From IMG/VR virus record IMGVR_UViG_3300022305_000561: a stretch of 64,000 bases of DNA; one strand, given 5' to 3'. Of this stretch, positions 1 through 64,000 are shown one piece after another; within the stretch, counting starts at the first letter, position 1, and the number at the start of each line of letters is the position of its first letter. Under the pieces are notes generated by a model. It was not told where the DNA came from, searched no databases, and saw only the letters and a list, made by a program, of their open reading frames with translations. The DNA is from a virus (taxonomy: Duplodnaviria > Caudoviricetes). Both the position numbers and the translations under genes were made by a program.

Positions 1-836
1 CCCCTAATATATCCTTCAGGAATAAATTCTCCATCCAAAATATACAAATTTGAGTCGCCATTATTATACCACTTCATTTTTTTACTTCTATCTGATGCTG
101 ATTTTTTCCATTCAGCTGAGTGTGTTTTGCCAAACATTCCATTTTTTTCACCAAACAATCTATTATCACAATCTTCTAATCTTTTTTTATGTGATAATGA
201 AGATTTATTTTTTGATTCTTCGGATTGCTTTTTGCCATACATAGGATTATTTTGGCCACTTTTATCATATGTTGGCATTTTCACTATACCATCAGCTAAA
301 AGTCTTAATCTAGTTTTTGACATTTTTTCTTTAGAAATTTCTTGTATAGTAACCCCATTTTTAAAATTTGGATTTTCTAAAATAAAGTCATTTACTTTAT
401 TTGTTTTTACTTTGATATTTTTATTACCGTCAGTGAACCATTTAAATGAACCTTTCATAGCGGATCGCAAAGAATTTTTGTGTTCTTCAGTCTTAGGAAT
501 ACCCTTTGTTGCGGCGGATATTTTTGCACCACGACCTTTTGGTCCTATAGAACCTATGTAAGTTCCGTCATATCTATTTAACCAATCAATAGAAGATTTA
601 GTACGAAGTCTAACTAAAACTTTATGTTCCCATTTTAACGCACTAACTCTATCAATAAATATTTTTCTAATTTCAATGATATCTGGTTCACCATATTCTT
701 TTCTGTGTGCTTTTACATACTTAGAACTTGTAAAATATTTTATCCACAAATCTTCTGTCGGATTAATTTTAGTTCCTCTAACTCCATAATAATGTTTATT
801 TGTTTTTGTCCATGCAATATGGTATGTGTAATACAT
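1..836 (-). CDS. GIY-YIG-family (Seg-like) homing endonuclease, runs off the window edge
   Basis: Not in the ORF track. ATG at 836 after AGGATAG; translates MYYTYHIAWTKTNKHYYGVR..YFTSSKYVK..EIRKIF..ALKWEHKVL..WLN, then NUMOD3-like KGIPKTEEHK. Late promoter TATAAATA at 865-872 (-). Confidence 0.8.
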   Translation of the reverse strand, partial: MYYTYHIAWTKTNKHYYGVRGTKINPTEDLWIKYFTSSKYVKAHRKEYGEPDIIEIRKIFIDRVSALKWEHKVLVRLRTKSSIDWLNRYDGTYIGSIGPKGRGAKISAATKGIPKTEEHKNSLRSAMKGSFKWFTDGNKNIKVKTNKVNDFILENPNFKNGVTIQEISKEKMSKTRLRLLADGIVKMPTYDKSGQNNPMYGKKQSEESKNKSSLSHKKRLEDCDNRLFGEKNGMFGKTHSAEWKKSASDRSKKMKWYNNGDSNLYILDGEFIPEGYIR

Positions 837-883
837 TTGTCTATCCTAAGTTCTATAAATATAATATTTATACATTTTAAAAC

Positions 884-2182
884 TCAAGATATTACTGATG
901 ATATGTCCGCACAATCCTTATCTGGTCTTAAACATAAAAATATAGGTAAAAATAATGATTCTTCACCTTGAACATTCTTAATACGAGCATTATACTTTAC
1001 TGCAATAATTTTGTCAAGGTATTCAGAAGGAGCAGCATTACGTTGTTCATCGTTTAAACCTGAACCAACATATACTTTTACGACACCATCTGCAGATTCA
1101 CAGTACAATGAACCAATAGCATCAGCATACTTACCTGTACCAGCAATCACACCCATCACTTTCAAGTCTACGTCAAGCTCAGCCTTAAACTTGATTTGAC
1201 CCTTGGATCGTTTACTCTCCCATTTGGAAGACGAGTCCTTCAGGATGATTCCTTCCTTGCCTTTGTTGAGGTAGTTCTGGAATATCTCTTGAGCTTGTTC
1301 AATACTCAATACATCAAAGGTTTCCACTAATTCAATCCTAGAATATACTGCCTGTCTATCAATCAGATACTCTAATCTTTTGAGTCGATATCTGTAAGCT
1401 AAGTCACAATAGCCAGTAATGAAGTTTTCGTACGGAATCTGATCCCATAACACTACAAATACTCTATCTGCCTCTTCGCTTAATATTGTACCCTTTACAG
1501 CTTTGTTCAGGATACCATTACCTGTTTGCCTATCACAAACATCGCCGTTTGCATCAACAACTAACAACTCACCATCAAACACGATGTCTTTGCCATACGC
1601 CAATTTGATAAATTGCTCGCCAAGTTTACTTAGCCCAGCAATCTCTTTACCATTGCGACTACGGAACTCAACGACATCGCCTTTGACGATAATGTTTACT
1701 CGCATACCGTCACATTTTTCTTGAGCTAACGCTGGGAACTTGATCTTGTCAACCAACTTCTTGTCGAATGGTGAGCATAACATCACGGGATACTCATGGA
1801 TCAGTTTTGGCCAGACCTTGTTGACTGTTGAGGTTGATACACCACACTTCAGATCCTTGCCGATGATTCGTTCGATCACCTTGGCATCATTCTTGGATAT
1901 GGTGGAAAGAGTCAGTTTCAGTTGAGTGATTGCAGCATTCCCAGTCAGGGTTCTTGACGATAGTATTGAAAGGCTTTCCACCGCCTGCTGGAGCGTGGCG
2001 ATCGGTTCATCATATAAGGGAGTGTACTCTGGAATCTTGCGTTGATAGAACTGAGTGAATGGATCATTCGCCATTCGGCAGATTTCCTTCAGGAGTAGGT
2101 TGTCTTTGTGCTTGGCCAGCAACTCAATTTTGAAGTTTCTTGATGGATTTGCTTCAAGTTCTTGCAGTATGGATAGTATCAT
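884..2182 (-). CDS. 30: ATP-dependent DNA ligase (gp30)
   Basis: Adenylation motif EKCDGMR, FDGEL, EGIILK, IKFK, and a C-terminal LFLPIF..R.DK OB-fold. Confidence 0.95.
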   Translation of the reverse strand: MILSILQELEANPSRNFKIELLAKHKDNLLLKEICRMANDPFTQFYQRKIPEYTPLYDEPIATLQQAVESLSILSSRTLTGNAAITQLKLTLSTISKNDAKVIERIIGKDLKCGVSTSTVNKVWPKLIHEYPVMLCSPFDKKLVDKIKFPALAQEKCDGMRVNIIVKGDVVEFRSRNGKEIAGLSKLGEQFIKLAYGKDIVFDGELLVVDANGDVCDRQTGNGILNKAVKGTILSEEADRVFVVLWDQIPYENFITGYCDLAYRYRLKRLEYLIDRQAVYSRIELVETFDVLSIEQAQEIFQNYLNKGKEGIILKDSSSKWESKRSKGQIKFKAELDVDLKVMGVIAGTGKYADAIGSLYCESADGVVKVYVGSGLNDEQRNAAPSEYLDKIIAVKYNARIKNVQGEESLFLPIFLCLRPDKDCADISSVIS

Positions 2183-2199
2183 AGTGTATATTATCTCAA

Positions 2200-2412
2200 T
2201 TAAAACATTAAAGAAGGTTGTCTAGCAGGTAAATCTGCCTCGCAAGTAATTCTTTTTTTGTCAACCATGACATTATGCTTACCTGTAGCGTTCCACAGGG
2301 TTTCAAGTTTTAACATTTCATTATATGAAACATTAACATCAACAACAACATCTGCTCTTGGATAAACACCAACAGCCATTTTACCTACTACTCTCACATT
2401 ATACATTTTCAT
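2200..2412 (-). CDS. hypothetical early protein
   Basis: ORF downstream of a TTTACT-N17-TATAAT promoter; start uncertain. Confidence 0.5.
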   Translation of the reverse strand: MKMYNVRVVGKMAVGVYPRADVVVDVNVSYNEMLKLETLWNATGKHNVMVDKKRITCEADLPARQPSLMF

Positions 2413-2489
2413 ATTTCTCACTCAATTAATTAAGACTTATTATAAATCATCTAAATTCAAAAGTAAAGCATTTATTTAAAAATACTTGA

Positions 2490-2750
2490 CTATTTCTTCA
2501 ACTTTTCGATCTTGTTTTTCTTTGCAATATCGATAGCGAAACTGTTGATCATGCAAGTATCCACCATTATCTGAACCATTGCCAGAAAGTCACCAATCTC
2601 TTCCTCAAGATGTTCTCTATTAGTCTGGTCAGATTCGATGACAGGATTGACTGCTTCCCACCCGAATCGAAATACCTTGGAGACTGCTTGGACCACTTCA
2701 GCGGATTCCTCTTGTAGGATCAGCAGGATTTCTCTATCTTTATCGTTCAT
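2490..2750 (-). CDS. MazG-like nucleotide pyrophosphohydrolase
   Basis: EESAEVVQAVSK..LEEEIGD acidic MazG motifs; likely start MNDKD. Confidence 0.75.
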   Translation of the reverse strand: MNDKDREILLILQEESAEVVQAVSKVFRFGWEAVNPVIESDQTNREHLEEEIGDFLAMVQIMVDTCMINSFAIDIAKKNKIEKLKK

Positions 2751-2939
2751 ATTGATCTTTACAACTTCCTCTATCAAATCCTTATCCGTCTTTGCGTGTT
2801 TATCTCACACCATTTTCAGCATAATTCTGTTTATCTGAACCAACAAAAGGATATGCAGATACATTGGATATCCGACGAGTAACGATATCAACCTCCCTAC
2901 CACCACGATCTATGTATTTCTTTCCAACTTCTAATTTCA

Positions 2940-3149
2940 TCACTTAACCCCAAAATGTTTGTTGACTCTCTGTATGGCATTGTCTGCAACATCCCAATCA
3001 CATGAGTATGCTACTTCATCCTTGACGATTTGCATCGCTTCTTTGATGATCAGTTCAGCGAACTTTTTGATAGCATCTGGTTGAGGGTATCCTGCGTGTA
3101 TATGCAATCCTGCTTGGTCAAGCAGTCTGGCTAGTTCTCTATCATTCAT
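2940..3149 (-). CDS. hypothetical protein
   Basis: ORF overlapping its neighbours (ATGA-type coupling); KFAELII..HFGV pattern. Confidence 0.6.
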   Translation of the reverse strand: MNDRELARLLDQAGLHIHAGYPQPDAIKKFAELIIKEAMQIVKDEVAYSCDWDVADNAIQRVNKHFGVK

Positions 3150-3487
3150 ACAATCACCGAATATTCTGTGTAATCTTTTGATTCTTTGGTAACATCTTGG
3201 ACTTCAGATAGATACAAGCCTGAGAACTGAGTACCGAACACGATTTCTTTGGAGTTCTTTGTTAGGAAGTCAGCAGCAAACTCAAGGAATTGCATATCGT
3301 GGTTTTCAAGTACATAGAAGATTTCGATGCAACGTTCTAGGCGTTGAGATTCAGTTTCAAGGACATCTTCCGACAATGGAATCTTTTTGAATGATAGGAT
3401 AGAAGCAGCAACAATAGTTAATGCAGTTTCTACTTGTTTGATAGTTGGTTGAACTGCAGCGCTTACTTGGCTTTTTTGTAGTCTCAT
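3146..3487 (-). CDS. hypothetical early protein
   Basis: ORF with its own TTTACT/TACAAT promoter and GTGAGAA leader. Confidence 0.6.
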   Translation of the reverse strand: MRLQKSQVSAAVQPTIKQVETALTIVAASILSFKKIPLSEDVLETESQRLERCIEIFYVLENHDMQFLEFAADFLTKNSKEIVFGTQFSGLYLSEVQDVTKESKDYTEYSVIV

Positions 3488-3550
3488 AATATATTCTCAC
3501 TTTTATTTAATATAGGTTATTGTACCTTGATTAGTACAAGAAGTAAAGCT

Positions 3551-3829
3551 TTATTTTCCGTAAAATTCTTTCATTATTTCAAACCCTAAATCAGTAAACC
3601 CTACAACTGAATCCTCTCCAGTTCCTTCGTGGTAAACATATCCAGCATTTTTCAAACTAACAAAAGTTCCTTTGTCTTGAGCATTTTCAATAATCATTGA
3701 AGTCCAAACTAAGCTGTCCAATGGATAAGCATCTTCAATTAATCCTTTTGCGTTTCCGTTTCTAGCAGTGTATTCAGATTCAGCCATTTTTGACATTAGG
3801 TTAAATTGTAATTCAGTAGGTTTTTTCAT
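3551..3829 (-). CDS. hypothetical early protein, paralog of 51850-52125
   Basis: MKKPTELQFNL..AQDKGTF.SL.NA..V.H..G..S.VG.T..GFE..KEFY shared with the distal copy. Confidence 0.7.
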   Translation of the reverse strand: MKKPTELQFNLMSKMAESEYTARNGNAKGLIEDAYPLDSLVWTSMIIENAQDKGTFVSLKNAGYVYHEGTGEDSVVGFTDLGFEIMKEFYGK

Positions 3830-3896
3830 TTTCTTTCTCATTTATTTAAAGTATGAGTTATTATACCTATTAAAAAACAAGAAGTAAAGCTTTATT

Positions 3897-4343
3897 TTAA
3901 TTTATTTTTAAATCATTTAAGTATTTTGTTAGGTGTGAACGATTTATTCTGCACGAAATGATACCATTATACCATAGGATTGGGTCTTCAAGAACTTTAT
4001 GAACAAACTGCTCTCGTGCTTCCAGATAGGACAATGTACCTTTTGACTTACAATAGAAGAGTATTTCTCGGGTGAAATTTTCTTCACCTAACTCTGCTAC
4101 GTCACTTTGAAGAACAATTGAAGAACTCCAATAAGTCCTCCAATCTGATTCAATTTGAGTTTTAACTTTTTTCTTTCGTTTGATACCAGATTTCAACACA
4201 ACAGTTTTGATAGAAGACTTGGAGAAGTGTGATAATTTTTTTCCCAAATAACTTCTACCAGATGGAATACAGGTTATTTTATATACAAACCCAACACACT
4301 CAGGCAAGTTGAAAACTTCTTCATTCTTATAATACCAAACCAT
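3897..4343 (-). CDS. GIY-YIG nuclease
   Basis: GFVYKIT..GRSYLGKK..ESDWRTYWSS..FTREIL..YLEAREQF..YN. Confidence 0.8.
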   Translation of the reverse strand: MVWYYKNEEVFNLPECVGFVYKITCIPSGRSYLGKKLSHFSKSSIKTVVLKSGIKRKKKVKTQIESDWRTYWSSSIVLQSDVAELGEENFTREILFYCKSKGTLSYLEAREQFVHKVLEDPILWYNGIISCRINRSHLTKYLNDLKIN

Positions 4344-4362
4344 TTCTTGAACCTTTAATTTA

Positions 4363-4460
4363 TATAAATAGTAATAGGTGTTACTCGCGGATAGCCGTCC
4401 CAGTAACTCTAATCATTCTTACATTAATCAAGGACTAATATGACCAGCATAGATATGTAT
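4363..4460 (+). repeat. conserved endonuclease-leader module, copy A
   Basis: TATAAATA; hairpin GTTACT-CGC-GGA-tagccg-TCC-C-AGTAAC (4380-4407); TCTAATCATTCT; AAGGA; ATGACCAGC. Confidence 0.9.
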
Positions 4461-5264
4461 ACTAAAGCTCACGAGGAATTTTTAGTATTAAACTTCAAAT
4501 CAAATACCACATTTACCACTACGAAGGGTTCATTTTCTGGAATAAGAACAAAACATTTCACCGAAAATTATCATAAAGTCGAACACATTTGTAATAAGTA
4601 CCACATACAACTAAATTTAGACAATATCAGAGAAGTTTGTTGGAGATTAACCAACAACGACTTTTCAAAAAAATTATGCTCTCATTGTTTAACTGATACT
4701 GTTAATTTTAGAGATGATCACAAAATATGGTACAGATTTTGTTCTACATCTTGTTCAACTCAACATAGAGATAATTCTACTAGGAAGGGATTTGCTACTA
4801 TTGATGGCAGAATTAAAGCATTGGAAACAATACAAGATCGTTATGGGGTACAACATCAATCTCATATACCAGAAGTATTTGAAAAAACTCAGAATTCTAG
4901 ATACAAGACTTATTCGTTATTATCCCCATCTAATAAAGAGTGTAGAGTACAAGGATACGAAAGATTTGTAGTTCCTAAATTATGGGAAACGTATGGTGAA
5001 ATGGATGTTATAATTAATAAAAAAGAAATTCCTAAGATTTATTATTTCTACAATAGACGAAGGAAATATTATCCAGATGCATTTGTACGATCAACAAATA
5101 CTATTATAGAAGTTAAATCTACATATACTATAAAATGCGAATTATTGATACCCAAGATGGAATCTTGTATAAGTCTTGGGTATAACATTAAAGTATATCT
5201 ATATGATAAGGGTAAAACTAGAATATTATCATTAAATGATGTTAAGAATATGATTCTTAATTAA
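4440..5264 (+). CDS. putative homing endonuclease, PD-(D/E)xK type with Zn-finger
   Basis: CSHC..FCSTSCS; C-terminal YYPDAF..IIEVKS; oriented opposite to flanking genes. Confidence 0.75.
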   Translation: MTSIDMYTKAHEEFLVLNFKSNTTFTTTKGSFSGIRTKHFTENYHKVEHICNKYHIQLNLDNIREVCWRLTNNDFSKKLCSHCLTDTVNFRDDHKIWYRFCSTSCSTQHRDNSTRKGFATIDGRIKALETIQDRYGVQHQSHIPEVFEKTQNSRYKTYSLLSPSNKECRVQGYERFVVPKLWETYGEMDVIINKKEIPKIYYFYNRRRKYYPDAFVRSTNTIIEVKSTYTIKCELLIPKMESCISLGYNIKVYLYDKGKTRILSLNDVKNMILN

Positions 5265-5276
5265 CATACACCCAAC

Positions 5277-5426
5277 TCATTCTTCTATTTCAAATTCATC
5301 ATCCGTTAATAGAGGGGAACCGCAACAGGGGCAATGGCAGATTTCTTCAATAGATACATCAGAAGAACTTACTGAAATCATCCCTTGTGCATCACAAATA
5401 TCACAGTTAAATAGTTTTTTAATCAT
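5277..5426 (-). CDS. small Zn-ribbon protein (49 aa)
   Basis: MIKKLFNCDICDAQG..CHCPCCGSPL; RBS AAGGAAGG; below the ORF-track cutoff. Confidence 0.6.
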   Translation of the reverse strand: MIKKLFNCDICDAQGMISVSSSDVSIEEICHCPCCGSPLLTDDEFEIEE

Positions 5427-5438
5427 TTTCCTTCCTTG

Positions 5439-5858
5439 TTATTTTTTATCGCACCAAGATGCCTTTTTATCACCAAAGTAAGGTCTTGCATATCCCTTTT
5501 TGACCAATTCTTCAGATAAACTTTTACCGTCAAGTAATACATCACCTAACACACGTCCACCATACTTATCCCATTTTACTAATGAAACTTGTTGTTTTTT
5601 GCTATCAGCAACCATTTGTTTAGTGAACTTCGATGCTGCTTCACCTAATGTTGCTTCTTCAGGACACAATGCCCTAAAACCCTTTTCAGGAGTATCTACA
5701 CCCAATACGCGAATTGATAACACAGGTTTCAATGGCGCAGGTAAAAATGGTACTTGAAATTCTACTGTATCACCATCGATAACTCTTGTAATTGGGTAAT
5801 CATAAATTTCAGCAGATACTGAAGTTGATAACAATAATAACATTAATAATTTTTTCAT
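5439..5858 (-). CDS. thermonuclease (SNase-like) with signal peptide
   Basis: RVIDGDT, IRVLGVDTPE, DKYGGRVLG, LVKKGYA. Confidence 0.9.
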   Translation of the reverse strand: MKKLLMLLLLSTSVSAEIYDYPITRVIDGDTVEFQVPFLPAPLKPVLSIRVLGVDTPEKGFRALCPEEATLGEAASKFTKQMVADSKKQQVSLVKWDKYGGRVLGDVLLDGKSLSEELVKKGYARPYFGDKKASWCDKK

Positions 5859-5864
5859 ATTTTC

Positions 5865-6104
5865 CTATAAAGTTTGCCAACCAGATTCAGTTAATACCTG
5901 AACAGGTTCTGTTGTTTCTATCCACACTTTCGCACCACAAGATAGTGGTTTGTCTGGGCTATAAATGACCTTGCCGTTGATAAAGTCTGCCTCGTAACCA
6001 TATATATTATCTTTATATGTCTTACAAGTAATGACAGGTTTATTATCCCCTGTCTTACTATTTGACTTAATAATATGCTGGTTTATATGTACTATTCTTT
6101 TCAT
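5865..6104 (-). CDS. conserved phage hypothetical protein
   Basis: IHINQH..PVIT.K..YSPDKPLSCGAKVWIET. Confidence 0.65.
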   Translation of the reverse strand: MKRIVHINQHIIKSNSKTGDNKPVITCKTYKDNIYGYEADFINGKVIYSPDKPLSCGAKVWIETTEPVQVLTESGWQTL

Positions 6105-6106
6105 AT

Positions 6107-8809
6107 CTACCCGTGACAGGCAAGACAGGATTCTTTACTCACATTAACCCCAGACTCACTTCGTATATAGTAAAGACCTTTGATGTATGGGTCTAAGAAT
6201 GCAGTTTTGTGAACTTCAGATATATATTCTTCTGATTCATCTGAACTAAAGAACAAATTGATAGATTGACCTTGGTCAATGAACCGTTGCCTTGCAGATG
6301 CCAATCGTAATATAACTAACTGATTTATCTCAAAGGCAGTTTTGAATACCTCTTTTTCTTCATCAGTCAACCAATCAACGTGTTGAACAGAACCATTGTT
6401 TGCAATAATATCCTTTACAGTTTCTTCTGAGTATATATTCTTCTCTTTCATTATCTTTAGTAAAGAAGGATTAACTCTATCTACTTTACCTGCTGATGTA
6501 TTTTGCACATAAGCATTTTTGTAGATTGGTTCAATACCTTGAGAAACAGAACCACATATCAATGCAGAACTTAGGTTAGGGGCAATGGCGATTCTATGAG
6601 TATTTCTTAACCCGTAACCCTTACACCAAAATGGTTCACCTAGTTCTTGTGCCATCCACTGACTTGCTCTTAGAGTTTCTTCATGTAGATGTTTGAAGAT
6701 TTCAATGTTCTTATAGTGAGCATCCATTGATTCAAAAGAAATCATATGGTCTTGTAGATAAGTGTGAAAACCTAACATACCTAAACCTAATGCTCTGCTC
6801 TTCTCAGCAAACCGAACAACCTTTTCCATACCTTTTGTGCCTTTGCCAATCTCAATCAAGTCTTGGTTAACGCAATCTAGGAATACTGTAGCCACAAACA
6901 CCGCATCAGTATCTTTCCATTCATCATATAGACTTGCATTCATTGAAGATAACACACAAGAAAATGTATGGTCTTCATCCGAAGTTAAATGAATCTCATT
7001 GCAATTATGTACCAATATTCCAGAACATTGTAAATACTCTGAATCTTGTGACGAGGTTATTATATTGAAATTATGGTTATCTTCAACTGTTAGATCATAT
7101 ACAGATTCAACCCCTTCAAAAATAATGTCCGTTACATATAGAGACTTTACCGAATACACATCTTTCTTTTCTGGTATCACATAGTCATTTCTGATATATT
7201 CTTCAGGAACTATATCATTAACAACCATATACCTAAGATTCTCTATAGAACCACCAAATCTATTTTTAGAAAAACTCTTAGGCATTCTAGAGTCTAATTT
7301 CATTAAGTTTCCTATCGAAATCCTAGCACCAATTTCGTATAAAGATTTAGCGTATTCAAAAATATCTAAATTAGTTAAACCTAAATATCTACCGTTGGCT
7401 GTTAGGGTTGACGCAGAACTCTTATTTTTGGAATATGCATCAACATCAAATACTTTATAACATGCATTATTAATGCCAGAAAATTCCTCACCAGTCTTTA
7501 GACGATGTTCATTCTTTTCCAATACTTGTAGATTATCTATACCATCATAAGCAATATTTTCTATATGATCTATATGATATCCATTAGGAACCTCTCCCTT
7601 AGTATATTTCCATATCAATGAATGTTGTTTAGCATGTCCATTCGTTGTTGAGTTTATATGTCTATATTTTCTAGTGTCACCCAAAGAAGTAAAAAATGTT
7701 TGTAATTCTTTTCCTGCTGATAATGATGCTTCAATATAGCCGCCAGCTTTTAGAGCAATTTTATGTTCTGGAGTACTTTTAAAAGTAGATCCATCCGATA
7801 GAACTACTCGAATAACTTGATATTCTCCTGTTTTAAATGCAATAGCAGATTTTATTTCATTTACCCAAATTCCCTTATTCTCATTCCATCTAGATGAATA
7901 TACAGGAAATTTATATTTGCCTTCAGATTCATATGCTAAATGTGCAATTGAAACTGCATTTCTACCATCTGCCACAGCAACCATCGTATCAGCAGAAAAG
8001 CAAAGATTACTTGCCTTAACGGTAAAGTTTTTATCCTTATATATTTGAGGACTTTGTCTATTAATTTTATCAATGAAGTTGAAATATCCCTTACCTGTAA
8101 TCATCTTTAGCTTTAATGCTTTTTGATATCTAAGAATAGCATCAGCATCTTCTGCTTCTAATCTAGCAATAAACGCATCGGTTATATTCCAACCTATATT
8201 AGCATCGTCTGGGGATTTGCTAATGTGATTCACAAGCTCAAAAAAATCATCATGATCTATTTCAATGTAACCTGCCCAAGCACCACGTCTTTGAGATCCT
8301 TGACTGATGTCTCTTGCCATTTGAACAAAGTCTTTGAATACAGGTAATACGCCTGAAGCTCCGCCTTTGATACCATTTATCTTAGATCCTCTAGGTCTAA
8401 TAGATCCTAAATAACTTGAAGTTCCAAATCCATTTTTACTTAATATTGCTGCTTCTTTTTGAGCATCATAGAAAGAGTATACAGAGTCTTCTACTACTCC
8501 ACCTGAACAACTTACAGGACAACCTTTACCTGTACCCATATTAGATAACACAGGAGTAGATGCAGCCAAGTAACCTTTCCAAAACAACTCAAAGAACTTA
8601 GCTTCCCAATAGAAAGGCTCGTTTGTATATTGTGATGCATGTCTAGCAATTCTTGAGTATACTGTCTTTAAATCAGGGTATTGAGCTGAAAGATAGTTTT
8701 CCTTGAGCATTTGATATGCTGCAGTTGTAACCCAAGATGGAAGTTTACCTTCTTCTTGAAGTTGTTTGCGTTCTTCGCCAAGTTCATCGTAAATGCTTAA
8801 CTCTACCAT
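6107..8809 (-). CDS. nrdA: class I ribonucleotide reductase alpha subunit, intein-containing
   Basis: TPVLSN, VSC, SQGSQRRGA, SNL[intein]CNEI, AIAPN, DQGQSINL, C-terminal CLACHG. Confidence 0.95.
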   Translation of the reverse strand: MVELSIYDELGEERKQLQEEGKLPSWVTTAAYQMLKENYLSAQYPDLKTVYSRIARHASQYTNEPFYWEAKFFELFWKGYLAASTPVLSNMGTGKGCPVSCSGGVVEDSVYSFYDAQKEAAILSKNGFGTSSYLGSIRPRGSKINGIKGGASGVLPVFKDFVQMARDISQGSQRRGAWAGYIEIDHDDFFELVNHISKSPDDANIGWNITDAFIARLEAEDADAILRYQKALKLKMITGKGYFNFIDKINRQSPQIYKDKNFTVKASNLCFSADTMVAVADGRNAVSIAHLAYESEGKYKFPVYSSRWNENKGIWVNEIKSAIAFKTGEYQVIRVVLSDGSTFKSTPEHKIALKAGGYIEASLSAGKELQTFFTSLGDTRKYRHINSTTNGHAKQHSLIWKYTKGEVPNGYHIDHIENIAYDGIDNLQVLEKNEHRLKTGEEFSGINNACYKVFDVDAYSKNKSSASTLTANGRYLGLTNLDIFEYAKSLYEIGARISIGNLMKLDSRMPKSFSKNRFGGSIENLRYMVVNDIVPEEYIRNDYVIPEKKDVYSVKSLYVTDIIFEGVESVYDLTVEDNHNFNIITSSQDSEYLQCSGILVHNCNEIHLTSDEDHTFSCVLSSMNASLYDEWKDTDAVFVATVFLDCVNQDLIEIGKGTKGMEKVVRFAEKSRALGLGMLGFHTYLQDHMISFESMDAHYKNIEIFKHLHEETLRASQWMAQELGEPFWCKGYGLRNTHRIAIAPNLSSALICGSVSQGIEPIYKNAYVQNTSAGKVDRVNPSLLKIMKEKNIYSEETVKDIIANNGSVQHVDWLTDEEKEVFKTAFEINQLVILRLASARQRFIDQGQSINLFFSSDESEEYISEVHKTAFLDPYIKGLYYIRSESGVNVSKESCLACHG
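7004..8002 (-). mobile_element. contiguous intein (333 aa) with HNH-type endonuclease in nrdA
   Basis: Starts CFSADT, has block B TPEHKI and internal HIDHI..NLQVL..EH, ends VYDLTVEDNHNF..ILVHN/C. Confidence 0.92.
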
Positions 8810-8840
8810 TATATTTCCTCAATTAAATTTGTATAAACCA

Positions 8841-9833
8841 CTACCAGATAAATTTATTCTCTGACCACGCCCGATTATAATCTGAGCCAACAGCGTTGAA
8901 AAAATCGTGCAAGGTAGAACTTTCAATGTCTTTGTAGAACCATTTTGCTATAGGGTTATAGGATGGTTTAAAGATACTTTTGAACCCTAGATTTTCAAGA
9001 CAAATGTCTAATCTCGATTCTACAAAATGTTTCAGTTGATTTTCTGTAATACCTTTAATATGACCCTTTTCAAATATCTTATCAATGATGATTGATTCGT
9101 GTTCAAGGATAACTCTTGCGGTATCTTCAAGTTCTCTAGTCAATTCCTCAAGAAATATAGTTGTTACCTGACCATCAGCAATTGCTTCTTCTAATGTCGT
9201 TTTAAACAACCAAGCACCAGCTTGGCTATGTAGAGCTTCATCAATAGCAGAGAAGTTAATTCCTGCGTTGACATTTATCAGTTTATTTTTACCTGCAGAA
9301 TTAAAGTGTTTCAGAAAGGCAAAACTTGAATATAGAATAGCCCCTTCAATCATGGAGAATATCCCCACTGATTTCAGAATATCATATACAGTATCTCGTT
9401 TCTCAGTTCTCTTTCCAATCCAAGCCATACGGTTAGACAAAACCTCATCTTCCTTATAACTGTTGTAGAACTCTTCGTTGTCTAAACCAAGAACTTCATT
9501 AATCTTGTTATAGAATGGAGCATGAACTCCTAACTCCATAAATGAAAAGGTTGCCGCCATTCTTTGAATATCTGGCCTTGGAAATACTGTTGAGATGTAG
9601 TTTTGCCAGTAATCATTACCAACATTCAACTCATATAAAGTAAACAATTTCAGGGTTGATATAACACCATGATACTCTGATTCAGTACAATTTGTTCTCA
9701 ATCCATGAAGGTCTTTTTCAACCTCAATTTCCTCAGGAAACCAAATGATTTCTGCTTGTTGTTTTGCAAATTCAATTGCAACGGGATAGTCCACAATGTA
9801 TTCGCTTTTCGGAGTCAAAATCCGTATAGTCAT
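8841..9833 (-). CDS. nrdB: ribonucleotide reductase beta subunit
   Basis: W.PEEI, MELGVH..FY, EGAILYSSF, DEALH di-iron ligands. Confidence 0.93.
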   Translation of the reverse strand: MTIRILTPKSEYIVDYPVAIEFAKQQAEIIWFPEEIEVEKDLHGLRTNCTESEYHGVISTLKLFTLYELNVGNDYWQNYISTVFPRPDIQRMAATFSFMELGVHAPFYNKINEVLGLDNEEFYNSYKEDEVLSNRMAWIGKRTEKRDTVYDILKSVGIFSMIEGAILYSSFAFLKHFNSAGKNKLINVNAGINFSAIDEALHSQAGAWLFKTTLEEAIADGQVTTIFLEELTRELEDTARVILEHESIIIDKIFEKGHIKGITENQLKHFVESRLDICLENLGFKSIFKPSYNPIAKWFYKDIESSTLHDFFNAVGSDYNRAWSENKFIW

Positions 9834-9868
9834 AATAAGTCCTTATAGTTTAGTGTACATTATGTATA

Positions 9869-10291
9869 TTAGATATCTGAAGCAACTCTGTTCTCAGAAC
9901 TATAAGCATTAAACTTGCCACCAGGATACCTAGCTTCAAGTTTGCGTACATTCTCAGCAAACATTTCGTTAGGATCAACACCTAATGCGCGGCAAGCATT
10001 AATTAGATACCAACATATATCACCTAACTCGCGATACATGTGGAAATGGTTCTCGTCGTTGTATGGTTTACCTTGGAATACAATCTTCTTTACAATCTCT
10101 GTAAACTCACCAGACTCAGCAGATAACCCAAATGCGGCAGTCATTAGTAATGATATATTGCAATCATGTTGTTGTAGACTGTTTAATCTACTAATGAAGT
10201 CATCATGGTTATTAGATTCTTTAGATGTCACTTCTTTTACGAAATCGGAATATTTGTATAAATCAATTTGTTGCATTATATTTTTCTCCAC
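9869..10291 (-). CDS. MazG-like pyrophosphatase
   Basis: GLSAESGEFTEIVKK..ELGDICWY..NVRKLEARYP. Confidence 0.88.
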   Translation of the reverse strand: MEKNIMQQIDLYKYSDFVKEVTSKESNNHDDFISRLNSLQQHDCNISLLMTAAFGLSAESGEFTEIVKKIVFQGKPYNDENHFHMYRELGDICWYLINACRALGVDPNEMFAENVRKLEARYPGGKFNAYSSENRVASDI

Positions 10292-11301
10292 TGGGTTAAT
10301 AATAATGTGGCGGCAATACCAGATGCAGTATTGTCCACAATAAGTTTTTCAATTTCATTTTTGGTGTACCCTGATTGAGCTAATTCGTTGATGTCTTTCT
10401 CTAGGATAGTTTCTGGCATCAAACATACAGTATAGCCTAGTCTTATATATTTTGATACACTTTTAACGATAGCGATATTGCGGGGTTCATTATCAACAAT
10501 CAATACAATCTTGTCTTTATGGTCTTGCATAAACTCAGAGTCAAATGCTGATACCCCTGATGCAGCAATACAGTTATCTATGAATAAACTATCAAGTTGA
10601 CCTTCTGTAGCGTATATAGTCATATCAACATCTACCCTTTCTAAACCATATAGAAGTTGTTCATCACCAAGTTTGACATTATGATACTTGAGCATTTCAT
10701 TTCCAAATGCCCTACCTGCCCAACCAGTAAGGTTGCCTTCTTGATTGAAATGAGGGATAACTAACCTTGGCGCATCATCATTGGTAAACATATCTGCTTT
10801 GTGATGAGTCTTTACCCATTGTTTATACTTAGGGCAAAAATACAACAGATTCCAATACTCTTTTGGTATCTTCCTTTTCTGAACATAAAGGACAGCAGGA
10901 TGATTATCATTCAAATCTGATATTTTATATAGCTCATCTAATGGGCTTGAAATTCTAGGCACAGAGAATTTAGGCGTTGAGTCTGGAAACTTAAACACTG
11001 GAGTATGGTTGTGATGACAGTTTGATTTGTATTTTTCTAAAGTGTATTCAGAATGCAAATTATGATCAACATGTTCTAGGAGTTTAGCTAAAGTTGTTCC
11101 TACATTACAGTTGTGGCAACGATACAATAAAGTGCCTTTTTTGGCATAGATGTACCCTCTTGCTTTTGTCTTGTGCTTTACTGAGTCGTTACAATATGGA
11201 CAACTGAAGTTCCAAGTATTATTACCTTGTTTCTTATAGTTTCTGACTCTGGTTGATATCATCGACGCAAACTTCACATCAACGTAAAATGAAATGCTCA
11301 T
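10276..11301 (-). CDS. 61: DNA primase (gp61)
   Basis: CPYC.DS..CHNC Zn-ribbon, EGQLDSLF TOPRIM, DNEPRN, KDINE. Confidence 0.95.
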   Translation of the reverse strand: MSISFYVDVKFASMISTRVRNYKKQGNNTWNFSCPYCNDSVKHKTKARGYIYAKKGTLLYRCHNCNVGTTLAKLLEHVDHNLHSEYTLEKYKSNCHHNHTPVFKFPDSTPKFSVPRISSPLDELYKISDLNDNHPAVLYVQKRKIPKEYWNLLYFCPKYKQWVKTHHKADMFTNDDAPRLVIPHFNQEGNLTGWAGRAFGNEMLKYHNVKLGDEQLLYGLERVDVDMTIYATEGQLDSLFIDNCIAASGVSAFDSEFMQDHKDKIVLIVDNEPRNIAIVKSVSKYIRLGYTVCLMPETILEKDINELAQSGYTKNEIEKLIVDNTASGIAATLLLTQWRKI

Positions 11302-11519
11302 TACTTCTCCTATTCAATAAATCTATTATAATATACTTTATCGGATTAGTAAAGGTATGTTTTATTTGCTTATAAAACAATAAGCTATAAGATACTTTTA
11401 AGGTTAAATTGGGGAATGTGTATCAATATGTTACTTTTGTTAATAGAACTACTTCTTTTGTAAATCATAACAAAACCAATAAGTTATAAAAACATCGATT
11501 TGCTTAAATTTATATTCAG

Positions 11520-11578
11520 AGTCTTGACTTTTGCCTGTTTTTATAGTATACTTTATCTGTGGTTGGGTTAAGTAGATT
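11520..11578 (+). promoter_or_regulatory. 59-bp exact repeat containing a sigma70-type promoter (TTGACT-N17-TATACT), antisense to neighbouring late genes; copy 1
   Basis: Identical to 55826-55884. Confidence 0.85.
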
Positions 11579-11987
11579 AATGAACTATCTTAAAGATGTC
11601 TAAGTGATTCAATAAGAACCCAAATCCTATAGCCCCTCCAACTACTAACCAACGCCAATTCTCTAAGGTAGTTAATCTATCTGATATTGATTTATGTTGA
11701 GTATTTGAATTGTCAGTATGTTCTTTGATCTTATCTTCTATACGGACTTCCATCTCCTCTATCTTATTTAGTATCTCCTTAGTATTGTCGCTCATCTTCT
11801 TGTAAATATCCCTTACATCAGTAATCGTTTCTTTATTACCTAGTTCTAAGTTATTGATTCTTGAATCGTGAACAGCAAGTAATCTCGTCACTTCAGTTGA
11901 TGATTTTGCTATCTCAGCAACAGTGTTATCTATCTTATAAACTACAGTTTGAAGAACTGCAACTTCAACTTGGATATTATTTTCCAT
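11577..11987 (-). CDS. coiled-coil membrane protein, putative holin-like
   Basis: Coiled coil plus C-terminal TM segment (WRWLVVGGAIGFGFLL); next to the spanins. Confidence 0.5.
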   Translation of the reverse strand: MENNIQVEVAVLQTVVYKIDNTVAEIAKSSTEVTRLLAVHDSRINNLELGNKETITDVRDIYKKMSDNTKEILNKIEEMEVRIEDKIKEHTDNSNTQHKSISDRLTTLENWRWLVVGGAIGFGFLLNHLDIFKIVH

Positions 11988-12570
11988 CTGACAAATCCTT
12001 TTGATTACCTATCCATTCTTGAAGAGATTTTAGTTGTTCACTTACTTGGTAATATGTTCCGTAGTTTTGACTGACGGTACTAACGACTTCAGAGAGTTTA
12101 ACATTGGAGGCTTCTTCATTAGCAGTTCTGGAGGTGTTGGGAACTTCGGTTTGACTGGCACTAGCGTTGTGCAAGATGACAGCACCATTATTAACAATAC
12201 ACTTATCGTCAGATTTCTTGTTAATGTATACGGGGACTTTCTTAATAATTTCATGGGTCTTTCCTTCAACTATTTTAACGCGATCTACATATTTAGTAAC
12301 AACCTCATTGGTAATCTCAGCAGCCCTTGCTTCTTGTAAAGCAACCTTTGCCTCCATTTCCTTGACTTTCAATTGCCAGTCAGCTTCATTAGATATACCT
12401 CCAACGAAGAATGCACCTAGAACCAACAGGAATGCTGATAGTATTTGAATCCCAAGTTTGTATTCAATAGGGATTATCCGTCCAAATGATATGACTAATA
12501 CTGTTCCTGCAACCCCTAATAAGGTAATCACATAAAATATCCAATCAGGAAGAAATGATAATAAAATCAT
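11977..12570 (-). CDS. putative inner-membrane spanin (Rz-like)
   Basis: N-terminal TM helices, periplasmic coiled coil, C-terminal LQEWI; hosts an embedded lipoprotein ORF. Confidence 0.7.
   Translation of the reverse strand: MILLSFLPDWIFYVITLLGVAGTVLVISFGRIIPIEYKLGIQILSAFLLVLGAFFVGGISNEADWQLKVKEMEAKVALQEARAAEITNEVVTKYVDRVKIVEGKTHEIIKKVPVYINKKSDDKCIVNNGAVILHNASASQTEVPNTSRTANEEASNVKLSEVVSTVSQNYGTYYQVSEQLKSLQEWIGNQKDLSDGK
12042..12254 (-). CDS. putative outer-membrane spanin (Rz1-like lipoprotein), embedded out of frame
   Basis: Basic N-terminus, hydrophobic stretch, lipobox LSSC, Pro-rich VPVKPKFPTPPELL. Confidence 0.7.
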   Translation of the reverse strand: MKLLRKSPYTLTRNLTISVLLIMVLSSCTTLVPVKPKFPTPPELLMKKPPMLNSLKSLVPSVKTTEHITK

Positions 12571-13049
12571 TGAACTTTCCTTTTAAGTTTTTTCTTGACT
12601 AATGGTAATATTGGATTGGCAATACCTGTCGTATTGTTGGCAGGTAAACCACCTGCATCCTCATCCAAGAACCTCTTGACTATAATTTCTTCTTCAACTA
12701 AAATTATATCAGAGTCATTGATAGTTTCCAATAAGGCATAGAACCTATCTTCTACATCAATGGTATTGTAATTTTCATAAGATTCTTTTACAAGAAAATA
12801 TGCAGCAACCAAGTTTTTAGTGACACTATCGCCACTTGGTAATTTGTTTAGGAGTCGCTTAAGATTGAATACAAGTCTATGCAAATAATCATAGGCAGAT
12901 TTCTCATCATCAGTTTTTAAGTCTTTGCCTATCTTCAGAACTTTACCTGAAGCATCTATGATTCCTAACTTAAAGGCATCTGTTTTCGCAAATGGTGTTA
13001 CCAACATTGATAGTATTTTATATGCAATTAAATTATCTACAATTCTCAT
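12567..13049 (-). CDS. conserved T4-like hypothetical protein
   Basis: LVTPF..TDAFKLGIID..G..L..RLVFNLKRLL. Confidence 0.65.
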   Translation of the reverse strand: MRIVDNLIAYKILSMLVTPFAKTDAFKLGIIDASGKVLKIGKDLKTDDEKSAYDYLHRLVFNLKRLLNKLPSGDSVTKNLVAAYFLVKESYENYNTIDVEDRFYALLETINDSDIILVEEEIIVKRFLDEDAGGLPANNTTGIANPILPLVKKKLKRKVQ

Positions 13050-13051
13050 AC

Positions 13052-13417
13052 TTATATCTTCCTGAGCACATCTATTATGTTTTGATCTAATGGTATATCA
13101 GTCTTATTAATACCGTTAATTTTGTCTGGCATAAGGTCTAGATAAATCAAGAATGTTGCAAGTTGTCCCCAATATTTATCAGAAACCTTATAGAACAACA
13201 TAGTGGTAGTATTGATGCCAAACACATTATGCAAAATTATAATGTGGTTCAACATCAACCTTTCCCTTAATTCATTTTCTTCATTATACCTAGTAAACAA
13301 TGTATTCAGGAATTTGAATCTTTTGATATCAGATTCAAACTCCTTAACACTAACACACTGAGGGTTATCATAGCAGTTCATAGCGAACTGGATGAAGTTT
13401 TCAGGTGTTAAAATCAT
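13052..13417 (-). CDS. conserved T4-like hypothetical protein
   Basis: FAM..YDNPQC..EF..D.KRF..ERL.LNHIIIL.NVFG. Confidence 0.7.
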   Translation of the reverse strand: MILTPENFIQFAMNCYDNPQCVSVKEFESDIKRFKFLNTLFTRYNEENELRERLMLNHIIILHNVFGINTTTMLFYKVSDKYWGQLATFLIYLDLMPDKINGINKTDIPLDQNIIDVLRKI

Positions 13418-13420
13418 ATA

Positions 13421-13987
13421 TTAAGATACGAAAGTAAGAGCCACTGCAGCAGAATTGACAAATGGTGCACCTGAATCGGATGAAACTACAACACGATATA
13501 AGTCACCTGCGTTAGCAGCTAATTGACCAGCTAATACTAATGATGAAGAAGTCGCAGCTGCAACATTTGCAAATCTAGTTGGAGAAGCTACGCGGGCACG
13601 TTGCCATTGATAAGTAACTGTCCCAGATGGAGCAACGGTAGCAGTAACAGACAATGTAGCAGCACCTAAAGTAATTGCTTGAGTTGTCGGTTGAGTTCCG
13701 ATAGTAATAATTGCCTCAACATCAGCAGCAGTAGCATCGTCAGCAGCATCACCAGCAACTGCCGCAGTAGTCCCCATTGCAACTAATAATTTAGTTTTGT
13801 AACGTGTATTACCATCACTATCTTTGTATGTTCTAATATCCCACCAACCAGCACCATTGATGCCTTTATCGTGGTTGGCTTTTTTAGCGCCTTCAGTTTC
13901 GTCTACGAAAAAAGTAAACGGTAAATCTGCAGTAGCAACAAATTTTGGTTTGCTACCATCAGCATCTGTGTTTGACCATAGTGACAT
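13421..13987 (-). CDS. virion structural protein with Ig-like domain
   Basis: MSLW..GWW N-terminus; TITTQP-like strand, YQWQ, YRVVVS. Confidence 0.7.
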   Translation of the reverse strand: MSLWSNTDADGSKPKFVATADLPFTFFVDETEGAKKANHDKGINGAGWWDIRTYKDSDGNTRYKTKLLVAMGTTAAVAGDAADDATAADVEAIITIGTQPTTQAITLGAATLSVTATVAPSGTVTYQWQRARVASPTRFANVAAATSSSLVLAGQLAANAGDLYRVVVSSDSGAPFVNSAAVALTFVS

Positions 13988-14025
13988 ATTCTTATTCCTT
14001 TTATTAGTTTAGTTTATTTATATGA

Positions 14026-15050
14026 TTAATTGACGTACATATTCAGTTCGTTATTCTTTGGTATATCATTGCCTCGGTTATAAACTTGAATGTGTGCTAC
14101 TTTTTTAGATTTTACACCATCCTTATGTAAAGGGATATGCAATTGATTTGTTTTACCTTCAGCTGGTTTAGATGGACCATGGCTGATATGTTGCCACCAA
14201 TCATCAGGATGAATCTCATAACCTTGTTTGTTTAGATGTTTTTCAGCATGTTGAAGGGCAGCAGAGTAACCAGTATGATAAACTTCCATTGGTTCTTTCT
14301 TTGCTTCATCTAATGATTCTTTGGCAAGTGCCTTAGAAACTCTTTGATTGTGCAATGTTTCAATTACTCTTGTCATATAGTTAGTGGGTTCAACTTCTTC
14401 TCTAGCATACTTAGCATTAGACCCACCAAATGGGTCTATTCCAGTATGTCCACCACTTTTATTAAACGCTTCTTGATCAAAAGGTTTTTTATTTTTTTGA
14501 GGTTTGCAAGTCTCTCTTTGTCTGCATCAGCTGCTTTTTTTCTTGAATCCGCTCTTGCTGCACGACTGGCGTCAGACTTTTCTTTTCCTGCAGCTTCTCT
14601 ATCAGCCCTACTATCCATATTGACTTTGACTTTAGTTTTGTCCATTGCAGCTTTAAACTTCTCAGGATCAAACGCTTCATCTAATTCAACTTCTTCATTA
14701 GCAGGAACTTTAGCTGATGTTGTGCCAAATTTAGGGTCTCCCCATTTCTTTTTTTGTGCTAATTTAATACCAGCAGACCGTTCTTTATTATCGTCTTTAG
14801 CAGCACTAATATAATTTGATAAACCTTTGCGAGAAAGTTCATCTAAAGACTCAACTGATTCATCAGTTTTCTCATAATCTTTTGAATCTTTGTCGACTAT
14901 TCTACGAGCTGGAATCTTTTTTCCGTTCTTGTCCATCTTTCTATCAGCAGATACTTGTTCTTCTTCTAAAGTCTCAACTTCTTCAGCTAATTTCATTTCA
15001 AGATAAGCATCTTGTATTGCTTGCATTGCTTTTAATTGTTCAGATGTCAT
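14026..15050 (-). CDS. probable internal head protein; one gene broken by a -1 frameshift near 14484-14498
   Basis: Track ORFs 14436-15050 and 14026-14376 join in frame with one extra A in the A7 run; repeated ESLDE/EEVELDE motifs. Confidence 0.6.
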
Positions 15051-15067
15051 AGTTTTTCCTTGTTATA

Positions 15068-16828
15068 TTATTTCTTGTTTATTGGGTGAAGTCTTGAACT
15101 TTCAATAGATTTTATTCTTGGCACTAACTTCATAGCCATTCTACTCAGGACTTTACCCTTACGACTAATGATTCTTTCAACTCGTTCTTTCTCTTGAACT
15201 GATAGAGTATTCATAGGTTTTCTAGCAATTTTTAGTTTCATCATATTGACTGCCATAACTCTAGCTCTATGATTAATCTTTGCAGGAGAAGATTTTGTAT
15301 GAAGAGCAACCTCCATCTTACGTTCTCTTTTAGAAGCAGACCTTGCAAACCGAACTCTAGCTTTAATCCTTTCCATTCTTGATAACACTTCAGTGACATA
15401 TTCTTCTTTGATGTGAGAAACGTGGTTACCTTCATCATCAACAATATGCAACTCATCATCGTCATAAGCATCAAGCATATCTTCAAGACTGTTTATACCC
15501 TTTATCATTGATTCAATTTCATCATCAGACTCATCATCAGGCATATCTTCTTCTTTTGTTTCTACTTCTTCTTTCTTGTATTTTATTTTTTGTCTACGAA
15601 GATAATCTTTGTTTTCATCTGGTTCAATGCTGTTTCCAACTCTTGTGTGATCCCCGTGTATATCATTTTTGGTAGTATCAAAATCACTATCGTTAGTTGG
15701 GATATCATCGGAATCATAATCAGATTTCCCACCTTTGTCATCAACATCGTTGTCAGATTTACCTATCTTGTCAAGGGTAAATACATTCTTGGCTTTGGCA
15801 GCCTCTTCCATCTTTGTTGATATCAATTTCTTGTCATACTTGATGCCTGCTTTATCAGCAGTCGATAACATACTTTTAACTGTTTCAATATACTCAGAAT
15901 GCATTGGTTTATTTCTGATCTTACGTAATGCCATATTGATTAGTTCTTCTGGAGAAGACTTAACAGCATCAACACCTAATGCACCAGCAATAATACGAGC
16001 AACCTTAATTTTATCTGAACTTGTATATAATACTGTCTTAGGTTCATCAGCTTCGTTCATTTCTTCTTCCATATCTATGGTAGTTACATCTTGTAACCAC
16101 TTTTTAGTTTTATTTCCAAACCTATCTTCAAGAAACAGATAGTTGGCTCCTCTCATTATAATTTTGTATTGGGTATTATCAGATTCAACTATGTCGCCAA
16201 CATTAAATATATTACCTTGAAAATACTGTTCTCTGACTGAATCTTTACCCATCCCAACTCTGATATCGTTTAGAAGTTGTTTAGCATCAGCATCTTTTAG
16301 GGTATGGGGTAATCCTTTCTTAAACTCAGCAAAGTCATTATCCAAGGCAAGAGTTCTTATCTTAGTTCCAGACATACCAGAAGCATCATCAGCATCAGGG
16401 TCTCTTTCACCAGCAGAAACTACTTGAATTGAGTCATAATGGTATTCGATACCGTTATATTGATTTAGAAGTTTGTCAAAAGAATCAACTCTGTCAGAAC
16501 CAGCAACCATAATAAGGTTTTTGTATTTCTTATTGAGTTCTTTGGCAACTTCTATTGGAGTTCGTTCTTGAGGGTTTGCAGCTTTAAAGTTGCCTTGAGG
16601 AAACATTAACTTAAGGTAATGAATCTTCTGTTCAACAGATAGAGGATTTTTCTTTTTGTCTTGAGTTTTTGATGCATAGATAACAGCATCTGCATTGTGA
16701 GACTTGGCTGTTTTATCTACTGCATTAATTAGGATTTCGTGACCAGTTGTCGGGCATTGGAATCTACCAAAAGCAAAAACAACAGTTTTGGTAGGTGCCT
16801 CTTTTAAGAAGTATTTGTATGATTTCAT
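15068..16828 (-). CDS. cytidylyltransferase-like (HxGH-superfamily) nucleotidyltransferase with acidic tail
   Basis: FGRFQCPTTGH, KNPL, VAGSDR, SAGERDPD, MSGTKIR; N-terminus MKSYKYFLKE. Confidence 0.85.
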   Translation of the reverse strand: MKSYKYFLKEAPTKTVVFAFGRFQCPTTGHEILINAVDKTAKSHNADAVIYASKTQDKKKNPLSVEQKIHYLKLMFPQGNFKAANPQERTPIEVAKELNKKYKNLIMVAGSDRVDSFDKLLNQYNGIEYHYDSIQVVSAGERDPDADDASGMSGTKIRTLALDNDFAEFKKGLPHTLKDADAKQLLNDIRVGMGKDSVREQYFQGNIFNVGDIVESDNTQYKIIMRGANYLFLEDRFGNKTKKWLQDVTTIDMEEEMNEADEPKTVLYTSSDKIKVARIIAGALGVDAVKSSPEELINMALRKIRNKPMHSEYIETVKSMLSTADKAGIKYDKKLISTKMEEAAKAKNVFTLDKIGKSDNDVDDKGGKSDYDSDDIPTNDSDFDTTKNDIHGDHTRVGNSIEPDENKDYLRRQKIKYKKEEVETKEEDMPDDESDDEIESMIKGINSLEDMLDAYDDDELHIVDDEGNHVSHIKEEYVTEVLSRMERIKARVRFARSASKRERKMEVALHTKSSPAKINHRARVMAVNMMKLKIARKPMNTLSVQEKERVERIISRKGKVLSRMAMKLVPRIKSIESSRLHPINKK

Positions 16829-16890
16829 ATGTTCTATAGGATATAATTGGTTTGTAATGCTATTTATATAAAATGAAACTTCTTATTTTT

Positions 16891-17319
16891 CTACTGAGCC
16901 CAGACTCTCAAAGGGTATACTGGGAAAGCAACAGTGCCAGTGGGCTTAGTAACTGCAATGGCTCTCAGCGTATTTCTGTAGGTGATAAACTCCGCCAGAT
17001 TTGTCAGATGAAGTGGGTCAAGGGATGAGTCAGTAACACTAGGTAACTCAGTCCAATCTGACAACAGCAATAATGCTTTAGCCTTTTCTTTATTGTATTG
17101 ACCTGACGCATTGGATGTTGATGCAGCTTGTGCTTGTTCCAATGTCAGTGTTCCTTCCGTATCTTCCCAATATTCAGTCCTGTCCAGCGGATTGGTGCTG
17201 TAGGGATTCCAAGATACTGACATAGTAAAAGGCTTGACAAATGTAACCGGAACTTCGGGCATTGTGTAAGTTCCACCGTCTGGTGTTTCTGGGTAAATTA
17301 ATGCTGAATACATTGTCAT
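16891..17319 (-). CDS. tail fibre assembly chaperone-like protein
   Basis: LLLLSDWTELP..F..YR..LR.I..FP..P. Confidence 0.65.
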   Translation of the reverse strand: MTMYSALIYPETPDGGTYTMPEVPVTFVKPFTMSVSWNPYSTNPLDRTEYWEDTEGTLTLEQAQAASTSNASGQYNKEKAKALLLLSDWTELPSVTDSSLDPLHLTNLAEFITYRNTLRAIAVTKPTGTVAFPVYPLRVWAQ

Positions 17320-17936
17320 AATATTTCTTCCAATTGAGGTAAATAAGTTGTTTGTGTAATGGCTTTCAAACTATCTTCAATAGATCGAGATTGAGAAACC
17401 TGTTGATGTACCAATGCCATAAATGGTGCTAGTTCTGTTTTGAATTGTGGATGACATCTCATTGTATGGAAGTGGTCGTGCGGTATAGAACCCTGTGTAA
17501 TAATAAAGTTCTCACAGCGTTCTTTCAGTTCCAACAACCATTCTTCTTCCTGTATAGCCTCGGCAGCTTCAAGTACAGGCAGATGTCCATACTTCCGCAA
17601 AGGTTCCAACTCATCCATCAAGCGTATAGTGGTCTCAACTTCTTGTCTGCAAGCTTCTCTATTCATATCGAAGGTGTGTTGAGATGCTTCAAGCTCTATC
17701 AAGTCAGACTTACCTTCCAATTGATCGATGATATCATCAGACTCCAGCAATCTTTCCGCTTTGATCTTCATAATATCTCGTTTAATTTGTTGAGATTCGG
17801 TTGTCTTCAATACCGATTCACGAGATATCTTCTGTTCGTACAGAAGACACCAAGCAGCATCGGGTGTTTTGCAAGAACCTGCCAGGAAGTATTTGAGTTG
17901 AAAGTCTGAGTTGGTTCTATGTGGTTTACTATTCAT
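17316..17936 (-). CDS. hypothetical protein in tail-fibre module
   Basis: Helical ORF coupled to neighbours. Confidence 0.6.
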   Translation of the reverse strand: MNSKPHRTNSDFQLKYFLAGSCKTPDAAWCLLYEQKISRESVLKTTESQQIKRDIMKIKAERLLESDDIIDQLEGKSDLIELEASQHTFDMNREACRQEVETTIRLMDELEPLRKYGHLPVLEAAEAIQEEEWLLELKERCENFIITQGSIPHDHFHTMRCHPQFKTELAPFMALVHQQVSQSRSIEDSLKAITQTTYLPQLEEIL

Positions 17937-17945
17937 TATATGTTC

Positions 17946-18926
17946 CTATAAATTTGCGTTTACGCCAAGAATACCGTTGGATGTTGCTGAACCATATCCT
18001 GAAGCTATAGGAGCTGCTGTGGCAGAGTATTTAGTATCATCTGAATAAGTATAACCCTCTCTATACGAGGAGTATGCACCAGTGTTATTATTATAACCCA
18101 AGGCAAATATAGCCAATGTTGAGTTTCCTGCTGCTGAACCGCCATTGGCAGGACTTGCAGACGCTGTCGCTGCACTGACTACGTCATTAGAATAAGTATA
18201 TTTATTTCTAGTAGTAGTGTTTAAGCCAAATGCAAATATACCCAATGTTGAGTTTCCTGCTGCTCCTCCGACGCTGACAATCCCTGTTGACGCTGTCGCT
18301 GCAACGACAGCGTCAGTTGAGTAGGTATATTTATTTATGGTTGTTGTTCCATTTCCTAAGACAAATATACCCAATGTTGAGTTTCCTACTGCTCCTCCGC
18401 CAAAAGCATTTGCTGATGAAGCTGTAACAACACTATTAACATCAGTTGAATATACATATTTATTTCTAGTAGTGGTGGTATTGCCCAATGCAAATATACC
18501 CAACGATGAGTTTCCTATTGCTGAACCATACAAAGAAACAGCCGTAGACGCTGTCGCTGCACTGACTACGTCAGTTGAGTAGGTATGTTTCTCTCGGGCA
18601 ACTGTGCTTGTTGTTGTGAACCCTATCGCAAATATACTCAATGTTGAGTTTCCTGCTGCTGAACCACCATAGGAACTACTGGATGATGATGTCAGTAGGC
18701 TACTACTGCCACTTGCGTATATATATTTATTTCTGTGTGCCGTAGGATTATTCCCATCAAAACCAAGTTTAAATATACCAAACGTGGCATCTATTAGCGC
18801 GGATTGCCATACACCAGCTTTCAAAGCTTGCATGTGTTGGCTCATATTCCAAACACCCCTAGCCTCACTTATCGATGTTACTGGCGGTGTAGCCGACACA
18901 ACACCTCCCCTGTATCTCATACTCAT
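17946..18926 (-). CDS. repeat (propeller-like) virion or receptor-binding protein
   Basis: About six ~39-43-aa repeats: GSAAGNSTL.IFA.G..TTRNKYTYS.DVV.AATAS. Confidence 0.6.
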   Translation of the reverse strand: MSMRYRGGVVSATPPVTSISEARGVWNMSQHMQALKAGVWQSALIDATFGIFKLGFDGNNPTAHRNKYIYASGSSSLLTSSSSSSYGGSAAGNSTLSIFAIGFTTTSTVAREKHTYSTDVVSAATASTAVSLYGSAIGNSSLGIFALGNTTTTRNKYVYSTDVNSVVTASSANAFGGGAVGNSTLGIFVLGNGTTTINKYTYSTDAVVAATASTGIVSVGGAAGNSTLGIFAFGLNTTTRNKYTYSNDVVSAATASASPANGGSAAGNSTLAIFALGYNNNTGAYSSYREGYTYSDDTKYSATAAPIASGYGSATSNGILGVNANL

Positions 18927-18935
18927 AACACCACC

Positions 18936-19331
18936 TTAGCTGATAATCTCATAAGTTACAGTGAATACAAGCTTGCTGGCTGTGCCTGATGTGATTGACA
19001 GACACGTTCCTTCTTGTAAGTAAAATGCTGTTGTTTTATCGGTCACAATCAAAGAAGCATTCGCGGGGACTGCGACCGTTGATGCCAATGCGTACGCCGT
19101 GCCGCCCGCAGGAGTTGAACCCTGAGCAACAGCACCGTTACTATAAATGGCAACAGTGGCATTGACCAAATTGGTTCCGTCCACATTGGCAATGGTAATA
19201 CTGTTAATTTTCATTACGGCATTTGATGCCGCAGGATTGGTCAGCAATACAACAGGGGTAACGCCCGAAGGTGTATAATATGTTGTATTGCCATAAATGG
19301 ATGTTACGTTTACTATATTGGGTGCTGCCAT
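18936..19331 (-). CDS. virion structural protein
   Basis: MAAPNIVNVTSIYG..IANVDG..VPANASL..YE.IS. Confidence 0.6.
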   Translation of the reverse strand: MAAPNIVNVTSIYGNTTYYTPSGVTPVVLLTNPAASNAVMKINSITIANVDGTNLVNATVAIYSNGAVAQGSTPAGGTAYALASTVAVPANASLIVTDKTTAFYLQEGTCLSITSGTASKLVFTVTYEIIS

Positions 19332-19332
19332 A

Positions 19333-19605
19333 TTATCCTCCGAAGACTATCGACATTGCTATTGCTTTACCTGCGGTCATTCCGCCACCACCAGCAGAAG
19401 GTGTTGTCCAAGTAGGAACACCAGCACCAGCTGATGTCAGCACTTGTCCCGATGTTCCTGCAACAGTAGGTGGAGCAATAGAGTTTGCATCCACGTAGGC
19501 TTTGTTCGCCACATCGGTGGAGTTTACGGGTGGTGCGACATTGGTAATAGTCTTACTATTATTATCTAAGCCGTTCTTTGCTACAAATCGTGTTTGAATC
19601 GCCAT
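19333..19605 (-). CDS. short tail-fibre-like protein
   Basis: ITNVAPP..DVANKAYVD, GTSGQVLTS.G, GKAIAMSIVFG. Confidence 0.6.
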   Translation of the reverse strand: MAIQTRFVAKNGLDNNSKTITNVAPPVNSTDVANKAYVDANSIAPPTVAGTSGQVLTSAGAGVPTWTTPSAGGGGMTAGKAIAMSIVFGG

Positions 19606-19630
19606 AATTCCCTATCCTTATGGTTTCTAA

Positions 19631-20566
19631 TTAAATATTAATTAGAGTCTTAACAACCTTAATAGTGGTTACAGCATTCACTGGCGTTATCAATAAACGC
19701 AAGTTTCCTCCACTAATATCAGCATCAAAAGCAGCTAGAGCCGCTCCAGTTAATATATCTCCAAATCCACTTATGTATACGAGAGTCCCATCGTGCAGAA
19801 CATTTAAGTTGCAACAATGGTAAGCACTTCCTGATGTAACTTGTAGAAAATAACTAACTGCTCTGTATGTGGCAATCGCGTTTGAATCAATAACCTGATT
19901 TGCAGTTGTAGCTGATGTAACTAAAGTTGATGAACTAATTGTTCCATTAGCTAAGGCAGGAAGTTGAGCAACATTTATTACATTACCTAAACCAACATCT
20001 GTAGGAGTAAGAGTGACAACTCCTACTTTACCAGCAACAGATACAACATCAGATGAACCACCTTGTAATAAATCCCAAGTTGTACCGTTAGAGATAATCA
20101 TATCCCCAAGTGACCAAATAGCATTACCATCAATAGAGGTAGTACCTGCGACACTAACCTTATAATACCAACCTTCGGTAGGACTGCTTGTTGAAGTTAA
20201 AGCAGGGCTATTAGTTGAAGCATTCCATAGTCCTTTGTAGACTAAACCTCCAGCAGCTGCTATACCACTTGCAGCAGCGGTAATTCTACCCTTGCTATCT
20301 ACAGTCAAATTGACGTTAGTGTACACTCCTGCTGTAACCGCTGTATTAGCAAGTGTTGTAGCAGCAGTCCCAACAGTAGTGGTAATATCCCCTGTTAGTG
20401 CAGGTAGTTGAGCAGCAGGTACTGTTCCTGATGTTAAGTTAGTAGCGTTAGATGAAAATGCCTTAGTTGAGGCATCTTGAGGGTTAGTAGGATCGGTGAC
20501 ATTAGTAATAGTTTTATTATTGCCATCTAAACCAGAAATAGATTTAAATCTTGAAAAAGTTGCCAT
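19631..20566 (-). CDS. tail fibre protein
   Basis: ITNVTDPT..QDA.TK, TVDSKGRITAA, YKG.WNASTN, V.SVAGKVG.V.L..DVGLGNV. Confidence 0.7.
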   Translation of the reverse strand: MATFSRFKSISGLDGNNKTITNVTDPTNPQDASTKAFSSNATNLTSGTVPAAQLPALTGDITTTVGTAATTLANTAVTAGVYTNVNLTVDSKGRITAAASGIAAAGGLVYKGLWNASTNSPALTSTSSPTEGWYYKVSVAGTTSIDGNAIWSLGDMIISNGTTWDLLQGGSSDVVSVAGKVGVVTLTPTDVGLGNVINVAQLPALANGTISSSTLVTSATTANQVIDSNAIATYRAVSYFLQVTSGSAYHCCNLNVLHDGTLVYISGFGDILTGAALAAFDADISGGNLRLLITPVNAVTTIKVVKTLINI

Positions 20567-20575
20567 TAGAATTCC

Positions 20576-21019
20576 TTATGATGGTAATAGGGTACGAGTA
20601 ATTTTGAAAACTGTGTTTATAATTGACGGAGTTGCCATAAGTTGTACTGAACTAGAGTTTATACTGACATCAAATACAACTAATGGAGTTGATGTGTATA
20701 TGTTGGCATACTCAACTAAACTGACTGTGCTATTGTCATGAATAACAAGCAATTCACATACTTGTCTGGTTGTTCCATTAGTGGCATATACCACATATTT
20801 TGCAGAACCATATTGGGTATATGAAAACGTATCAATGACTTGTTTATTAAGAGTATTGTCTGTAATAAACGAATGAACTAAGTCTCCTGCCCCCGATGGT
20901 CCTTGAGTTGCAGAAACAATAGTGCTAGATGTATTAATATCAGAACTTATGATAGTGCTAATAACATCTGTCTGTAATGTAAGAATAGTATCAGAGGGCA
21001 TACTTAGTGTAGAAGGCAT
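20576..21019 (-). CDS. virion structural protein, paralogous to the C-terminal domain of 19631-20566
   Basis: QVIDTF..Y.SAKY..ELLVIHD..FD..I..L..TP shared with the preceding ORF. Confidence 0.6.
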   Translation of the reverse strand: MPSTLSMPSDTILTLQTDVISTIISSDINTSSTIVSATQGPSGAGDLVHSFITDNTLNKQVIDTFSYTQYGSAKYVVYATNGTTRQVCELLVIHDNSTVSLVEYANIYTSTPLVVFDVSINSSSVQLMATPSIINTVFKITRTLLPS

Positions 21020-21372
21020 TAACGTGTGACCTCTGGTTTAAAGGTCACTCTCCCTTCTATTAGCCTGATTACATCACCATTTGAAAAATACACTTCCATA
21101 TCATATACGCCACCAAATCCAACAAGGGCAGATGTGTCTGCTGATGAAATGTATAAATCAATTTTACCCAATAAAGGGGTTATTATAATTCTGTTATTTG
21201 ATGTACTCAATTCGACAATAACAATAGGAGAATCAATAGATTCCCTTACTTGTATTCTTGCGGTACATCCTGTTAAGTTGATTGCTGTATTAGCTGAATC
21301 TTTCCAGAATAAGGTATGTCTATAAGTAGCACCTTTTTCTATTATAGGTAAGTTCAATTTAGATGCTGCCAT
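21019..21372 (-). CDS. baseplate/fibre adaptor-like structural protein
   Basis: IEKGAT..INLTG.TAR.QVR..GVYD.E..RLIEG.V...PEVT; late promoter at 21401-21408 (-). Confidence 0.6.
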   Translation of the reverse strand: MAASKLNLPIIEKGATYRHTLFWKDSANTAINLTGCTARIQVRESIDSPIVIVELSTSNNRIIITPLLGKIDLYISSADTSALVGFGGVYDMEVYFSNGDVIRLIEGRVTFKPEVTR

Positions 21373-21409
21373 AAAAATCCTTGTGATAACTGTTTATTAC
21401 TATTTATAC

Positions 21410-22441
21410 TTATTGGTCCTTAAAGTATTCTACCTCACGTTCATGTTTCTCTGCCGCTTCTTTAGAATCAAATGTGCCTAAGTTCTTACCAGTCTTTCTA
21501 GATACTAATCTCCACTTATCACCAAAATTGACAATATGCTCAGCTAGGTAGAAGTCTTTGAATGATACTAACGACTCACCCAATACAGCATTAATCTTAT
21601 GAAGAGCATTAACTTTCTCTGCACCTTTAGGAGTGCCAATCTCTCCCGATTTTACAATTATCATTGAGCTGAATACGCCTTTGATTCTGTTCTTACTTCT
21701 AGGGTTCTTAATATTCTTCTTAACTTGTTTCAATAGAGTATCAAAGTCAACATCAAGGTCATACTTGTTTAGTATCTTTTTGATATCATCAAAGTTTCTA
21801 CTTTTCCAAACTACTGTTCTACTTTTCTGTTTGAATGAATCTGGTTCATAAACTACATGACGTAATTGAAGCTCTATACTAGATAGGTTGAACTCATACT
21901 CTTCATCTTTAGGTAATTCTGTTGGTGCATGAATACCCATCTTAGCAAACAGAGTTTTCAATGGTTGCTCAATAGTAGCAACTTTAACTAACCCTAATAT
22001 CAAACCTTGTTTCTCTGCAGCAAAGTCAAGAAATATCTTTTTGAAGTCTGCTTCAGATTTATCAAGTGCTATAATATTATCGATCTGTACTGAATAATTT
22101 ATATTTGGACAATGATACCTAACAGTGACTATCTCGCCAGTGTTGTTAAATTTCTTACCTTTATGCTTTTCTGAAGAAAATGGAACTATGACTGCATCTG
22201 AATATTTTGAAAAAAATACACCCATCTTTTTCTTAACTGTTGCTTTATCATCAGGAGAATTAACGTGTACTATCAAATCTACATCTCCAAACTCAGTTTT
22301 GGATAGATTAGAGTTATATGATCCAGATGGTTCCATAGAAACAAATCCAGGGAATTGTTTGATTATTTTCTCATAAGAAGATAATACCTGCTTAAAGTGT
22401 TCTCTACTCATTATTTTTGAGCCACCAGTGCTTCCCGACAT
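21410..22441 (-). CDS. Pol-beta-superfamily nucleotidyltransferase
   Basis: SGSY..FGDVDLIV motif, later VQID; C-terminal SFKDFYLAE followed by a small domain. Confidence 0.7.
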   Translation of the reverse strand: MSGSTGGSKIMSREHFKQVLSSYEKIIKQFPGFVSMEPSGSYNSNLSKTEFGDVDLIVHVNSPDDKATVKKKMGVFFSKYSDAVIVPFSSEKHKGKKFNNTGEIVTVRYHCPNINYSVQIDNIIALDKSEADFKKIFLDFAAEKQGLILGLVKVATIEQPLKTLFAKMGIHAPTELPKDEEYEFNLSSIELQLRHVVYEPDSFKQKSRTVVWKSRNFDDIKKILNKYDLDVDFDTLLKQVKKNIKNPRSKNRIKGVFSSMIIVKSGEIGTPKGAEKVNALHKINAVLGESLVSFKDFYLAEHIVNFGDKWRLVSRKTGKNLGTFDSKEAAEKHEREVEYFKDQ

Positions 22442-22464
22442 ATTAACCTCGAAATATTGATTTG

Positions 22465-22588
22465 TATAAATACATTATATAACTATTTATATAAAAAGTA
22501 AAGGTGTTAGTCACGGTTTGCAGACCTACTAACTCTAATCATTCTTCTATTAATTACAGGAACCAATATGACCAGCAAAACTATTTAT
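22465..22588 (+). repeat. conserved endonuclease-leader module, copy B
   Basis: TATAAATA 22465; hairpin GTTAGT-CAC-GGT-ttgcag-ACC-T-ACTAAC (22506-22533); TCTAATCATTCT; ATGACCAGC. Confidence 0.9.
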
Positions 22589-23320
22589 GCCTCAGAAAAA
22601 GCACTTCCTTATGTTTACCGATTAGATAATCCTATTACAGGCGAGTTCTATATCGGATACAGAGAAGCAAACAAAACTCCATCCCATATTGATCTACCAA
22701 AATATAGAACATCTTCTAAAATTATTGAACCAAAATTTGAAGAATTTAATACTACTATTATTGCCGAATTTTTTCTTGGTGATGATGCATATGATCACGA
22801 ACAACTATCTATTTTTGAAGAATGGAACAATCCACTATTACTTAACGAAAATTGTCGATATGGTTCTATTGGAAGATTTAAAACTCCAAAAATTAGAACC
22901 GATATTCATAATATAAGGATATCGAAGGCTAAAAGAGGATTTGCTATAATGAAAGATTTTGGGGGAATTCTAATTAAAGTTTCTGTCGATGATCCTAGAA
23001 TTACATCAGGCGAATTGGTTGGACATACTAAAGGTAAGGTAACTATGAGAGATGTTACTACTGGCGTCTGTTTACAGGTTTTCTTAGATGATCCTAGAAT
23101 TGCATCAGGCGAATTGGTAGGTGCAAATAAGGGTAAAGGACACCCTCATAAATCTAAAAGGACTAAAGAACACACTGAAAAATTAAAGAAAGCTAGAATA
23201 GGTATCCCTTTACAGAAATCCACTTGCCCCCATTGTAATTTTACTGGTGGTGGAGGCAATATGAAAAGGTATCATTTTGATAATTGTAAAAAAATTATTG
23301 ACGAAGAGCGGATTCCATAG
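22568..23320 (+). CDS. GIY-YIG homing endonuclease
   Basis: PYVYRL..GEFYIGYR..Y.TSS..E..LLN; duplicated DDPRI.SGELVG; C-terminal CPHC..MKRYHFDNCK. Confidence 0.85.
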   Translation: MTSKTIYASEKALPYVYRLDNPITGEFYIGYREANKTPSHIDLPKYRTSSKIIEPKFEEFNTTIIAEFFLGDDAYDHEQLSIFEEWNNPLLLNENCRYGSIGRFKTPKIRTDIHNIRISKAKRGFAIMKDFGGILIKVSVDDPRITSGELVGHTKGKVTMRDVTTGVCLQVFLDDPRIASGELVGANKGKGHPHKSKRTKEHTEKLKKARIGIPLQKSTCPHCNFTGGGGNMKRYHFDNCKKIIDEERIP

Positions 23321-24254
23321 GTAAATATTTACCAGTTAAGGATAATTTAATTTTTCTTTTTTTCCATTCTTGTTGTAATATATCAGGTACATCACATCTA
23401 GTTGAGTCTAAAATTTTCAAATAAGTATCTACCCATTGATCATATTTAATCTTGGGTAGTTTTTTTACTACATCAAATAGCTTATAGAAATTATTTCTAT
23501 CTTCTACTGTGATCTTAACTTTTAATGCTTTAGACAAAACTTCCAATGCTTTATTTGGATCTGTTGCAATAACATTTCCTGTGATTTTATCTTTGACACC
23601 AGTAGTATGATTAAAGGACATATCTGCCACTTGAAATAATGCTAATAATCCCTGCGTGGCGTGGAGACCTTTTACATTAGACTCAATAGGATAGATATCT
23701 GAATGATATGAAAATGTTAACCAATCCATCGACCCTATAAGCCAGTCGATCTGTACTCCAATACCTACTTCATATCCTTTATCATTAATCTGTGGAAACA
23801 ACCCAAAGATGTTACCGTTTGTAACTTTAATAGGATCGCAATATAATGAAGGAGCATGACTATTAATATACAGTGTCAGTTGTTTAAGAAATGCTTTCAT
23901 CAGTAACATTTCAGGAGAGGCAGTCTTTGCTCTCTTTTCTAACTTGGCAAACTCTACATGAACTGCTTTTGGGTCAATGTTCCACTGCTCCATTGACTTA
24001 TCAGACATTGTGTGGTCAAGTAAACTCTTTGAGTCAATACCTAAATCAATATCACCACTCATTGGTTTTTTACCAACTGAACCTAGTGGTTTGAAATGAT
24101 CAAGATTGAAGATCATTGCTTTCTTAGGAAAGATATGTTTCAGTTCTTTAAAGTATGCTTCTAATGTTGGAGCAATGTGTTCTAATTTGATAGAAGCAGT
24201 CTTGCCCGCAAATACGTTTCCACCTTCCGCGATATATTCTACAAATGATTTCAT
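23295..24254 (-). CDS. Pol-beta-superfamily nucleotidyltransferase with capsid-targeting-like N-terminus
   Basis: MKSFVEYIAE|GGN; LGSVGKK..SGDIDL; VQIDW; KGLH. Confidence 0.75.
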   Translation of the reverse strand: MKSFVEYIAEGGNVFAGKTASIKLEHIAPTLEAYFKELKHIFPKKAMIFNLDHFKPLGSVGKKPMSGDIDLGIDSKSLLDHTMSDKSMEQWNIDPKAVHVEFAKLEKRAKTASPEMLLMKAFLKQLTLYINSHAPSLYCDPIKVTNGNIFGLFPQINDKGYEVGIGVQIDWLIGSMDWLTFSYHSDIYPIESNVKGLHATQGLLALFQVADMSFNHTTGVKDKITGNVIATDPNKALEVLSKALKVKITVEDRNNFYKLFDVVKKLPKIKYDQWVDTYLKILDSTRCDVPDILQQEWKKRKIKLSLTGKYLPMESALRQ

Positions 24255-24263
24255 TTACTATCC

Positions 24264-25232
24264 TTATTTTGGTACAATCTGAGGGCACATTTCACGTGGC
24301 TGTGATGTTGAAGGGTAATACAAATACCCACAATTTTTTATATAATTAGCAGGAATTTGATATCCACTTGTTGTATAGTGATATTTATGATTAGTTAAAA
24401 ACAACACACTTTTAAATCCTGCATAATCTCTATAAGCATCGTACATTGCATTTATCCAAACCTTAGTAAAATCCTTAGTACCTGCAGCCTTAATCACTTC
24501 TTGATTATCTTTACCAAACCAAGCCTTACAAGCAGCTTTCATGAACTTCTCTTTAGGAAAATCAGGCGGTAATGGAGCAGACAACATAGTAGGTCTAATA
24601 CCCTTTCCTTTAAGTGTGTATCCTTCTAAAGAATTCGTCATTCCCTGTTGATCTAAAGTTTTTACTGCAGTCAGTCTACCTCCAGTTCCACCTTTAACTT
24701 CTACCTTTCCTACACCTGCAACAATAATATCTCCACCTCTACCATACTCATCTACAGATGCACCCTGAGCATATGTTATGTTAGGCGATAATATTGCTAG
24801 AGCCGCTTCACCAGGGCCAGCATCATTCTTGCCTTTAACTTCGTCTATAAGTTTATCAAACAACTTCTTTGCAAATGGATTAGAAACTACAGTTGATATA
24901 TCTGCTGAAGCAGTCATTCCAGATGGAGGACACAACTTTTTAATATCAACAAAATCATAGTTAGATTTTTTCAAATCATCTAAAAATAATTTAACTTCAT
25001 CCACATCGCCTAGAGAGGGGATTGTTTTAACTAGATATTGGATATTATCTATTGCATCAGAGTCATTTCTGCTGTTAATATAAGATTCTATTCTATTAGA
25101 TAAAGGTTGACTTAGCAATACCTTATATAATTCAACAAACATGGGGTCATTATCATCTCGCTTGCCTAATGCTTTAATTACCTTTTGTTTTAATTGTGTA
25201 TCTTCGTGCATAAACTCTTTGAATGATATCAT
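24264..25232 (-). CDS. PD-(D/E)xK nuclease-like protein with capsid-targeting-like N-terminus
   Basis: MISFKEFMHE; GPGE..L..GGDI..VEVKG..GRL. Confidence 0.55.
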   Translation of the reverse strand: MISFKEFMHEDTQLKQKVIKALGKRDDNDPMFVELYKVLLSQPLSNRIESYINSRNDSDAIDNIQYLVKTIPSLGDVDEVKLFLDDLKKSNYDFVDIKKLCPPSGMTASADISTVVSNPFAKKLFDKLIDEVKGKNDAGPGEAALAILSPNITYAQGASVDEYGRGGDIIVAGVGKVEVKGGTGGRLTAVKTLDQQGMTNSLEGYTLKGKGIRPTMLSAPLPPDFPKEKFMKAACKAWFGKDNQEVIKAAGTKDFTKVWINAMYDAYRDYAGFKSVLFLTNHKYHYTTSGYQIPANYIKNCGYLYYPSTSQPREMCPQIVPK

Positions 25233-25240
25233 ATTAATCC

Positions 25241-25672
25241 TTAAATCTCGTAGATTGCTTTTGAGTAGTATTTATACCATTTAGGTTTTAAGCTAATTCT
25301 TTCACGTATCCTGTTTCGGATAATGACTAACGCATTAGGTGTGGGCGTATAGTTTGTAAAAAATTCAGATGGTATGCCTTCGCAATATTCAGAAAAAGCA
25401 TTCCACTCTAATTCTTTGCGATATCCTCTTTGACGAAGTTCTTCACTTAACGAGTCATATCTTTCGGACAGATATTGCATCTTATCGTAAAAGAACAGAA
25501 CATGACCTTTGTTAAGAGTAAACTCTTTAGGAATAGACTTTGAAATTTGCTGTCTTGTTTTGGTTCTCAAAGATCGCTTCAAAGCAGCAGGAACCATTTT
25601 TATTTCTCGCCATTCAGCAAATAAGTGTTGATCTGCCAGCTCTGAGGGATCTACTAGGTTTATTCTTGTCAT
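25241..25672 (-). CDS. denV: pyrimidine-dimer DNA glycosylase (endonuclease V)
   Basis: MTRINL..ELADQHL.AE.REI; F.L..GHV.FFYDK; K..WY.Y. Confidence 0.95.
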   Translation of the reverse strand: MTRINLVDPSELADQHLFAEWREIKMVPAALKRSLRTKTRQQISKSIPKEFTLNKGHVLFFYDKMQYLSERYDSLSEELRQRGYRKELEWNAFSEYCEGIPSEFFTNYTPTPNALVIIRNRIRERISLKPKWYKYYSKAIYEI

Positions 25673-25727
25673 AATATATTATCCGATTTCAAAATCATAT
25701 TATAGTATAATATGAATATAGTATCAA

Positions 25728-25758
25728 CAAAAAACCCGCCGAAGCGGGTTTAGTTTTA
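25728..25758. terminator. rho-independent terminator, probably bidirectional
   Basis: AAAAAACCCGC-CGAA-GCGGGTTT. Confidence 0.85.
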
Positions 25759-25765
25759 GTGCTAA

Positions 25766-26287
25766 CTATTGATACTTTGTATCGTGTTCTTTGTGATTTC
25801 CATACGATCCATTATATAACGATAGCGTTTCAGCGTTCCACATAACATATTGGCCAACTCGTGTTCCTTTTTTAATGAGAGCAGAGCCAATGTTGACATG
25901 CATAACGCCCGCCATCACTCCACCCACTGCTTCACCAGTATTAACATCTATCCCATATCCACTATCATATAGTCCAGACGTCAGAAACACTCCATTACGA
26001 TTCAACGTTGATCTTGTAATTACAAAACCAGATTCACCATCTGCCACAGAAATTACATTTTCCATTACTACTTCATAAGATCCAGGCTCAAGCTCAAACC
26101 AACCATCTGCGTTAGGTTCAACCGACACTGTTCCTCTGTGGACTTTTGTGGCATTATCTATTTCAAACAAGCTGTCTTTAATTCTAAATACCTTATCGAG
26201 TCTTAAATCGACAGCGTTAGATTGGACGTCTTCTTCTCTTACTCCGCTCAGAGTTGAGCGGCTTGATGGACTCATTATATGTTTCAC
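25766..26287 (-). CDS. trimeric dUTPase / dCTP deaminase family protein
   Basis: NAVDLR, RSTLNRNG, GLYDSGY, RVGQ, YNGSY. Confidence 0.85.
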   Translation of the reverse strand: MKHIMSPSSRSTLSGVREEDVQSNAVDLRLDKVFRIKDSLFEIDNATKVHRGTVSVEPNADGWFELEPGSYEVVMENVISVADGESGFVITRSTLNRNGVFLTSGLYDSGYGIDVNTGEAVGGVMAGVMHVNIGSALIKKGTRVGQYVMWNAETLSLYNGSYGNHKEHDTKYQ

Positions 26288-26345
26288 ATTTTCTCCTTAA
26301 CTTTATTGATTTCTATTGGTTCTTCTTGTGGTTTTGCGTATATCC

Positions 26346-27194
26346 TCACATATTATCTATAATAGACATATTATACCGTATATTAACTAATTTATCATCA
26401 TATTCAATATCAAAATCTACTTCTGATTCAAACTTACCCTTACGAAGACCTGTTGGAGATTGATCATATCTTATTCCATTGATTCCATGCCAAATAGCAC
26501 TAGAAGAATCCCACGAAAATATATGATCATGATACTGACTCAACAATTCAATCTCGTTTGGACCATCAGTCATACCTAGACAATGAAACCTTTTGATTGT
26601 ATTGTTGCCTATCAATCCACGTTGATCTAGTAACTTAAACATTTTAAATCTAGCTAGATATCTTTGCAAACGATAAGATTCATCTCTTGCTCCTGAGTCA
26701 TATGTCTGTTCATTGATACCTAAACCAATTGGACATGCCAATATAGATACACCAATCACATCAACATCACTATTCTCAATACCCCACTGAAAAGAATCTA
26801 ATAAGTCATCAGTCTTACCAAACTCTGATTGAGGACAGAAGAATGTTTGAAATCCAGCATCTTTGATTCTAGGTGCTAATTGGATAGCTGATTCAATAGT
26901 TTTAGATGATGCTTCTTTTGGATAATCAGACATCACAATAGAGTCTCCATTAACCAACCTAGCCATCTCAATTAACTTATTAGAGTCATACATCGGTTGA
27001 CCACGTTTAAACATCTCAAACGCTGAATTGTCTACGTGATAAAACACACTAGGATTTTCCTCCTTCAGCTTAACATAAAACTCTCTATAGTCCTTATTTT
27101 CCTCAATTAGATGAGCAAGAAGTAGATGTATAGGATATGTCTTGACTAATGGTAGATAGGATACAGGTGCGATGTGTGCAAAATTTATACTCAT
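26346..27194 (-). CDS. TGT-like TIM-barrel protein, probable DpdA-type 7-deazaguanine transglycosylase
   Basis: VDNSAFE, IVMSD, FHCLG, SWDSS motifs; lies within the que cluster. Confidence 0.65.
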   Translation of the reverse strand: MSINFAHIAPVSYLPLVKTYPIHLLLAHLIEENKDYREFYVKLKEENPSVFYHVDNSAFEMFKRGQPMYDSNKLIEMARLVNGDSIVMSDYPKEASSKTIESAIQLAPRIKDAGFQTFFCPQSEFGKTDDLLDSFQWGIENSDVDVIGVSILACPIGLGINEQTYDSGARDESYRLQRYLARFKMFKLLDQRGLIGNNTIKRFHCLGMTDGPNEIELLSQYHDHIFSWDSSSAIWHGINGIRYDQSPTGLRKGKFESEVDFDIEYDDKLVNIRYNMSIIDNM

Positions 27195-27197
27195 TTA

Positions 27198-27569
27198 TTA
27201 AACTCCTTTATAACCTTTAGTACAACCATTCTCATTATCTTCACTCACATCAATAGTAAATGATCTATCTGAGTATTTTGTGTGTATGCTATCAGCAAGG
27301 TCATCAGCTATCATTTCACAACTCTTAAAGTCTAATTGTAATGTGCCATCAGAATACAAGCTTTCTAACCATCTCTTGAATTGAATAAATTCGATATCTC
27401 TATCGTTATGTTTTACTTCAATCCAAACCTTAAACCAAAAAATATGACGATGTGGATAACCTAAGAAACTAACATCCTCTAATCCAGAATCAGTCAATGC
27501 TGCAGGATACTTATGAATACCCTCTTTTTTAAACGTCACCCAAATTGAATTATAACCCACTTCAAACAT
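27198..27569 (-). CDS. QueD paralog (DpdL-like T-fold protein)
   Basis: LGYPHRHIF fits LxxxHRHxF; DRDIEF, SCEMIA, VSEDNENG. Confidence 0.75.
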   Translation of the reverse strand: MFEVGYNSIWVTFKKEGIHKYPAALTDSGLEDVSFLGYPHRHIFWFKVWIEVKHNDRDIEFIQFKRWLESLYSDGTLQLDFKSCEMIADDLADSIHTKYSDRSFTIDVSEDNENGCTKGYKGV

Positions 27570-28029
27570 TCACTTCCCCTTTTCGTCTAGTTATACATGA
27601 TATATTATGATTTGTTGTTATCTTATATAATCCCACATTCCATAGGTCATTGTCAACAAGAAATTTCTTCATCTCTTGTCTTCCATACCAAACCATCCAT
27701 CCTGTTTTAGGATTACAATGCCATATCCTATCACTAGTTTTCTTAGGATTAAACAACCAACCTTTATTATCTGTATCTACAAAAAAGCTACCATAATCAT
27801 CAATATTAGCTTTGACGTCAGCAGTATACGACTTAAACCAGGATGGTGATTTGAATCTAATGTCTACACCAGATACTTGGTTATCATAATCACTTTCAAA
27901 TAACTCTACTTCCCACTTCCAACCTTTCATTATACTCACAACAAAGAGCTCACCCTGGTGCCCTTTAGCACCAGAATGACCAAAAGCCTCTTCTGCAGTA
28001 GTTGTCCAATGATTCACTAATCTGCTCAT
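27562..28029 (-). CDS. PD-(D/E)xK nuclease-like protein
   Basis: G..GE..Q..GVD..DVKAN. Confidence 0.5.
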   Translation of the reverse strand: MSRLVNHWTTTAEEAFGHSGAKGHQGELFVVSIMKGWKWEVELFESDYDNQVSGVDIRFKSPSWFKSYTADVKANIDDYGSFFVDTDNKGWLFNPKKTSDRIWHCNPKTGWMVWYGRQEMKKFLVDNDLWNVGLYKITTNHNISCITRRKGEVNV

Positions 28030-28044
28030 AATATAGATTCCTTA

Positions 28045-28713
28045 TTATTGACTAAGCATCATGAACTCAGCTCGACAGGCAGCATCTTTTTTAAAAATGC
28101 CTCCTAGTTTTGTTGTGATAGTTCTTGAACCTACATCTTCAACGCCTCGAGATTTTACACAAAAATGTTGAGCATCAATTCTAACAGCAATGTTGTCAGT
28201 TTTAAGAATATATTGCAAAGCGTGATATACTTGTTCAGTTAATCTTTCTTGAATCTGAGGACGTTTAGAGAAATATTCAACAATTCTATTGATTTTAGAT
28301 AAACCTAACACAGTATCACCAGGAATATACGCAACGGTAGCAAATCCATCAATCACTACTAGATGATGTTCACAGTTAGATTGGACGTTGATAGTTTTCT
28401 CAACAACCATTTCATCATATTGCATTTTGTTTTGTACGGTAGTACATTTTGGAAATGCTTCATAATCAAGCCCCCAAAACACCTCATTAACATACATTTT
28501 GGCGACACGTTTAGGAGTGTCCATCAAACTATCATCAGATAGATCTAACCCTAAAGTTTCCATGATATTCTTGAAGTTACTTTCTATAATATCGATTTTG
28601 TCTGTACGACTTAATAGACTAGGTACTTGAGGTGTCTCTACTCCAGAAGCAACTAGATGCTCATGTATTTCTAATCCTAACTTTGGATCACATTTTGTTT
28701 TATTGTAACTCAT
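28045..28713 (-). CDS. folE: GTP cyclohydrolase I
   Basis: DTPKRVAKMY, SNCEHH, GLSKINR, RPQIQERLT, HFCVKSRG. Confidence 0.97.
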   Translation of the reverse strand: MSYNKTKCDPKLGLEIHEHLVASGVETPQVPSLLSRTDKIDIIESNFKNIMETLGLDLSDDSLMDTPKRVAKMYVNEVFWGLDYEAFPKCTTVQNKMQYDEMVVEKTINVQSNCEHHLVVIDGFATVAYIPGDTVLGLSKINRIVEYFSKRPQIQERLTEQVYHALQYILKTDNIAVRIDAQHFCVKSRGVEDVGSRTITTKLGGIFKKDAACRAEFMMLSQ

Positions 28714-28778
28714 TTTTACCTTCCTTAATCGGTTATTGAATTGAATTTATTTCTATTTAACCTTCGTATATAGCAGAA

Positions 28779-29252
28779 TTAAATTTCATCCGGTACATAA
28801 AACGCAGAATTATTTTCATGTTCCCAAATCTCTACTTTTGCTATCCAAATTCTATTATCGGTTTTTTCTAAAACTGTATTAATTAAAGAATCATATACCC
28901 ATTTACATGAACCCTCTATCCCAGGACCCCAATCATTGATAGAAGGTATAATAGTTAAATATAGTAATCCATCTAATTCTGCTTGTTTTAATTTATCCAA
29001 TTTAGGATCATTTTCAGACACTAATGTCTTATGATCCCAATTATCATCTAGCCATTGTTTTATAAATTTTGCATCCCCAAAATCATAGATCCATTGATGT
29101 TGATCTAATTCACCAGCAAAGGTAAATTGAATATACCGGCTGTAACCATGACATACTGAACATTTTACCGAATCTCTATTTGAATTTGTTGCAGCCATCC
29201 AGTTTCTATGTGATGTAGAAATTGGACCTATCTTTTTAGTCGAAAAAAACAT
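28779..29252 (-). CDS. queD: 6-carboxytetrahydropterin synthase
   Basis: SHR, CSVCHGYSR, DFG, WDH, VEIWEHENN. Confidence 0.85.
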   Translation of the reverse strand: MFFSTKKIGPISTSHRNWMAATNSNRDSVKCSVCHGYSRYIQFTFAGELDQHQWIYDFGDAKFIKQWLDDNWDHKTLVSENDPKLDKLKQAELDGLLYLTIIPSINDWGPGIEGSCKWVYDSLINTVLEKTDNRIWIAKVEIWEHENNSAFYVPDEI

Positions 29253-30219
29253 TTTGTATCTCCTGTATCATATTATTAAAAATTTGTGTAGTTTCGATAT
29301 CACTCATATCAGATCTAATTATAAACAATTTATAACCACTTGTCAATGCTAAATTATTTCTTCTTTGATCTATTAAATATTTCTCTGTATATGTTTTGTT
29401 TATGATCTGCATATTTGTGTTTGGGTGATTAACAAATTGCTCATATGATGGATGCCAGAAAGCACCATCATATTCAAATATTATTTTTAGATTTGAGTGA
29501 ACTATAGCAAAATCATAACTATGACAAATATTATCTACTATAAGTTTAAGTTCGTTCTTTCCATCCATTCCATATAAACAGTATTGAAGATACTGTTGTG
29601 GTATAAACGGTAAGATTCTTTTAATCCATTGTATGCATTCTTTTGATGACGAGCATGGTATAGTAGGAAATAAGGATCTTTTATACATTGCATATCTTTC
29701 TTCCCAATCTTCTGGATATTTTGTTTTAAAAACATCTATCGTTTTACAAGAACCATATCTTTCTATTTTTGTCGCTTTTGATTTGGCGTTTTTGATATTA
29801 TTTTGGTGTTGTAGTTCTTCTGTCGATAGTTTCATTCTATTAGTTTTTTTGGTATTTGCAGATTTTTTATATTTTTCATTTACTTTAATAGAACCCTCTT
29901 CTTCTCCATATTTTTCTTTGATTTGCTTAACTGTATTTTTCTTTGAAATAGTTTCAGTATAACGAATGAAGCCGTCTTCTTTACCATATAATCTTTCAAA
30001 ATTATCTAAGGTATGTGCAGATTTTCCTGCATGATTTAGAAATCTCTCTTCTCCATCATGAGGATATTTCCACATAAACCATTCTTTAGTCAACCGTTGA
30101 TAGGGTGCTGATTCGTATGTTTTTTTCTTTTTTAGTTCGCGAAGCCAAATTTGTTCACCCTTTATGTTACCGTGTTTTTCTGTGTAATGATCTTTTGATT
30201 TAACTGAATAGGTAACCAT
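29236..30219 (-). CDS. putative homing endonuclease (Vsr/DUF559-like)
   Basis: KYGEEEG repeats; C-terminal YDF..IFEYDGAFWH..D..R..GY.L.II. Confidence 0.75.
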   Translation of the reverse strand: MVTYSVKSKDHYTEKHGNIKGEQIWLRELKKKKTYESAPYQRLTKEWFMWKYPHDGEERFLNHAGKSAHTLDNFERLYGKEDGFIRYTETISKKNTVKQIKEKYGEEEGSIKVNEKYKKSANTKKTNRMKLSTEELQHQNNIKNAKSKATKIERYGSCKTIDVFKTKYPEDWEERYAMYKRSLFPTIPCSSSKECIQWIKRILPFIPQQYLQYCLYGMDGKNELKLIVDNICHSYDFAIVHSNLKIIFEYDGAFWHPSYEQFVNHPNTNMQIINKTYTEKYLIDQRRNNLALTSGYKLFIIRSDMSDIETTQIFNNMIQEIQNVFFD

Positions 30220-30268
30220 GTATATCTCCTAAAAATAGTATTTATACACGGTTACTCTTTAGGCAATA

Positions 30269-31048
30269 TTACCTATTCTTCTCATCAGACCATATGTAAG
30301 TATGGTTTCTTGTTGCTATTTTAAATCCTAGTTGCTGGTACTTCTCAACAATAGGGGCTATTTGTAACTGATCTTCTCTGGTTGTACCTAAAGGCATCAC
30401 CCAATATTCATAATCTATAATACTATTATACTTTAGTTTCTCTACAAAGTAAAGAAGTTCTGTTTCACACTCTTCAGAAGCATCTGCTACAAACTTCAGT
30501 TGACCAGAAAATGAATTTAATATGCTTGTGATATTATCAATATTAACTGCGTTCTTTTCTCCACTAACAGATTCTAACTTTGGACTGATAGAGAAGAATG
30601 GTCTAATGCTGTAAGGGTTATCGTCTAACCAATTAACGAACTCTTTTGTTAAAACTTGAGTTCCATTAGTTTCTATAGTGAAATTTACATATGAATTATC
30701 TAATGAGAACATAGTCACCACTTCTTGTATCATCTTATGATACTTTTTAAGAAGAGGTTCGCCTCCTGTAAAAACTAGATGAATATCATTACCAGTCAAT
30801 GGATGAACTAACGATCCAACTGGATTGTATTTATCTGTTATTAAAGATTTCAGTTTTGTATACACTTCCTCAGAGGTATATGTGTCGTGGGAATTTTTAT
30901 ACTCACCATTCCACGAATACTCTGTATCACAAGGAAATCCTGGACACTTTAGATTGCATCCAAATGTTCTTACCCAAAGACTGGGAGTGCCTGCATAATG
31001 ACCTTCACCCTGCATACTAAAAAATAGTTCTGATAATCTATATTGCAT
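30269..31048 (-). CDS. queE: 7-carboxy-7-deazaguanine synthase (radical SAM)
   Basis: ELFFSMQGEG, R.FGCNLKCPGFPCDT, TGGEP, IETNGT, SISPK. Confidence 0.92.
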   Translation of the reverse strand: MQYRLSELFFSMQGEGHYAGTPSLWVRTFGCNLKCPGFPCDTEYSWNGEYKNSHDTYTSEEVYTKLKSLITDKYNPVGSLVHPLTGNDIHLVFTGGEPLLKKYHKMIQEVVTMFSLDNSYVNFTIETNGTQVLTKEFVNWLDDNPYSIRPFFSISPKLESVSGEKNAVNIDNITSILNSFSGQLKFVADASEECETELLYFVEKLKYNSIIDYEYWVMPLGTTREDQLQIAPIVEKYQQLGFKIATRNHTYIWSDEKNR

Positions 31049-31098
31049 AATTCACCTTCGTTTTTATTATATAAACTATTATAACACACATATACTCA

Positions 31099-31548
31099 TT
31101 AGTCAACAAATGATTCCCAAGGATATATGATCCAAACTGGGTTTATTCGTTTATCTATTTTCCAATAGTAAAAATCTGAAGCAATCCTACTTGCTTTGTT
31201 ATAAGTAAGAGTTGCAACTCTTACTTCAGATGTTGATATGTGCCAGTTATGCAGTATCCAGTGTAGAGTCTCCCCCGTATCATTTATCTCATCAACAATA
31301 AGGATATTCTTACCATACTTAGTATGGATATCATCCATATCTAAAGTTTCTTGTATAGCACCATCACGAAGTTGAACAGTAACGATCTTACAAGGTACGT
31401 TAGATAGCTTACTAAACAAAGTAGCAGGTATTGAACCTCCATTAGCGATACCTATAATAACATCAGGAACCCAGTTTGTTTGTTGTATCTGTCCATATAT
31501 GTCTTTTATTGACGTTTCTATATCTTCCCAATCATAATACGTTTTCAA
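31099..31548 (-). CDS. type I purine phosphoribosyltransferase
   Basis: IGIANGG, ILIVDEINDTGET PRPP loop, WIIYPWE. Confidence 0.9.
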   Translation of the reverse strand: MKTYYDWEDIETSIKDIYGQIQQTNWVPDVIIGIANGGSIPATLFSKLSNVPCKIVTVQLRDGAIQETLDMDDIHTKYGKNILIVDEINDTGETLHWILHNWHISTSEVRVATLTYNKASRIASDFYYWKIDKRINPVWIIYPWESFVD

Positions 31549-32102
31549 AACTTAAACCCCGATGTGTCTTTCTTTTCTTTAGGTGTATAAGATGGAGTTG
31601 GTGCAGCTAATCCAGCTTGAGCTGAGTTCTCAACATCAAATATTCTCATCTTGTTTCTATCAATACCAACTACAAATTTCTTATAATAACTTGGATCGTT
31701 GTAACGATTCTTCAACTGCTTAATCATTATCTGCCCTAACTCCTCAAGTTCTTCTGTTGATATCAAAGCCAACATCAAATCACAAGTTTGAGGTAAACCT
31801 ATAGAGTTTTTAGTCAGAATATCGTTACAATAAAATAGATTATCGCCAGTAACTGTAATATCAATAGTTTGTAATATTCCAACGTCTTCTATAGAAATAA
31901 TCTCATCATTATAATCAATAAGTTTATCCGACAGTTCCGATTTTAACTGCCGCTCATCCTCTATTGTAAATAATAAATCTGTTAGCTCAAATAAAGTCAT
32001 ATCATTAGTTTGGTGGATGTATTCTTTTTCTTTTAGATATATCGCTTTTTTAAAACACTTTTCATATAAAGCTGGATTTTGTTCATAGTTTGGTTGATTC
32101 AT
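31545..32102 (-). CDS. 41: gp41 helicase fragment 3 (C-intein 2 plus C-extein)
   Basis: DEIISIEDVG..TIDITV..LFYCNDILTKN/SIGLPQTCD..KQLKNRY. Confidence 0.9.
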   Translation of the reverse strand: MNQPNYEQNPALYEKCFKKAIYLKEKEYIHQTNDMTLFELTDLLFTIEDERQLKSELSDKLIDYNDEIISIEDVGILQTIDITVTGDNLFYCNDILTKNSIGLPQTCDLMLALISTEELEELGQIMIKQLKNRYNDPSYYKKFVVGIDRNKMRIFDVENSAQAGLAAPTPSYTPKEKKDTSGFKF

Positions 32103-33159
32103 ATTGAGTCCATAATTTAGTAATAAGTTCTTTATATTCTTGCAATTTTGTTTTTTTATCGTCATCTGACCATATAATATTATACATCATACCTCTATCT
32201 TCTGCTATAGATTGCTTATATTCGTCCGATAGTAAAGAAGATTGGTAATCATTAAATGGATTTTTCCAATCTTCTATTTTTCTAGCATGCCATAAAATTC
32301 CATGATACTCTATTATAACACCTATCTTCTGAATAGTAAAATCATAAAAAAAACCCTGATTAGTTAATTTAGAATTATCCCTTATAAAAAATTCCTTAGA
32401 TCCAGTTACACCAAAATATATACTGTCTCTAGGGATACCTAATTTCCTACAGAACTTATACAATGGAATAAAAAACCTTATAGATTCCTTAGAGACATAA
32501 CCCCCAGTTCTTCTACTATCCATACCTGCAAGTAAAGATTCCGTTCTAGTTTTATTACAAGAAATATATTTTTTTAGTCCTTTTTCTTCACCATGTCTCA
32601 ATATAAACCCATCGAGTGATTGTGACATATTCGCTAAATATGGTATCCTAAGAATCTCAGCTTCTTCGAGGGTATACCCATTTTTAATCCAATAGTCTAT
32701 AGAAAATTTTAACTTCTCAGAGTGGTTATCATAACTCAATTTAGTTCGTTTTTTGGCATTTTTAGATTGTATATCGAATACTTTAGAAATAGCGTCGGGT
32801 TCCGACATACCTTTGGATATCCAATAGTCCTTTGAGAACCCATTGTATCTATTTTCCGAAACAGGCCTAACCTTTAGTTTATTTTCATATATTATTAACC
32901 CTTCTTTACCATACCTCAATAGTATTTTATCTTTATGTTTTGTTATACTTTTATATTTTTTATATAACATAATATGATCTATATCATAAATTTTATATAA
33001 ATCATATAATATCCTTGCTGTACCAAAAATACTACCTTTTGATGTTTCCTTGTCTATTATCGTAAGGAGATCCTTCATAAAAAGGTCTATCTTATCTTTA
33101 GGTAGATTATCAAGTATATTAGTTATTATGGTAGATTCTTGCCAAGTGGTTTTTCTCAT
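32083..33159 (-). CDS. free-standing endonuclease (Vsr/DUF559-like) between the halves of gp41 split intein 2
   Basis: YW..KG repeats; FYDF..IIEYHG..WH..D..K; late promoter at 33189-33196 (-). Confidence 0.8.
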   Translation of the reverse strand: MRKTTWQESTIITNILDNLPKDKIDLFMKDLLTIIDKETSKGSIFGTARILYDLYKIYDIDHIMLYKKYKSITKHKDKILLRYGKEGLIIYENKLKVRPVSENRYNGFSKDYWISKGMSEPDAISKVFDIQSKNAKKRTKLSYDNHSEKLKFSIDYWIKNGYTLEEAEILRIPYLANMSQSLDGFILRHGEEKGLKKYISCNKTRTESLLAGMDSRRTGGYVSKESIRFFIPLYKFCRKLGIPRDSIYFGVTGSKEFFIRDNSKLTNQGFFYDFTIQKIGVIIEYHGILWHARKIEDWKNPFNDYQSSLLSDEYKQSIAEDRGMMYNIIWSDDDKKTKLQEYKELITKLWTQYESTKL

Positions 33160-33225
33160 ACATGTATTCCTATGTTTGTGTGTATTACTATTTATAAGAA
33201 TTGGTATTTACCACAAACATAGTGA

Positions 33226-34398
33226 TTAATAAGATTTTAATCTATTACCGACGTTTAGACCCAGGTTAACAGATAATCTACCTAAATCTGAAGGGAATAT
33301 ATGATCTTTAGATACAGTGATACTCTTCCCACTCTTTAAGGTAATACAAACACATTCCTTAGGTTGCTCGTGGTGCACAAACATAGTAGTTTTAAATACA
33401 TCATTGGCTGTAATCCTATCTCCAGGGATTATATCGCCTATTCGCTTTATAGTGCCATCTATTAATTTAACCTTCTCATCCACCCAGATACATTCTGAAG
33501 TATTTGTTAAATCTAAATCTGAACTATTGATACCCTCACGATTAGACTGAGTTGCAGATACTAATGGTACATTATACTCAACTGCTAAACCTCTTAGTTC
33601 TTCTGCAATAGACTTGACATAGGTGTAACTATTAACACCAGCCCCAAACTTCATTCTCTGAGACGCACAGATGTTAAGATAATCAACAAAGATGATGTCT
33701 GGGACAAACTCTTTCTTAGATTTCAGTTCTTCAATCAAAGCTCTAAAGTGACCTGTATGAGCTGAAGCAGTTGGATATTCCTTGATGATTAGAGTACCAT
33801 GCGCTTTCTTTCTCAGCTTTTGAATACGACTTTCAAATATACTCTTATCGACAGTTTTGATTTCAGACATGCCTAGATTCAATAGATTAACATCTATTCT
33901 TTCTGCAATACGTTCTTCTGCCATTTCCATTGTAATATATAACACATTCTTTGTTTGGGCTAACGATGCTGCTGCCATATGACACATTACTAAAGATTTA
34001 CCAACACCAGTATTGTGTGATGAAACTCCATTAGTATAATATCTATGGTTATCGTGGTCTACTTGAATATCAACAATAGGTATCCTATTACCAGTCTTTA
34101 CTACATTTCCTTGAATAAGTATGTTCCCTTCTGTTAGATATAACTCATTAGGAATGTCGATTAAGTCTTTAGCATATTGCCAACCTTTATCAGTTTCAAA
34201 TAGATGGTTTTCATTTACCTTAACCTGTATTCCTGAATCCAAAGTAAGAATATATTCATCCCACTCTCCTTTATCAACAAATAAAGATACTGGAACATAA
34301 CCATCGGGTGAAGTCACTTCTATCTCATATCTAGAAGCTAATAACATATCAATATCTCCTATCGATATTTCTTGTTCTTCCCATTCGCTATTAATCAT
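33226..34398 (-). CDS. 41: gp41 helicase fragment 2 (C-intein 1, helicase core, N-intein 2)
   Basis: ..YYTNGVSSHN/TGVGKS; YITMEMAEE; IFVDYL; SATQ.NR; TSE/CIWVD..SKDHIF. Confidence 0.93.
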   Translation of the reverse strand: MINSEWEEQEISIGDIDMLLASRYEIEVTSPDGYVPVSLFVDKGEWDEYILTLDSGIQVKVNENHLFETDKGWQYAKDLIDIPNELYLTEGNILIQGNVVKTGNRIPIVDIQVDHDNHRYYTNGVSSHNTGVGKSLVMCHMAAASLAQTKNVLYITMEMAEERIAERIDVNLLNLGMSEIKTVDKSIFESRIQKLRKKAHGTLIIKEYPTASAHTGHFRALIEELKSKKEFVPDIIFVDYLNICASQRMKFGAGVNSYTYVKSIAEELRGLAVEYNVPLVSATQSNREGINSSDLDLTNTSECIWVDEKVKLIDGTIKRIGDIIPGDRITANDVFKTTMFVHHEQPKECVCITLKSGKSITVSKDHIFPSDLGRLSVNLGLNVGNRLKSY

Positions 34399-34473
34399 AA
34401 AATCTCCAATAATAAAGTTATATTATACTAAACCAAATGCTTCTAGGTATTTTCCAGAATTAAAACAGTATTT

Positions 34474-35112
34474 CTAATCAATAACCCTCTTTCTCATCCT
34501 GATTCTAATCTTAGTATCAGGATGAACGCATCCAGCCAAAAATATGTTAAGGCTTTTCCTCGACAGACCGCCCGAAGTTATGCGGTTGAGTATATCAATA
34601 TCAAACGGAATCTTTTCCTCAACTCTACGATAAAAGTCAAACCTAGAGTCTGCATCATTAAAGTAATCATGTCCAACATTTGTATCAAAGCAAATACTTA
34701 ATGCCTCAGATAACAGATTAGGAATTGCCTCTTGGGTATGTACCTTATCCTTACCTTCAATGATTTGAATTGAATCAAGGATTGCAATATAAACTGCTCG
34801 TTGCTTACAGAAACCTTCAGTGTGTTCTAATAACCAACCTTGATCAATGTCATTATGTGATAAGGATTCAACTAAGGTTTGAGCCTGAGTTAGCTCAGTT
34901 GCATTGATATCCCTACGATTAGAAATCTCAATTGATAAGATTTCAGGTGTTGCTAGTTTGGTAAAGGTTTCAAAGAACTTAAGGATTTCCTCTGATACAA
35001 TAGATTCAATTCTATCTGCAAAGTATTCTTTCTTTAGAAACGGAATGACCTTCCTTGAATACTCTTCATCGTGGATAAGGTTAGAAAGAATTGTAGTTTC
35101 AATTCTGGACAT
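34474..35112 (-). CDS. 41: gp41 helicase fragment 1 with 18-aa N-intein
   Basis: gp41 N-terminus (IETTILSNL..VGHDYF..KIPF) ending LNIFLAG/CVHPDTKIRIRMRKRVID*. Confidence 0.9.
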   Translation of the reverse strand: MSRIETTILSNLIHDEEYSRKVIPFLKKEYFADRIESIVSEEILKFFETFTKLATPEILSIEISNRRDINATELTQAQTLVESLSHNDIDQGWLLEHTEGFCKQRAVYIAILDSIQIIEGKDKVHTQEAIPNLLSEALSICFDTNVGHDYFNDADSRFDFYRRVEEKIPFDIDILNRITSGGLSRKSLNIFLAGCVHPDTKIRIRMRKRVID

Positions 35113-35396
35113 TAAATACCACCCGAAAATACTGTTTCTCTGTTCTTAAGTGAATCTTCTAAAATCTCAACTAGAATATCACCAATGGTATTCTTAAAAT
35201 TCTTAGATGTTGTATCACCAGCTGATACATGAACCGTATAATCAAAACTTAGAGTTGGTTCATCTGGATCTGGAAACTCAACCTTACCATATGAAAATAC
35301 AGCACCCTTAAACTCTCCTTCCATTATAGAAATGGCAAGAACTTTCTCACCCTCTACATCATAATAATCAATCACTTCATACATAACATTCTCCAC
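35112..35396 (-). CDS. hypothetical protein, at the position of T4 gp40
   Basis: Lies between uvsX and 41; synteny only. Confidence 0.55.
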   Translation of the reverse strand: MENVMYEVIDYYDVEGEKVLAISIMEGEFKGAVFSYGKVEFPDPDEPTLSFDYTVHVSAGDTTSKNFKNTIGDILVEILEDSLKNRETVFSGGI

Positions 35397-35456
35397 TTAA
35401 ATTATTAAACATAACATATTATACTATTTTTCGACTAAAAAGTAAAGATAAAATTT

Positions 35457-35527
35457 CTACAGTTTTCAATTATTATAAATAGTAATGAAACAAAAAATGC
35501 CAATCACGAGTTTACGATACCCTATAA
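35457..35527 (+). repeat. degenerate ORF-less copy of the endonuclease-leader module
   Basis: CTACAGTTTTCAATTATTATAAATAGTAATGAAACAAAAAATGCCAATCACG, nearly identical to 38050-38101; 3' hairpin arm decayed. Confidence 0.8.
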
Positions 35528-35528
35528 T

Positions 35529-36146
35529 CTATTCTACTTTATCAAGTTCTTCTTCAATATCTTCATCAACAACTTTATCTAGTTCGGCAGTTATTGATTC
35601 GTCAGTTAATAGTTGACCAGTCGCTAACGTATATCTTTCCCTAACCCACGATAAGAATGTTTTATCTGATAAGATAGGCAACCAGAAGTCTTTGGTATCT
35701 GTATCTTTGATACGATATTTCTTTTCTTGTATTTCGCCAGATAATACATCAACCTTAGAATACCATCCATTTGAGGGTTTTATGACATGACCAGATTCCA
35801 AAGCCATTTCGAGCAATCCAGACCATGTGCTAATACCACCTTCAAACTTCACAGTGATTGGAATTTTAGACTTTTCTCTAACGTGTCTAGACTTCTCAAC
35901 ATTAATGATGAAACTATATCCTGATACTTCTGTTCCTTCTTTTTCTTGTTGTCTGCCTATAATGTAAATATTATCGGCGCTTAGGTAGACCCCAGTTCCA
36001 CCACTCACGATAGGTTTACTGTAGAGCTCTTGGGTATTATGAGAAATGATACCATTACTTAAAACATAATCGTGGGTTGGTGTTTCTATATCATAAACAT
36101 ATTCTTTTCGTGAATTAAATTTAATAGACTTAATCATCATTTTCAT
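35529..36146 (-). CDS. uvsX: UvsX recombinase C-fragment with 37-aa C-intein
   Basis: IKSI..VYDIET..YVLSNGIISHN/TQELY..VSGGTG..KSR. Confidence 0.92.
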   Translation of the reverse strand: MKMMIKSIKFNSRKEYVYDIETPTHDYVLSNGIISHNTQELYSKPIVSGGTGVYLSADNIYIIGRQQEKEGTEVSGYSFIINVEKSRHVREKSKIPITVKFEGGISTWSGLLEMALESGHVIKPSNGWYSKVDVLSGEIQEKKYRIKDTDTKDFWLPILSDKTFLSWVRERYTLATGQLLTDESITAELDKVVDEDIEEELDKVE

Positions 36147-36901
36147 TTTTTCTTACTCCTACAATTATCAAAATGCCAGCGACCGCTAGCAACAATCATC
36201 TTACAATGGGGGCATTCTCTTTTTTCATGTTTCCAAGTTAAACCAAATGTTGGATTATTTTCACCTTTCCTAGAACCTATCTTAGAAGTTCTTTCGGCAT
36301 AATCCATAGATTTTACCGAATTTATCCTACGAGCTTCTTGTTCTGTTGTAAAGTTATTTCTAACGGTTTTCATGGAAACTGATTTATGATACCAATCAGT
36401 TTCCTTTAAAATATCAAAACAATCATTCATCTCAGCAAAAAATTTTAAACTGTTTCTAATATTAGATAAAGTGAGACCAATCCCCTTTCTTATATCTGGA
36501 GAAGATATCTTCTCTTTTGTGTACATTTCCCAAATACGAGTAGTTTGTGCGATATAATCATCAAATCCATATTTTCTAGCCCATCTATCTTTAATGGATA
36601 TTCCAATATTTTTAGCAAAGGCTCTTCTTATCCAACCGTAACTCTTATTTGATTGCCTCCCAAACCTATTTGAACACATCATCGTACAAGCATAAATCAA
36701 TTTAGAAATATCTGGGTTGATTTTAACCAATAATAAATGTGCCAAATAGTGTTCTTCTGGAGTCAACCTAACTAAATTATCGAGGGTATCTGCTCCGCCC
36801 ATACAAGTTGGTAATATATGATGTACTTCAACATACCCATCTATATGTGATCGTAAAATACCCCTATTGATTAAACGGTTATAATGTTTTAAATAATTCA
36901 T
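36143..36901 (-). CDS. HNH homing endonuclease between the UvsX split-intein halves
   Basis: EVHHILP..GG..NLVRLTPEEHYLAHLLL; C-terminal CPHC..RWHFDNC. Confidence 0.9.
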   Translation of the reverse strand: MNYLKHYNRLINRGILRSHIDGYVEVHHILPTCMGGADTLDNLVRLTPEEHYLAHLLLVKINPDISKLIYACTMMCSNRFGRQSNKSYGWIRRAFAKNIGISIKDRWARKYGFDDYIAQTTRIWEMYTKEKISSPDIRKGIGLTLSNIRNSLKFFAEMNDCFDILKETDWYHKSVSMKTVRNNFTTEQEARRINSVKSMDYAERTSKIGSRKGENNPTFGLTWKHEKRECPHCKMIVASGRWHFDNCRSKKK

Positions 36902-36950
36902 ATTCTTACCTATGTTATGTATATATGAACTATTTATATATTTTAAACTT

Positions 36951-37805
36951 TCAGATAATATCTAAATACATACCCTCATGTAAATCCTCCACTAACACCC
37001 ATTCACCATTCACCTTAAATTTATGTCCCGATGTAAAAGAAAGCGTTGACCCATCTTCCATTTCAATATCAGTAACAAATGCCTCATCATACTTAAATTT
37101 ATTTAAAACTGGCTCAAATCCATTGGTGGTTAATACATTACACCCAACCTCGATATCTTTTAATGATAATGGTCCAGTTTCTGTCGTCACCATCATATCT
37201 TTAGTACCGCACATATAGATATGGTTAACAGCTACCATAGGAATGTCAAACTTCACTAGGTATGGAGTTATCATCCTAAAGATAGACTTCATTTGCTTTG
37301 CTCTTGACATATCTGTAACAGATTTACCATCCTTTGCATCATCAATTTCTTTCTTACTTGACATATTACCCAAGGAATCTACTAAGAATATGATTTTATC
37401 GCCTTTCGTTATGTTCTCTAAATGATTAATAGCATCTAACTTGAATTCTTCCATATTCATAATTGGAGTATGTAGAATTCTCGACTTGTCCATATTCAAT
37501 GAATCAAAATATGATTCAGGTGTTCCAAACTCACAATCATAGAATACCATAATAGATTCTGGATACTTGTCCATATAGGCTTTTGCCAGGATCAAACAGA
37601 AGAAACTCTTAAAGTGTTTTGAGTTACCACAAAACAAAGTAAGCCCAGGAGTTAATCCACCATCTAATCTTCCCGAAAGAGCTACATTCAATGCTGGGAT
37701 TGGTGTTGGGATCATATCTTTTTTCGTAAAGAATTTAGAAACTGCCAATGTGGAAGTTTCTTTGATGGTACTATTTTTCTTCATTCTTGCTAATAACTCA
37801 CTCAT
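36951..37805 (-). CDS. uvsX: UvsX recombinase N-fragment with 86-aa N-intein
   Basis: LNVALSG..G.SKHFKS, YDCEFG, DSLGN, NHIYM/CGTKD..TSGHKF. Confidence 0.92.
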   Translation of the reverse strand: MSELLARMKKNSTIKETSTLAVSKFFTKKDMIPTPIPALNVALSGRLDGGLTPGLTLFCGNSKHFKSFFCLILAKAYMDKYPESIMVFYDCEFGTPESYFDSLNMDKSRILHTPIMNMEEFKLDAINHLENITKGDKIIFLVDSLGNMSSKKEIDDAKDGKSVTDMSRAKQMKSIFRMITPYLVKFDIPMVAVNHIYMCGTKDMMVTTETGPLSLKDIEVGCNVLTTNGFEPVLNKFKYDEAFVTDIEMEDGSTLSFTSGHKFKVNGEWVLVEDLHEGMYLDII

Positions 37806-37869
37806 ATTATCACCTTTATTATTGTTATGATACAACTATTATAACCCCAAATTGGATAAAAGTAAAGAC

Positions 37870-38046
37870 TTATTTTTCTTCCCATAAACCCATCGGTCCA
37901 AATCTATTCCTAAGTTCTTCTAGATTGGCTGGTTGTCTAGAAACATTGGCATCATTCCAATGGCTCTGTTGGTGCTGATTGAACTGGGTTTTGAGGATCC
38001 AATTATAACAGAAAGGGCATTGATATTCAAGTTTATACGGATTCAT
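37870..38046 (-). CDS. C2H2 zinc-finger micro-protein (58 aa), divergent from leader copy C
   Basis: MNPYKLEYQCPFCYNWILKTQFNQHQQSHW..LEELRNRFGPMGLWEEK; paralog at 57185. Confidence 0.7.
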   Translation of the reverse strand: MNPYKLEYQCPFCYNWILKTQFNQHQQSHWNDANVSRQPANLEELRNRFGPMGLWEEK

Positions 38047-38053
38047 AATCTAC

Positions 38054-38175
38054 AGTTTCCAATTCTTATAAATAGTAATGAAACAAAAAATGCCAATCAC
38101 GGGTTTCTGACACCCTATTGGCTCTAATCATTCTTTCAATAATCAAGGACTATTATGACCAGCAACGATATTTAT
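38054..38175 (+). repeat. conserved endonuclease-leader module, copy C
   Basis: AGTTTCCAATTCT-TATAAATA; hairpin GCCAAT-CAC-GGGT..ACCC-T-ATTGGC (38092-38122); TCTAATCATTCT; ATGACCAGC. Confidence 0.9.
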
Positions 38176-38815
38176 TCCCCAATTACCCCAACCTATCTCT
38201 GCATCAAACAACATTCCATCACCAAGAAAAAATATTTCGGCAAGACCACAAGATCAGATCCAATAAAGTATAAAGGATCAGGAGTTTACTGGGGTCTTCA
38301 TATCAACAAGCACGGTAGGCAGTTCGTCGAAACAATCTGGCTATCCGATCTATACTACGATACCTCTATAGTAGAACAAGCACTCCATTTCTCACACGAA
38401 AACAGCATCGTCGAATCAGACGATTGGGCAAATATAATCCCAGAAAATGGATTAGATGGAGCTCCTGCAGGTAATAAAAAAAGGACCACATTCTGATGAA
38501 ACAAAATCTAAAATATCTGCTGCTATGATAGGTAAGAAAAGAGGTCCCCAATCCGATGAGCGTAAATCTAAACAATCTATTGCTATAACAGGCAAAAAGG
38601 CTTCTGATGAAACAAAAGCTAAACAATCTGCTGCTAAGGTAGGTAAGAAGAAAGGTCCACATTCAGACGACCATAAAGAAAAATTATCTGCTGCTATGAT
38701 AGGTAAGAAGAAAGGTCCTCCTTCTGACGAAACTAAGGCAAAAAGAGCAGTAACTAGAGCTGCTAATAAAGCAGCTCGTCTATTGTTAAAAGAATTAATC
38801 ATCAACGATTTGTAA
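38155..38815 (+). pseudogene. GIY-YIG-like endonuclease with NUMOD3-like repeats, frameshifted at an A7 run (38476-38482)
   Basis: TYLCIKQH..KYFGKT..YKGSG.YW..ENGLDG, then KKGPHSDETK repeats in the +1 frame. Confidence 0.75.
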
Positions 38816-38816
38816 A

Positions 38817-39908
38817 CTAAAAGAAGTCATCAAGTGTCGCCTTCTCCTCTAATACCCATCCCATTGGATCAATAATATTCCCTAGAGGATCCAAGAATAC
38901 CTTTTCAAACTGATAATCATAATCCACATATTTGTGAAGCCCAAACTCAACTGGCAACTCAGATGGAAATGCTATCACATTCTCTTTGATTGTGTTGGGT
39001 TTTTTGAGATATATGAACTTGATCTTATCCCCAGACTTGATAGGTGGATATTTGCTTGTCAACCCCAATTCTTTAAGAAGATGATTATACAACAATGCTC
39101 CTCTAACATGAATCGGACAACCTTTAGCATAGATCGATACGTTACTACTATATTCAGCAACACCATTCACACCTCTTGGAAATGCTATATCCTCAATAGG
39201 AATACTCGTAAACTCTTTTCTAGCCAATTCAATGAACTTGATAAGGTCACCATTAGTTCCGTCAAGGATAACGCCTATAGTTGACTTCAGTTTATCTCTA
39301 ATTGCCTGTGGTGTTGAAGACTTTACGATTTCCAAACCCATAATCTTAAGTTTAGGTTGGTCATATTGAACGCCCTCAGAGTTATGAACTCTAAGAATAT
39401 ACTTCTTCTTTCTACACCAAACACCCTTATCAGCCAGAACTTCTCGCTTCATCTGCATCTTGTTTTGAAATGCATTCATATAAGATGCTAGATCAGCATA
39501 AGACTTTTCAATGATTGGAGTTATAACTTGACTGCAAAACTTATCCATGAACTTAATCTTTTCATCAGTTGTTTTACCAACTTGAGTTTGTTCAACTAAA
39601 GTTTCTAATGCTAGGTAAACTGAGTCAGTATCAATCGCAATGATATAATCCTTATCAACAGTCTTCATTGATGTGTTCATATACAAATTAAGAGTATTGG
39701 CGATCCACTTGATCGAAAGTTGACCAGACACAGTAACACTCTCTGCCATTCTCAAATCATAGTATCTAAAGTATGCATTACCCAATGCTCCATATGCTGA
39801 GTTCAAAGCAATCTTCAAAGCCATCTGAAGATTAGTCAGCCGTGAGATTTCTTTCCCTGTACTAACTTTCAACTTTAATAAATCTGAATCACTCATTTCT
39901 TCAAACAT
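38817..39908 (-). CDS. 43: B-family DNA polymerase C-fragment (gp43B)
   Basis: [30 protein letters not shown]-terminal clamp-binding LDDFF. Confidence 0.95.
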
Positions 39909-39965
39909 AAAATCTCCAATAATAAAGTTATATTATACTATAAATCATAATAAAAGTAAATAGTG

Positions 39966-40076
39966 AGTTTCCAATTCTTATAAATAGTAATAAACAAAAA
40001 AAATGCCAATCACGATGCGTCAACAAAATAGGTGCAGGAAACAGTATGAAAAGATGGCATTTTGATAACTGTAAGT
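39966..40076 (+). pseudogene. internally deleted endonuclease element between gp43A and gp43B
   Basis: Leader 5' part (AGTTTCCAATTCTTATAAATAG..TGCCAATCACG) joined to codons G.GNSMKRWHFDNCK, the C-terminal motif seen in ORFs 22568 and 36143. Confidence 0.75.
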
Positions 40077-40078
40077 TA

Positions 40079-41542
40079 TTACAACCCTCTTCTACTTAAC
40101 TCAGCCTTTATATTTTCATATTTTTGTTCTTCATCTAACATTTGTCTTTTGAATCCAACGCGATTGTTATACATTGTTTCCATTAAACTAGGCAAAAATC
40201 CTTGCTTATCATTCTTATAACACCATCCATTAGCTGAGACAGATAATCCTGTCTCAGGAATAGGTTCTTTCTTAAGCAATCCCTCAATAGTAAGGTTTAA
40301 TCTCGTATCAGCAATCATCTCAGGACTGATGTTATATTGACGAATTAGTGAAGGATATAAACTTGCCAAATCGAACGATGCTACCCATTTATGCATACCC
40401 TTTATAGGATCTTTGACGTATGCACCCTCAAACGCTTCACCTTTAGAATGATGTTCATTGTTAGGAATAACAACTTTCTTCTTCAACAAATCGTTATAGA
40501 TGATAGCATCCCATAGCTTCACAGGACTAAACGCATCATTATAGTTAATCTTTGCTGTATAAGCCATCGTTAGATGTAACTCAATCAACCTTAACTTATC
40601 TTCTAACTTATCAACTATGTCAACATCTTTTATGTTGTAGTCGACGAACAACTCAAAGTCTTTTGTATAGAAGTCCTTGAATGATGCAAACTGACTATGA
40701 TCAACTTTCTTTTCGTCTAACTCAACAAAGCCAATATGGTCAAGTTTATAAGATTCTTGAGTAGTGAATGTGTATTTCTTATAAAGAACGATGTAATCTA
40801 ATGAAGATATACCCACCAGATCAAACATTAGTTCTTCAGTACCACGAATATTAATTTTCTTTTCGTTAACAATATTCCAAGGTGATAACTTCTTATAATC
40901 ATCACCAAGAACCTTTTTGATACGATTGACTAAGTAAGGAATATCAAACAAGTCAGTATTCCAACCTGTGATAACATCAGGCATATTACATTGCCAATGA
41001 GTCAAGAACTTCCTCAATAAATCCTGTTCATTCTTACACAAGACATAGTTGTTTGCAAACTTACCTGTATATGGTCTTGAACCAAAGGTTTTATACTCTT
41101 TAGACTTGTTATCTTGGATAGTGATTAGCAGAATCTCTTCAGCTGCATACTTAGGTTCTGGAAAGGCATCGGCTTCAGTTGCAGTTTCAATATCGATTGA
41201 AACTATCTTCATCAAATCTGAATCGAAGATTATATCTTCAGGATGAGTCTCAGAGATATACTGATAAGCATAGTTAGTTTGACCAAAGATATTGAACGAC
41301 CCAACTCCCTCATAAGTTTTGATGAATTCCTTACAATCATTAATGTTTCCTGGTTTTATCTCATATGCTGGAATATCATTTAATGTAGACCATTCAGTGG
41401 GTACTGATGCAGTTTTAGTATTGGTTGTGTACAAGGTAGGATAAAAGTCTACCTTCTGTTTTTGCGGAAGTCCGTCCCGAATAGAACGAACTAAAAGTTG
41501 ACTGCCATATTGGAGACAGGATGTGTAGAATGATGTTGACAT
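40079..41542 (-). CDS. 43: B-family DNA polymerase N-fragment (gp43A: exonuclease plus motif A)
   Basis: DIET, GWN..FDIPY, YNIKDV, SFDLASLYPS; ends in the fingers domain. Confidence 0.95.
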   Translation of the reverse strand: MSTSFYTSCLQYGSQLLVRSIRDGLPQKQKVDFYPTLYTTNTKTASVPTEWSTLNDIPAYEIKPGNINDCKEFIKTYEGVGSFNIFGQTNYAYQYISETHPEDIIFDSDLMKIVSIDIETATEADAFPEPKYAAEEILLITIQDNKSKEYKTFGSRPYTGKFANNYVLCKNEQDLLRKFLTHWQCNMPDVITGWNTDLFDIPYLVNRIKKVLGDDYKKLSPWNIVNEKKINIRGTEELMFDLVGISSLDYIVLYKKYTFTTQESYKLDHIGFVELDEKKVDHSQFASFKDFYTKDFELFVDYNIKDVDIVDKLEDKLRLIELHLTMAYTAKINYNDAFSPVKLWDAIIYNDLLKKKVVIPNNEHHSKGEAFEGAYVKDPIKGMHKWVASFDLASLYPSLIRQYNISPEMIADTRLNLTIEGLLKKEPIPETGLSVSANGWCYKNDKQGFLPSLMETMYNNRVGFKRQMLDEEQKYENIKAELSRRGL

Positions 41543-41600
41543 TGTAGCTCCATAATTTAAGTATAGTTCATTATACTACCGTTTTGGTATTTTGTAAAGA

Positions 41601-42161
41601 CTATATTGGATACATCAGTTGAACAGCATCGTAGGCTGCGTCTCCCACTGGATCATGTTTGATTACCTTTTGGACATCAAAATCTTTCAGGCTAACTTCA
41701 CAATATCCTTTCTTAGAAGTCGATGCTAATATGTCTATTGCAGTTCGTGTGTCTCTATATTGGTTATACAAAACTAATGGCTTTGCGCTAATAGCATTAC
41801 ACAAACTTTCCATTGCCATCTGGTCAAGAGCACCACGAGTCCAAAGTATTTTTGTAGGAGATGGATCTGTATTTAGATAATTACGTAGGAGTTCTATACC
41901 TTCAATAGCAGACACATCGTGTTTGGAAGGGTTGAGGCTAGTTTGTTTTGCAAAGTCACATTGATTCTTCCACCACTCTAAGGTAGATTTGGAAACGGTG
42001 CGTTTGTATTTTTGGATTTGTTCTTGAGCATCAAACTTCACAAAGATAGATTTTTCAATCATTTCTTCATAAGTCATACCATCGTTAAAATATACCATTG
42101 CGGCTGATAAGATAACGCAGGTACTTTCAGTCGATAAGGTCTCGATATCTAGCACAATCAT
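41601..42161 (-). CDS. DEDD 3'-5' exonuclease (DexA-like)
   Basis: LDIETL, TLEWW..Q, W.RG..D, RD.RT, HDP..DAAYD. Confidence 0.85.
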   Translation of the reverse strand: MIVLDIETLSTESTCVILSAAMVYFNDGMTYEEMIEKSIFVKFDAQEQIQKYKRTVSKSTLEWWKNQCDFAKQTSLNPSKHDVSAIEGIELLRNYLNTDPSPTKILWTRGALDQMAMESLCNAISAKPLVLYNQYRDTRTAIDILASTSKKGYCEVSLKDFDVQKVIKHDPVGDAAYDAVQLMYPI

Positions 42162-42230
42162 TCAATTTCTCCATAATTAAAACACTATTATACCTGACTA
42201 TCCGAAAATAGTCAAGTATATTTTTAGAAT

Positions 42231-42539
42231 TTAGATAATCAATTTACGATCTGGAACTTGTATCAATGGTGCTTCTTCAGGTTCTTCAAACTTTGAATTA
42301 TATTCATCGATCAAACCTTGAACAGGAGTACCAACAGATACAATAGCAGATTTGTAGATATTGGTAGTACCATCAACATAAGGCATATATTGGGCTATCA
42401 TAATACCCATAGTGCCATCTTCTCTTGATTGAATAGCGATTTGAGCAGGATTTGATGTTGTGAATTGAAAGGCATCTTCATCGACAACAATAGCCAGTAA
42501 TTCTTCACCGCTTGATAATTTGAAACATTTTGTCGTCAT
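42231..42539 (-). CDS. conserved T4-like hypothetical protein
   Basis: KLSSGEELLA..NP..YMPY..Y..F. Confidence 0.65.
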   Translation of the reverse strand: MTTKCFKLSSGEELLAIVVDEDAFQFTTSNPAQIAIQSREDGTMGIMIAQYMPYVDGTTNIYKSAIVSVGTPVQGLIDEYNSKFEEPEEAPLIQVPDRKLII

Positions 42540-42605
42540 CTTATATTCCTAAGGTCAATATATTAAAATACTATTATACTATAAAGTTACATAAAAGTAA
42601 ATAGT

Positions 42606-42718
42606 GAGTTTTCAATTTGTATAAATAGATATAGGTGTTACTCACGGATGGCTGTCCTAGTAACTCTAATCATTCTACTATTAATTCAGGAACTAATATG
42701 ACCAGCACAAGTATATAT
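42606..42718 (+). repeat. conserved endonuclease-leader module, copy D
   Basis: TATAAATA 42620; hairpin GTTACT-CAC-GGA-tggctg-TCC-T-AGTAAC (42637-42664); TCTAATCATTCT; ATGACCAGC. Confidence 0.9.
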
Positions 42719-43408
42719 ACACCCTTTTTACCAGACCAATATTGCGTTTATCATACCACTTATTCCGGAAAACTTCTACCTCAAAACTATATTGGCTCAT
42801 CATCAGTAGACAATGTTCTAAATAAAAATTATCACGGTTCAGTGGTATCAGAACGATACAAGTCAATATGGTTATCTGAATTAAAACTCCATCCCGAACT
42901 GTTTTCAACAGTAATAGTATCTTACCACGATACCAGATCAAATGCAACATATAAAGAACTTCAGGTACAAAGAACATTAAATGTTGTTAAAAGCGAGTTA
43001 TTCGTCAATAGATCATATGCCTCCGTATATGGGTTTACCGATACAACATACACACCAGAAGAAAAAGAGGTAATGAGTAAGAAACTATCTACTGGACATG
43101 CTAATAGAACTCCTGAAGAAAAAGCAAAAACGAGTAAGAAAATGTCAGATGCGCGTAAAGGAAAAAAGCAATCAGAAGAACATATATCTAAAAGATCTGC
43201 TGCTAATACAGGACTAAAAAGATGTCCTCGTTCTGATGAGTATAGAACTAAACAATCTGTTGCACATACAGGTAGGAAAAGAGGTCCTCAATCGACAGAA
43301 CATAGGAATAAACTATCTTCTATATTCTTCTTCTTAATATCAACTAAGAAAAGTTATACTAAAAGAGCATTAACTAGATATTTTCCCGAGTTCAAGCAAT
43401 TTTATTAA
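42698..43408 (+). CDS. GIY-YIG homing endonuclease with NUMOD3-like repeats
   Basis: YCVYHTTY..NYIGSS..Y.GS..KE..Q..N; KKQSEEHISKRS repeats; start taken at MTSTSIY. Confidence 0.85.
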   Translation: MTSTSIYTPFLPDQYCVYHTTYSGKLLPQNYIGSSSVDNVLNKNYHGSVVSERYKSIWLSELKLHPELFSTVIVSYHDTRSNATYKELQVQRTLNVVKSELFVNRSYASVYGFTDTTYTPEEKEVMSKKLSTGHANRTPEEKAKTSKKMSDARKGKKQSEEHISKRSAANTGLKRCPRSDEYRTKQSVAHTGRKRGPQSTEHRNKLSSIFFFLISTKKSYTKRALTRYFPEFKQFY

Positions 43409-43435
43409 AAAAAGGAGGTATAATATACCTCCTTT
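43406..43435. terminator. rho-independent terminator between convergent genes
   Basis: AAAAAAAGGAGGTAT-AAT-ATACCTCCTTT. Confidence 0.8.
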
Positions 43436-43447
43436 AGATGCACCCAA

Positions 43448-43915
43448 CTACTCTAGCAACAACTTGCTTAAAGTAGAATTGATCTCTAACTTTTTAGGGA
43501 TCAATTCCTCTGGGACAATATGATTCAGGTAGATTTTGAGTAATCCATCTTGTAATGTTACATCAGAAATTTCTACACGTTCTGCCAATGTGAAAGTCCG
43601 TTTAAATGCTCTTGATGATAGACCCCTATGAAGATATACCTCAAAGGCACCATCCAGTGTTGCTTTACCACCAACAGTAAGGCTTCTGTTTAACAATTCT
43701 ACTTCAATATCTTCTTTTTTGAAACCTGCGACAGCAATCTCAATCACATATTTGGTATCCCCAATACTTTTAATATTATATGGCGGATAGTTCGATTGAT
43801 TCTTTAAGTTTGCTTCTTTTGATTTTCTAATAGAATCTTGCTCCGATTCAAATCCAATGAAGAATTTAAGAAGGTCAGTATCGATTCTAGGTAAAAAGGG
43901 TTGTGTTGTAAGCAT
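43448..43915 (-). CDS. small heat-shock protein (Hsp20/IbpA-like)
   Basis: NYPPYNI, IEIAVAGF, YLHRGLS.RAF.RTFTL, DGLL.I. Confidence 0.93.
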   Translation of the reverse strand: MLTTQPFLPRIDTDLLKFFIGFESEQDSIRKSKEANLKNQSNYPPYNIKSIGDTKYVIEIAVAGFKKEDIEVELLNRSLTVGGKATLDGAFEVYLHRGLSSRAFKRTFTLAERVEISDVTLQDGLLKIYLNHIVPEELIPKKLEINSTLSKLLLE

Positions 43916-43920
43916 TGTAT

Positions 43921-43938
43921 TCTCCAATTAAGCGAGAT
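43921..43938 (-). promoter_or_regulatory. ROSE-like RNA thermometer hairpin over the hsp20 RBS
   Basis: UCUCGCU-UAAUU-GGAGA: the UYGCU motif pairs with the SD, with a bulged G. Confidence 0.55.
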
Positions 43939-44028
43939 TTAAGTTTGCTACCCCGAAGGCATAGCGATAAATGGGAAGTTTTGACTTTGCCCCCACAAAG
44001 TTTCGGTGGCTGCGAACCGCCTGAAATC

Positions 44029-44211
44029 TTACTCTTCTTCTGTTGCTTCTTCAGGAGACTCTGCTTGAAGCAATTGAATTGCTGATTCACCTTGGCTTCT
44101 AATCTTACTAACTAAGACAGCAACTTCATCAAATGGGTGCTTACCTAAGACAGCTAAGATGATGTTAATTTCTTTTAATGATAATGTAATTTCAATGTCT
44201 GGGTTTTCCAT
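44029..44211 (-). CDS. hypothetical protein
   Basis: L...EIN.IL..LG..PF.EV..L..KI..Q; GGAG RBS. Confidence 0.65.
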   Translation of the reverse strand: MENPDIEITLSLKEINIILAVLGKHPFDEVAVLVSKIRSQGESAIQLLQAESPEEATEEE

Positions 44212-44310
44212 AATATCTCCATGGTTGTTTAAAATGTACTACGTGAATCTTGTTTCCAAGAATAGGTGCTCCGTGCAATTCCTTTGGTCGACTAATCCTA
44301 AGCCTTTTTG

Positions 44311-44733
44311 TTATTTCCTGACGCCAATAGCATACTTTTGTACGAGTTGCCATTGAGGTTTTTCCGCATAAGACAATATCTTGATTGAAGATAATGATGT
44401 CCTATTTTGAGTCTTTTCTGCATCTACTACTTTCAACAGATTCCAATCCTGAAGTAATATCGCAATGGTGTTTCTACGTTCAATGTCGCCCATACTTATA
44501 TTGGTTCCCTTACCATCCAAGGCAAATAGTTCTTTAAAATGGATTATGTAGTACCTACCTTGTTTGTGAAGGATGTGACAAGATTGATAAAGAGTATTAT
44601 CCTTTCTTGATGCCACACCAATTCTTGTTAATGTTTCTTTGATCTTTAGAAAACTATCAGGTTCAGGGATCACAATCTCCAACATAGATTCTATAGTCCA
44701 ATCCAAATATACCGCATTATCATTATATTCCAT
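44311..44733 (-). CDS. regA: translational repressor RegA
   Basis: FLKIKETLTRIGVAS..LYQSCHILHKQGRYYIIHFKELF. Confidence 0.97.
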   Translation of the reverse strand: MEYNDNAVYLDWTIESMLEIVIPEPDSFLKIKETLTRIGVASRKDNTLYQSCHILHKQGRYYIIHFKELFALDGKGTNISMGDIERRNTIAILLQDWNLLKVVDAEKTQNRTSLSSIKILSYAEKPQWQLVQKYAIGVRK

Positions 44734-45113
44734 TATTTTCCGCCCTTGTTTTGTTTTTCTCTGATATAGCTAAGTTGACCCTCTGATAGGATATTTAGTA
44801 TGCCTTTTGCTTCTCGTTTTGAGTAACCATAAAAAGCACACACATTCTCAAGATCCTCAGAAACAGACTCTTTTGGAGCCCACTTCGAGAATCTTTTTTT
44901 CTTACTTATACTATGTATCAAAAACGAAAACTGTTGTTGGTTGGAAAGATCAGGATAATGATTCATCTCATTGGCATACATTATCGTATCAGGGAAATAA
45001 GACAGACTTCTATTCACGATGAACGGAACATAATCCTTATTTGCCTGAGGATCTTGGAACATATCCTCTTTGGTAAAGTTGATAGCATTTACAAACTCAA
45101 ATGGTGTACTCAT
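44733..45113 (-). CDS. 62: clamp loader small subunit (gp62)
   Basis: PFEFVNAIN..Y.PF.VNR.LS..D..ANEMN..KKRFSKW. Confidence 0.9.
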   Translation of the reverse strand: MSTPFEFVNAINFTKEDMFQDPQANKDYVPFIVNRSLSYFPDTIMYANEMNHYPDLSNQQQFSFLIHSISKKKRFSKWAPKESVSEDLENVCAFYGYSKREAKGILNILSEGQLSYIREKQNKGGK

Positions 45114-45150
45114 AATATATTCTACTAGATTGTACAAAGGGTGGAGAAGA

Positions 45151-46110
45151 CTAACGCCATTTGACTGATGCCATGATTTCAGTCATTGCTGCCATGATAT
45201 TGATTTCTCTATCAGTGACAAATGCATTCTTATAACCATAATCAGCTAGAATCAACACCAATTGAGGTATGCTTGTTACTTCTATATATTCAACCGACTT
45301 GTCATATAACTTTCTAAACAACTCTGTTGAGTCTATATCAATGTTGATACCTACCCACTTTCTAACTTCTGTGAAGTTCTTTTCCTTCATCATCTTTAGT
45401 AATGAAGTGAAAGTTTCATCAGAAGCATTGACTAAGATACCCGCATCAATCTTACCCGATACGGAATACCGTTGAAGTTCATTCAATATTCTTCTGTAAT
45501 CTGGAAAGTGTTTAGTTACTAACTCAGCCACAACCTTTGGGTCAAACTCAACATTCTCAGACTTAAGAATAGTTACTGCTCTTTTGAAGAATGAAGCTGC
45601 AATTTGTTGTTTATCTTTAGCATCTAACTTGAAGTCTATACAAGTACAGCGAGAATGTAATGGTTCAATGATTCGGTTCTTGAAGTTACAAGTTAAGATG
45701 AATCTACAGTTTGAACTGAACTCTTCTATAAAACCCCGCAAGGCAGGTTGAACAGATTGAGCATTTGTATAATCTGCTTCATCGATAATAACAATCTTTC
45801 TAGCATCAGTCAAAGATACTGTTGATGCAAAACTTCTGATGGTAGTTCTTAAGGTATCAATAGAACGACCTTCGTCTGAACCATTGATCATTAGATATTC
45901 AGCACCTATTTCTTCACACAATGCTTTGGCAATAGTAGTCTTACCTACACCTGCTGTACCGCTGAATAAGAAGTTTGGCATTTGACCTGATTTGATAAAC
46001 TCTCTGAATGTTTCTTTCAAAGATTCTGGTAGGATACATTCATTGATGGTTTGTGGTCTGTATTTCTCGCACCACAAGAACTGCCTATTGTTGACATTCA
46101 ATTCATTCAT
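45151..46110 (-). CDS. 44: clamp loader large subunit (gp44)
   Basis: WCEKYRP, GTAGVGKTT, IIDEAD, LHSRC, FPDYRR. Confidence 0.96.
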   Translation of the reverse strand: MNELNVNNRQFLWCEKYRPQTINECILPESLKETFREFIKSGQMPNFLFSGTAGVGKTTIAKALCEEIGAEYLMINGSDEGRSIDTLRTTIRSFASTVSLTDARKIVIIDEADYTNAQSVQPALRGFIEEFSSNCRFILTCNFKNRIIEPLHSRCTCIDFKLDAKDKQQIAASFFKRAVTILKSENVEFDPKVVAELVTKHFPDYRRILNELQRYSVSGKIDAGILVNASDETFTSLLKMMKEKNFTEVRKWVGINIDIDSTELFRKLYDKSVEYIEVTSIPQLVLILADYGYKNAFVTDREINIMAAMTEIMASVKWR

Positions 46111-46170
46111 AATATTTCCCATAGTATAGTAGAATGGTGACGCATTAGATGCCGCCTCAATGTTTAGTTC

Positions 46171-46830
46171 TTAGTTGAATGTAGAATCTGATTCTACGCC
46201 CACGTAGTATACTAGATCTGAACTATCTGATTTGAATCTTGAAATTCGTTTAGATGAGATGGCTACTGTATAATCTGCTTGGATAAACTTGAACATTTCA
46301 ACCTTAAAGTTAATATGGAAATTTAAATCAGTTACCCCAATATTAACTTCAAATGCATTACTCGTATCTACTTTCTTATCAGACACAATCAACTTCAACT
46401 TACCTTCAGAACCTACGAAAGCAACATCTGGAGCTCTCAATACGGAAGCAGTCTTACTAATCATTGCCAACGTGTCGGCACTTAATTTGAATTCAATATC
46501 TGCTTCAGGGAAGTTAATCTCTTTCTTTGGAACTGATAATACAGATGGGTCAGCAGAAAAGTATTTGATTGAAGTTTCACCATCTGAGATACGAACAAAC
46601 TTATCAGAAAACTCTAAATCTGGACTTGGAAATAACGACAACACACCCAAGAACTCATTCAAATCATAGATACCAAACTCTGATGGGAATACATCAGGAA
46701 CGGTGATTGACGATAGGATTGTATTCTGCACTGACCGAGTTTTAAGAACACTACCCTCTGCAAATAAGATGTTCGGACTGATTGAACTGTAATTCTTTAG
46801 GATAGTAACTGATTCTTTTGATAACTTCAT
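46171..46830 (-). CDS. 45: sliding clamp (gp45)
   Basis: MKLSKE..ILKN.S.I, FGIYDLNEFL, Y.V.ISS. Confidence 0.93.
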   Translation of the reverse strand: MKLSKESVTILKNYSSISPNILFAEGSVLKTRSVQNTILSSITVPDVFPSEFGIYDLNEFLGVLSLFPSPDLEFSDKFVRISDGETSIKYFSADPSVLSVPKKEINFPEADIEFKLSADTLAMISKTASVLRAPDVAFVGSEGKLKLIVSDKKVDTSNAFEVNIGVTDLNFHINFKVEMFKFIQADYTVAISSKRISRFKSDSSDLVYYVGVESDSTFN

Positions 46831-46872
46831 TTTTAATTCCTCATTATTTAATATAATATAATACTTCATTTT

Positions 46873-47241
46873 CTACTTTTTTACTACTTCTTTCCACTCT
46901 TCTTCAGTATATAGGTCTCTTTCTAATAAGAAAAGAAGATTGCATACAGCATGTGCCAAGTGGTTAATACCTGTCTCTGAATCCAATTGCTGACCAGATT
47001 TCCAATCCCAAAGATGACGTTGAAGTGCATCAAAGTACCTATCTTGTGCATCAGGCACTTTTTGCCAGTTGTATTTGTCATATTTTATTGCTCCTGCTGT
47101 TAGAACTTTCACAGTTTCTTTTAATGCTGTTGGTGGTATCAAGCCATATTGTAACTTACCTTGATCAAACTTTCTTCCCCCAGTTGTAGCAGTTTGGGAT
47201 TCTTTTACTCTATCCAATTCGTATTTACAAGCCTCACTCAT
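46873..47241 (-). CDS. dATP/dGTP diphosphohydrolase (DUF5664-like)
   Basis: GRKFD.GK..L.P..VL..GA.KY..NW..RY..A..RH..D.ETG..HLAHA.CN. Confidence 0.85.
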   Translation of the reverse strand: MSEACKYELDRVKESQTATTGGRKFDQGKLQYGLIPPTALKETVKVLTAGAIKYDKYNWQKVPDAQDRYFDALQRHLWDWKSGQQLDSETGINHLAHAVCNLLFLLERDLYTEEEWKEVVKK

Positions 47242-47243
47242 TA

Positions 47244-48356
47244 TTACACCTCATACACTTCATTATCGGTTAGAATCTTATCAAACAAATCGATGAATGA
47301 TAAACGAGTTGATTCATCGAATCTATTAACACACAATTCAACCGATTTCTTCTTATCATTAAAGATTGAGAAAGACTTGACAATATGTATCAATCTACGA
47401 GTAGTGATGTTTTCATCAACACCACCATCATCAAATGTTCTACGGATCGTATCAGCCCAACGAACAAGATCATTAGCAAAATCGGTATCTAAACAATCAA
47501 ATTGATTCATCACATTTGTAACAATCTTTAACTCAACTGCTTGTCCTGGATAATCTTGAACCATTGTTACTGCAAATCGTTCAAGGAAGGCTTCGTTCAA
47601 GATATTCGTACCGATGTAACGACCATCTTCAGAACCCTTACCTTTTGTATTAGCAGTAGCAAAGATATTGAAACCGTCAGCAGGAATAATCATCTCGTTC
47701 TTCAACTTGAAGTAAAACGGTTTTCCTTCTAAAATTGGTTGAAGACATAACAATGTATTGGCATTACCAGCATCAATCTCATCTAGTAACAACACATAAC
47801 CCATTCTCATAGCACGAACAATTGGTCCTTCAATTACTTCAACATTACCATCAGTCAAAGTTTTAGTACCAATCAACTGGTCTTCATCAGTCATACTGTT
47901 AAGATTGATACGAATAATTGGACGATTTTGTTTAGCACATATTTGTTCAACAGTGGTAGATTTACCATTACCAGTTGGACCATAAATGTAAGTAGGATAG
48001 AAGATTTTAGACTTGATAACTTTTTCTACATCTTTATGGATACCGAATGGTACATAAGTTAGGTCAGTTGGAGGAATAAGGGATTCAGAAATATCATTAG
48101 ATATTTGAGTTTTTACAACAGTCAATTTAGGTTCAACTGCTTTTACTTCTCCAGTATATCCTGGAAGAGCATAAACACCTCGAGATACTCGAGTCTTTGT
48201 AATTATATAGAAATTAACAGGTTCTTTAATCTGAACTGATAATTTTTCAGCAGACTCAATTGCTTGTTGTCGTGTTACAACATTTGTTGTTTTTGTATCA
48301 GGATACATTTCAGATACAAGATTTAATAATTTAGTACGTTTTTCACTTGATTTCAT
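47244..48356 (-). CDS. MoxR/CobS-like AAA+ ATPase
   Basis: GPTGNGKS, LLDEIDAG, ATANTKG.G, NEAFLERF, TRRL. Confidence 0.9.
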   Translation of the reverse strand: MKSSEKRTKLLNLVSEMYPDTKTTNVVTRQQAIESAEKLSVQIKEPVNFYIITKTRVSRGVYALPGYTGEVKAVEPKLTVVKTQISNDISESLIPPTDLTYVPFGIHKDVEKVIKSKIFYPTYIYGPTGNGKSTTVEQICAKQNRPIIRINLNSMTDEDQLIGTKTLTDGNVEVIEGPIVRAMRMGYVLLLDEIDAGNANTLLCLQPILEGKPFYFKLKNEMIIPADGFNIFATANTKGKGSEDGRYIGTNILNEAFLERFAVTMVQDYPGQAVELKIVTNVMNQFDCLDTDFANDLVRWADTIRRTFDDGGVDENITTRRLIHIVKSFSIFNDKKKSVELCVNRFDESTRLSFIDLFDKILTDNEVYEV

Positions 48357-48430
48357 AATATATTTTCTCACTTGGTTTATTTAATTTATAAGTTATTATA
48401 AACTATGGTATTCATATTGTCAACCTTTAT

Positions 48431-50515
48431 TTAAGCCACCAACTTAATAAACTGATCAAGGACAGTACGATTGGTTTTCTTATTGTTTAAGAACTTCTTA
48501 AACTGTGAAGCCATACCTGAGGCAGTAGCATTTGGTTTGATTTCTAACTCAACAGTAGTTGATTTATTTTTTGATGATGGGAGGAAGTATAATTCATCAT
48601 AAGCAGTTGTTTCTAAAGTGAAAACACCTGTTTTTCTGATACTGCTTCTAATCTTCTCATAATTATCATACATTGTATCATATCTTCCTATAGGATTCAT
48701 AAATCCACTAATGAAATTGAAGATTTCACGTTTATTAACTCCTGCAATATAGAATCCAATTACTGGAATATTGTAACGGTCTTTGATAACTTTCAAAAGA
48801 AATTGGGTTTGTTCACTGGCACGTAAAGGAAACACATAATCCTTTTTAGTTTTTATATCTCTTAACTTATGAAGTATTTTTTTCTGCCAGTCGATTGTGC
48901 TACTATCAACCTTCAAAGTGGTTGAAATACCATCAGTAAGAACAACCAATGAAGTTTTTTCAACATTATTCATTCTAGTAAACTTACCTAAGTAATCAAC
49001 CATATACAATAAAGAAGAATTCAAAGGAGTATCGCCTAAACGATAGTCTCTTGAATACTGCCAAGGTCGTGATAAAACCAACTTAAGCATTTTGTTGAAT
49101 TCGGTTATTGACATTTTGTTGGAAAACAACTCTATCAGATTAAAATTATCAGATATTATAGAACTATTAAGTTTACTAGCATTAATTCTGTGTTTGTGAC
49201 ATTGTGAAGTAAATGCTAATACTTGATAAGCAATACCCGATCTTTGACAAAATGAAGCAAGATTAATAACTTGTTTAAGAGTATCTTCCATAACGCCACA
49301 CATTGAACCAGACCAGTCTAGTAGAAAGATCATACCGTGATTTTTTTCATCAGTTACGGTTGATATAGACTTGAATAGATTATCTGATATTGTATGGGCA
49401 AATAACTTGTTTACGTTAAGTCCACCAGTCTTTGCGATAGTTGTTCTAGAATAACGTCTTGCAGACTTCTTCATCTCAAACTCTTTAACTAGGTAGTTTA
49501 CATAGTTAGCTGATTCAGATTTGAACTCATTTACTGATTTTTCTCTATCACTAGCATAACCAGTATCAAGACCAACCACATAGTCTTCCGATAAATCGGT
49601 AAGAACTTGTTTATAACCAACGATTGGATTTTGAAACTCGGAAGGAACTTCAGTAGTATGATTGATAATGGATAAATGAGTATCAGCCAAGTTACCTAGG
49701 TTATTATCAAATGCTTCTTGAGTAGAGGCTTCTAAGGCTTCTTCCTCTTCTTTTTCTTCTTTACTCTTACCACCTGAACCTTTCGCAGTATCATCTTCTA
49801 TTTCTTCATCCGAACCTTCATCATCTGAATCGCCATCAGTTACTTCTGAATCTTCATCTTCCTCAGAATCATCATCATTATATTCATCATCATAAGAATC
49901 ATCATTTTCATATTCTTCAAATGATTCATTAGGTTCTTCAGACATTTGTTGTTCTTGTTGTTCAGCTTTCTTATCCTCATAATCAGCCTTTGAAAAAGCA
50001 TATATGTCATCAGATAAGGTAGTCACATCATTAACAGTATCACAAGTTTTTGCACGTTCAACAAAAACCATTTCTTGTTTAGTAAAAGTAACACCACAAG
50101 AAGAACCAGACTTGAAGTAAAGATTGATTCTATTGATTAGATTTAACTTAGATAAATCTTGATTGGCAATCTTAAAGAAGTCACGGTCATTCAACTCTTT
50201 ATAACCTTGAACAAAGTCTTTACGAAGACCAGGAAAGATTGATTTGATTTTACGTTCAATGCGAACATCTTCTATAACATTGATGTAAGATTTAGGTGTT
50301 TTAGAATCATTAACAAGAAGTTCAATAGGGGAGAACAATGCATGTCCTACTTCATGGGCTTTCAACATTATTTCAATCGTATCGGTCATATCTTGCCATT
50401 GAGGCAAAGTAAGAACACGATTAACAATATCGAAGGAAGCAGTAGAAACACCTGCCCGAACAATATCAATGTTCTCAGAAGCAAGTAGTTTGGCTAGTAA
50501 ATCAGTTTTATTCAT
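48431..50515 (-). CDS. CobT-like protein (N-terminal HExxH, acidic linker, vWA domain)
   Basis: HEVGHAL, EDVRIE, LDWSGSM MIDAS, TPL, LTDG. Confidence 0.85.
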   Translation of the reverse strand: MNKTDLLAKLLASENIDIVRAGVSTASFDIVNRVLTLPQWQDMTDTIEIMLKAHEVGHALFSPIELLVNDSKTPKSYINVIEDVRIERKIKSIFPGLRKDFVQGYKELNDRDFFKIANQDLSKLNLINRINLYFKSGSSCGVTFTKQEMVFVERAKTCDTVNDVTTLSDDIYAFSKADYEDKKAEQQEQQMSEEPNESFEEYENDDSYDDEYNDDDSEEDEDSEVTDGDSDDEGSDEEIEDDTAKGSGGKSKEEKEEEEALEASTQEAFDNNLGNLADTHLSIINHTTEVPSEFQNPIVGYKQVLTDLSEDYVVGLDTGYASDREKSVNEFKSESANYVNYLVKEFEMKKSARRYSRTTIAKTGGLNVNKLFAHTISDNLFKSISTVTDEKNHGMIFLLDWSGSMCGVMEDTLKQVINLASFCQRSGIAYQVLAFTSQCHKHRINASKLNSSIISDNFNLIELFSNKMSITEFNKMLKLVLSRPWQYSRDYRLGDTPLNSSLLYMVDYLGKFTRMNNVEKTSLVVLTDGISTTLKVDSSTIDWQKKILHKLRDIKTKKDYVFPLRASEQTQFLLKVIKDRYNIPVIGFYIAGVNKREIFNFISGFMNPIGRYDTMYDNYEKIRSSIRKTGVFTLETTAYDELYFLPSSKNKSTTVELEIKPNATASGMASQFKKFLNNKKTNRTVLDQFIKLVA

Positions 50516-50585
50516 AATATATTATCTCTTTTTCAATTTATAAGTTATTATAAATGATAAAGTTCATATTGTCAACATTTATTTT

Positions 50586-50645
50586 TGGTGGAGATAATAG
50601 GGATTAAACCTATGACCTATGTAATGCTATTACACCGCAACTCTA
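50586..50645 (-). pseudogene. degenerate tRNA (3' half with T-arm and ACCA)
   Basis: AGGTC-ATAGG-TTTAATC-CCTAT-TATCTCC-ACCA; no complementary 5' acceptor strand. Confidence 0.5.
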
Positions 50646-50738
50646 TAAACTGAATTTGCCGCAGCGAACCCATCTGCTGCTTTAATTTTCTTGACTTCTC
50701 GGCACTAGAAACCTTATGTCTGGGGCGTTAGCAAAACT

Positions 50739-50797
50739 TGGAGCCTCATATCCGATTCAAACGGCATTAAGCACGCTGTTCTCGGGAACGATGAGGC
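50739..50797 (-). ncRNA. 59-nt tRNA-like RNA with CCA end and no normal anticodon arm
   Basis: GCCTCAT/ATGAGGC acceptor plus TCCA; T-like arm CCG-TTTGAAT-CGG; GTTC/GAAC hairpin. Confidence 0.55.
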
Positions 50798-50802
50798 AAA
50801 CT

Positions 50803-50878
50803 TGGAGCGGACGACTGGGTACGATCCAGCAACATTCTGATTGGAAATCAGATACTCTACCAATTGAGTTACGTCCGC
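50803..50878 (-). tRNA. tRNA-Gly (TCC)
   Basis: GCGGACG/CGTCCGC acceptor, D-arm with TGG, TCTGA-TTTCCAA-TCAGA anticodon arm, encoded CCA. Confidence 0.9.
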
Positions 50879-51292
50879 AATATTTAATAAAACACACTAT
50901 AGAATAGTTTTAGTCGCCTCTATTCTTAACGAGTAAGCGAATTTATATAAACCCGACTAATATGTTTAATAAAACACACTCTGTTATGGAATTGAACCAT
51001 ATTAAGCATAGCACATACCAGCACTTACTCAGCAATCCAGCTGAACCTGATCAAGGTCGAATGTGTTTTATTAAAAGTATTTCAACACACATCGTCCAAT
51101 TGTGACCTTAGAGTGTGTAATAGTTAATTGATACAATCAACCCAAATACTTTTATGAATATACTGATTCGTATTAACACTGCGATTCGAGACATTTTACC
51201 TTGCCCTTGCGGTCATGCTCCGCAGCTCAATATATTCTTAAAAGTGCCGTCTTTGACTTCTTTACAGTCTTATGACTTTCGGCTTTGCCATT

Positions 51293-51354
51293 ATCACCAG
51301 AGTGAGTCGAACACTCGTTCCCTATACAGGATCCTACCATTAGAAGATGGCGAT
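51293..51354 (-). ncRNA. tRNA-like element with D and T arms but a vestigial anticodon arm
   Basis: ATCGCCA/TGGTGAT acceptor; TTCT-AATGGT-AGGA; CCTGTATAGG; GAGTG-TTCGACT-CACTC. Confidence 0.55.
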
Positions 51355-51392
51355 AATTAGGTGCCACTTATGCTTAGGGAGCATTTATAACT

Positions 51393-51620
51393 TTACTTAG
51401 TCATTGATTTCTTAAACAAAGAATCCAATTTATCGTTCATTTCTTTCTCGCCTTTTGCACAATGAGCAGTACACATTGAACCAGCTTTTACTGTAGATGC
51501 TTCAATATCTGTAGCAGTAGAAGTTTTCAATAAATCTACTTGAGCTTGAAGGTCAGCTACATCACCATTACTTGCACAACCTACGACTAACATTGCAACT
51601 ACTGCTACTAACATTTTCAT
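51393..51620 (-). CDS. small lipoprotein (Lpp/OprI-like)
   Basis: Lipobox VVGC, then a coiled coil ending KLDSLFKKSM.K. Confidence 0.7.
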   Translation of the reverse strand: MKMLVAVVAMLVVGCASNGDVADLQAQVDLLKTSTATDIEASTVKAGSMCTAHCAKGEKEMNDKLDSLFKKSMTK

Positions 51621-51775
51621 ACTTGTTTTCCTTTTAGAATTTTCATTCGATTTATGATTTTATCTTTATCTCTTGGACGTCTTGTTGTTTCCAACAATGC
51701 TTCAAGTTGAGGCATAGACAAAGGTTTTATACGATTTTTACCTGTAATAGTGGTTTTAGGGTTTCTTTTCCTCAT
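51617..51775 (-). CDS. small basic hypothetical protein
   Basis: MRKRNP..RIKPLS..QL..RPRDK.KI; RBS GAGGA. Confidence 0.6.
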   Translation of the reverse strand: MRKRNPKTTITGKNRIKPLSMPQLEALLETTRRPRDKDKIINRMKILKGKQV

Positions 51776-51849
51776 TTTATATATCCTCATTTCAATAAGT
51801 TTACAACACAAATTATATTATACTACGGTAGTTCTAAAAAGTAAAGTCT

Positions 51850-52125
51850 TTACACATAAAACTCCTTAATAACTTCAAACCCTGTTTTAGTCAAACCAAC
51901 TTTAGATTCCCTTCCTTCAGATGTATGCCAAACCAAATTAGCATTAAGTAAACTTGTAAAAGTTCCTTTGTCTTGAGCAGTTTCTAAAATACTTGACGCC
52001 CAAGTAGTGCTTTCATTAGGATCATTTGATTCAAGTAACGCTTTAGCATCACCGTTGAAATTTGTAAAATCATCTTCAACGATTTTAGACAGTAAGTTAA
52101 ATTGTAATTCAGTAGGTTTTTTCAT
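51850..52125 (-). CDS. hypothetical early protein, paralog of 3551-3829
   Basis: MKKPTELQFNL..AQDKGTF; own TTTACT/TATAAT promoter. Confidence 0.7.
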   Translation of the reverse strand: MKKPTELQFNLLSKIVEDDFTNFNGDAKALLESNDPNESTTWASSILETAQDKGTFTSLLNANLVWHTSEGRESKVGLTKTGFEVIKEFYV

Positions 52126-52200
52126 AATATATTTTCTCACTTGGTTTATTTAATTTATAAGTAATTATACCTCATCTAAAACCAAAAGTAAAGCATTATT

Positions 52201-53913
52201 TTATGCTACTACACTAAAATCGTGTCTCTTTTCTATTGTTATAACATTCTTAAATTTATCTACAATCTGGTCAACATTATGACTTATCACAAATACATTA
52301 CAATGCTCGCCCAATGTAGATAACAAATTCATTACATAATCAGTTCCATTAGCATCTAAAGAACCCTCAAGTACTTCATCCAACAACAATAGATTTGTAT
52401 TAGCAGAATTCTTAAGTCTTGCTATTTCTCTCCAAGAAAACAATAATGCCAAATCTATCCTTTGTTTTTCTCCTTCCGAGAAACTTGCATAGGTAAAGTC
52501 GTCACGGTATCTGGATTTAATAGATTCATTAAATGAATCAGATAATGTAAATTGTACGAAAAAGTCCATTGCAGTCAGATACTTGTTGATCAGGGTGTTA
52601 ATCGTGGGCAGATATTCCTTTATCACTGATGTTTTAATCCCAGTATCTTTCAATAATATAGAAGCAATATCTTCAATGTTTCTTTGTTCTTGGAGTATAG
52701 TTTTGGTAGCAATGTTCTCGATAGCAACATTAGCAAACTCTTTTAACTTATCTCTTTCAACATCTATGTTACCTTGATCTTTCTGGGTAGTTTTGATATC
52801 AAGTTCTAATCCAGAGTTTTGTTCTTTCAAAGTCTTTATGGCAGAAGTATAGGTATATATTCCGTTCTTTGCAGCAAGAACTTCCGAAGCAATCTTATTC
52901 ACTTCAAACATCCTATCATTACATCTTTGTATTTCCTGGTTTAGCTGGTCAATCTCAACTAGGTTCAAATCATATTCGTTTTGGAGTGTTTCTCTTATAG
53001 AGGATTTATGTTCATGCGGAATATTTTGTGAACAAGAAGGGCAACTATCATTTTCATCAAAGAACCCTAAAGTCTTTTCCATTATACTATTACTATGAAT
53101 AATAGTCTTGACCATAGAATTGGCGTGAGATATTGTTTCGTGGACTACTCTTGAATCAGCAATTTGTAGTTGTAATATCTCAATTTGGTATTCAGTGTCT
53201 TTTAAGTTCTTTTCAGTAGTATATATATCTTTTTGATTTTTGTCGATTCTACTTTGTATACTTTCAATATGAGTCTGTTTACTAGTCATCATACTGTTAA
53301 TCAAGTTTTGTTGATTATCCACAGTAGACTTAGCGATATGAATACTGGTAGTTACATTTTCAATTTGTTGTTTAGTATATTGGATCTTTTCTTTCAACAG
53401 ATTATTCATTGTGCTAAAGATTCTGATGTCCAGGATATCCTCAATAACTTCTCTTCTATTACTAGCAGATAACTGCATAAATGGAACAAAAGAAGATGAA
53501 CCTAATATCACTACCTGAGTAAAAGTTCTGAAGTTCATCTTTAGAATTTGCTGTTCTAATACAATCTGATAATCTTTAAGAGCAGCATCTTGTGTGATTA
53601 GAACATCGTTTTTCCATATCTCAAACAGATTAGGTTTGACGCCACGAATTACACGATAAACACTTCCAGCAACTTCGAATTCAACTGTTACCAGTAGATT
53701 CTTGCCATTTATAGAGTTGACAAGTTGTGGCTTAGTAATACTTCTAAACGGTTTATTGAATAGGGCAAACGTCAAGGCATCTAAGATAGTTGACTTTCCA
53801 TTACCATTTTTACCAATAATCAAGGTAGATGAATGAACATCTAGGTCTATTCTGGTTGGTACATTACCAGTAGAAAGTAAGTTCTTCCATTCGACATACT
53901 TAAATTTTATCAT
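52201..53913 (-). CDS. 46: recombination nuclease ATPase subunit (gp46, Rad50-like)
   Basis: GKNGNGKST, CPSC hook, FSEGEK, LLDE, ISH. Confidence 0.96.
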   Translation of the reverse strand: MIKFKYVEWKNLLSTGNVPTRIDLDVHSSTLIIGKNGNGKSTILDALTFALFNKPFRSITKPQLVNSINGKNLLVTVEFEVAGSVYRVIRGVKPNLFEIWKNDVLITQDAALKDYQIVLEQQILKMNFRTFTQVVILGSSSFVPFMQLSASNRREVIEDILDIRIFSTMNNLLKEKIQYTKQQIENVTTSIHIAKSTVDNQQNLINSMMTSKQTHIESIQSRIDKNQKDIYTTEKNLKDTEYQIEILQLQIADSRVVHETISHANSMVKTIIHSNSIMEKTLGFFDENDSCPSCSQNIPHEHKSSIRETLQNEYDLNLVEIDQLNQEIQRCNDRMFEVNKIASEVLAAKNGIYTYTSAIKTLKEQNSGLELDIKTTQKDQGNIDVERDKLKEFANVAIENIATKTILQEQRNIEDIASILLKDTGIKTSVIKEYLPTINTLINKYLTAMDFFVQFTLSDSFNESIKSRYRDDFTYASFSEGEKQRIDLALLFSWREIARLKNSANTNLLLLDEVLEGSLDANGTDYVMNLLSTLGEHCNVFVISHNVDQIVDKFKNVITIEKRHDFSVVA

Positions 53914-54989
53914 ATAATTTCTTTTGCATCAAGATATAAAGATTTCATAAAGGATTTAATCTTATCACGGTTTGTGTCATCAGCGACTGAATCAACATAA
54001 CCCTCAAGCACTTCTAAGGTGTTTTCAATACTTATTTGAGTTGTATCAACAACTCCCTCTGAGAAATCAGACAAATCTTCAAGTATCTTAATCTCATAGG
54101 TATCGCTTTCATAAAGTTTCTTTAGGAACTGATCAAACTTATAATAATCTGTTTTCTTTACTACTACTATTTTGATATACTTCTGTTGAAACTGCTCTAT
54201 ATCAATAGTATCATAATCAACTAATTCATCATTGTATTCGTGTCTAAGAAACATTGTATAGGGATTCTTAATGAATTCTGTTTGTCTTGTTTCTGTATCG
54301 AATATATGAAATCCTTTCTGGTCATTGTAATCAGACCAAGTCATTTCATAAGGAGTGCCGACATAATGAATATTTTCTTTATCAGATTTAGTATGAAAAT
54401 GACCTGAATAAACACCTTCATATTTGGCGAACATTTTGTAATTTATTTCTCCAGAATCAATAAGTTGTTTCAATTCTTTAGATACATCTTGTCCTTTATA
54501 CATCGGAAAATTGGAAAACTCAAAATGCCCGAAGCATAAATCAGATTTACTATCTCGGATAAACTCGAATGCTTCTTCTACATTCTCTTTACATATCCAA
54601 GGAATGATGTCGATAGATGTATTATCGACATCCCATTTTGTCATCTTATCATAAATATGAAGATTTGTAAACTCACCAAGTAATAATCCTGTAGAGTTTA
54701 CAGATAATGATTCACGATAATAAAGATCGTGATTACCCAACAATGTACATAGAACTATACCAGCATCTTGTAGTGGTTGAAAGAAGAACCTTTTACTTTC
54801 AGCCAAAGTATTGAAGTTGATATACTTTCTTCTATCAAACATATCACCAAGTTGCCATACAACTTTAATGTCATTTTCAATAAGATATGGCAGGAAGACA
54901 TTAGTATAAAACTTATCTTGTAGGGCAAGAAAGTTAGGACTATCTGATCTTACGCCAAAATGAGTATCACCGCAGATTGCTATCTTCAT
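53910..54989 (-). CDS. 47: recombination nuclease subunit (gp47, Mre11-like)
   Basis: DTHFG, LGD.FD.R, GNHD, SGHFH. Confidence 0.96.
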   Translation of the reverse strand: MKIAICGDTHFGVRSDSPNFLALQDKFYTNVFLPYLIENDIKVVWQLGDMFDRRKYINFNTLAESKRFFFQPLQDAGIVLCTLLGNHDLYYRESLSVNSTGLLLGEFTNLHIYDKMTKWDVDNTSIDIIPWICKENVEEAFEFIRDSKSDLCFGHFEFSNFPMYKGQDVSKELKQLIDSGEINYKMFAKYEGVYSGHFHTKSDKENIHYVGTPYEMTWSDYNDQKGFHIFDTETRQTEFIKNPYTMFLRHEYNDELVDYDTIDIEQFQQKYIKIVVVKKTDYYKFDQFLKKLYESDTYEIKILEDLSDFSEGVVDTTQISIENTLEVLEGYVDSVADDTNRDKIKSFMKSLYLDAKEII

Positions 54990-55516
54990 TCAGATATCAC
55001 ATCTAAAGTTTGACAAGTCGGAACTATTACTTTTGGAACCTTTACCTTTCTAACAACATTTGGCAACTCAGCGTCTGAAAACTCAGCCAAGAACTCTCTG
55101 TATGAGTTGACAAACTCTGCATCATCATCTTGTTCTTGAAGTTCAAATACTATGTTACCTACAGATTGGATAATTTTATGTTTAAGTTGATATTGTATCT
55201 TCTCTTTTGCAATCCTACGAAGGTATGCAAAGTATATAATTTGAGTATAATAAGAGAATGGATTGGACGACTTCTCAGGATTGAACTTATCAAAATATCT
55301 GATGCAGTTTTCAATACCATCACAAATCATTTCATCTTTGAATGAGTATCCATTGAAGTTACCCTTGTTGGCAAGATTGTTTGCAATCTTTAGAACACAC
55401 TCACCAAGATAGTTGGTGATTTGAGGTTTCTCATCACCTTCTTTAAGTTTAGATAGAAGTTCTTTTCTTTCAAGTATTGCTGCAAAAAAATCCTTGTTTG
55501 ATACATACTCAGCCAT
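54986..55516 (-). CDS. 55: late-transcription sigma factor (gp55)
   Basis: YVSNK, GEC..KIA, EMI.DGIE, NPFSYYTQI.Y.A..RRI.KE. Confidence 0.95.
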   Translation of the reverse strand: MAEYVSNKDFFAAILERKELLSKLKEGDEKPQITNYLGECVLKIANNLANKGNFNGYSFKDEMICDGIENCIRYFDKFNPEKSSNPFSYYTQIIYFAYLRRIAKEKIQYQLKHKIIQSVGNIVFELQEQDDDAEFVNSYREFLAEFSDAELPNVVRKVKVPKVIVPTCQTLDVISE

Positions 55517-55825
55517 TTCAATCACCTATTAATTAAATATAATAATATTATATACTACATCATCTAAAAAGTAAAGTATATTGAATTTAGGAAGTTTATG
55601 TTAAAAGCATAAACTCTAAAACCTTCAAAATACCTTATTTATTTTCCATCTAAATCAATAACTTACAAATCATTTATTCGCTTAAATATCGTAATCTGTA
55701 TAAAGTTACGTCTTGTTTATACTTAAATGTGTTTAAAATGACTTCTTTTTATGTATTTAAGTTATAAATCAATAGATTAGAGAAATGTTCTCTTAGGATA
55801 TAAGGCAAAAAATATCAATTCTCAA

Positions 55826-55884
55826 AGTCTTGACTTTTGCCTGTTTTTATAGTATACTTTATCTGTGGTTGGGTTAAGTAGATT
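55826..55884 (+). promoter_or_regulatory. 59-bp exact repeat containing a sigma70-type promoter; copy 2
   Basis: Identical to 11520-11578; IHF-consensus sites upstream at 55653 and 55767. Confidence 0.85.
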
Positions 55885-55890
55885 TATAGA

Positions 55891-56215
55891 TTACTTAATA
55901 TCCACTTGATGTAACTTAAGATCAAATTGCTCTTCTGAGTAGGCCTTAACTCTCTCGGCAAAGTGATTCAAAGTATGATTCATAGATGACTTATAGGAAA
56001 GGTCATCTGCCACATCGTAAAGCACACAGGATGATTTGCCTTCCCTCAACCTAAGACCTCGTCCTATAGATTGGAAGTTTCGTATTTTACTCTTAGTTGG
56101 ACTAGCAAAGATAATATTCTCAATAGATGGAATATTAATACCAGTAGAGAAAGTTGCGTCAATAGGACGCAATAATAATTGCGCCCCTGACCTCCTGTAT
56201 TTTTTCTGGTAACAT
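55891..56215 (-). CDS. uvsW: UvsW helicase C-fragment, interrupted by a 4-nt insertion containing a stop
   Basis: ATG overlaps the HNH stop (TAATG); reads MLPEKIQEVRGAIIIASY-[TGAC]-ATFSTGINIP..QSIGRGLR. Confidence 0.7.
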
Positions 56216-57087
56216 TAAGATAGCCTTTTAGATTTCGATTTATCCTTCACCCAATAAAATCCTATTGGGCACTCTTTTGTTTTTGTTTTATTTATACCAT
56301 CTGTCCAAATCCTTAAACCTACTCTAGAGGATTTTTGCCTATCCCTAAAATCCTGATCCTCCCACATCGTTTTTATTTTTTCTCCAGCATCTAATCGCTT
56401 ATCAATATTTGTATTGACTATTAACATCTTTTCATTAAAAGCTATTTTATATTCATCATCCCTTTCATCCCATACTTTTTGTTGAGAAATAGAGGATTTT
56501 ATTTTTTCTTCTGGTCTATTCTTAAACTCAGACTGATATTCTGAAAACGATATTCTACGATCATCAGTCCAAGAATCCTGGGATGATTGTTTATGCTTAG
56601 CCTTTGTTTCAGGATTTAACATGTGTATGTGTATAGATGTTGATATACCATTTTTCACTTGTTCTCTTGCTATGATAGCTCGCTTTGCTCTGAATCCATC
56701 GTATTTTTCGGTATCTTTTTTTAGAACTTCCCACGCTGATGTAGAACCCTTAGACATCATATCTCTATATTCTTCAGAAGTCAAATCACTTCTCATAAAC
56801 CTAAGAGGGTTTATGAATTTATTTATAGGATATGCCTGAGCCAACAGTTTATGTGCCTGAACGTGGGTTGAATATTCTAATTTTACTAGATTCCAAGAAC
56901 AATCTATAAACTGAGGGAATATGCTCTTAGGTAATATGTGATGTATTTCGGCATAAACGCCCTCATTGCATACTTTTGTTATTAAACTAAGATATTCTTC
57001 TAGATATGATAAAGATTCTGGAGCACCTAATTCTTCATCTAATTTTGATTGAAAAAAAATATTATTATATATACTTATGCTGGTCAT
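56215..57087 (-). CDS. HNH homing endonuclease inserted in uvsW
   Basis: EIHHILPKS.FP..WNLVKL..HVQAHKLL; start MTSISIY. Confidence 0.85.
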   Translation of the reverse strand: MTSISIYNNIFFQSKLDEELGAPESLSYLEEYLSLITKVCNEGVYAEIHHILPKSIFPQFIDCSWNLVKLEYSTHVQAHKLLAQAYPINKFINPLRFMRSDLTSEEYRDMMSKGSTSAWEVLKKDTEKYDGFRAKRAIIAREQVKNGISTSIHIHMLNPETKAKHKQSSQDSWTDDRRISFSEYQSEFKNRPEEKIKSSISQQKVWDERDDEYKIAFNEKMLIVNTNIDKRLDAGEKIKTMWEDQDFRDRQKSSRVGLRIWTDGINKTKTKECPIGFYWVKDKSKSKRLS

Positions 57088-57178
57088 AATGGTTTCCATT
57101 GTTGAATGATTAGAGTTAGTGGGTTCCGAGGCCGCGACTAACACCTTTTACTATACTATTTATAAGAATTGGAAACTC
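57067..57178 (-). repeat. conserved endonuclease-leader module, copy E
   Basis: AGTTTCCAATTCT-TATAAATA; hairpin GTTAGT-CGC-GG..CC-C-ACTAAC (57142-57115); TCTAATCATTC; ATGACCAGC. Confidence 0.9.
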
Positions 57179-57184
57179 TAGATT

Positions 57185-57354
57185 ATGAATCCAGACAAAC
57201 TTGAATATCAATGCCCCTATTGCCACGAGTGGATATTGAAAACTCAATATAGCAACCACGAAAACTTGCATATCAATGAATGGTTAATGCACCAACAACA
57301 CTAGATGAACTAGAACGAAGATTAAGACCTTTGGGATTGTTTGACGAAAGATAA
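57185..57354 (+). CDS. C2H2 zinc-finger micro-ORF divergent from leader copy E (39 aa; homologous tail out of frame)
   Basis: MNPDKLEYQCPYCHEWILKTQYSNHENLH, stop at 57304; shifted frame reads LDELERRLRPLGLFDER*, matching the 37870 paralog. Confidence 0.65.
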
Positions 57355-58725
57355 TTTAATTTTGTTTGCTATCCAAATATCACAAACATCGTCATTTAAG
57401 GTTATATCTTTAGCAAACTTAACCTCGCCAGATGTCATTTTTATTTTTTCATTATTAGGCACTTTTATATCTATTCCTTTGAATGTAAATATTTTTCCAT
57501 CAAACTCATTCTCTGTTTCCTTTCTTATGTATTCCCTATCCTCAGTCTTGACTTCACCAGACACATAAAATATTTTTCTACCATCTTCAGCTCTATCAAC
57601 AATCATCTTATGTAGAATCTTACCGTGTTTAGCAACAAACTGAAACAGGACTAAAGTGTTACCATCTTGTTTCAAGGCAAGGTTAGTTATAAACTTATTC
57701 CTTCCTTCGTGGGATACAAGAAAGTCCATTTCATCTTGGTACTTCATACCTTTATATAACTTCCTAACTTCTTCTGGATATTTCAATAACAAACATTTAA
57801 TATCAAGTTGAACGACTCTATTTGAATCCATCAACTGTTTGGTAGTAATAACCCTATGAAGAGGTCCCATTATTCCTTCAAGTTGAAGTTGATTCACTTG
57901 TGAGTTATCTATTGTACCAGTAGTTCCAATTCTATACTTGACGTCAGTCATATTCTCAAACATAGAAGTGATTGAGGCACCCTTTGCTAAATGTGCTTCA
58001 TCACATATTACCGCATCAAATTGGTTGTAAAAGTCTTTACCAATACCATCTAATGCCCCACCTGCTTTGTTACGCCATGAACTCTGCCAAGTAGTAATAA
58101 GAACATTCAACGAGAAGTCTTTTGAAAGACCTGAGTACAATTTCTGACAGTTATCTTCTGTTGACCAATTATTACCAGTTGAATAATCATCAAAGTCCGC
58201 ATACAACTGCTCAACTAACGAAGTCGTTGGCACAATGATAAGAACTTTCATATTCTTCGCCAAGAACCATCTAATCAACGTATAGATAATCAAACTCTTA
58301 CCAGAAGCAGTAGGCGATAAGAGTACAGTCTTGCAAGTATTCAAAGATTTATGAATAGCGTCTATTTGATAATCCCTTATCTCAATAGGCGTTCCTTTTG
58401 AACAAGGATTAATTATCTTTGCAAATCCTTCTACTTGTGCAGAAGTAATACCCATATCATAGGATATATCGGTATCTATTTCTAATGTGTGATTATTCCT
58501 TTCTGCAAACTCTTTTACATAATCAATAAGACCAGAATACAACTTTTTAGTTTGAAGATTATATAAACGACTGAACCCGTCCCAAAGTCGAGCCTTAAAT
58601 TTCGGGGAGAACTTAGCTCCTGGAACTGGGAACTTAAAGAACTCTGATAATTCTTGTTCTGTAGATGGATCAGAGAATAATCTTATATGAACTTCATTCA
58701 TTTTTTCAACTTTGATTAATGTCAC
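57322..58725 (-). CDS. uvsW: UvsW helicase N-fragment
   Basis: WDG, RDYQ, SPTASGKS, DEAH, GTTGT; stops before motif V. Confidence 0.92.
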   Translation of the reverse strand: MTLIKVEKMNEVHIRLFSDPSTEQELSEFFKFPVPGAKFSPKFKARLWDGFSRLYNLQTKKLYSGLIDYVKEFAERNNHTLEIDTDISYDMGITSAQVEGFAKIINPCSKGTPIEIRDYQIDAIHKSLNTCKTVLLSPTASGKSLIIYTLIRWFLAKNMKVLIIVPTTSLVEQLYADFDDYSTGNNWSTEDNCQKLYSGLSKDFSLNVLITTWQSSWRNKAGGALDGIGKDFYNQFDAVICDEAHLAKGASITSMFENMTDVKYRIGTTGTIDNSQVNQLQLEGIMGPLHRVITTKQLMDSNRVVQLDIKCLLLKYPEEVRKLYKGMKYQDEMDFLVSHEGRNKFITNLALKQDGNTLVLFQFVAKHGKILHKMIVDRAEDGRKIFYVSGEVKTEDREYIRKETENEFDGKIFTFKGIDIKVPNNEKIKMTSGEVKFAKDITLNDDVCDIWIANKIKLSFVKQSQRS

Positions 58726-59166
58726 CTAACCACCAGCCAAGAATGCTTTGTATTGAATACAGTTTTTGATTGACCAAGTTCTGTCAGCAATAGATTTCAA
58801 GATTGATTCAAGCAGATAGATTGTTGCAGTGAGGTATTCAAGTTTCAAATCCATTGCGGTGATATGTTCATCACCCTTTAGAAACTCATCCATCTCATTT
58901 TTCAAGGGTTTGGTATACTGCCATTGTTCCCAACCAAGATCAAGAAGTTCTTGTCTGGATAGTTCACCACGGTAGTATCTAAACTTATTCTTTCTAAGGG
59001 TATTGTAATCAACCTTAGTTTTGCTGAATCGCAACTTAGTATTCATCAACAATGATATGTACTTAGCATGTAATTTAGAAGTCTTTACAGATTCATCATC
59101 AAGATGATTAGAGGAAATAATACAGTCCATATCCCATAGGTTTTGTATTTCATCAATTGTGGCCAT
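58726..59166 (-). CDS. uvsY: recombination mediator UvsY
   Basis: W..DC.I..LHAKY..YY.G..R...IKN.I..F.AG. Confidence 0.88.
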   Translation of the reverse strand: MATIDEIQNLWDMDCIISSNHLDDESVKTSKLHAKYISLLMNTKLRFSKTKVDYNTLRKNKFRYYRGELSRQELLDLGWEQWQYTKPLKNEMDEFLKGDEHITAMDLKLEYLTATIYLLESILKSIADRTWSIKNCIQYKAFLAGG

Positions 59167-59180
59167 AATATTCTCACTTA

Positions 59181-59699
59181 TTATATAAATTTATAGTATG
59201 TATACTCGAATGTAGCGTTGCAAGTAATGTACTGAACATCGTTTGATGTAGTAATGAATGTGATAGCACCTAATGATGTTGGTATCAAATCAACAAATTG
59301 AACGGTTTGTACAGGCATATTATTAGATCCAAGAACCTCCAAGATACCATCTGAACTGTTTTTTGCTAAGTCAGATAGGAATGGAGTTTTATTACGATTC
59401 TGCCAACTTATGTATTGATCATATGCCTCAGGGAATCCTAATGCAACTAACCAGTCAGATATGGCTAGGTAGTTTGCCATATTTTCATCAACAATAAACT
59501 CTATGTTCAAGGTCTCATATGTTAATTGAACACCAGGAAGTTTGAGTTGAACGAATGGAGTTTCGTATACAACGTTAGGTAGATTGATTCCAGGAATGCT
59601 AACTTGTTGAGCGAAGTATGTTAGTTCTGGCAACTTTTTAATTGCGAACTGAAACCCATTTGGGGATAGAGGATTAAGATTTGCAGGAAGAGTAAACAT
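59181..59699 (-). CDS. 3: tail tube terminator (gp3-like)
   Basis: N.LSPNGF..P...YF.Q...PGI..PG....E.L...F.VDE...NY..W. Confidence 0.8.
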   Translation of the reverse strand: MFTLPANLNPLSPNGFQFAIKKLPELTYFAQQVSIPGINLPNVVYETPFVQLKLPGVQLTYETLNIEFIVDENMANYLAISDWLVALGFPEAYDQYISWQNRNKTPFLSDLAKNSSDGILEVLGSNNMPVQTVQFVDLIPTSLGAITFITTSNDVQYITCNATFEYTYYKFI

Positions 59700-59714
59700 A
59701 GTGTATATCCTTAT

Positions 59715-60866
59715 TTAGATATTAGTATTTATAAGGGATTTGCTGGCTCTTGGTTTCATACCCTTTTTCCAAGATGGATTTGGCTCGTCTCCCTTTGGAA
59801 CATAGAAATTTGTAATACCATCATTATAAACAACAGCGTCTTTCCTTTGCTTTGTAGAGGCAGCAGTTTGTGCTGACCTATCTCTAGGGAGTTGTCCTTT
59901 TATCCACTCACCACCAGGATCCTGTTTGAACTTCTTCATAATAGATCCATTGTTATAAAAACTAGAACCAGTATTAACCTCAGCAGCCAATTTAGATCTT
60001 TTTACATTTTGGTTCTGTTTGTTTTCTGTATAAGGAACAATCAATCCAAGTTCTTGTATGACTGGGTCTGAAGTAGAAATGTATCCGTATTTGGTAACTC
60101 CATCAGGATAGTAGAAAGTGAACTTACCTTTCATTTTGGTAGATTGTTTTCCATTACCTTGTAATCTGATATATTCATAATCTTCAGGGGACTTGGGATT
60201 ATGCCAACCTTGATTAAGCAATTCTGTATATTCGTCTGATTGGATTTGTATTGTTTTAACTTGATCAAGTAAATATAGTTTAATAGTTCTACAATGATCT
60301 TTAGATCTAGCCATAAGTTCTTTAGATTCATCAGTCATAGTTAAACCAGCATTATTTCCAACTAAGTTCAACTCTTGTATAGTTGTGTCATCTTTATGTA
60401 AATAATATTTGGCTCCATTAGAATCTTTATAAGTAGCCATATTTGAATGTTCTAATGATCTTTGGATAGATGCATCTTCTCTAAGTTTTGATAAAGTTAG
60501 TCTAATATATTTTGTAGGTATTTTTCTATATGAAAGTTTATCGTTTGTAGATTCATTGAAATTAAATAACATACACTCTAATGCCCTTGATTGAGAACCG
60601 CCAAAAGTTTTCCATAGAATAACGTGAGCTATAATATGTTGATGTGCCGTTAGGTTAATAATATTCCAAGAAAAAAGTATTTTGTTAGTGTATTCTGGAA
60701 ATAAGTCTTTTGCTTTAGGATAGATATGATGTCCTTCAGTATAAACCCAATCTATATTATTTGAATTTTTTAATCTACACCCATCAATGAACTTTAGATA
60801 TCTATTGAGATAATGTGCATTGTGGGGTTTACTTGAAAGGATTGTATAAATATTATTGCTGGACAT
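59715..60866 (-). CDS. HNH homing endonuclease
   Basis: KPHN.HYL.RY; EGHHIYPK..FP..WN..LTAHQH.IAH.ILWK; YNNG/YNDG..W.KG repeats. Confidence 0.85.
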   Translation of the reverse strand: MSSNNIYTILSSKPHNAHYLNRYLKFIDGCRLKNSNNIDWVYTEGHHIYPKAKDLFPEYTNKILFSWNIINLTAHQHIIAHVILWKTFGGSQSRALECMLFNFNESTNDKLSYRKIPTKYIRLTLSKLREDASIQRSLEHSNMATYKDSNGAKYYLHKDDTTIQELNLVGNNAGLTMTDESKELMARSKDHCRTIKLYLLDQVKTIQIQSDEYTELLNQGWHNPKSPEDYEYIRLQGNGKQSTKMKGKFTFYYPDGVTKYGYISTSDPVIQELGLIVPYTENKQNQNVKRSKLAAEVNTGSSFYNNGSIMKKFKQDPGGEWIKGQLPRDRSAQTAASTKQRKDAVVYNDGITNFYVPKGDEPNPSWKKGMKPRASKSLINTNI

Positions 60867-60960
60867 AGTAGTTCCTTGTAATTACGATTAGAATGTTTAG
60901 AGTTAGTAGGTCTGACCACCGTGACTAACACCTATTACTATTTATACAAATCAAAAACTC
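60845..60960 (-). repeat. conserved endonuclease-leader module, copy F
   Basis: TATAAATA 60946-60939; hairpin GTTAGT-CAC-GGT-ggtcag-ACC-T-ACTAAC (60929-60902); TCTAAACATTCT; ATGTCCAGC. Confidence 0.9.
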
Positions 60961-60966
60961 ACTCAT

Positions 60967-60990
60967 AAAAAAAGGAGCCGAAGCTCCTTT
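60967..60990 (-). terminator. terminator downstream of gene 23
   Basis: AAAGGAGC-TTCG-GCTCCTTTTTTT on the minus strand. Confidence 0.9.
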
Positions 60991-61038
60991 AATCAGATAA
61001 TAAAGACTTAAATTAAAAAGTCTTTATAAATCAATGAC

Positions 61039-62397
61039 CTACATCAAGTTAGTAACAGCACATTTTCTGTAATATGTGTTGGCATTTAAGTACATGCCAT
61101 TTGCATCGATGTTAGTAGTAGAGTACGCTGCGAATGGGTTTGAAACTATACCATAACGAGTCTTAAAACCGATTTTAGGTTGGAAAGTGTTAGGATCTTG
61201 AGCACGAACCATTTGTAAAGGCACATATGGGCAGTAGAAAATACCAGCATCAAATGCAGAAGTACCTTTGTAACCAACTACGAAGTACTGAGCAGCAGAA
61301 CTGTTCATTGCATACGGATCAACATATACTTTGTATTTGCCGTTTAATACACCAGCAAAAGTAGTAGAAGTATCATCAACAGTCAAGTTGTTAGACAAAC
61401 CTGAAGAATAATCTAAAACGCCAGCCATTGCTAAAGCAGAAGCTACATCAGCAGAAGTGATGATGAAGTTACCACGTCCACGACGAGTACGTTGACCAAT
61501 TGCATTAGCTTCACGTTCGATTTGGAACATCAAGCCTTTGAATTTTTCAACTGACCAACGACCGTTAGAATCAACGTCTAAGTCAAAAGTACCAGCAGTA
61601 GCAGTACCTGCAACAGCACCAACTTCAGCAGACATATACACTCTACGAATTACTTCACGGTTGATTTCAGCAGTGATTTCTTGTGAAAGAATTGAACTCA
61701 ATTCAGCAGCAGCATCTAAGCCATGAACAGCTTTAAGATCTTGTGCTAATTCATCAGAATACTCAGCTTTCAATGCACGAGTTTGTGCAACAACAGAAGT
61801 TTTCTCAATTGAGAACGCCATTTCAGCCCAAGCAGCATTTGCTTCAGCAACAGCGGTAGCATTAGCAACACCAGTTGAACCAGTGTTTGCAGTACCGCTT
61901 AAAGTTTGTGCGATAGTTGAAACAGTAGTAACACTTTTAGTAGCATCGCCATCAAACAAGTTACCAGCACCAACGCCAGCACCTGAGAATGAAGTATCAG
62001 CTTCGTTAAATAATGCTTCAGCACCACCTTGAGTTGAGTAACGGCTCTTCATAGCGAAGATTAAACCAGTTGGTTGAGTCATTGGTTGAACACCGCAGAT
62101 ATCAAACGCAATCATTTGTGGCATAGCTCTACGAACTAAAGAGATTAAAACTGGGTCATAACCAGCAACGCCACCAGTAGTACCACCACCGATTGTACCG
62201 ATTTGGCTAGAACCAACACCATTAACTGGGCTAGTTTCGAATAAGTTGCCGCTTTGAGCAGATTCTCTCATAGCGATTTCTTGGTTTTCTAAAAGTACCG
62301 CAGTGATTTCTTTACGGTAATGATCAGTAATTTTTGGTAAAGCATCGTGTTCCAGGATTGGAGCCCATTTTGCCATTAAATCAGGACGAGTTGACAT
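61039..62397 (-). CDS. 23: major capsid protein (gp23)
   Basis: KWAPIL..LLENQ, DPVLISLVRR, GVQPM..PTG, ELAQDLKAVHGLDA, FQPKIGFKTRYG. Confidence 0.98.
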   Translation of the reverse strand: MSTRPDLMAKWAPILEHDALPKITDHYRKEITAVLLENQEIAMRESAQSGNLFETSPVNGVGSSQIGTIGGGTTGGVAGYDPVLISLVRRAMPQMIAFDICGVQPMTQPTGLIFAMKSRYSTQGGAEALFNEADTSFSGAGVGAGNLFDGDATKSVTTVSTIAQTLSGTANTGSTGVANATAVAEANAAWAEMAFSIEKTSVVAQTRALKAEYSDELAQDLKAVHGLDAAAELSSILSQEITAEINREVIRRVYMSAEVGAVAGTATAGTFDLDVDSNGRWSVEKFKGLMFQIEREANAIGQRTRRGRGNFIITSADVASALAMAGVLDYSSGLSNNLTVDDTSTTFAGVLNGKYKVYVDPYAMNSSAAQYFVVGYKGTSAFDAGIFYCPYVPLQMVRAQDPNTFQPKIGFKTRYGIVSNPFAAYSTTNIDANGMYLNANTYYRKCAVTNLM

Positions 62398-62407
62398 TTT
62401 TATTTCC

Positions 62408-63517
62408 TTATTTGATTCTGTTGAATGTTTCCATATATCTAGCAACATTGCTATCCATATGTTTAATTTCTTCGTTTAGGTTTACAGGAGAATCAGTAAC
62501 TACTGAGTTCACTTGTGTTGATGGTTTCTTACCAAAATAATTCTCTTTGATAATTTGTAGTTTAGATGCAAAAGTATCAGCATCTTCATAGTTCAATTCT
62601 TCAGCAAGGGCAGTAAATTTTTCAACTTCTGTATCAGTCATTCCTGAACAGAAATCGTATGTTACCGATTCGCGAGCCATTTCGTTAAGTTCTTTAGTCA
62701 TTCCAACATTATGTGCCAAAGACTCATCAAGTTTAGATTCAAGAAATTCAACTTGCTCTTGTAGATCACCTACAACATCAAATCTTTCTTCTGGAACTTC
62801 AATATAATGTTCTTGGAACAAAGTCTTAAGACCTTCTACAAATCCTTCAAGAATGTCGGATTTCAAACCATTTTCAATTGCAATCTCATTATCACTCATC
62901 CACTGCTCGACTACGTAGCCAAGGTATCCATCAACTTTCTCAATAATTTCTTCTTTATCAATTTCAGCCTGTTCAGCTAAACTTGTTTCGAATGCTTCTT
63001 CAAGAGATGCTACTTCAGCATTAACTCTTGCCATAACTGCCGCTTCAAAAATAGTAGCAGCTTTTACTTTAAATTCTTCTGTTAAATCTTCACCGAAAAG
63101 TAAAGCATCAACGTCTTCTTGGACATCAATTGATTCTTTGGTTAGTTTATTAATAGCTTTACCAACATAAAGATGTGGATGAAATTGTTTTGCGTCTTCA
63201 CTTCCACCATGAATATTTTCTAAAGCAGCTTTTACTCTATTTTTTGGTCCACTAAAAGTATGAACATGTGCTCCATACTCTGTACCATGATACCGATGTT
63301 TAATGCCTTGTTCTTTTGCAATATCTTTCATATAGTTTTTAGAATCATCGTCAGAGTCGTGTACTTCATTAGATTCAACGTGTTGAATTTGTTTTGCTCT
63401 ATCTGTAACTCTAGATTCAGAAACTACTTCTTCTTCAGAAATAGTTTCAACTTCTTCCATTAATTTCAGTTTGGCAGATTCTTCAAGAAGCTCTGCGATT
63501 TTTTGTTCAATTGACAT
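62408..63517 (-). CDS. 22: prohead core scaffold (gp22)
   Basis: LTEEFK.KAATIFEAAV, VD.YL.YVVE.W, GLK.LF.EHYI.VP. Confidence 0.93.
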   Translation of the reverse strand: MSIEQKIAELLEESAKLKLMEEVETISEEEVVSESRVTDRAKQIQHVESNEVHDSDDDSKNYMKDIAKEQGIKHRYHGTEYGAHVHTFSGPKNRVKAALENIHGGSEDAKQFHPHLYVGKAINKLTKESIDVQEDVDALLFGEDLTEEFKVKAATIFEAAVMARVNAEVASLEEAFETSLAEQAEIDKEEIIEKVDGYLGYVVEQWMSDNEIAIENGLKSDILEGFVEGLKTLFQEHYIEVPEERFDVVGDLQEQVEFLESKLDESLAHNVGMTKELNEMARESVTYDFCSGMTDTEVEKFTALAEELNYEDADTFASKLQIIKENYFGKKPSTQVNSVVTDSPVNLNEEIKHMDSNVARYMETFNRIK

Positions 63518-63557
63518 ATTTTTTGCTCCGTTAATTTTTATTAGTATTATTTATAAG

Positions 63558-64000
63558 TTATTTCAGATTAGTCAAAAAGTGCTTAAAATAACCTAATTGA
63601 GATTCAGTTATCGCCTTTACATTCTTGTTACGTAATTCTTGTTGAATCTGTTCTGCCAATACCCAAGAGTTAGAAGTAGCATTGAAAATCCATTCTGCAC
63701 CTTCCATAATACCGTTTACCCAGCAATCAATACCAGATGGCTCATGGACAATATCCACAGTTGCAAGTCTAAAGTCCTTTTGAACTTCGTTTACAGAACC
63801 TCTTTGTAATACAGAACCCATTCCTCTTGAAGATACACCAAGTTTCACGCCTTCTTCAAGAAAGTTTCTTGCAATATTACCCATAGGAGTATCAAGTATC
63901 TTTGCTTTTCCAACAATATCATTACCTTCAAACCTCAAGGCAGTAATAAGATGGGATACTTTATCTAGGTTCAGAGAAGGTGACTCGGGATGACCCAACT
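63558..64000 (-). CDS. 21: prohead protease (gp21), 5'-truncated by the window
   Basis: LGHP, LDTPMG, GVSSRG.GS, DIV..PS. Confidence 0.95.
   Translation of the reverse strand, partial: LGHPESPSLNLDKVSHLITALRFEGNDIVGKAKILDTPMGNIARNFLEEGVKLGVSSRGMGSVLQRGSVNEVQKDFRLATVDIVHEPSGIDCWVNGIMEGAEWIFNATSNSWVLAEQIQQELRNKNVKAITESQLGYFKHFLTNLK

Follow-up and report, generated by a model that had tools for sequence, protein, structure and literature searches.

Six endonuclease genes in the window (the whole 64,000-nucleotide stretch of viral DNA analysed here) start with copies of one module, a cassette of ~100-150 bp that is carried by free-standing homing endonuclease genes in an uncultured clade of T4-like myoviruses. 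The module contains a covarying hairpin, and the sequence evidence suggests that the RNA which folds is transcribed from the non-gene strand. We tentatively propose that two facing late promoters yield an antisense RNA of ~60-85 nt over the nuclease start, a small RNA that would probably restrain the nuclease.

Anatomy of the cassette

Complete copies lie at the gene starts 4440+, 22568+, 38155+, 42698+, 57087- and 60866-, and consist, in this order, of the late promoter TATAAATA, 9-33 nt, a bulged hairpin, CTCTAA(T/A)CATTC, an RBS and ATG(A/T)CCAGC. The hairpin is built of a 6-bp outer stem, a 5'-side C-R-C whose R pairs with a single Y, a 3-4-bp inner stem and a variable loop. Codons 5-8 (TAT.TATA) are the late promoter in an inverted copy, with Tyr7 invariant. 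The window also holds two relics without an endonuclease ORF, both ending inside the hairpin.

Module A, 4363-4461, plus strand: late promoter 4363-4370, hairpin 4380-4407, 12-mer 4407-4418, ATG 4440; inverted box 4454-4461 (TATGTATA; antisense TATACATA, imperfect)
Cargo A, 4440-5264, plus strand: homing-endonuclease-like ORF; Pfam DUF7487; PD...EVK motif near the C-terminus
Module B, 22465-22589, plus strand: distal late promoter 22465-22472, hairpin 22506-22533, 12-mer 22533-22544, ATG 22568; inverted box 22582-22589 (TATTTATG; antisense CATAAATA)
Early promoter at module B, 22474-22502, minus strand: sigma70-type TTTACT-17-TATAAT, divergent, abuts B; serves the minus-strand gene 21410-22441
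Cargo B, 22568-23320, plus strand: homing endonuclease, PHROG 314/655/12434
Relic G, 35474-35525, plus strand: late promoter and 5' two-thirds of a GCCAAT-class hairpin, cut off after the loop; no endonuclease ORF
Module C, 38067-38176, plus strand: late promoter 38067-38074, hairpin 38092-38122 (GCCAAT class; the A-run before it becomes ATTTTTTG after the antisense hairpin), 12-mer 38122-38133, ATG 38155; inverted box 38169-38176 (antisense AATAAATA)
Cargo C, 38155-38815, plus strand: frameshifted endonuclease gene, 38155-38496 plus 38456-38815
Relic H, 39932-40078, plus strand: between two DNA polymerase fragments; early promoter 39932-39960 (minus strand, divergent), late promoter 39979-39986, half hairpin 40005-40025
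Early promoter at module D, 42573-42601, minus strand: TTTACT-17-TATAAT, divergent; serves gene 42231-42539
Module D, 42620-42719, plus strand: late promoter 42620-42627, hairpin 42637-42664, 12-mer 42664-42675, ATG 42698; inverted box 42712-42719 (TATATATA)
Cargo D, 42698-43408, plus strand: GIY-YIG-type homing endonuclease, PHROG 10820/314
Bidirectional terminator, 43411-43435: directly past cargo D
Module E, 57066-57164, minus strand: late promoter 57164-57157, hairpin 57142-57115, 12-mer 57115-57104, ATG 57087; inverted box 57073-57066 (plus strand: TATATATA, 5 nt, G57079)
Cargo E, 56215-57087, minus strand: HNH-type homing endonuclease, PHROG 655/12434; downstream of a helicase fragment
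Module F, 60845-60946, minus strand: late promoter 60946-60939, hairpin 60929-60902, variant 12-mer 60902-60891 (CTCTAAACATTC), ATG 60866 (ATGTCCAGC); plus-strand box 60845-60852, a perfect TATAAATA, then TTATT and G60858
Cargo F, 59715-60866, minus strand: HNH-type homing endonuclease; directly downstream of the major capsid gene and its terminator

The six modules and two ORF-less remnants of the preliminary description are all present where it placed them (remnants at 35474-35525 and 39979-40025); its late promoter next to the hairpin does not hold for copy B, where 33 nt separate the exact upstream TATAAATA from the stem. Relic H is an endonuclease gene with an internal deletion, and its 3' remnant (MKRWHFDNCK...) matches the final codons of cargo B. 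As to the cargo, an earlier PD-(D/E)xK assignment of the gene at 4440 would fit DUF7487 with its PD...EVK motif, the GIY-YIG call for cargo B is based on the motif YVYRL...FYIGY, and the HNH call for E and F derives from PHROG families only. The gene at 38155 is an endonuclease gene as described, with the additional detail that it is frameshifted into two pieces, the second of which (38456-38815) carries NUMOD3.

Spread and boundaries

The module was found in 140 copies with 67 distinct hairpins, on uncultured viral and metagenome contigs. Almost all copies head homing-endonuclease ORFs (GIY-YIG, HNH, and DUF7487 with a PD-ExK motif) and a few are decayed, and the proposal of a portable expression cassette heading nucleases of different catalytic families is supported. 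Hairpin class, linker type and cargo are mosaic among the copies. Retrieval patterns required ATGACCAGC, so that the conservation of these nine bases is partly imposed. A search of Rfam and cultured phages for the module gave no match; to call it undescribed is nevertheless too strong, because Dassa et al. (2009) partly anticipated the hairpins.

An occupied and an empty site could be compared, as had been proposed. In a 90%-identical relative (L017) the entire cassette is an 853-bp insertion, against 31 bp in the window.

Empty site, 50553-50583: L017 has here an opposite-strand early promoter, late promoter, hairpin and endonuclease gene

The TTTACT-17-TATAAT of the L017 cassette replaces the TTGACA-17-TATAAT of the empty site; by this comparison the predicted divergent early promoter of the neighbouring host gene moves with the cassette. 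No conserved 3' end or flanking repeat was found among the copies, and the lack of a conserved 3' end argues against a two-ended mobile cassette. Nothing spoke in favour of an ssDNA mobility signal or a nuclease-bound, guide-like RNA.

Covariation and the folded strand

Run on the window with filters off, a covariance model trained on 50 distinct copies recovers the six complete modules (E 2e-17 to 5e-15) and no other site. The reported covariation was confirmed and supports structural selection on the hairpin: 93.8-95% of cells are paired, compared with 27-44% in controls with partners slid, both sides vary in 9 of 11 pairs, and the observed score was matched by none of 500 shuffles. A larger alignment of 58 distinct rows left this picture unchanged. 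The bulged hairpin has an energy of ~ -8 kcal/mol on each strand.

The preliminary description had assumed that the gene strand folds, whereas the mismatch pattern favours the opposite strand. Over 10 core pairs in the 67 distinct hairpins, the sense strand has 649 Watson-Crick pairs, 18 A.C, 2 G.U and 1 other; each A.C there reads as G.U on the antisense strand. At the R:Y position 33 hairpins have A-U, 24 G-C, 10 A.C and 0 G.U, with the A.C cases spread over at least 6 stem classes. At the loop-closing position the sense strand shows the reverse bias, with 14 U.G versus 4 A.C. A stretch with at least 5 T in 8 nt comes after the antisense hairpin in 58/80 contexts and after the sense hairpin in 0/80; the antisense tail is T-rich with no clean U-run, and its T-richness is partly forced by the adjoining A-rich sense promoter. 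The gap between sense promoter and stem is only 2-5 nt in 24/79 contexts, which places the predicted start of the late mRNA within the 5' arm and argues that an intact sense hairpin is not required.

An inverted late promoter and a predicted antisense RNA

TA[TC]NTATN occupies a fixed position in the coding sequence. Across 62 cargo proteins from several families of nuclease, Tyr7 alone is invariant, and codon 5 ends in T in 80/80 contexts, regardless of the amino acid. The shared M-T/S-S-x-x-I/M-Y, noted before at the protein level, is largely a nucleotide-level constraint, made up of the inverted late-promoter box and CAGC. The antisense strand carries a perfect NATAAATA in 47/80 contexts and an imperfect box in ~40% of copies (TATATATA, TATAAGTA, TATACATA), window copies A, D and E included. 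CA[GA]C stands exactly 5 nt ahead of the box in 75/80 contexts, a spacing that is kept where the start codon has moved (TATCAGC-ATGAA-TATTTATAC), so that the predicted antisense +1 is G in 76/80. This geometry agrees with the T4 late box at -13 to -6 (PMC2988020).

In the proposed mechanism, a gp55-type late promoter on the top strand would produce the endonuclease mRNA, and the backward-pointing late box inside codons 5-8 would fire on the bottom strand. The antisense transcript would start at the G of the conserved GCUGG(U/A), cross the start codon, RBS and invariant 12-mer, and be ended or stabilised by the hairpin (whose best fold is on the antisense strand) with its U-rich tail. The resulting ~60-85-nt RNA, complementary to the endonuclease initiation region, would limit translation by pairing; it might also act in trans on other copies, since copies have conserved unpaired segments in common. 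Just past the hairpin, many copies have a putative sigma70-type early promoter for the neighbouring host gene, which moves along with the cassette.

Predicted antisense transcripts A-D, minus strand, from box geometry: 4372-4448, 22498-22576, 38084-38163, 42629-42706
Predicted antisense transcripts E and F, plus strand, from box geometry: 57079-57150, 60858-60937

Several points count against the antisense RNA. Both promoters are late, which is awkward for a timing logic; the hairpin is modest and bulged, its tail only T-rich and ~40% of the boxes imperfect; and the loop-closing bias is opposite.

Alternative explanations

A sense-strand leader, with the hairpin folded in the endonuclease mRNA itself, is unlikely. 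Near the 5' end the hairpin would protect the message from 5'-end-dependent decay, or it would combine with the invariant CUCUAAUCAUUC into a ribosome standby platform or an operator that a shared RNA-binding protein recognises. Such a leader would fit a hairpin that is always in gene orientation, 25-37 nt from the start codon, that the predicted late transcript holds whole in 6/6 window copies, and whose loop-closing U.G pairs suit the sense strand. The invariant single-stranded 12-mer and conserved C-R-C bulge resemble a protein recognition surface, and the translational operator of T4 gp43 is likewise a hairpin with a 3' tail. However, the core-stem wobbles are A.C on the sense strand (18 versus 2), predicted late starts fall within the 5' arm in 24/79 contexts, the inverted box and fixed CAGC spacing are left unexplained, and no candidate binding protein was found. 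A classic T-even two-state switch appears very unlikely. Here the late box would pair with its codon 5-8 copy (helix P1) in read-through transcripts, P1 closing the initiation region in a compact fold, and late transcripts without the 5' arm would be translated. This design is established for I-TevI, segB and Aeh1 mobE (PMC2988022), P1 is in the minimum-energy folds of long transcripts of several copies, and it probably corresponds to the complementary motifs of Dassa et al. Position 1 of the sense promoter also correlates with the opposite coding base (G with C), GATAAATA promoters being paired with TATTTATC in 5/10 cases versus 3/68 otherwise (Fisher 5.6e-4, relatedness not corrected), and position -1 is complementary in 37/78 pairs against 26.5 expected; the position-1 correlation favours real pairing or an inverted repeat, and an independent antisense promoter could do without either. 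Yet folding revealed no RBS-sequestering switch: RBS and AUG are unpaired in the model, and opening the initiation region takes 4.5 kcal/mol in long (read-through) and 3.9 in late transcripts, a difference of only 0.6 that upholds the earlier statement that the hairpin does not occlude the RBS. P1 consists of 8-11 A-U pairs around a ~90-nt loop, with a central mismatch in ~40% of copies, and most copies are divergent from the upstream gene, so that sense read-through should be rare.

The prevailing orientation bears on another explanation, which we regard as distinctly unlikely, namely an insulator with a replacement promoter, similar to PeSLs and without regulatory antisense RNA. The hairpin and T-rich tail on the host-gene strand, which the tail and wobble pattern suit, would stop or process transcripts crossing the endonuclease gene in antisense, and the early promoter just past the hairpin would restart the neighbouring host gene. 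The upstream neighbour is indeed on the opposite strand in 53/68 contexts, 28/83 have a sigma70-like promoter no more than 70 nt past the antisense hairpin, and the promoter of the L017 cassette substitutes for that of the empty site. However, co-directional copies (15/68, E and F among them) retain the hairpin, and E and F keep the box as well, perfect TATAAATA in F, which points to a function that belongs to the endonuclease itself. Termination does not require conserved bulges, an invariant 12-mer or a fixed start-codon distance, and in copy D a strong terminator is already present where the endonuclease gene ends. That the element acts as DNA, its hairpin extruding in ssDNA or as a cruciform and cargo being swapped by recombination, deletion or nuclease targeting, is highly improbable. 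Both window relics break off inside the hairpin, the copies are mosaic, and G.T is the best-tolerated mismatch in DNA too, so that the strand asymmetry is compatible with DNA; against these stand the absent conserved 3' end and flanking repeat, the strict orientation and spacing relative to the start codon and the lack of an HUH or integrase-type partner in view, and ordinary homing via double-strand-break repair explains the mobility.

Relation to known systems

Dassa et al. (2009, NAR 37:2560; PMC2677866) described, in the parts of the paper used here, 'fractured gene' loci of environmental phages in which free-standing GIY-YIG and Vsr-like endonuclease genes are preceded by hairpins with TATAAATA and two complementary conserved motifs. 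As in the window, the phages are T4-like environmental ones (freshwater ones included), genes are fractured (here gp41, UvsX, DNA polymerase and an RNR intein) and the hairpin outlasts a lost endonuclease; hairpins occur in 15/16 endonuclease 5' UTRs, 10 with TATAAATA. Those authors' reading differs, invoking Aeh1 mobE-like, RBS-controlling structures. Added here relative to that portion of text are the bulged C-R-C hairpin, invariant 12-mer, inverted codon 5-8 box, strand asymmetry and divergent early promoter. T-even I-TevI/II/III, segB and Aeh1 mobE (PMC2988022) likewise have a late promoter and RNA structure at the endonuclease 5' end, but their hairpins, in which the late promoter is embedded, sequester the RBS, whereas that of the module is free, and a single leader, with a structure that suits the opposite strand, is common to >100 genes from several families of nuclease. 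The stable hairpin just upstream of the free RBS of seg43 in Aeromonas phage 25 is similarly non-sequestering, its function being unknown according to the same review (PMC2988022).

For the antisense RNA, a functional precedent by analogy is CfrI of the T4-like cyanophage S-PM2, an antisense RNA detected by experiment (Millard et al. 2010, cited in PMC2984593) that begins inside the F-CphI endonuclease gene and runs back across its start. CfrI is ~200-225 nt and reaches into psbA, unlike the ~60-85 nt predicted here; a hairpin of the module type is absent from the F-CphI leader, no inverted late box lies where CfrI starts, and the covariance model does not hit the region (10 bits at best, E above 2). 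In IS10/Tn10 RNA-IN/RNA-OUT (PMC5006887), too, promoters face each other where the nuclease-type gene of a selfish element begins, and the initiation region is the complement of a short, structured antisense RNA (69 nt in IS10), whose action in trans gives multi-copy inhibition. The module has no sequence relationship to IS10/Tn10, uses phage late promoters, serves homing endonucleases rather than transposases, and its antisense RNA is a prediction. PeSL cassettes of T4-like phages (PMC2839356, PMC4122927) are short motifs with a stem-loop beside an early promoter, repeated in plastic genome regions and tied to modular gene exchange, and the bottom strand of many module copies has the same stem-loop then early promoter. 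PeSLs, however, border small ORFs of various kinds, their terminator stems are simple and GC-rich, and they lack late promoters, whereas the module is endonuclease-specific and reaches into the coding sequence.

Module copies in the window and covariation of the hairpin

The preliminary description had placed six modules at six gene starts, and two ORF-less remnants elsewhere, and all were found where it had put them. Each module consists of, in order, a late promoter, a bulged covarying hairpin, a 12-mer, the RBS, the ATG and an inverted late-promoter box in codons 5-8.

4440, + strand: ATG of endonuclease gene, copy A
22568, + strand: ATG of endonuclease gene, copy B
38155, + strand: ATG of endonuclease gene, copy C
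42698, + strand: ATG of endonuclease gene, copy D
57087, - strand: ATG of endonuclease gene, copy E
60866, - strand: ATG of endonuclease gene, copy F
35474-35525, + strand: relic G, truncated module copy without an ORF
39932-40078, + strand: relic H, truncated module copy without an ORF

A covariance model of 50 distinct copies, run on the window with filters off, found exactly the six sites. The claimed covariation of the hairpin held: in 50 distinct sequences 93.8% of cells are standard pairs, versus 27-44% when the 3' partners are slid, and both sides vary in 9 of the 11 pairs. None of 500 shuffles reached the observed covariation score, and a model-based alignment of 58 distinct rows is 95.3% paired. 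The stem, bulged and A/T-rich, belongs to a hairpin of 28-31 nt whose 5' side carries the invariant T-C-R-C-G, with two bulged C around an R that is paired to a single Y; the closing T-A pair is also invariant. Immediately 3' of the stem lies the invariant 12-mer CTCTAATCATTC, which loosens to YTCTAR in more distant copies. The element gAGTTTyCAATT, which had been described as opening the module, proved to be the spacer between the early and late promoters. A search of the window against Rfam at the gathering threshold gave a tRNA as the sole match and none at the module, and Rfam covariance models likewise left the module unmatched at three module-bearing loci at E up to 1.

Distribution and cargo

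The pattern '12-mer, N6-30, ATGACCAGC' matched 69 IMG/VR and 34 JGI metagenome stretches; a second pattern, with the coding sequence unconstrained, added no more than a few true copies. In total we collected 140 copies (67 distinct hairpins, 84 distinct contexts). One complete 210-kb viral genome has six copies. Cultured phages in INPHARED gave no match to the module with its surroundings by megablast or sensitive blastn.

Nearly every copy is followed by an ORF. All 62 distinct complete cargo ORFs share an endonuclease-type N-terminus and most match a homing-endonuclease family, including NUMOD3 (20), SegE-type GIY-YIG (10) and DUF7487 (9), with further matches to HNH models and to PHROG homing-endonuclease families 314 and 655. 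Cargo A contains a PD...EVK motif; a weak PDB sequence match of its residues 146-273 (gene 4440-5261) to mitochondrial TIM44 (E 5e-6) was set aside as spurious and probably compositional. Decayed copies are few, and show loss of the start codon, reduction to a 23-codon stub or, in one case, orphan status. An orphan copy, at 2888-2990 of contig L088, has the late promoter, an intact hairpin and the 12-mer, with the endonuclease-type start codon absent downstream. Back to back with module A lies a SegE-type GIY-YIG gene (3897-4343, - strand) without a module of its own, so the cassette is not used by every endonuclease gene of the phage.

An inverted late-promoter box inside the coding sequence

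TAT(T/A)TATA codes for the I/M-Y that the cargo proteins share; that this sequence is the late promoter in reverse complement had escaped the preliminary description. Tyr7 is the sole invariant residue of the 62 proteins, and codon 5 ends in T in every case, irrespective of the amino acid. A perfect NATAAATA stands at a fixed position on the antisense strand, that is, opposite the endonuclease-gene strand, in 47 of 80 contexts, where it is a predicted promoter; about 40% of the antisense boxes are imperfect. Exactly 5 nt ahead of the box is CA[GA]C (75/80 contexts), and this spacing is kept where the start codon has moved downstream; in those copies CAGC is thus untranslated. Late boxes of T4 lie at -13 to -6 (PMC2988020), which would put the predicted antisense start at the G of GCUGG, found in 76 of 80 contexts.

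The strand on which the hairpin folds

An A.C mismatch on the sense strand corresponds to a G.U wobble on the antisense strand. When ten core pairs were scored in each of the 67 distinct hairpins, read on the sense strand, there were 649 Watson-Crick cells, 18 A.C, 2 G.U and 1 other; a rough count of apparently independent events gave about 13 versus 2. The R:Y pair is A-U in 33 hairpins, G-C in 24, A.C in 10 and G.U in 0, with the A.C cases spread over at least six stem classes, as one would expect if a true RNA pair formed on the antisense strand. After the antisense hairpin, 58 of 80 contexts have five or more T in 8 nt; after the sense hairpin, 0 of 80 do. In 24 of 79 contexts a gap of only 2-5 nt separates the sense promoter from the stem, so that the predicted late mRNA would begin inside the 5' arm. 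Against the antisense strand, the loop-closing position has 14 U.G and 4 A.C, which favours the sense strand; the adjoining A-rich promoter in part accounts for the T-richness; and mean hairpin stability is equal (sense -8.1, antisense -8.2 kcal/mol), so stability alone chooses neither strand.

The unit that moves

The related contig L017, about 90% identical on both flanks, differs from the window at 50553-50583, where an insertion of 853 bp stands in place of 31 bp. It comprises, in order, an opposite-strand early promoter (TTTACT-17-TATAAT), the conserved AGTGAGTTTTCAATT, the late promoter, the hairpin and the leader, and its 3' limit is the stop codon of the endonuclease gene. At the empty site this host gene is served by another early promoter (TTGACA-17-TATAAT). 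A divergent early promoter of the L017 type adjoins copies B, D and H. The window has a tRNA gene at 50806-50878 (- strand; Rfam, 64.5 bits), and the 3' end of a second, tRNA-like sequence, at about 50585-50640, adjoins the right edge of the empty site.

Comparison of the six cargo genes revealed no conserved 3' end and no flanking repeats, and a two-ended mobile cassette was therefore rejected. In relic H the final codons of a B-like endonuclease survive, which marks it as an internal deletion. Small C-x2-C...H-x3-H ORFs (MNP(Y/D)KLEYQCP...) at 37870-38046 (- strand) and 57185-57304 (+ strand) diverge from modules C and E, and account for the extra ~60 nt of upstream sequence common to those two copies. 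This C2H2 micro-ORF is no fixed part of the module, since its homologues in L001 and L041, two other contigs, are found past the 3' end of the endonuclease gene.

Proposed facing promoters and alternative readings

Among the selfish elements of T4-like phages, homing endonucleases are the principal ones, and to our knowledge it is for only a handful of T-even genes that one understands how their expression stays tolerable. We favour a reading of the module as facing late promoters with an antisense RNA, because its features combine best on the bottom strand, which would read: late box, conserved start, complement of the initiation region, hairpin with a U-rich tail and, often, the early promoter of the host gene. 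The facing promoters may quite possibly, if a little short of probably, make a predicted antisense RNA of 60-85 nt (median 78 nt) that keeps the endonuclease in check; the imperfect antisense boxes temper this reading. At the 3' end of the RNA the hairpin would serve for stability or termination, while through the conserved unpaired segments the RNA of one copy could act on others, and the cassette would give the host gene its promoter anew. The gene next upstream is encoded on the other strand in 53 of 68 contexts; copies E and F, co-oriented with their neighbours, keep all features, which argues against a pure insulator.

A switch at the RBS was weighed on folds of the transcripts. As the preliminary description had it, the hairpin does not contain the RBS; in minimum-energy folds neither the RBS nor the AUG is paired. 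The cost of opening positions -13 to +5 falls from 4.5 kcal/mol for long transcripts to 3.9 for late ones and is 3.5 once the hairpin is left out, and over 48 folded contexts the opening energy of the initiation region shifts by 0.6 kcal/mol on average between long and late transcripts. Sequestration of the RBS, whether by the hairpin or by long-range pairing of promoter and codons, is thus unsupported by thermodynamics. Weak pairing of CAUUC(U) in the 12-mer with GGAA of the RBS appears in some folds, and the invariant 12-mer gives no covariation. We also considered a pseudoknot between the hairpin loop and CAGC, which was dropped on inspection by eye, and an antisense micro-ORF from an ATG within the reverse complement of the 12-mer, whose frame is not kept because hairpin lengths vary (28-31 nt).

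A live rival to the antisense RNA is that the promoter box and its inverted copy form a long-range helix, or act as an inverted repeat in the DNA. The two can pair in minimum-energy folds, and the late promoter does lie in the 5' arm of this long-range pairing with codons 5-8, which is untrue of the covarying hairpin in most copies (gap of at least 9 nt in 55/79). Covariation of box position 1 with the opposite base also keeps the rival live: G occurs with C in 5 of 10 cases versus 3 of 68 otherwise (Fisher 5.6e-4, relatedness ignored). Such a helix or repeat would, however, leave the RBS exposed.

The antisense reading can be extended, in a form that we regard as rather unlikely as a whole, to a family of small antisense RNAs for homing endonucleases. 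Each would run from the late promoter in codons 5-8 to the end of the hairpin and pair with the 12-mer, RBS and AUG of its own and all other copies, a multi-copy brake like that of IS10, with the early promoter of the host re-supplied. We know of no shared post-transcriptional control of this kind described for homing endonucleases.

In abundant uncultured phages a single portable cassette heads more than 100 endonuclease genes, which represent three or more catalytic types. With it comes a replacement promoter for the displaced host gene, which would explain how such genes can land harmlessly in either orientation. If the antisense reading is true, selfish nucleases and transposons have converged on one brake, Rfam would gain a defined RNA family, and the hairpin, YTCTAR and inverted late box would be a simple marker for annotating endonuclease genes and decayed relics in metagenomes.

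Comparison with known systems

By analogy, the closest mechanistic counterpart is RNA-OUT of IS10 (PMC5006887), with which the module shares a stable antisense stem-loop, here indicated by covariation, by wobbles that are G.U on the antisense strand (18 versus 2) and by a T-rich tail on that strand only; the predicted promoter in the 5' end of the gene would face the gene's own promoter. The antisense RNA CfrI, detected in phage S-PM2, has its start within an endonuclease gene (via PMC2984593); covariance model R1 gave no significant match to the CfrI / F-CphI leader region in a 25-kb stretch of S-PM2, where we found no hairpin and no inverted box.

The T-even hairpins reviewed by Edgell et al. 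2010 (PMC2988022) sequester the RBS, those of the I-TevI / mobE type pairing the Shine-Dalgarno sequence or the start codon, whereas the module leaves both unpaired; the review also lists an unexplained non-sequestering hairpin of seg43 in phage 25. In Dassa et al. 2009 (PMC2677866), hairpins with TATAAATA and two complementary motifs stand upstream of GIY-YIG and Vsr-like endonuclease genes at metagenomic fractured-gene loci, and the hairpin outlasts loss of the endonuclease. The window resembles those loci in having a hairpin and TATAAATA upstream of free-standing endonuclease genes, and split genes too. In some copies the bottom strand of the module has a stem-loop directly upstream of a sigma70-type early promoter, an arrangement that PeSL (PMC2839356, PMC4122927) resemble; a strict pattern finds it in 28/83 contexts, and it is present in copies B, D and H and the L017 insertion but not in E or F. 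PeSL, however, accompany diverse non-endonuclease ORFs and have a simple G/C-clamped stem, whereas the module has endonuclease-type ORFs and a bulged, A/T-rich stem.

The phage and its gene content

The window derives from a T4-like myovirus of ~34% GC, with a major capsid protein, scaffold, UvsY, gp41, split B-family DNA polymerase, ribonucleotide reductase and ligase; the capsid protein is at most 59% identical to pelagiphage, methylophage and cyanomyophage homologues, and the searches of cultured phages brought up no near relative. Several of its genes are split or interrupted.

6107-8809: ribonucleotide reductase large subunit (900 aa), with an in-frame intein carrying an HNH domain at residues ~281-581
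31545-36901: gp41 helicase and UvsX in pieces with intein halves
33226-34398: product with a Hint module at residues 299-367
35529-36146: product with an intein C-terminal segment first, then the UvsX C-domain
38817-39908 and 40079-41542, - strand: B-family DNA polymerase as two ORFs, with relic H in between

Between the gp41 pieces, at 33189-33196 (- strand), there is a late promoter with the module-type flank CCAATTCTTATAAATAGTAATA and without a hairpin, which may be a third relic. The stretch that separates the ligase gene from the following minus-strand gene holds a perfect palindrome, TATAAATA-TAA-TATTTATA (854-872), another late box that faces its own inverted copy, here with no endonuclease context.

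Follow-up and report, generated by a model that had tools for sequence, protein, structure and literature searches.

Three gene pieces and two different split inteins predicted to assemble the replicative helicase of an uncultured T4-like phage

The replicative helicase of an uncultured T4-like phage is very probably made as three separate proteins, and the sequences of the pieces suggest that these would be joined by two different split inteins. In the window, the whole 64,000-nt stretch that was analysed, three minus-strand ORFs tile T4 gp41 without gap, overlap, loss or duplication in PDB sequence searches. All parts belong to known families, and the novelty therefore lies in their combination. 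The elements of the locus are as follows.

34474-35112, minus strand: gp41 piece 1 ORF, 212 aa, ending in LAG/C and 17 more residues
34531..35112, minus strand: extein part of piece 1, residues 1-194, comprising the N-terminal domain, the linker and AG, the first two residues of Walker A
34477..34530, minus strand: putative IntN1, 18 aa, Cys1, basic, net charge +4; stop codon at 34474-34476
34399..34473, minus strand: gap 1, 75 nt, with two in-frame stops and a restart module (-10-like TATAAT, GGAG, ATG)
33226-34398, minus strand: gp41 piece 2 ORF, 390 aa, IntC1 (...SHN/TGVGKS), core, TSE/C and IntN2
34012..34398, minus strand: putative IntC1, 129 aa, acidic start, block B His, ending in SHN, +1 Thr
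33493..34011, minus strand: piece 2 extein core, 173 aa, from TGVGKS (the remainder of Walker A) to motif H4 with its loop
33229..33492, minus strand: putative IntN2, 88 aa, Cys1, S-x-x-H block B; stop at 33226-33228
33160..33225, minus strand: 66-nt non-coding stretch of gap 2, carrying a T4-type late promoter, TATAAATA, at positions 33189-33196
32083..33159, minus strand: 358-aa free-standing homing-endonuclease gene; N-terminal region helical, catalytic domain (residues 220-358) Vsr-like/I-Bth0305I-type
31545-32165, minus strand: gp41 piece 3 ORF, TKN/S at residue 120/121
31806..32102, minus strand: putative IntC2, about 99 aa when counted from the preferred start codon (32102)
31545..31805, minus strand: piece 3 extein part, 86 aa and stop, C-terminal end of the helicase

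An earlier note on this DNA had proposed such a gp41 in three pieces, with an N-intein inside Walker A, a middle piece flanked by a C-intein and an 88-aa N-intein, a C-intein on the third piece, and piece 2 separated from piece 3 by a free-standing endonuclease. Each ORF was found on the minus strand where the note had placed it: ORF 34474-35112 ends in LAG/C, the HN/TGVGKS and TSE/C borders and IntN2 at 33492-33229 are exact, ORF 31545-32165 carries TKN/S, and ORF 32083-33159 has a homing-endonuclease fold in its AF2 model. Splicing in silico and alignment to T4 gp41, which the note had suggested as a check, gave a colinear match. The piece 1 extein covers T4 gp41 (8due) residues about 4-198 (phmmer, E 4e-26), the piece 2 core residues 199-373 (E 1.5e-39; Pfam DnaB_C 2.8e-14) and the piece 3 extein residues 374-434 (E 2e-10; PHROG 19, DnaB-like helicase, 1.6e-17). 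Joining AG to TGVGKS completes the Walker A motif [AG]xxxxGK[ST], and this motif and the colinear match identify a T4 gp41/DnaB-family helicase after in-silico splicing. GK[ST] is invariant in 38/38 middle pieces of our conservation set, which holds 38 distinct sequences at 55-88% identity. The predicted spliced chain has about 453 aa and about 51 kDa, with predicted junction-spanning peptides such as SLNIFLAGTGVGK. No other gp41-type replicative helicase is visible in the 64 kb inspected of the roughly 140-kb contig.

The claim that the two split inteins differ also held: IntC1 matches VidaL (6vgv, E 5e-9), whereas IntN2 (E 2.8e-7; Pfam Hint 1.2e-5) and IntC2 (residues 96-128, E 2.6e-3) match gp41-1 (6qaz). 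Sequence and model identify intein 1 as a putative VidaL-type class-1 intein, split after the second beta-strand at what PMC13014065 defines as the S1 position. Its IntN1 of only 18 aa makes it atypically split and falls within the IntN length of about 15-20 aa that goes with a VidaL-type split after beta-strand 2. Alignment of the contiguous allele P0001 with VidaL 6vgv spans residues 3-144 of the latter (E 2e-13), which puts the split point of intein 1 at the equivalent position. In an AF2 read-through model (pLDDT 83.5; IntN1 97/80, IntC1 >92) IntN1 is docked confidently and forms the HINT horseshoe fold jointly with IntC1; the best PDB matches of this model are inteins, with VidaL (6vgv) on top (TM 0.88, rmsd 1.8 Å). 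Cys1 of IntN1 directly follows LAG and is conserved in all loci with IntN1, and all 38 middle pieces have His65, His128, Asn129 and Thr130 (piece 2 numbering). Intein 1 thus has the class-1 set of Cys1, block B His, C-terminal HN and +1 Thr. Its site, AG/TGVGKS, lies within Walker A. The basic 18-aa IntN1 would dock on the acidic start of the 129-aa IntC1 to complete the HINT fold, and splicing would then join AG to TGVGKS and create the Walker A loop. With the loop created only in this way, no precursor should be an ATPase, and helicase activity could be gated after translation.

Intein 2 is, as judged from its sequence, a putative gp41-1-like canonical split intein. Here the 88-aa IntN2 would pair with the IntC2 of about 99 aa and join ...TSE to S...; the intein is split at the position that is canonical for endonuclease insertion. 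The site, TSE/S, lies just after motif H4 and is shifted 12 residues downstream from the classical site of gp41-1. IntC2 begins with an acidic extension (about 65 aa) whose conservation shows in the alignment of 7 loci, and continues with a 33-aa canonical C-fragment that ends in TKN with +1 Ser; an Atlas search with the extension gave weak leads only, all below 0.9. Cys303, Ser363 and His366 of piece 2 (IntN2) are invariant in 38/38 middle pieces, and in piece 3 all 7 aligned loci keep N120 and S121, so that Cys1, block B T/S-x-x-H, terminal Asn and +1 Ser of class-1 inteins are all present. In class-1 inteins the penultimate His (block G HN) is frequent and dispensable. It is replaced by Lys (TKN) in 7/7 loci of the TSE/S site class, and Asn cyclisation could be slowed by this exchange. 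Piece 3 most likely starts at its second ATG (32102), which gene callers chose in the relative L083 and in an Atlas record. Its weak ribosome-binding site and its 20-nt overlap with the endonuclease ORF make its expression level uncertain.

Tight binding of split-intein halves precedes splicing. The halves might therefore act as non-covalent dimerisation modules only, with the helicase working as a three-chain complex without peptide-bond formation, and the missing penultimate His of intein 2 would fit such a role. We consider this improbable, since Cys1, block B His, terminal Asn and +1 Thr/Ser are invariant in 38/38 divergent sequences and a HINT domain of about 147 aa retained in Walker A would block ATP binding. 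The related VidaL and gp41-1 splice fast, as stated in PMC13014065. Obligate three-way protein trans-splicing is in our judgement the best reading of the anatomy, predicted fold, conservation, alleles and recurrence of the locus, and we hold it with high confidence; the splicing itself, the order of the reactions and the orthogonality of the pairs are what we infer from sequence and models.

The three-piece layout is common in metagenomes. Public metagenomes hold 37 further distinct middle pieces (IntC1-core-IntN2, our own excluded), and the same layout is present at 6-7 independent loci (L001/L081/L082, L083, L084, L085, L086/L087, L090) that come from different samples and assemblers (JGI, ENA with megahit and SPAdes, and Logan assemblies). 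Natural alleles without one or the other intein agree with the predicted junctions: L091, a 97%-identical relative, has an uninterrupted TSE-S junction and L007 an uninterrupted AG-TG junction. L003 carries intein 1 in contiguous form, and L090 combines the VidaL-type split with a true gp41-1-type intein (GIY-YIG gene, THN end). Among 119 alleles we count at least 13 changes of state and at least 2 different second inteins. In deposited phage genomes no DNA-level match was found, and with tblastn no place covers ≥80% of the middle piece (best about 50%, core only), so no phage record in the searched collection has the three-piece layout. An exact-protein look-up of the window's middle piece returned no record.

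Because the view is limited to 64 kb of the contig, the pieces could be taken for a decaying gp41 pseudogene in a phage that uses another helicase. This is less probable still: extein motifs and catalytic intein residues are conserved without frameshifts over 55-88% identity, the same layout is retained in many lineages, and related contigs of 57-232 kb show no second DnaB_C gene in flanks of about 6 kb on each side.

At split 1, pieces 1 and 2 lie in the same frame only 75 nt apart, a GAT codon stands before the piece 1 stop (TAG) and again two codons before the ATG, and alleles with a contiguous intein 1 are viable in nature. The ribosome could thus bridge the split, by read-through or by bypassing of the T4 gene-60 kind, which would yield a cis-splicing intein and confine trans-splicing to split 2. 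We regard the chance of this as very slim. Gap 1 has two in-frame stops and a GGAG-ATG restart module that also stands ahead of gp43B, and in relatives the gap is filled by an antisense HNH gene of 0.8-0.9 kb, so that their intein 1 must trans-splice. A lone stray stop in a contiguous intein was rejected on similar grounds, given the two stops, the gap's own RBS and ATG, and the HNH gene of relatives at this place. Read-through translation and DNA of the 75-nt gap show that it holds no endonuclease gene. In L083 the restart module adjoins an antisense HNH gene, and a 38-nt repeat at 34393-34430 recurs at 39903-39940. We read gap 1 as the trace that an antisense HNH gene left when it was lost. 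The earlier note had said that its proposal would fall if the stops and gaps proved to be assembly artefacts. That errors of assembly or sequencing produced them in an otherwise normal intein-containing gene is hardly credible, and this reading is removed by the many independent JGI, ENA (megahit, SPAdes) and Logan contigs that share the architecture, including whole endonuclease genes in the gaps.

The ORF in gap 2 is, from its modelled structure, a predicted nuclease with a PD-(D/E)XK-type domain and a putative Vsr-like (I-Bth0305I-type) homing endonuclease. Its own sequence has no match in Pfam or PDB and one weak PHROG match (phrog_22677, function unknown, E 7.6e-4); the identification comes solely from the deep homologue set and the structure. 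The AF2 model has a pLDDT of 94.5, and its C-terminal domain superposes on 3r3p (Z 9.6, 95/97 residues, 2.5 Å) and on Vsr 1cw0 (Z 9.4). D273, E284 and H291 are invariant in 71 homologues, 11/71 of which match Pfam DUF559, and the family counts 1,109 representatives. For the helical N-terminal region (residues 1-215) no relative was identified. Split 2 has the fractured-gene layout sensu Dassa 2009, with a 66-nt gap, a same-strand 358-aa ORF, and IntC2 with the C-part overlapping the ORF end. At split 1 the window is without endonuclease and the relatives' gene lies on the opposite strand. Both splits probably arose from contiguous mini-inteins broken by free-standing homing-endonuclease cassettes, intein 1 by an antisense HNH gene and intein 2 by a late-promoter-driven Vsr-like gene. 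In this genome the HNH gene would since have been deleted, with the promoter/RBS restart module remaining.

A third split intein lies next to the helicase.

35529..37835, minus strand: uvsX, interrupted by a third split intein, of canonical type, with an HNH homing-endonuclease gene between its halves
36951-37835, minus strand: UvsX-N and IntN
36143-36901, minus strand: HNH homing-endonuclease gene in uvsX
35529-36146, minus strand: IntC and UvsX-C

Mutual orthogonality of the inteins, the UvsX pair included, is a reasonable requirement, and we infer that the pairs are orthogonal. Inteins 1 and 2 would be kept apart by split topology, with IntN1 giving only strands beta1-beta2, which IntC2 could not use. 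The charge polarity of the UvsX split intein is reversed relative to inteins 1 and 2, and this opposite polarity may keep it apart from both gp41 inteins.

VidaL, whose natural host gene we take to be a 'T4-like helicase', shares with intein 1 the split after beta-strand 2 (S1), a very short basic IntN, an IntC about 125-130 residues long, Cys1 and a terminal SH(N), and the flanks of its crystal construct (G before and SG after the intein) are compatible with the P-loop site of intein 1. The two differ in sequence (21% identity in the structural alignment), in IntN length (16 vs 18 aa for intein 1) and in the +1 residue (Ser vs Thr), and for intein 1, unlike VidaL, the host protein contains another split intein as well. 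VidaL is atypically split with a 16-aa IntN (PDB 6vgv/6vgw) and is called ultra-fast in PMC13014065, which cites Neugebauer 2017 and Burton 2020. Fractured gp41 genes and the split inteins gp41-1 to gp41-9 were described by Dassa et al. 2009 (PMC2677866; gp41-1 structure 6qaz), in agreement with the earlier note's statement that such genes were known with a single split intein; that paper reports one split per gene. Split 2 has the same order of N-part with IntN, short non-coding stretch, same-strand endonuclease, and IntC with C-part, as well as a Vsr-like endonuclease family, an 88-aa IntN homologous to gp41-1 and a T4-like phage host. It differs from the gp41-1-like inteins in the insertion point 12 residues downstream, in the IntC length (about 99 aa with the conserved extension vs 36-37 aa) and in Lys for the penultimate His. 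The I-Bth0305I/Vsr-like family was first noted in PMC2677866 (PDB 3r3p). Its catalytic domain superposes on the gap-2 ORF with conserved acidic and His residues, and the gap-2 ORF differs by its long helical N-terminal region (1-215) and by having no direct Pfam match.

Mycobacterium smegmatis DnaB carries two contiguous inteins, of which the P-loop one makes ATPase activity splicing-dependent (PMC6195587). As in our case, a replicative DnaB-family helicase has two different inteins, the first sitting in the P-loop and the second at motif H4 or beside it. In M. smegmatis the inteins are cis-splicing and DnaBi1 is of class 3, whereas here both are split, so that three polypeptides must meet; the P-loop insertion precedes the serine of GK-S there and lies between AG and TG in gp41. 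Engineered tandem trans-splicing likewise builds a protein from three parts with two split inteins that are orthogonal to each other (e.g. PMC12707363; in PMC11185735, Cfa is combined with VidaL or Cat). These systems are laboratory designs, whereas the gp41 case is a natural gene arrangement that recurs in many phage lineages. Our literature search for genes split twice in nature, or for natural trans-splicing of three polypeptides, returned engineered systems and no natural account.

Taken jointly, these observations lead us to a tentative proposal, for which we judge the chances to be slightly under even. The helicase may be the first natural protein to be described whose assembly from three polypeptides depends on two orthogonal split inteins, which differ in split topology (VidaL-type S1 and canonical S0), in a state repeatedly gained and lost in T4-like phages, with a previously undescribed IntC2 extension of about 65 aa, and it could be gated post-translationally by the meeting of its pieces and splicing. 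The alleles document the proposed split-intein route with intein-free, contiguous, split with endonuclease, and split with endonuclease lost. As a source of tools, the locus offers co-evolved, presumably orthogonal pairs and a third pair in uvsX; the 18-aa IntN1 suits peptide synthesis, and there are dozens of natural variants. It would be the natural counterpart of hand-built tandem trans-splicing, which phages would use routinely on an essential replication enzyme.

The replicative helicase gp41 is encoded in the window by three minus-strand ORFs whose extein parts tile T4 gp41.

34474-35112, minus strand: piece 1, 212 aa
33226-34398, minus strand: piece 2, 390 aa
32083-33159, minus strand: ORF of 358 aa in gap 2, between pieces 2 and 3
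31545-32165, minus strand: ORF within which piece 3 lies

In a sequence search against solved structures, the piece 1 extein corresponds to residues 4-198 of T4 gp41 (E 4e-26), that of piece 2 to residues 199-373 (E 1.5e-39) and that of piece 3 to residues 374-434 (E 2e-10). The junctions fall at G198/V199 and E373/S374 of the T4 protein, so that no gp41 residue is absent or doubled. The predicted spliced helicase has 194 + 173 + 86 = 453 aa. An earlier note had described this arrangement from the sequence alone; its coordinates and motifs are all correct, and the in-silico alignment to T4 gp41 finds the three exteins colinear. We conclude that the three-piece arrangement is real and very probably functional.

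Piece 1 continues after LAG with a Cys and 17 more residues of net charge +4 (IntN1), and piece 2 opens with 129 residues ending in SHN (IntC1), followed by TGVGKS. This places split 1 between residues 2 and 3 of Walker A (AGTGVGKS). Neither precursor contains the P-loop, and the peptide spanning the first predicted splice junction is SLNIFLAGTGVGK. IntC1 matches the VidaL intein (6vgv, E 5e-9). A contiguous intein 1 allele in the IMG/VR locus L003 can be aligned over the full length of VidaL (residues 3-144, E 2e-13), from which it follows that the break in the window is that of VidaL, after beta-strand 2; a split at this point is the S1 position (PMC13014065). Since pieces 1 and 2 are in the same frame with 75 nt between them, their read-through was chosen for folding by AF2, with Gly standing in for each of the two stops and an alignment including contiguous alleles. 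In the model, pLDDT is 97/80 for IntN1 and >92 for IntC1; the artificial linker is disordered. VidaL is its top PDB match (TM 0.88 normalised to VidaL, rmsd 1.8 A), with other inteins next. Intein 1 adds a new member to the VidaL type. Two in-frame stops interrupt gap 1, and a GGAG stands six bases 5' of the piece 2 ATG; the split is therefore a true one.

At the other end of piece 2, TSE precedes 88 residues that begin with Cys (IntN2) and match the N-part of the gp41-1 intein (E 2.8e-7) and also Pfam Hint. In piece 3, the 33 aa preceding S121 match the C-part of gp41-1 (E 2.6e-3). The second ATG (32102) is the most likely start of piece 3; both L083, an 88% relative, and an Atlas record have their start called there. 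This start overlaps the final 20 nt of the endonuclease ORF and gives an IntC2 of about 99 aa.

31806-32102, minus strand: IntC2, the first ~65 residues being an acidic extension

Seven loci conserve this stretch, three of them without any endonuclease gene (alignment A2), and it is missing from gp41-1-type IntC fragments, that of L090 included. The penultimate intein residue is Lys in all seven of seven loci. Intein 2 and its endonuclease fit the pattern of the fractured genes of Dassa et al. 2009, but differ from it in the site, in the longer IntC and in the Lys that replaces the penultimate His.

Three polypeptides would be made, IntN1 would pair with IntC1 and IntN2 with IntC2, and two class-1 splicing reactions would yield the mature helicase. 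The fragments share 11-31% cross-identity and carry the following charges.

Charges of the intein fragments
Intein 1: N-fragment +4; C-fragment -7 (first 30 residues)
Intein 2: N-fragment +3; C-fragment -5 (-11 including the extension)
UvsX intein: N-fragment -10; C-fragment start basic

Inteins 1 and 2 are thus alike in polarity, with a basic N side and an acidic C side, whereas the UvsX intein is reversed. The cut points of inteins 1 and 2 in the fold differ, which would keep the two separate: IntN1 supplies only beta1-beta2, and IntC2 comes without the strands to use them. The same two functional elements, P-loop and H4, are occupied in M. smegmatis DnaB by two contiguous inteins (PMC6195587). 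In engineered three-segment ligation, one atypically split intein is combined with one canonical split intein (PMC11185735, PMC12707363). Our literature search, with some key subscription papers outside its reach, returned no description of a natural gene with two split inteins.

The arrangement recurs. The middle piece was searched against 5.8 billion proteins, and architectures were counted among the best 120 matches.

Architectures among the best 120 matches
IntC1-core-IntN2 middle pieces: 39 (55-88% identity; 37 from outside the window)
IntC1-core-C-terminus (intein 1 only): 67
Whole gp41 with contiguous intein 1: about 7
Contiguous intein 1 plus IntN2: 4
IntN2 only: 2

Complete three-piece loci were confirmed in DNA for L001/L081/L082, L083, L084, L085, L086/L087 and L090, which come from different samples and from JGI, ENA and Logan assemblies. 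Across 38 distinct middle pieces there is no variation in the block B His, SHN/T, GK[ST], the IntN2 Cys1 or the IntN2 S-x-x-H. The intein 2 site is TSE/S in 34 of these 38; in the other four it lies 12 residues upstream, at TRSG[FY]/, and the GIY-YIG gene and THN end of L090 show that these carry a genuine gp41-1-type intein. The extein-core tree of 119 tips shows at least 13 changes between presence and absence of split 2. In L091, the nearest relative of the window, identity is 97% as far as the junction; from there its sequence runs through an uninterrupted TSE-S into the piece 3 sequence of the window. L007 has an uninterrupted AG-TG. At the level of sequence, these alleles confirm both predicted splice junctions, and they show that the inteins are mobile. 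In L083, the closest three-piece relative, the N-terminal extein (4382-4963, against 34531-35112 of the window) is 66% identical and the other parts of the locus 78-96%, a pattern suggestive of a recombination event whose breakpoint lies at intein 1 or close to it.

The ORF in gap 2 has no sequence match in Pfam or PDB and a single weak PHROG match (PHROG 22677, function not assigned), in a large family of 1,109 representatives. Its fold from a 71-sequence alignment reaches pLDDT 94.5. The C-terminal domain superposes on the catalytic domain of the homing endonuclease I-Bth0305I (Z 9.6, 95/97 residues, 2.5 A) and on Vsr (Z 9.4); D273, E284 and H291 are invariant in the 71 homologues, of which 11 match DUF559. 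The ORF falls in the Vsr-like family reported from fractured genes by Dassa et al. (PMC2677866). A paralogue, also PHROG 22677, is a second free-standing endonuclease (29236-30219, minus strand) that adjoins a queE-like radical-SAM gene (30269-31048). A T4-type late promoter, TATAAATA, precedes the ATG of each free-standing endonuclease ORF by about 30 nt; the window contains 23 occurrences of this motif, where about 11 are expected.

33189-33196, minus strand: TATAAATA, gap-2 endonuclease ORF
36931-36938, minus strand: TATAAATA, HNH gene in uvsX
30239-30246, minus strand: TATAAATA, paralogous Vsr-like ORF

Two other genes are also broken.

35529-37835, minus strand: uvsX, fractured by a third, canonical split intein around an HNH gene
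40079-41542 and 38817-39908, minus strand: DNA polymerase gp43 as two ORFs (487 + 363 aa)

The UvsX intein has an 86-aa IntN, a 37-aa IntC and Thr at +1, and encloses a homing-endonuclease gene of the HNH type that matches PHROG 655 (E 2e-52). L001, L084, L086 and L091 have an intact UvsX; it is split in L083 and in L085, in the latter with an I-TevI-like gene. The gp43 junction in the window holds no intein residues and is thus a split without splicing; the polymerase is contiguous in L091 (830 aa) and appears to be fractured by an intein in L086/L087. Between uvsX and gp43B, a plus-strand ORF (38456-38815) contains three tandem ~109-nt copies (38491-38770) coding for a Lys/Ser-rich repeated peptide, which may be the DNA-binding repeat of another endonuclease cassette.

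Gap 1 of the window contains no endonuclease gene. At this position L001, L002, L005, L083, L085, L086 and L091 carry an opposite-strand ORF of about 0.65-0.9 kb, an HNH gene wherever checked: the HNH motif is seen in L001, L002 and L005, the ORFs of L085 and L086 are homologous to the HNH gene in uvsX, and that of L083 has a PHROG homing-endonuclease match. The window has a 38-nt module (-10-like TATAAT, RBS GGAG, start ATG) in two copies that are 37/38 identical.

34393-34430, minus strand: restart module before piece 2
39903-39940, minus strand: second copy, before gp43B

A 32-nt core of this module (30/32 identical) lies 5' of piece 2 in L083, adjoining the antisense HNH gene. Together, the HNH genes of the relatives and the recurrence of the module point to gap 1 as the scar of an HNH cassette that was lost from the window, with the module kept. 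This reading agrees with the model of gene breaking by Dassa et al., and the module looks like the kept edge of an endonuclease cassette, restarting expression of the downstream half of the gene.

Follow-up and report, generated by a model that had tools for sequence, protein, structure and literature searches.

An undescribed family of small phage zinc-finger genes, linked to homing endonuclease cassettes and optional in them

A small open reading frame (ORF) that faces away from a homing endonuclease gene in a T4-like phage is a genuine protein-coding gene under purifying selection, belongs to an undescribed family known just from uncultured, mostly T4-like, phages, and is linked to homing endonuclease cassettes while remaining optional within them. 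As modelled, its product is a zinc-stabilised mini-protein of approximately 58 residues, in which one C2H2-like finger is packed on a C-terminal helix and tail. On balance, we regard the gene as probably an optional passenger of these cassettes, with a product that would act by protein binding.

Two copies of the gene and their cassettes

The DNA analysed here (the 'window', meaning the whole stretch of 64 kb) comes from a T4-like myovirus of 34.5% G+C, to which cultured cyanophages and pelagiphages are only distant relatives. Free-standing homing endonuclease genes and 'fractured' genes abound in it: a split intein that encloses an HNH gene breaks up uvsX, the two parts of gp43 are separated by a cassette remnant, an HNH gene interrupts uvsW, and gp41 is also fragmented. 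One leader module is common to six nuclease genes, with two truncated remnants besides; behind the late promoter TATAAATAG it has a hairpin, followed by the box CTCTAATCATTC and then by a ribosome-binding site ahead of the start ATGACCAGC. The nuclease ORFs of these cassettes belong to homing families (matches to phrog_655, phrog_12434 and phrog_314, together with NUMOD3 and SegE_GIY-YIG hits), and the TATAAATA late promoter and the hairpin stand upstream of them. The hairpin displays covariation across 36 leaders, consisting of the window modules (4363-4447, 22485-22575, 38067-38162, 42609-42705, 57080-57164 and 60845-60957) and 30 metagenomic ones. A leader of this type was already known from fractured-gene loci (Dassa et al. 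2009, PMC2677866; review PMC2988022). The features that concern the small ORF are as follows.

37838-37866, minus strand: outward sigma70-like promoter, TTTACT-N17-TATAAT, from a promoter scan; faces uvsX
37870-38046, minus strand: zinc-finger gene copy C, an intact ORF of 58 amino acids
38054-38075, plus strand: shared box AGTTTCCAATTCTTATA, overlapping the late promoter TATAAATAG (38067-38075) that drives the nuclease gene
38092-38133, plus strand: leader hairpin (38092-38122) and conserved box CTCTAATCATTC (38122-38133), from covariation in the 36 leaders
38155-38815, plus strand: Seg-like homing endonuclease of cassette C, with NUMOD3 repeats and the start ATGACCAGC
39966-39989, plus strand: third shared box and late promoter, in a remnant between the DNA polymerase halves that has no zinc-finger ORF
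56215-57087, minus strand: HNH-type homing endonuclease of cassette E, in uvsW, with phrog_655 and phrog_12434 matches
57104-57177, minus strand: cassette E leader (shared box 57161-57177, late promoter 57156-57164, hairpin 57115-57142, CTCTAATCATTC box 57104-57115)
57185-57304, plus strand: zinc-finger gene copy E, finger intact, 39-residue product
57292-57354, plus strand: displaced copy E tail, in another frame, with a dN/dS of approximately 0.16 against the tail of the L004 relative

A first-pass annotation of this DNA had drawn attention to copies C and E, and both were found at the positions that it gave, with translations that agree and with the C-x2-C-x11-H-x3-H pattern that it described. 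A six-frame scan of the 64 kb for C-x2-C-x9-13-H-x3-5-H returned just these two related copies and one unrelated match at 11053. The near-identical sequence reported 5' of both ORFs corresponds to a 17-mer, TATAAGAATTGGAAACT, at 38054-38070 (minus strand) and 57161-57177 (plus strand), and a third copy of it was located at 39966-39982 (minus strand), inside the ORF-less remnant between the DNA polymerase halves. The back-to-back placement of the ORFs with the late promoter was likewise borne out: the start lies 28 nt from the reverse complement of TATAAATA, which faces a nuclease beginning with ATGACCAGC.

In copy C, a beta-beta-alpha C2H2-like finger at approximately residues 7-29 is followed by a conserved C-terminal helix and tail, and the outward TTTACT-N17-TATAAT element begins directly past the stop codon. 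This element recurs 3' of the finger gene at three other loci (L001, L005 and L007), and is found in the ORF-less cassettes D and R as well. Copy E is frameshifted by a 7-nt deletion in its linker relative to intact relatives and stops after 39 codons, and its displaced tail runs antisense over the last ten codons of the N-part of UvsW. The frame of that tail has its own ATG (57280) immediately past a stop, giving a 24-residue ORF (57280-57354, plus strand) in which the conserved tail is intact.

The annotation had further held that the two adjoining nucleases differ, being GIY-YIG and HNH enzymes respectively. The difference stands, and the cassette E product indeed matches the PHROGs categories 'homing endonuclease' and 'HNH endonuclease', while the GIY-YIG label of the cassette C enzyme reflects a motif only. 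The latter is homologous to a homing endonuclease at L004 (2524-3228) that is a member of phrog_314, and is encoded by two overlapping ORFs (38155-38496 and 38456-38815), broken at an A-run. The frame switches near 38470, and the L004 homologue (2524-3228) is a continuous ORF of 234 residues; the split gene in cassette C could be a pseudogene, a sequencing error or a case of slippage.

Coding evidence and the protein family

Evidence that the small ORF encodes a selected product comes from its comparison with L001, a metagenome contig of 1.4 kb whose encoded protein is 90% identical to copy C, the DNA of the two gene copies being 82% identical. Third codon positions hold 17 of the 23 nucleotide differences between the two, and when 23 differences were placed at random, none of 20,000 trials gave so few amino-acid changes. 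The resulting dN/dS ratio, for which the first-pass annotation had proposed that a value near 1 would speak against its idea, was 0.065 (dN 0.057, dS 0.878). A second pair, L004 and L005, gave a dN of 0.012 and a dS of 0.77 for the finger gene. In a promoter scan and a comparison of copies, no promoter of sigma70-like or late type proved to be conserved immediately 5' of the ORF; the single strong sigma70-like match lies inside the coding region of copy C and is not conserved among the remaining copies. Among the copies compared, no clear strong ribosome-binding site precedes the ORF.

A profile (HMMER) search of 1.84 billion representative proteins of any length produced 34 matches, approximately 26 of which are proteins of 56-68 residues that align with one another end to end. 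Members of this family consist of the finger, a variable linker and then, at the very C-terminus, a tail with the consensus PxTLEELKxRFxxLGLWEER, in which R48 and G53 are invariant in the family alignment. The metal-binding pattern of C10, C13, H25 and H29 is kept in at least 90% of 27 members; the finger spacer is 11 residues, as opposed to 12 in classical C2H2 domains, and W16 and F22 fill core positions. An AlphaFold2 model computed from the family alignment (mean pLDDT 89) predicts a compact fold, in which a beta-hairpin (E7-9, E16-18) is followed by a helix bearing both histidines (H19-27), a second helix (H42-49) and a terminal strand. The family is acidic, with a mean net charge of -2.6 and a median pI of 5.6, and where classical fingers have DNA-reading residues on the helix, this family has hydrophobic residues, proline or acidic residues, at position -1 too.

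Comparisons with described proteins left the family without a name. The best Pfam scores were 13-17.5 bits against cut-offs of 27-27.5 (zf-C2H2_4 and zf-Di19), and no Pfam model reached its threshold; NCBIfam gave no family match, and PHROGs gave only a weak match to phrog_10717. The family profile aligns to the fingers of ZBTB20 and SNAI1, in the case of ZBTB20 only with a one-residue gap. Foldseek searches of PDB and BFVD, as well as a wide VIA-align search, returned only noise-level matches to isolated zinc fingers; these neighbours, of which the pol eta UBZ (Z 2.8) is an example, are often protein-binding fingers. In the ESM Atlas only unnamed viral clusters were matched. The annotation had suggested a tblastn search of phage sequences, and when five family members were searched against 50,697 cultured-phage records no true match was obtained; scans of IMG/VR with subfamily alignments added no further members. 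Two candidate relatives were set aside: L003, from a metagenome pattern scan, proved to be a radical-SAM activase and was discarded, and L002 is a weak partial match (43% over 28 residues) that the family HMM failed to recover. What emerges is a new compact family of unannotated phage zinc-finger proteins, of approximately 58 residues, predicted to fold with confidence and cheap to synthesise.

Linkage, mobility and optional presence

The surroundings of the gene were surveyed at 14 distinct loci, on contigs that are mostly short, and a free-standing homing endonuclease adjoins the finger gene at 11 of them, in most cases with the late-promoter/hairpin leader and the finger gene back-to-back. 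At winC and winE (the two window copies), L001, L005, L006, L007, L009 and L013/14, the finger gene and a leader-bearing endonuclease gene point away from each other, and the late promoter is no more than approximately 50 nt away. It is divergent from a Seg-like gene having a different leader at L010-12; at L134-136 it lies in tandem behind a GIY-YIG gene, with a second, divergent endonuclease upstream; and at L004 it is tail-to-tail (convergent) with the endonuclease, its start codon sharing the sequence ATGA with the stop codon of gp55, which encodes the late sigma factor. The neighbouring nucleases are HNH-type at some loci and Seg/GIY-YIG-type at others. A distant subfamily (P0020 and P0035; L008 and L131-133) has no endonuclease neighbour, and is found between gp15 and the small terminase gene gp16 (L008 894-1398, L131 1223-2480, L132 713-1525), where it extends 8 nt into the gene that follows. 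Among the loci in which the finger gene occurs are those that gave the widely used gp41 and NrdJ split inteins.

Two further small reading frames were observed in these neighbourhoods. At L134, the divergent endonuclease and the GIY-YIG gene located ahead of the finger gene have between them a very small ORF (2520-2668), whose product contains two CxxC pairs and has an acidic tail. At L013, the ORF of a 69-residue C-terminal helicase fragment (Helicase_C_2; 283-492) overlaps the last 14 nt of the finger gene; it may be the 3' part of a further fractured gene, with its translation coupled to that of the finger gene.

Filled and empty versions of the same insertion site are available at two positions. 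The gp41 split site is filled in L005 and L001 and empty in the window: L005 carries there a block of approximately 950 bp in the order nuclease, leader, finger gene and promoter, and in the window the gp41 pieces are 54 nt apart. At the gp55/gp47 site, L004 carries a block of approximately 1.2 kb (378-1562) in the order finger gene, nuclease, leader and promoter, and in the window gp55 and gp47 overlap (ATGA, 54986-54989). In both comparisons the finger gene falls within the inserted block. The L004 cassette was inserted exactly at the gp55/gp47 overlap, and its finger gene takes over the ATGA coupling to gp55.

Other mobile sequences differ between the same genomes. L005 is without the uvsX split intein and its HNH gene, and is also without the second gp41 intein and its endonuclease (L005 89-102 and 3451-3462; window 36023-37212 and 31805-33481); since L005 and the window differ in the uvsX intein, the gp41 intein and the first gp41 split, the sites are filled in a mosaic pattern. 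Past gp41, L005 (3764-6351) encodes a Tet/JBP-like dioxygenase and an ADDT-family transferase, which hints at a phage group with hypermodified DNA bases.

The presence of the gene in a cassette is optional. Four of the six cassettes in the window are without it, and a leader-pattern scan of IMG/VR that yielded at least 22 distinct genuine cassettes, whose loci were fetched, revealed no finger gene anywhere in those loci. Where the gene is present, it is combined with varying partners. The fingers of winC and L001 are 90% identical, yet their hairpin stems differ and their nucleases are unrelated; those of L004 and L005 are 97% identical, and the adjoining nucleases are unrelated; and L001 and L005 share a genomic site and a nuclease (83% identical), with fingers that are just 57% identical. 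The first-pass annotation had inferred that the ORF tracks with the leader and not with the nuclease, and that finger, hairpin and nuclease form a three-part unit. These inferences are supported in part: the gene is linked to the leader and endonuclease cassette in most loci, alongside nucleases of differing families. An obligate unit is not supported, given those at least 22 cassettes and the free reassortment of finger, hairpin and nuclease types.

Possible roles and known systems

If the gene is an optional passenger, it would occupy the outward-facing arm of the cassette, between the late promoter and leader of the nuclease on one side and, on the other, an outward sigma70-like promoter that would restart the downstream host gene, and it would be copied from genome to genome along with the nuclease. 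Its product would then bind another protein, and would neither read the hairpin nor inhibit one particular nuclease; the most plausible partner might be a component of late DNA transactions (late transcription, packaging or recombination) or a host protein. Transcription would presumably occur on the strand of the flanking host genes, either by read-through or as the 3' continuation of an antisense RNA that crosses the start of the nuclease gene. The position of the distant subfamily upstream of gp16 and the coupling of the L004 copy to gp55 suggest, from gene order, a wider role, and were counted in favour of the passenger reading. The acidic charge of the protein does not strictly exclude RNA binding, and an adjacency to endonucleases that persists at very deep divergence would also be expected if finger and nuclease were functionally tied.

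That the finger might bind the leader hairpin or inhibit the nuclease, as the annotation had conjectured, is possible yet disfavoured: the family is acidic, the relevant helix positions are not basic, and a nuclease-free subfamily exists. A broader version of the idea, that each such cassette has its nuclease under the control of its finger protein, is doubtful, and would operate either through binding to invariant parts of the leader (the late promoter, the CTCTAATCATTC box, the start region or the hairpin), or through binding to the conserved MTSxxIY N-terminus or the shared DNA-binding modules of the nucleases; the effect would be to limit nuclease toxicity or to time homing, as a Com-like or antitoxin-like partner. 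Several observations fit such a regulator. At eight loci, whose fingers have diverged to 31-60% identity, a distance of 20-50 nt separates the late promoter from the ORF start, and the leader and first codons are common to all these nucleases, whatever their catalytic family. Where the cassette lies upstream of a DUF932 gene, L007 and L010 are diverged to a similar degree in nuclease (44% identical), finger (41%) and host gene (42%), and nuclease and finger have therefore long been together.

Further support is found on the antisense strand of the leader. The boxes CTCTAATCATTC and ATGACCAGC can pair with one another, in 34 of the 36 leaders with two G.U pairs on the finger-gene strand, where the nuclease strand would have two A.C mismatches, and this pairing may account for the observation that unrelated nucleases all start with MTS. 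Across the first 30 nt of 39 genes, nucleases of different catalytic families have the common N-terminus MTSxxIY, whose codons read on the opposite strand as TATAAATA in 15 of the 39, as NATAAATA in 19, and otherwise as TATATATA or TATAAGTA. The TATAAATA-like box in nuclease codons 5-8 is possibly an antisense late promoter, ending approximately 5 nt before the paired box; it is exact in only those 15 genes, and so is not claimed here as a promoter. If the corresponding RNA exists, the finger gene lies on the same strand, just 3' of an antisense transcript over the nuclease start. The finger gene is on the G.U-pairing strand and downstream of the putative antisense RNA, and its position directly 3' of the leader on the best-pairing strand could reflect co-regulation with the cassette. 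The reverse complement of the hairpin was also considered as an intrinsic terminator, but a T-run follows it only in winC and L006, and the arrangement is not general.

Against control of the nuclease by the finger protein, cassettes with the same leader mostly do without a finger, the type of finger is independent of both hairpin type and nuclease family, and the protein is acidic, with no basic recognition helix; moreover, the convergent and tandem arrangements and the nuclease-free subfamily beside gp16 misfit a leader-bound role, and copy E is broken while the ORF of its nuclease is intact. The more specific proposition that the cassette is a two-gene selfish element, in which the finger, made from the downstream portion of an antisense RNA that spans the nuclease start, is a dedicated trans-acting controller of the nuclease regulated by late promoter and hairpin, or a homing helper, is doubtful to the point of being unlikely; were it true, it would constitute a protein partner for homing endonucleases of a kind not described before.

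It is unlikely that the finger is instead host-directed or anti-defence cargo, aimed at a bacterial nuclease, a defence system or RNA polymerase, for which the cassette is the vehicle and from which any phage acquiring the gene benefits. The small size, acidity, single domain and phage-confined distribution of the protein, its patchy, optional and mobile occurrence, and the lack of any homologue of known function in Pfam, NCBIfam and PHROGs would all suit such a role; however, no similarity to known anti-defence proteins was seen in the family and structure libraries searched, and one subfamily is resident in an operon for late structural and packaging functions, where genes for early host takeover are not usually found. 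Finally, it is highly improbable that the ORF is no functional gene at all, whether an accident of conserved cassette DNA or a remnant of a larger gene, for example of a nuclease DNA-binding domain, for although frameshifts disrupt two (winE and L005) of the five close copies and a clear ribosome-binding site or promoter is absent, purifying selection is strong in several independent pairs, approximately 26 relatives keep the same length, start and C-terminus, and the length-unrestricted HMMER search uncovered no fused long form save unrelated eukaryotic multi-finger proteins.

With regard to known zinc fingers, the family resembles classical C2H2 domains in its Cys2His2 pattern, in the aromatic residue before the first cysteine, in its hydrophobic core and in its predicted beta-beta-alpha fold, and differs from them in that it is a phage-encoded, acidic, single finger with a unique conserved tail and an x11 rather than x12 spacer. 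The spacer in the pol eta UBZ is x11, equal to that of the present family.

The Com protein of phage Mu is a small zinc-finger activator that binds the leader hairpin of mom, and is thereby a precedent for the earlier conjecture that the finger binds the hairpin. Com is a Cys4 protein and a basic RNA binder, and is encoded co-directionally with, and overlapping, mom. Both systems place a zinc protein of approximately 60 residues beside a potentially harmful DNA-acting gene with a leader hairpin; the protein described here is, in contrast, Cys2His2 and acidic, is usually encoded divergently from the nuclease, and is missing from most cassettes.

In phage T4, mobA and the gene 60 bypass element together form one cassette. 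T4 seg and mob genes are also known with embedded host promoters (PMC2988022). In these cases, as in ours, an endonuclease mobilises extra adjacent functional sequence; the extra sequence in T4 is a cis-acting RNA or promoter, whereas here it is a separate protein gene.

The closest known systems are the free-standing homing endonuclease cassettes of fractured genes in marine phages (PMC2677866) and of T4-related phages (Edgell, Gibb & Belfort 2010, PMC2988022), which, like those described here, have a late promoter of the TATAAATA type and a 5' hairpin ahead of a GIY-YIG or HNH gene, reside in or between genes of DNA metabolism (gp41, uvsX, gp43 and uvsW), and bring control elements and promoters for the downstream host gene. 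In PMC2677866 and PMC2988022, mentions of zinc are confined to Vsr and the I-TevI linker, and no account of a second conserved protein-coding gene within the cassette was found in either paper. Homing endonuclease cassettes are usually viewed as one selfish gene accompanied by cis-acting signals, and here a second protein gene rides with them repeatedly; either endonucleases may serve as vehicles by which small accessory proteins pass from one phage to another, or a helper that acts in trans may form part of some cassettes.
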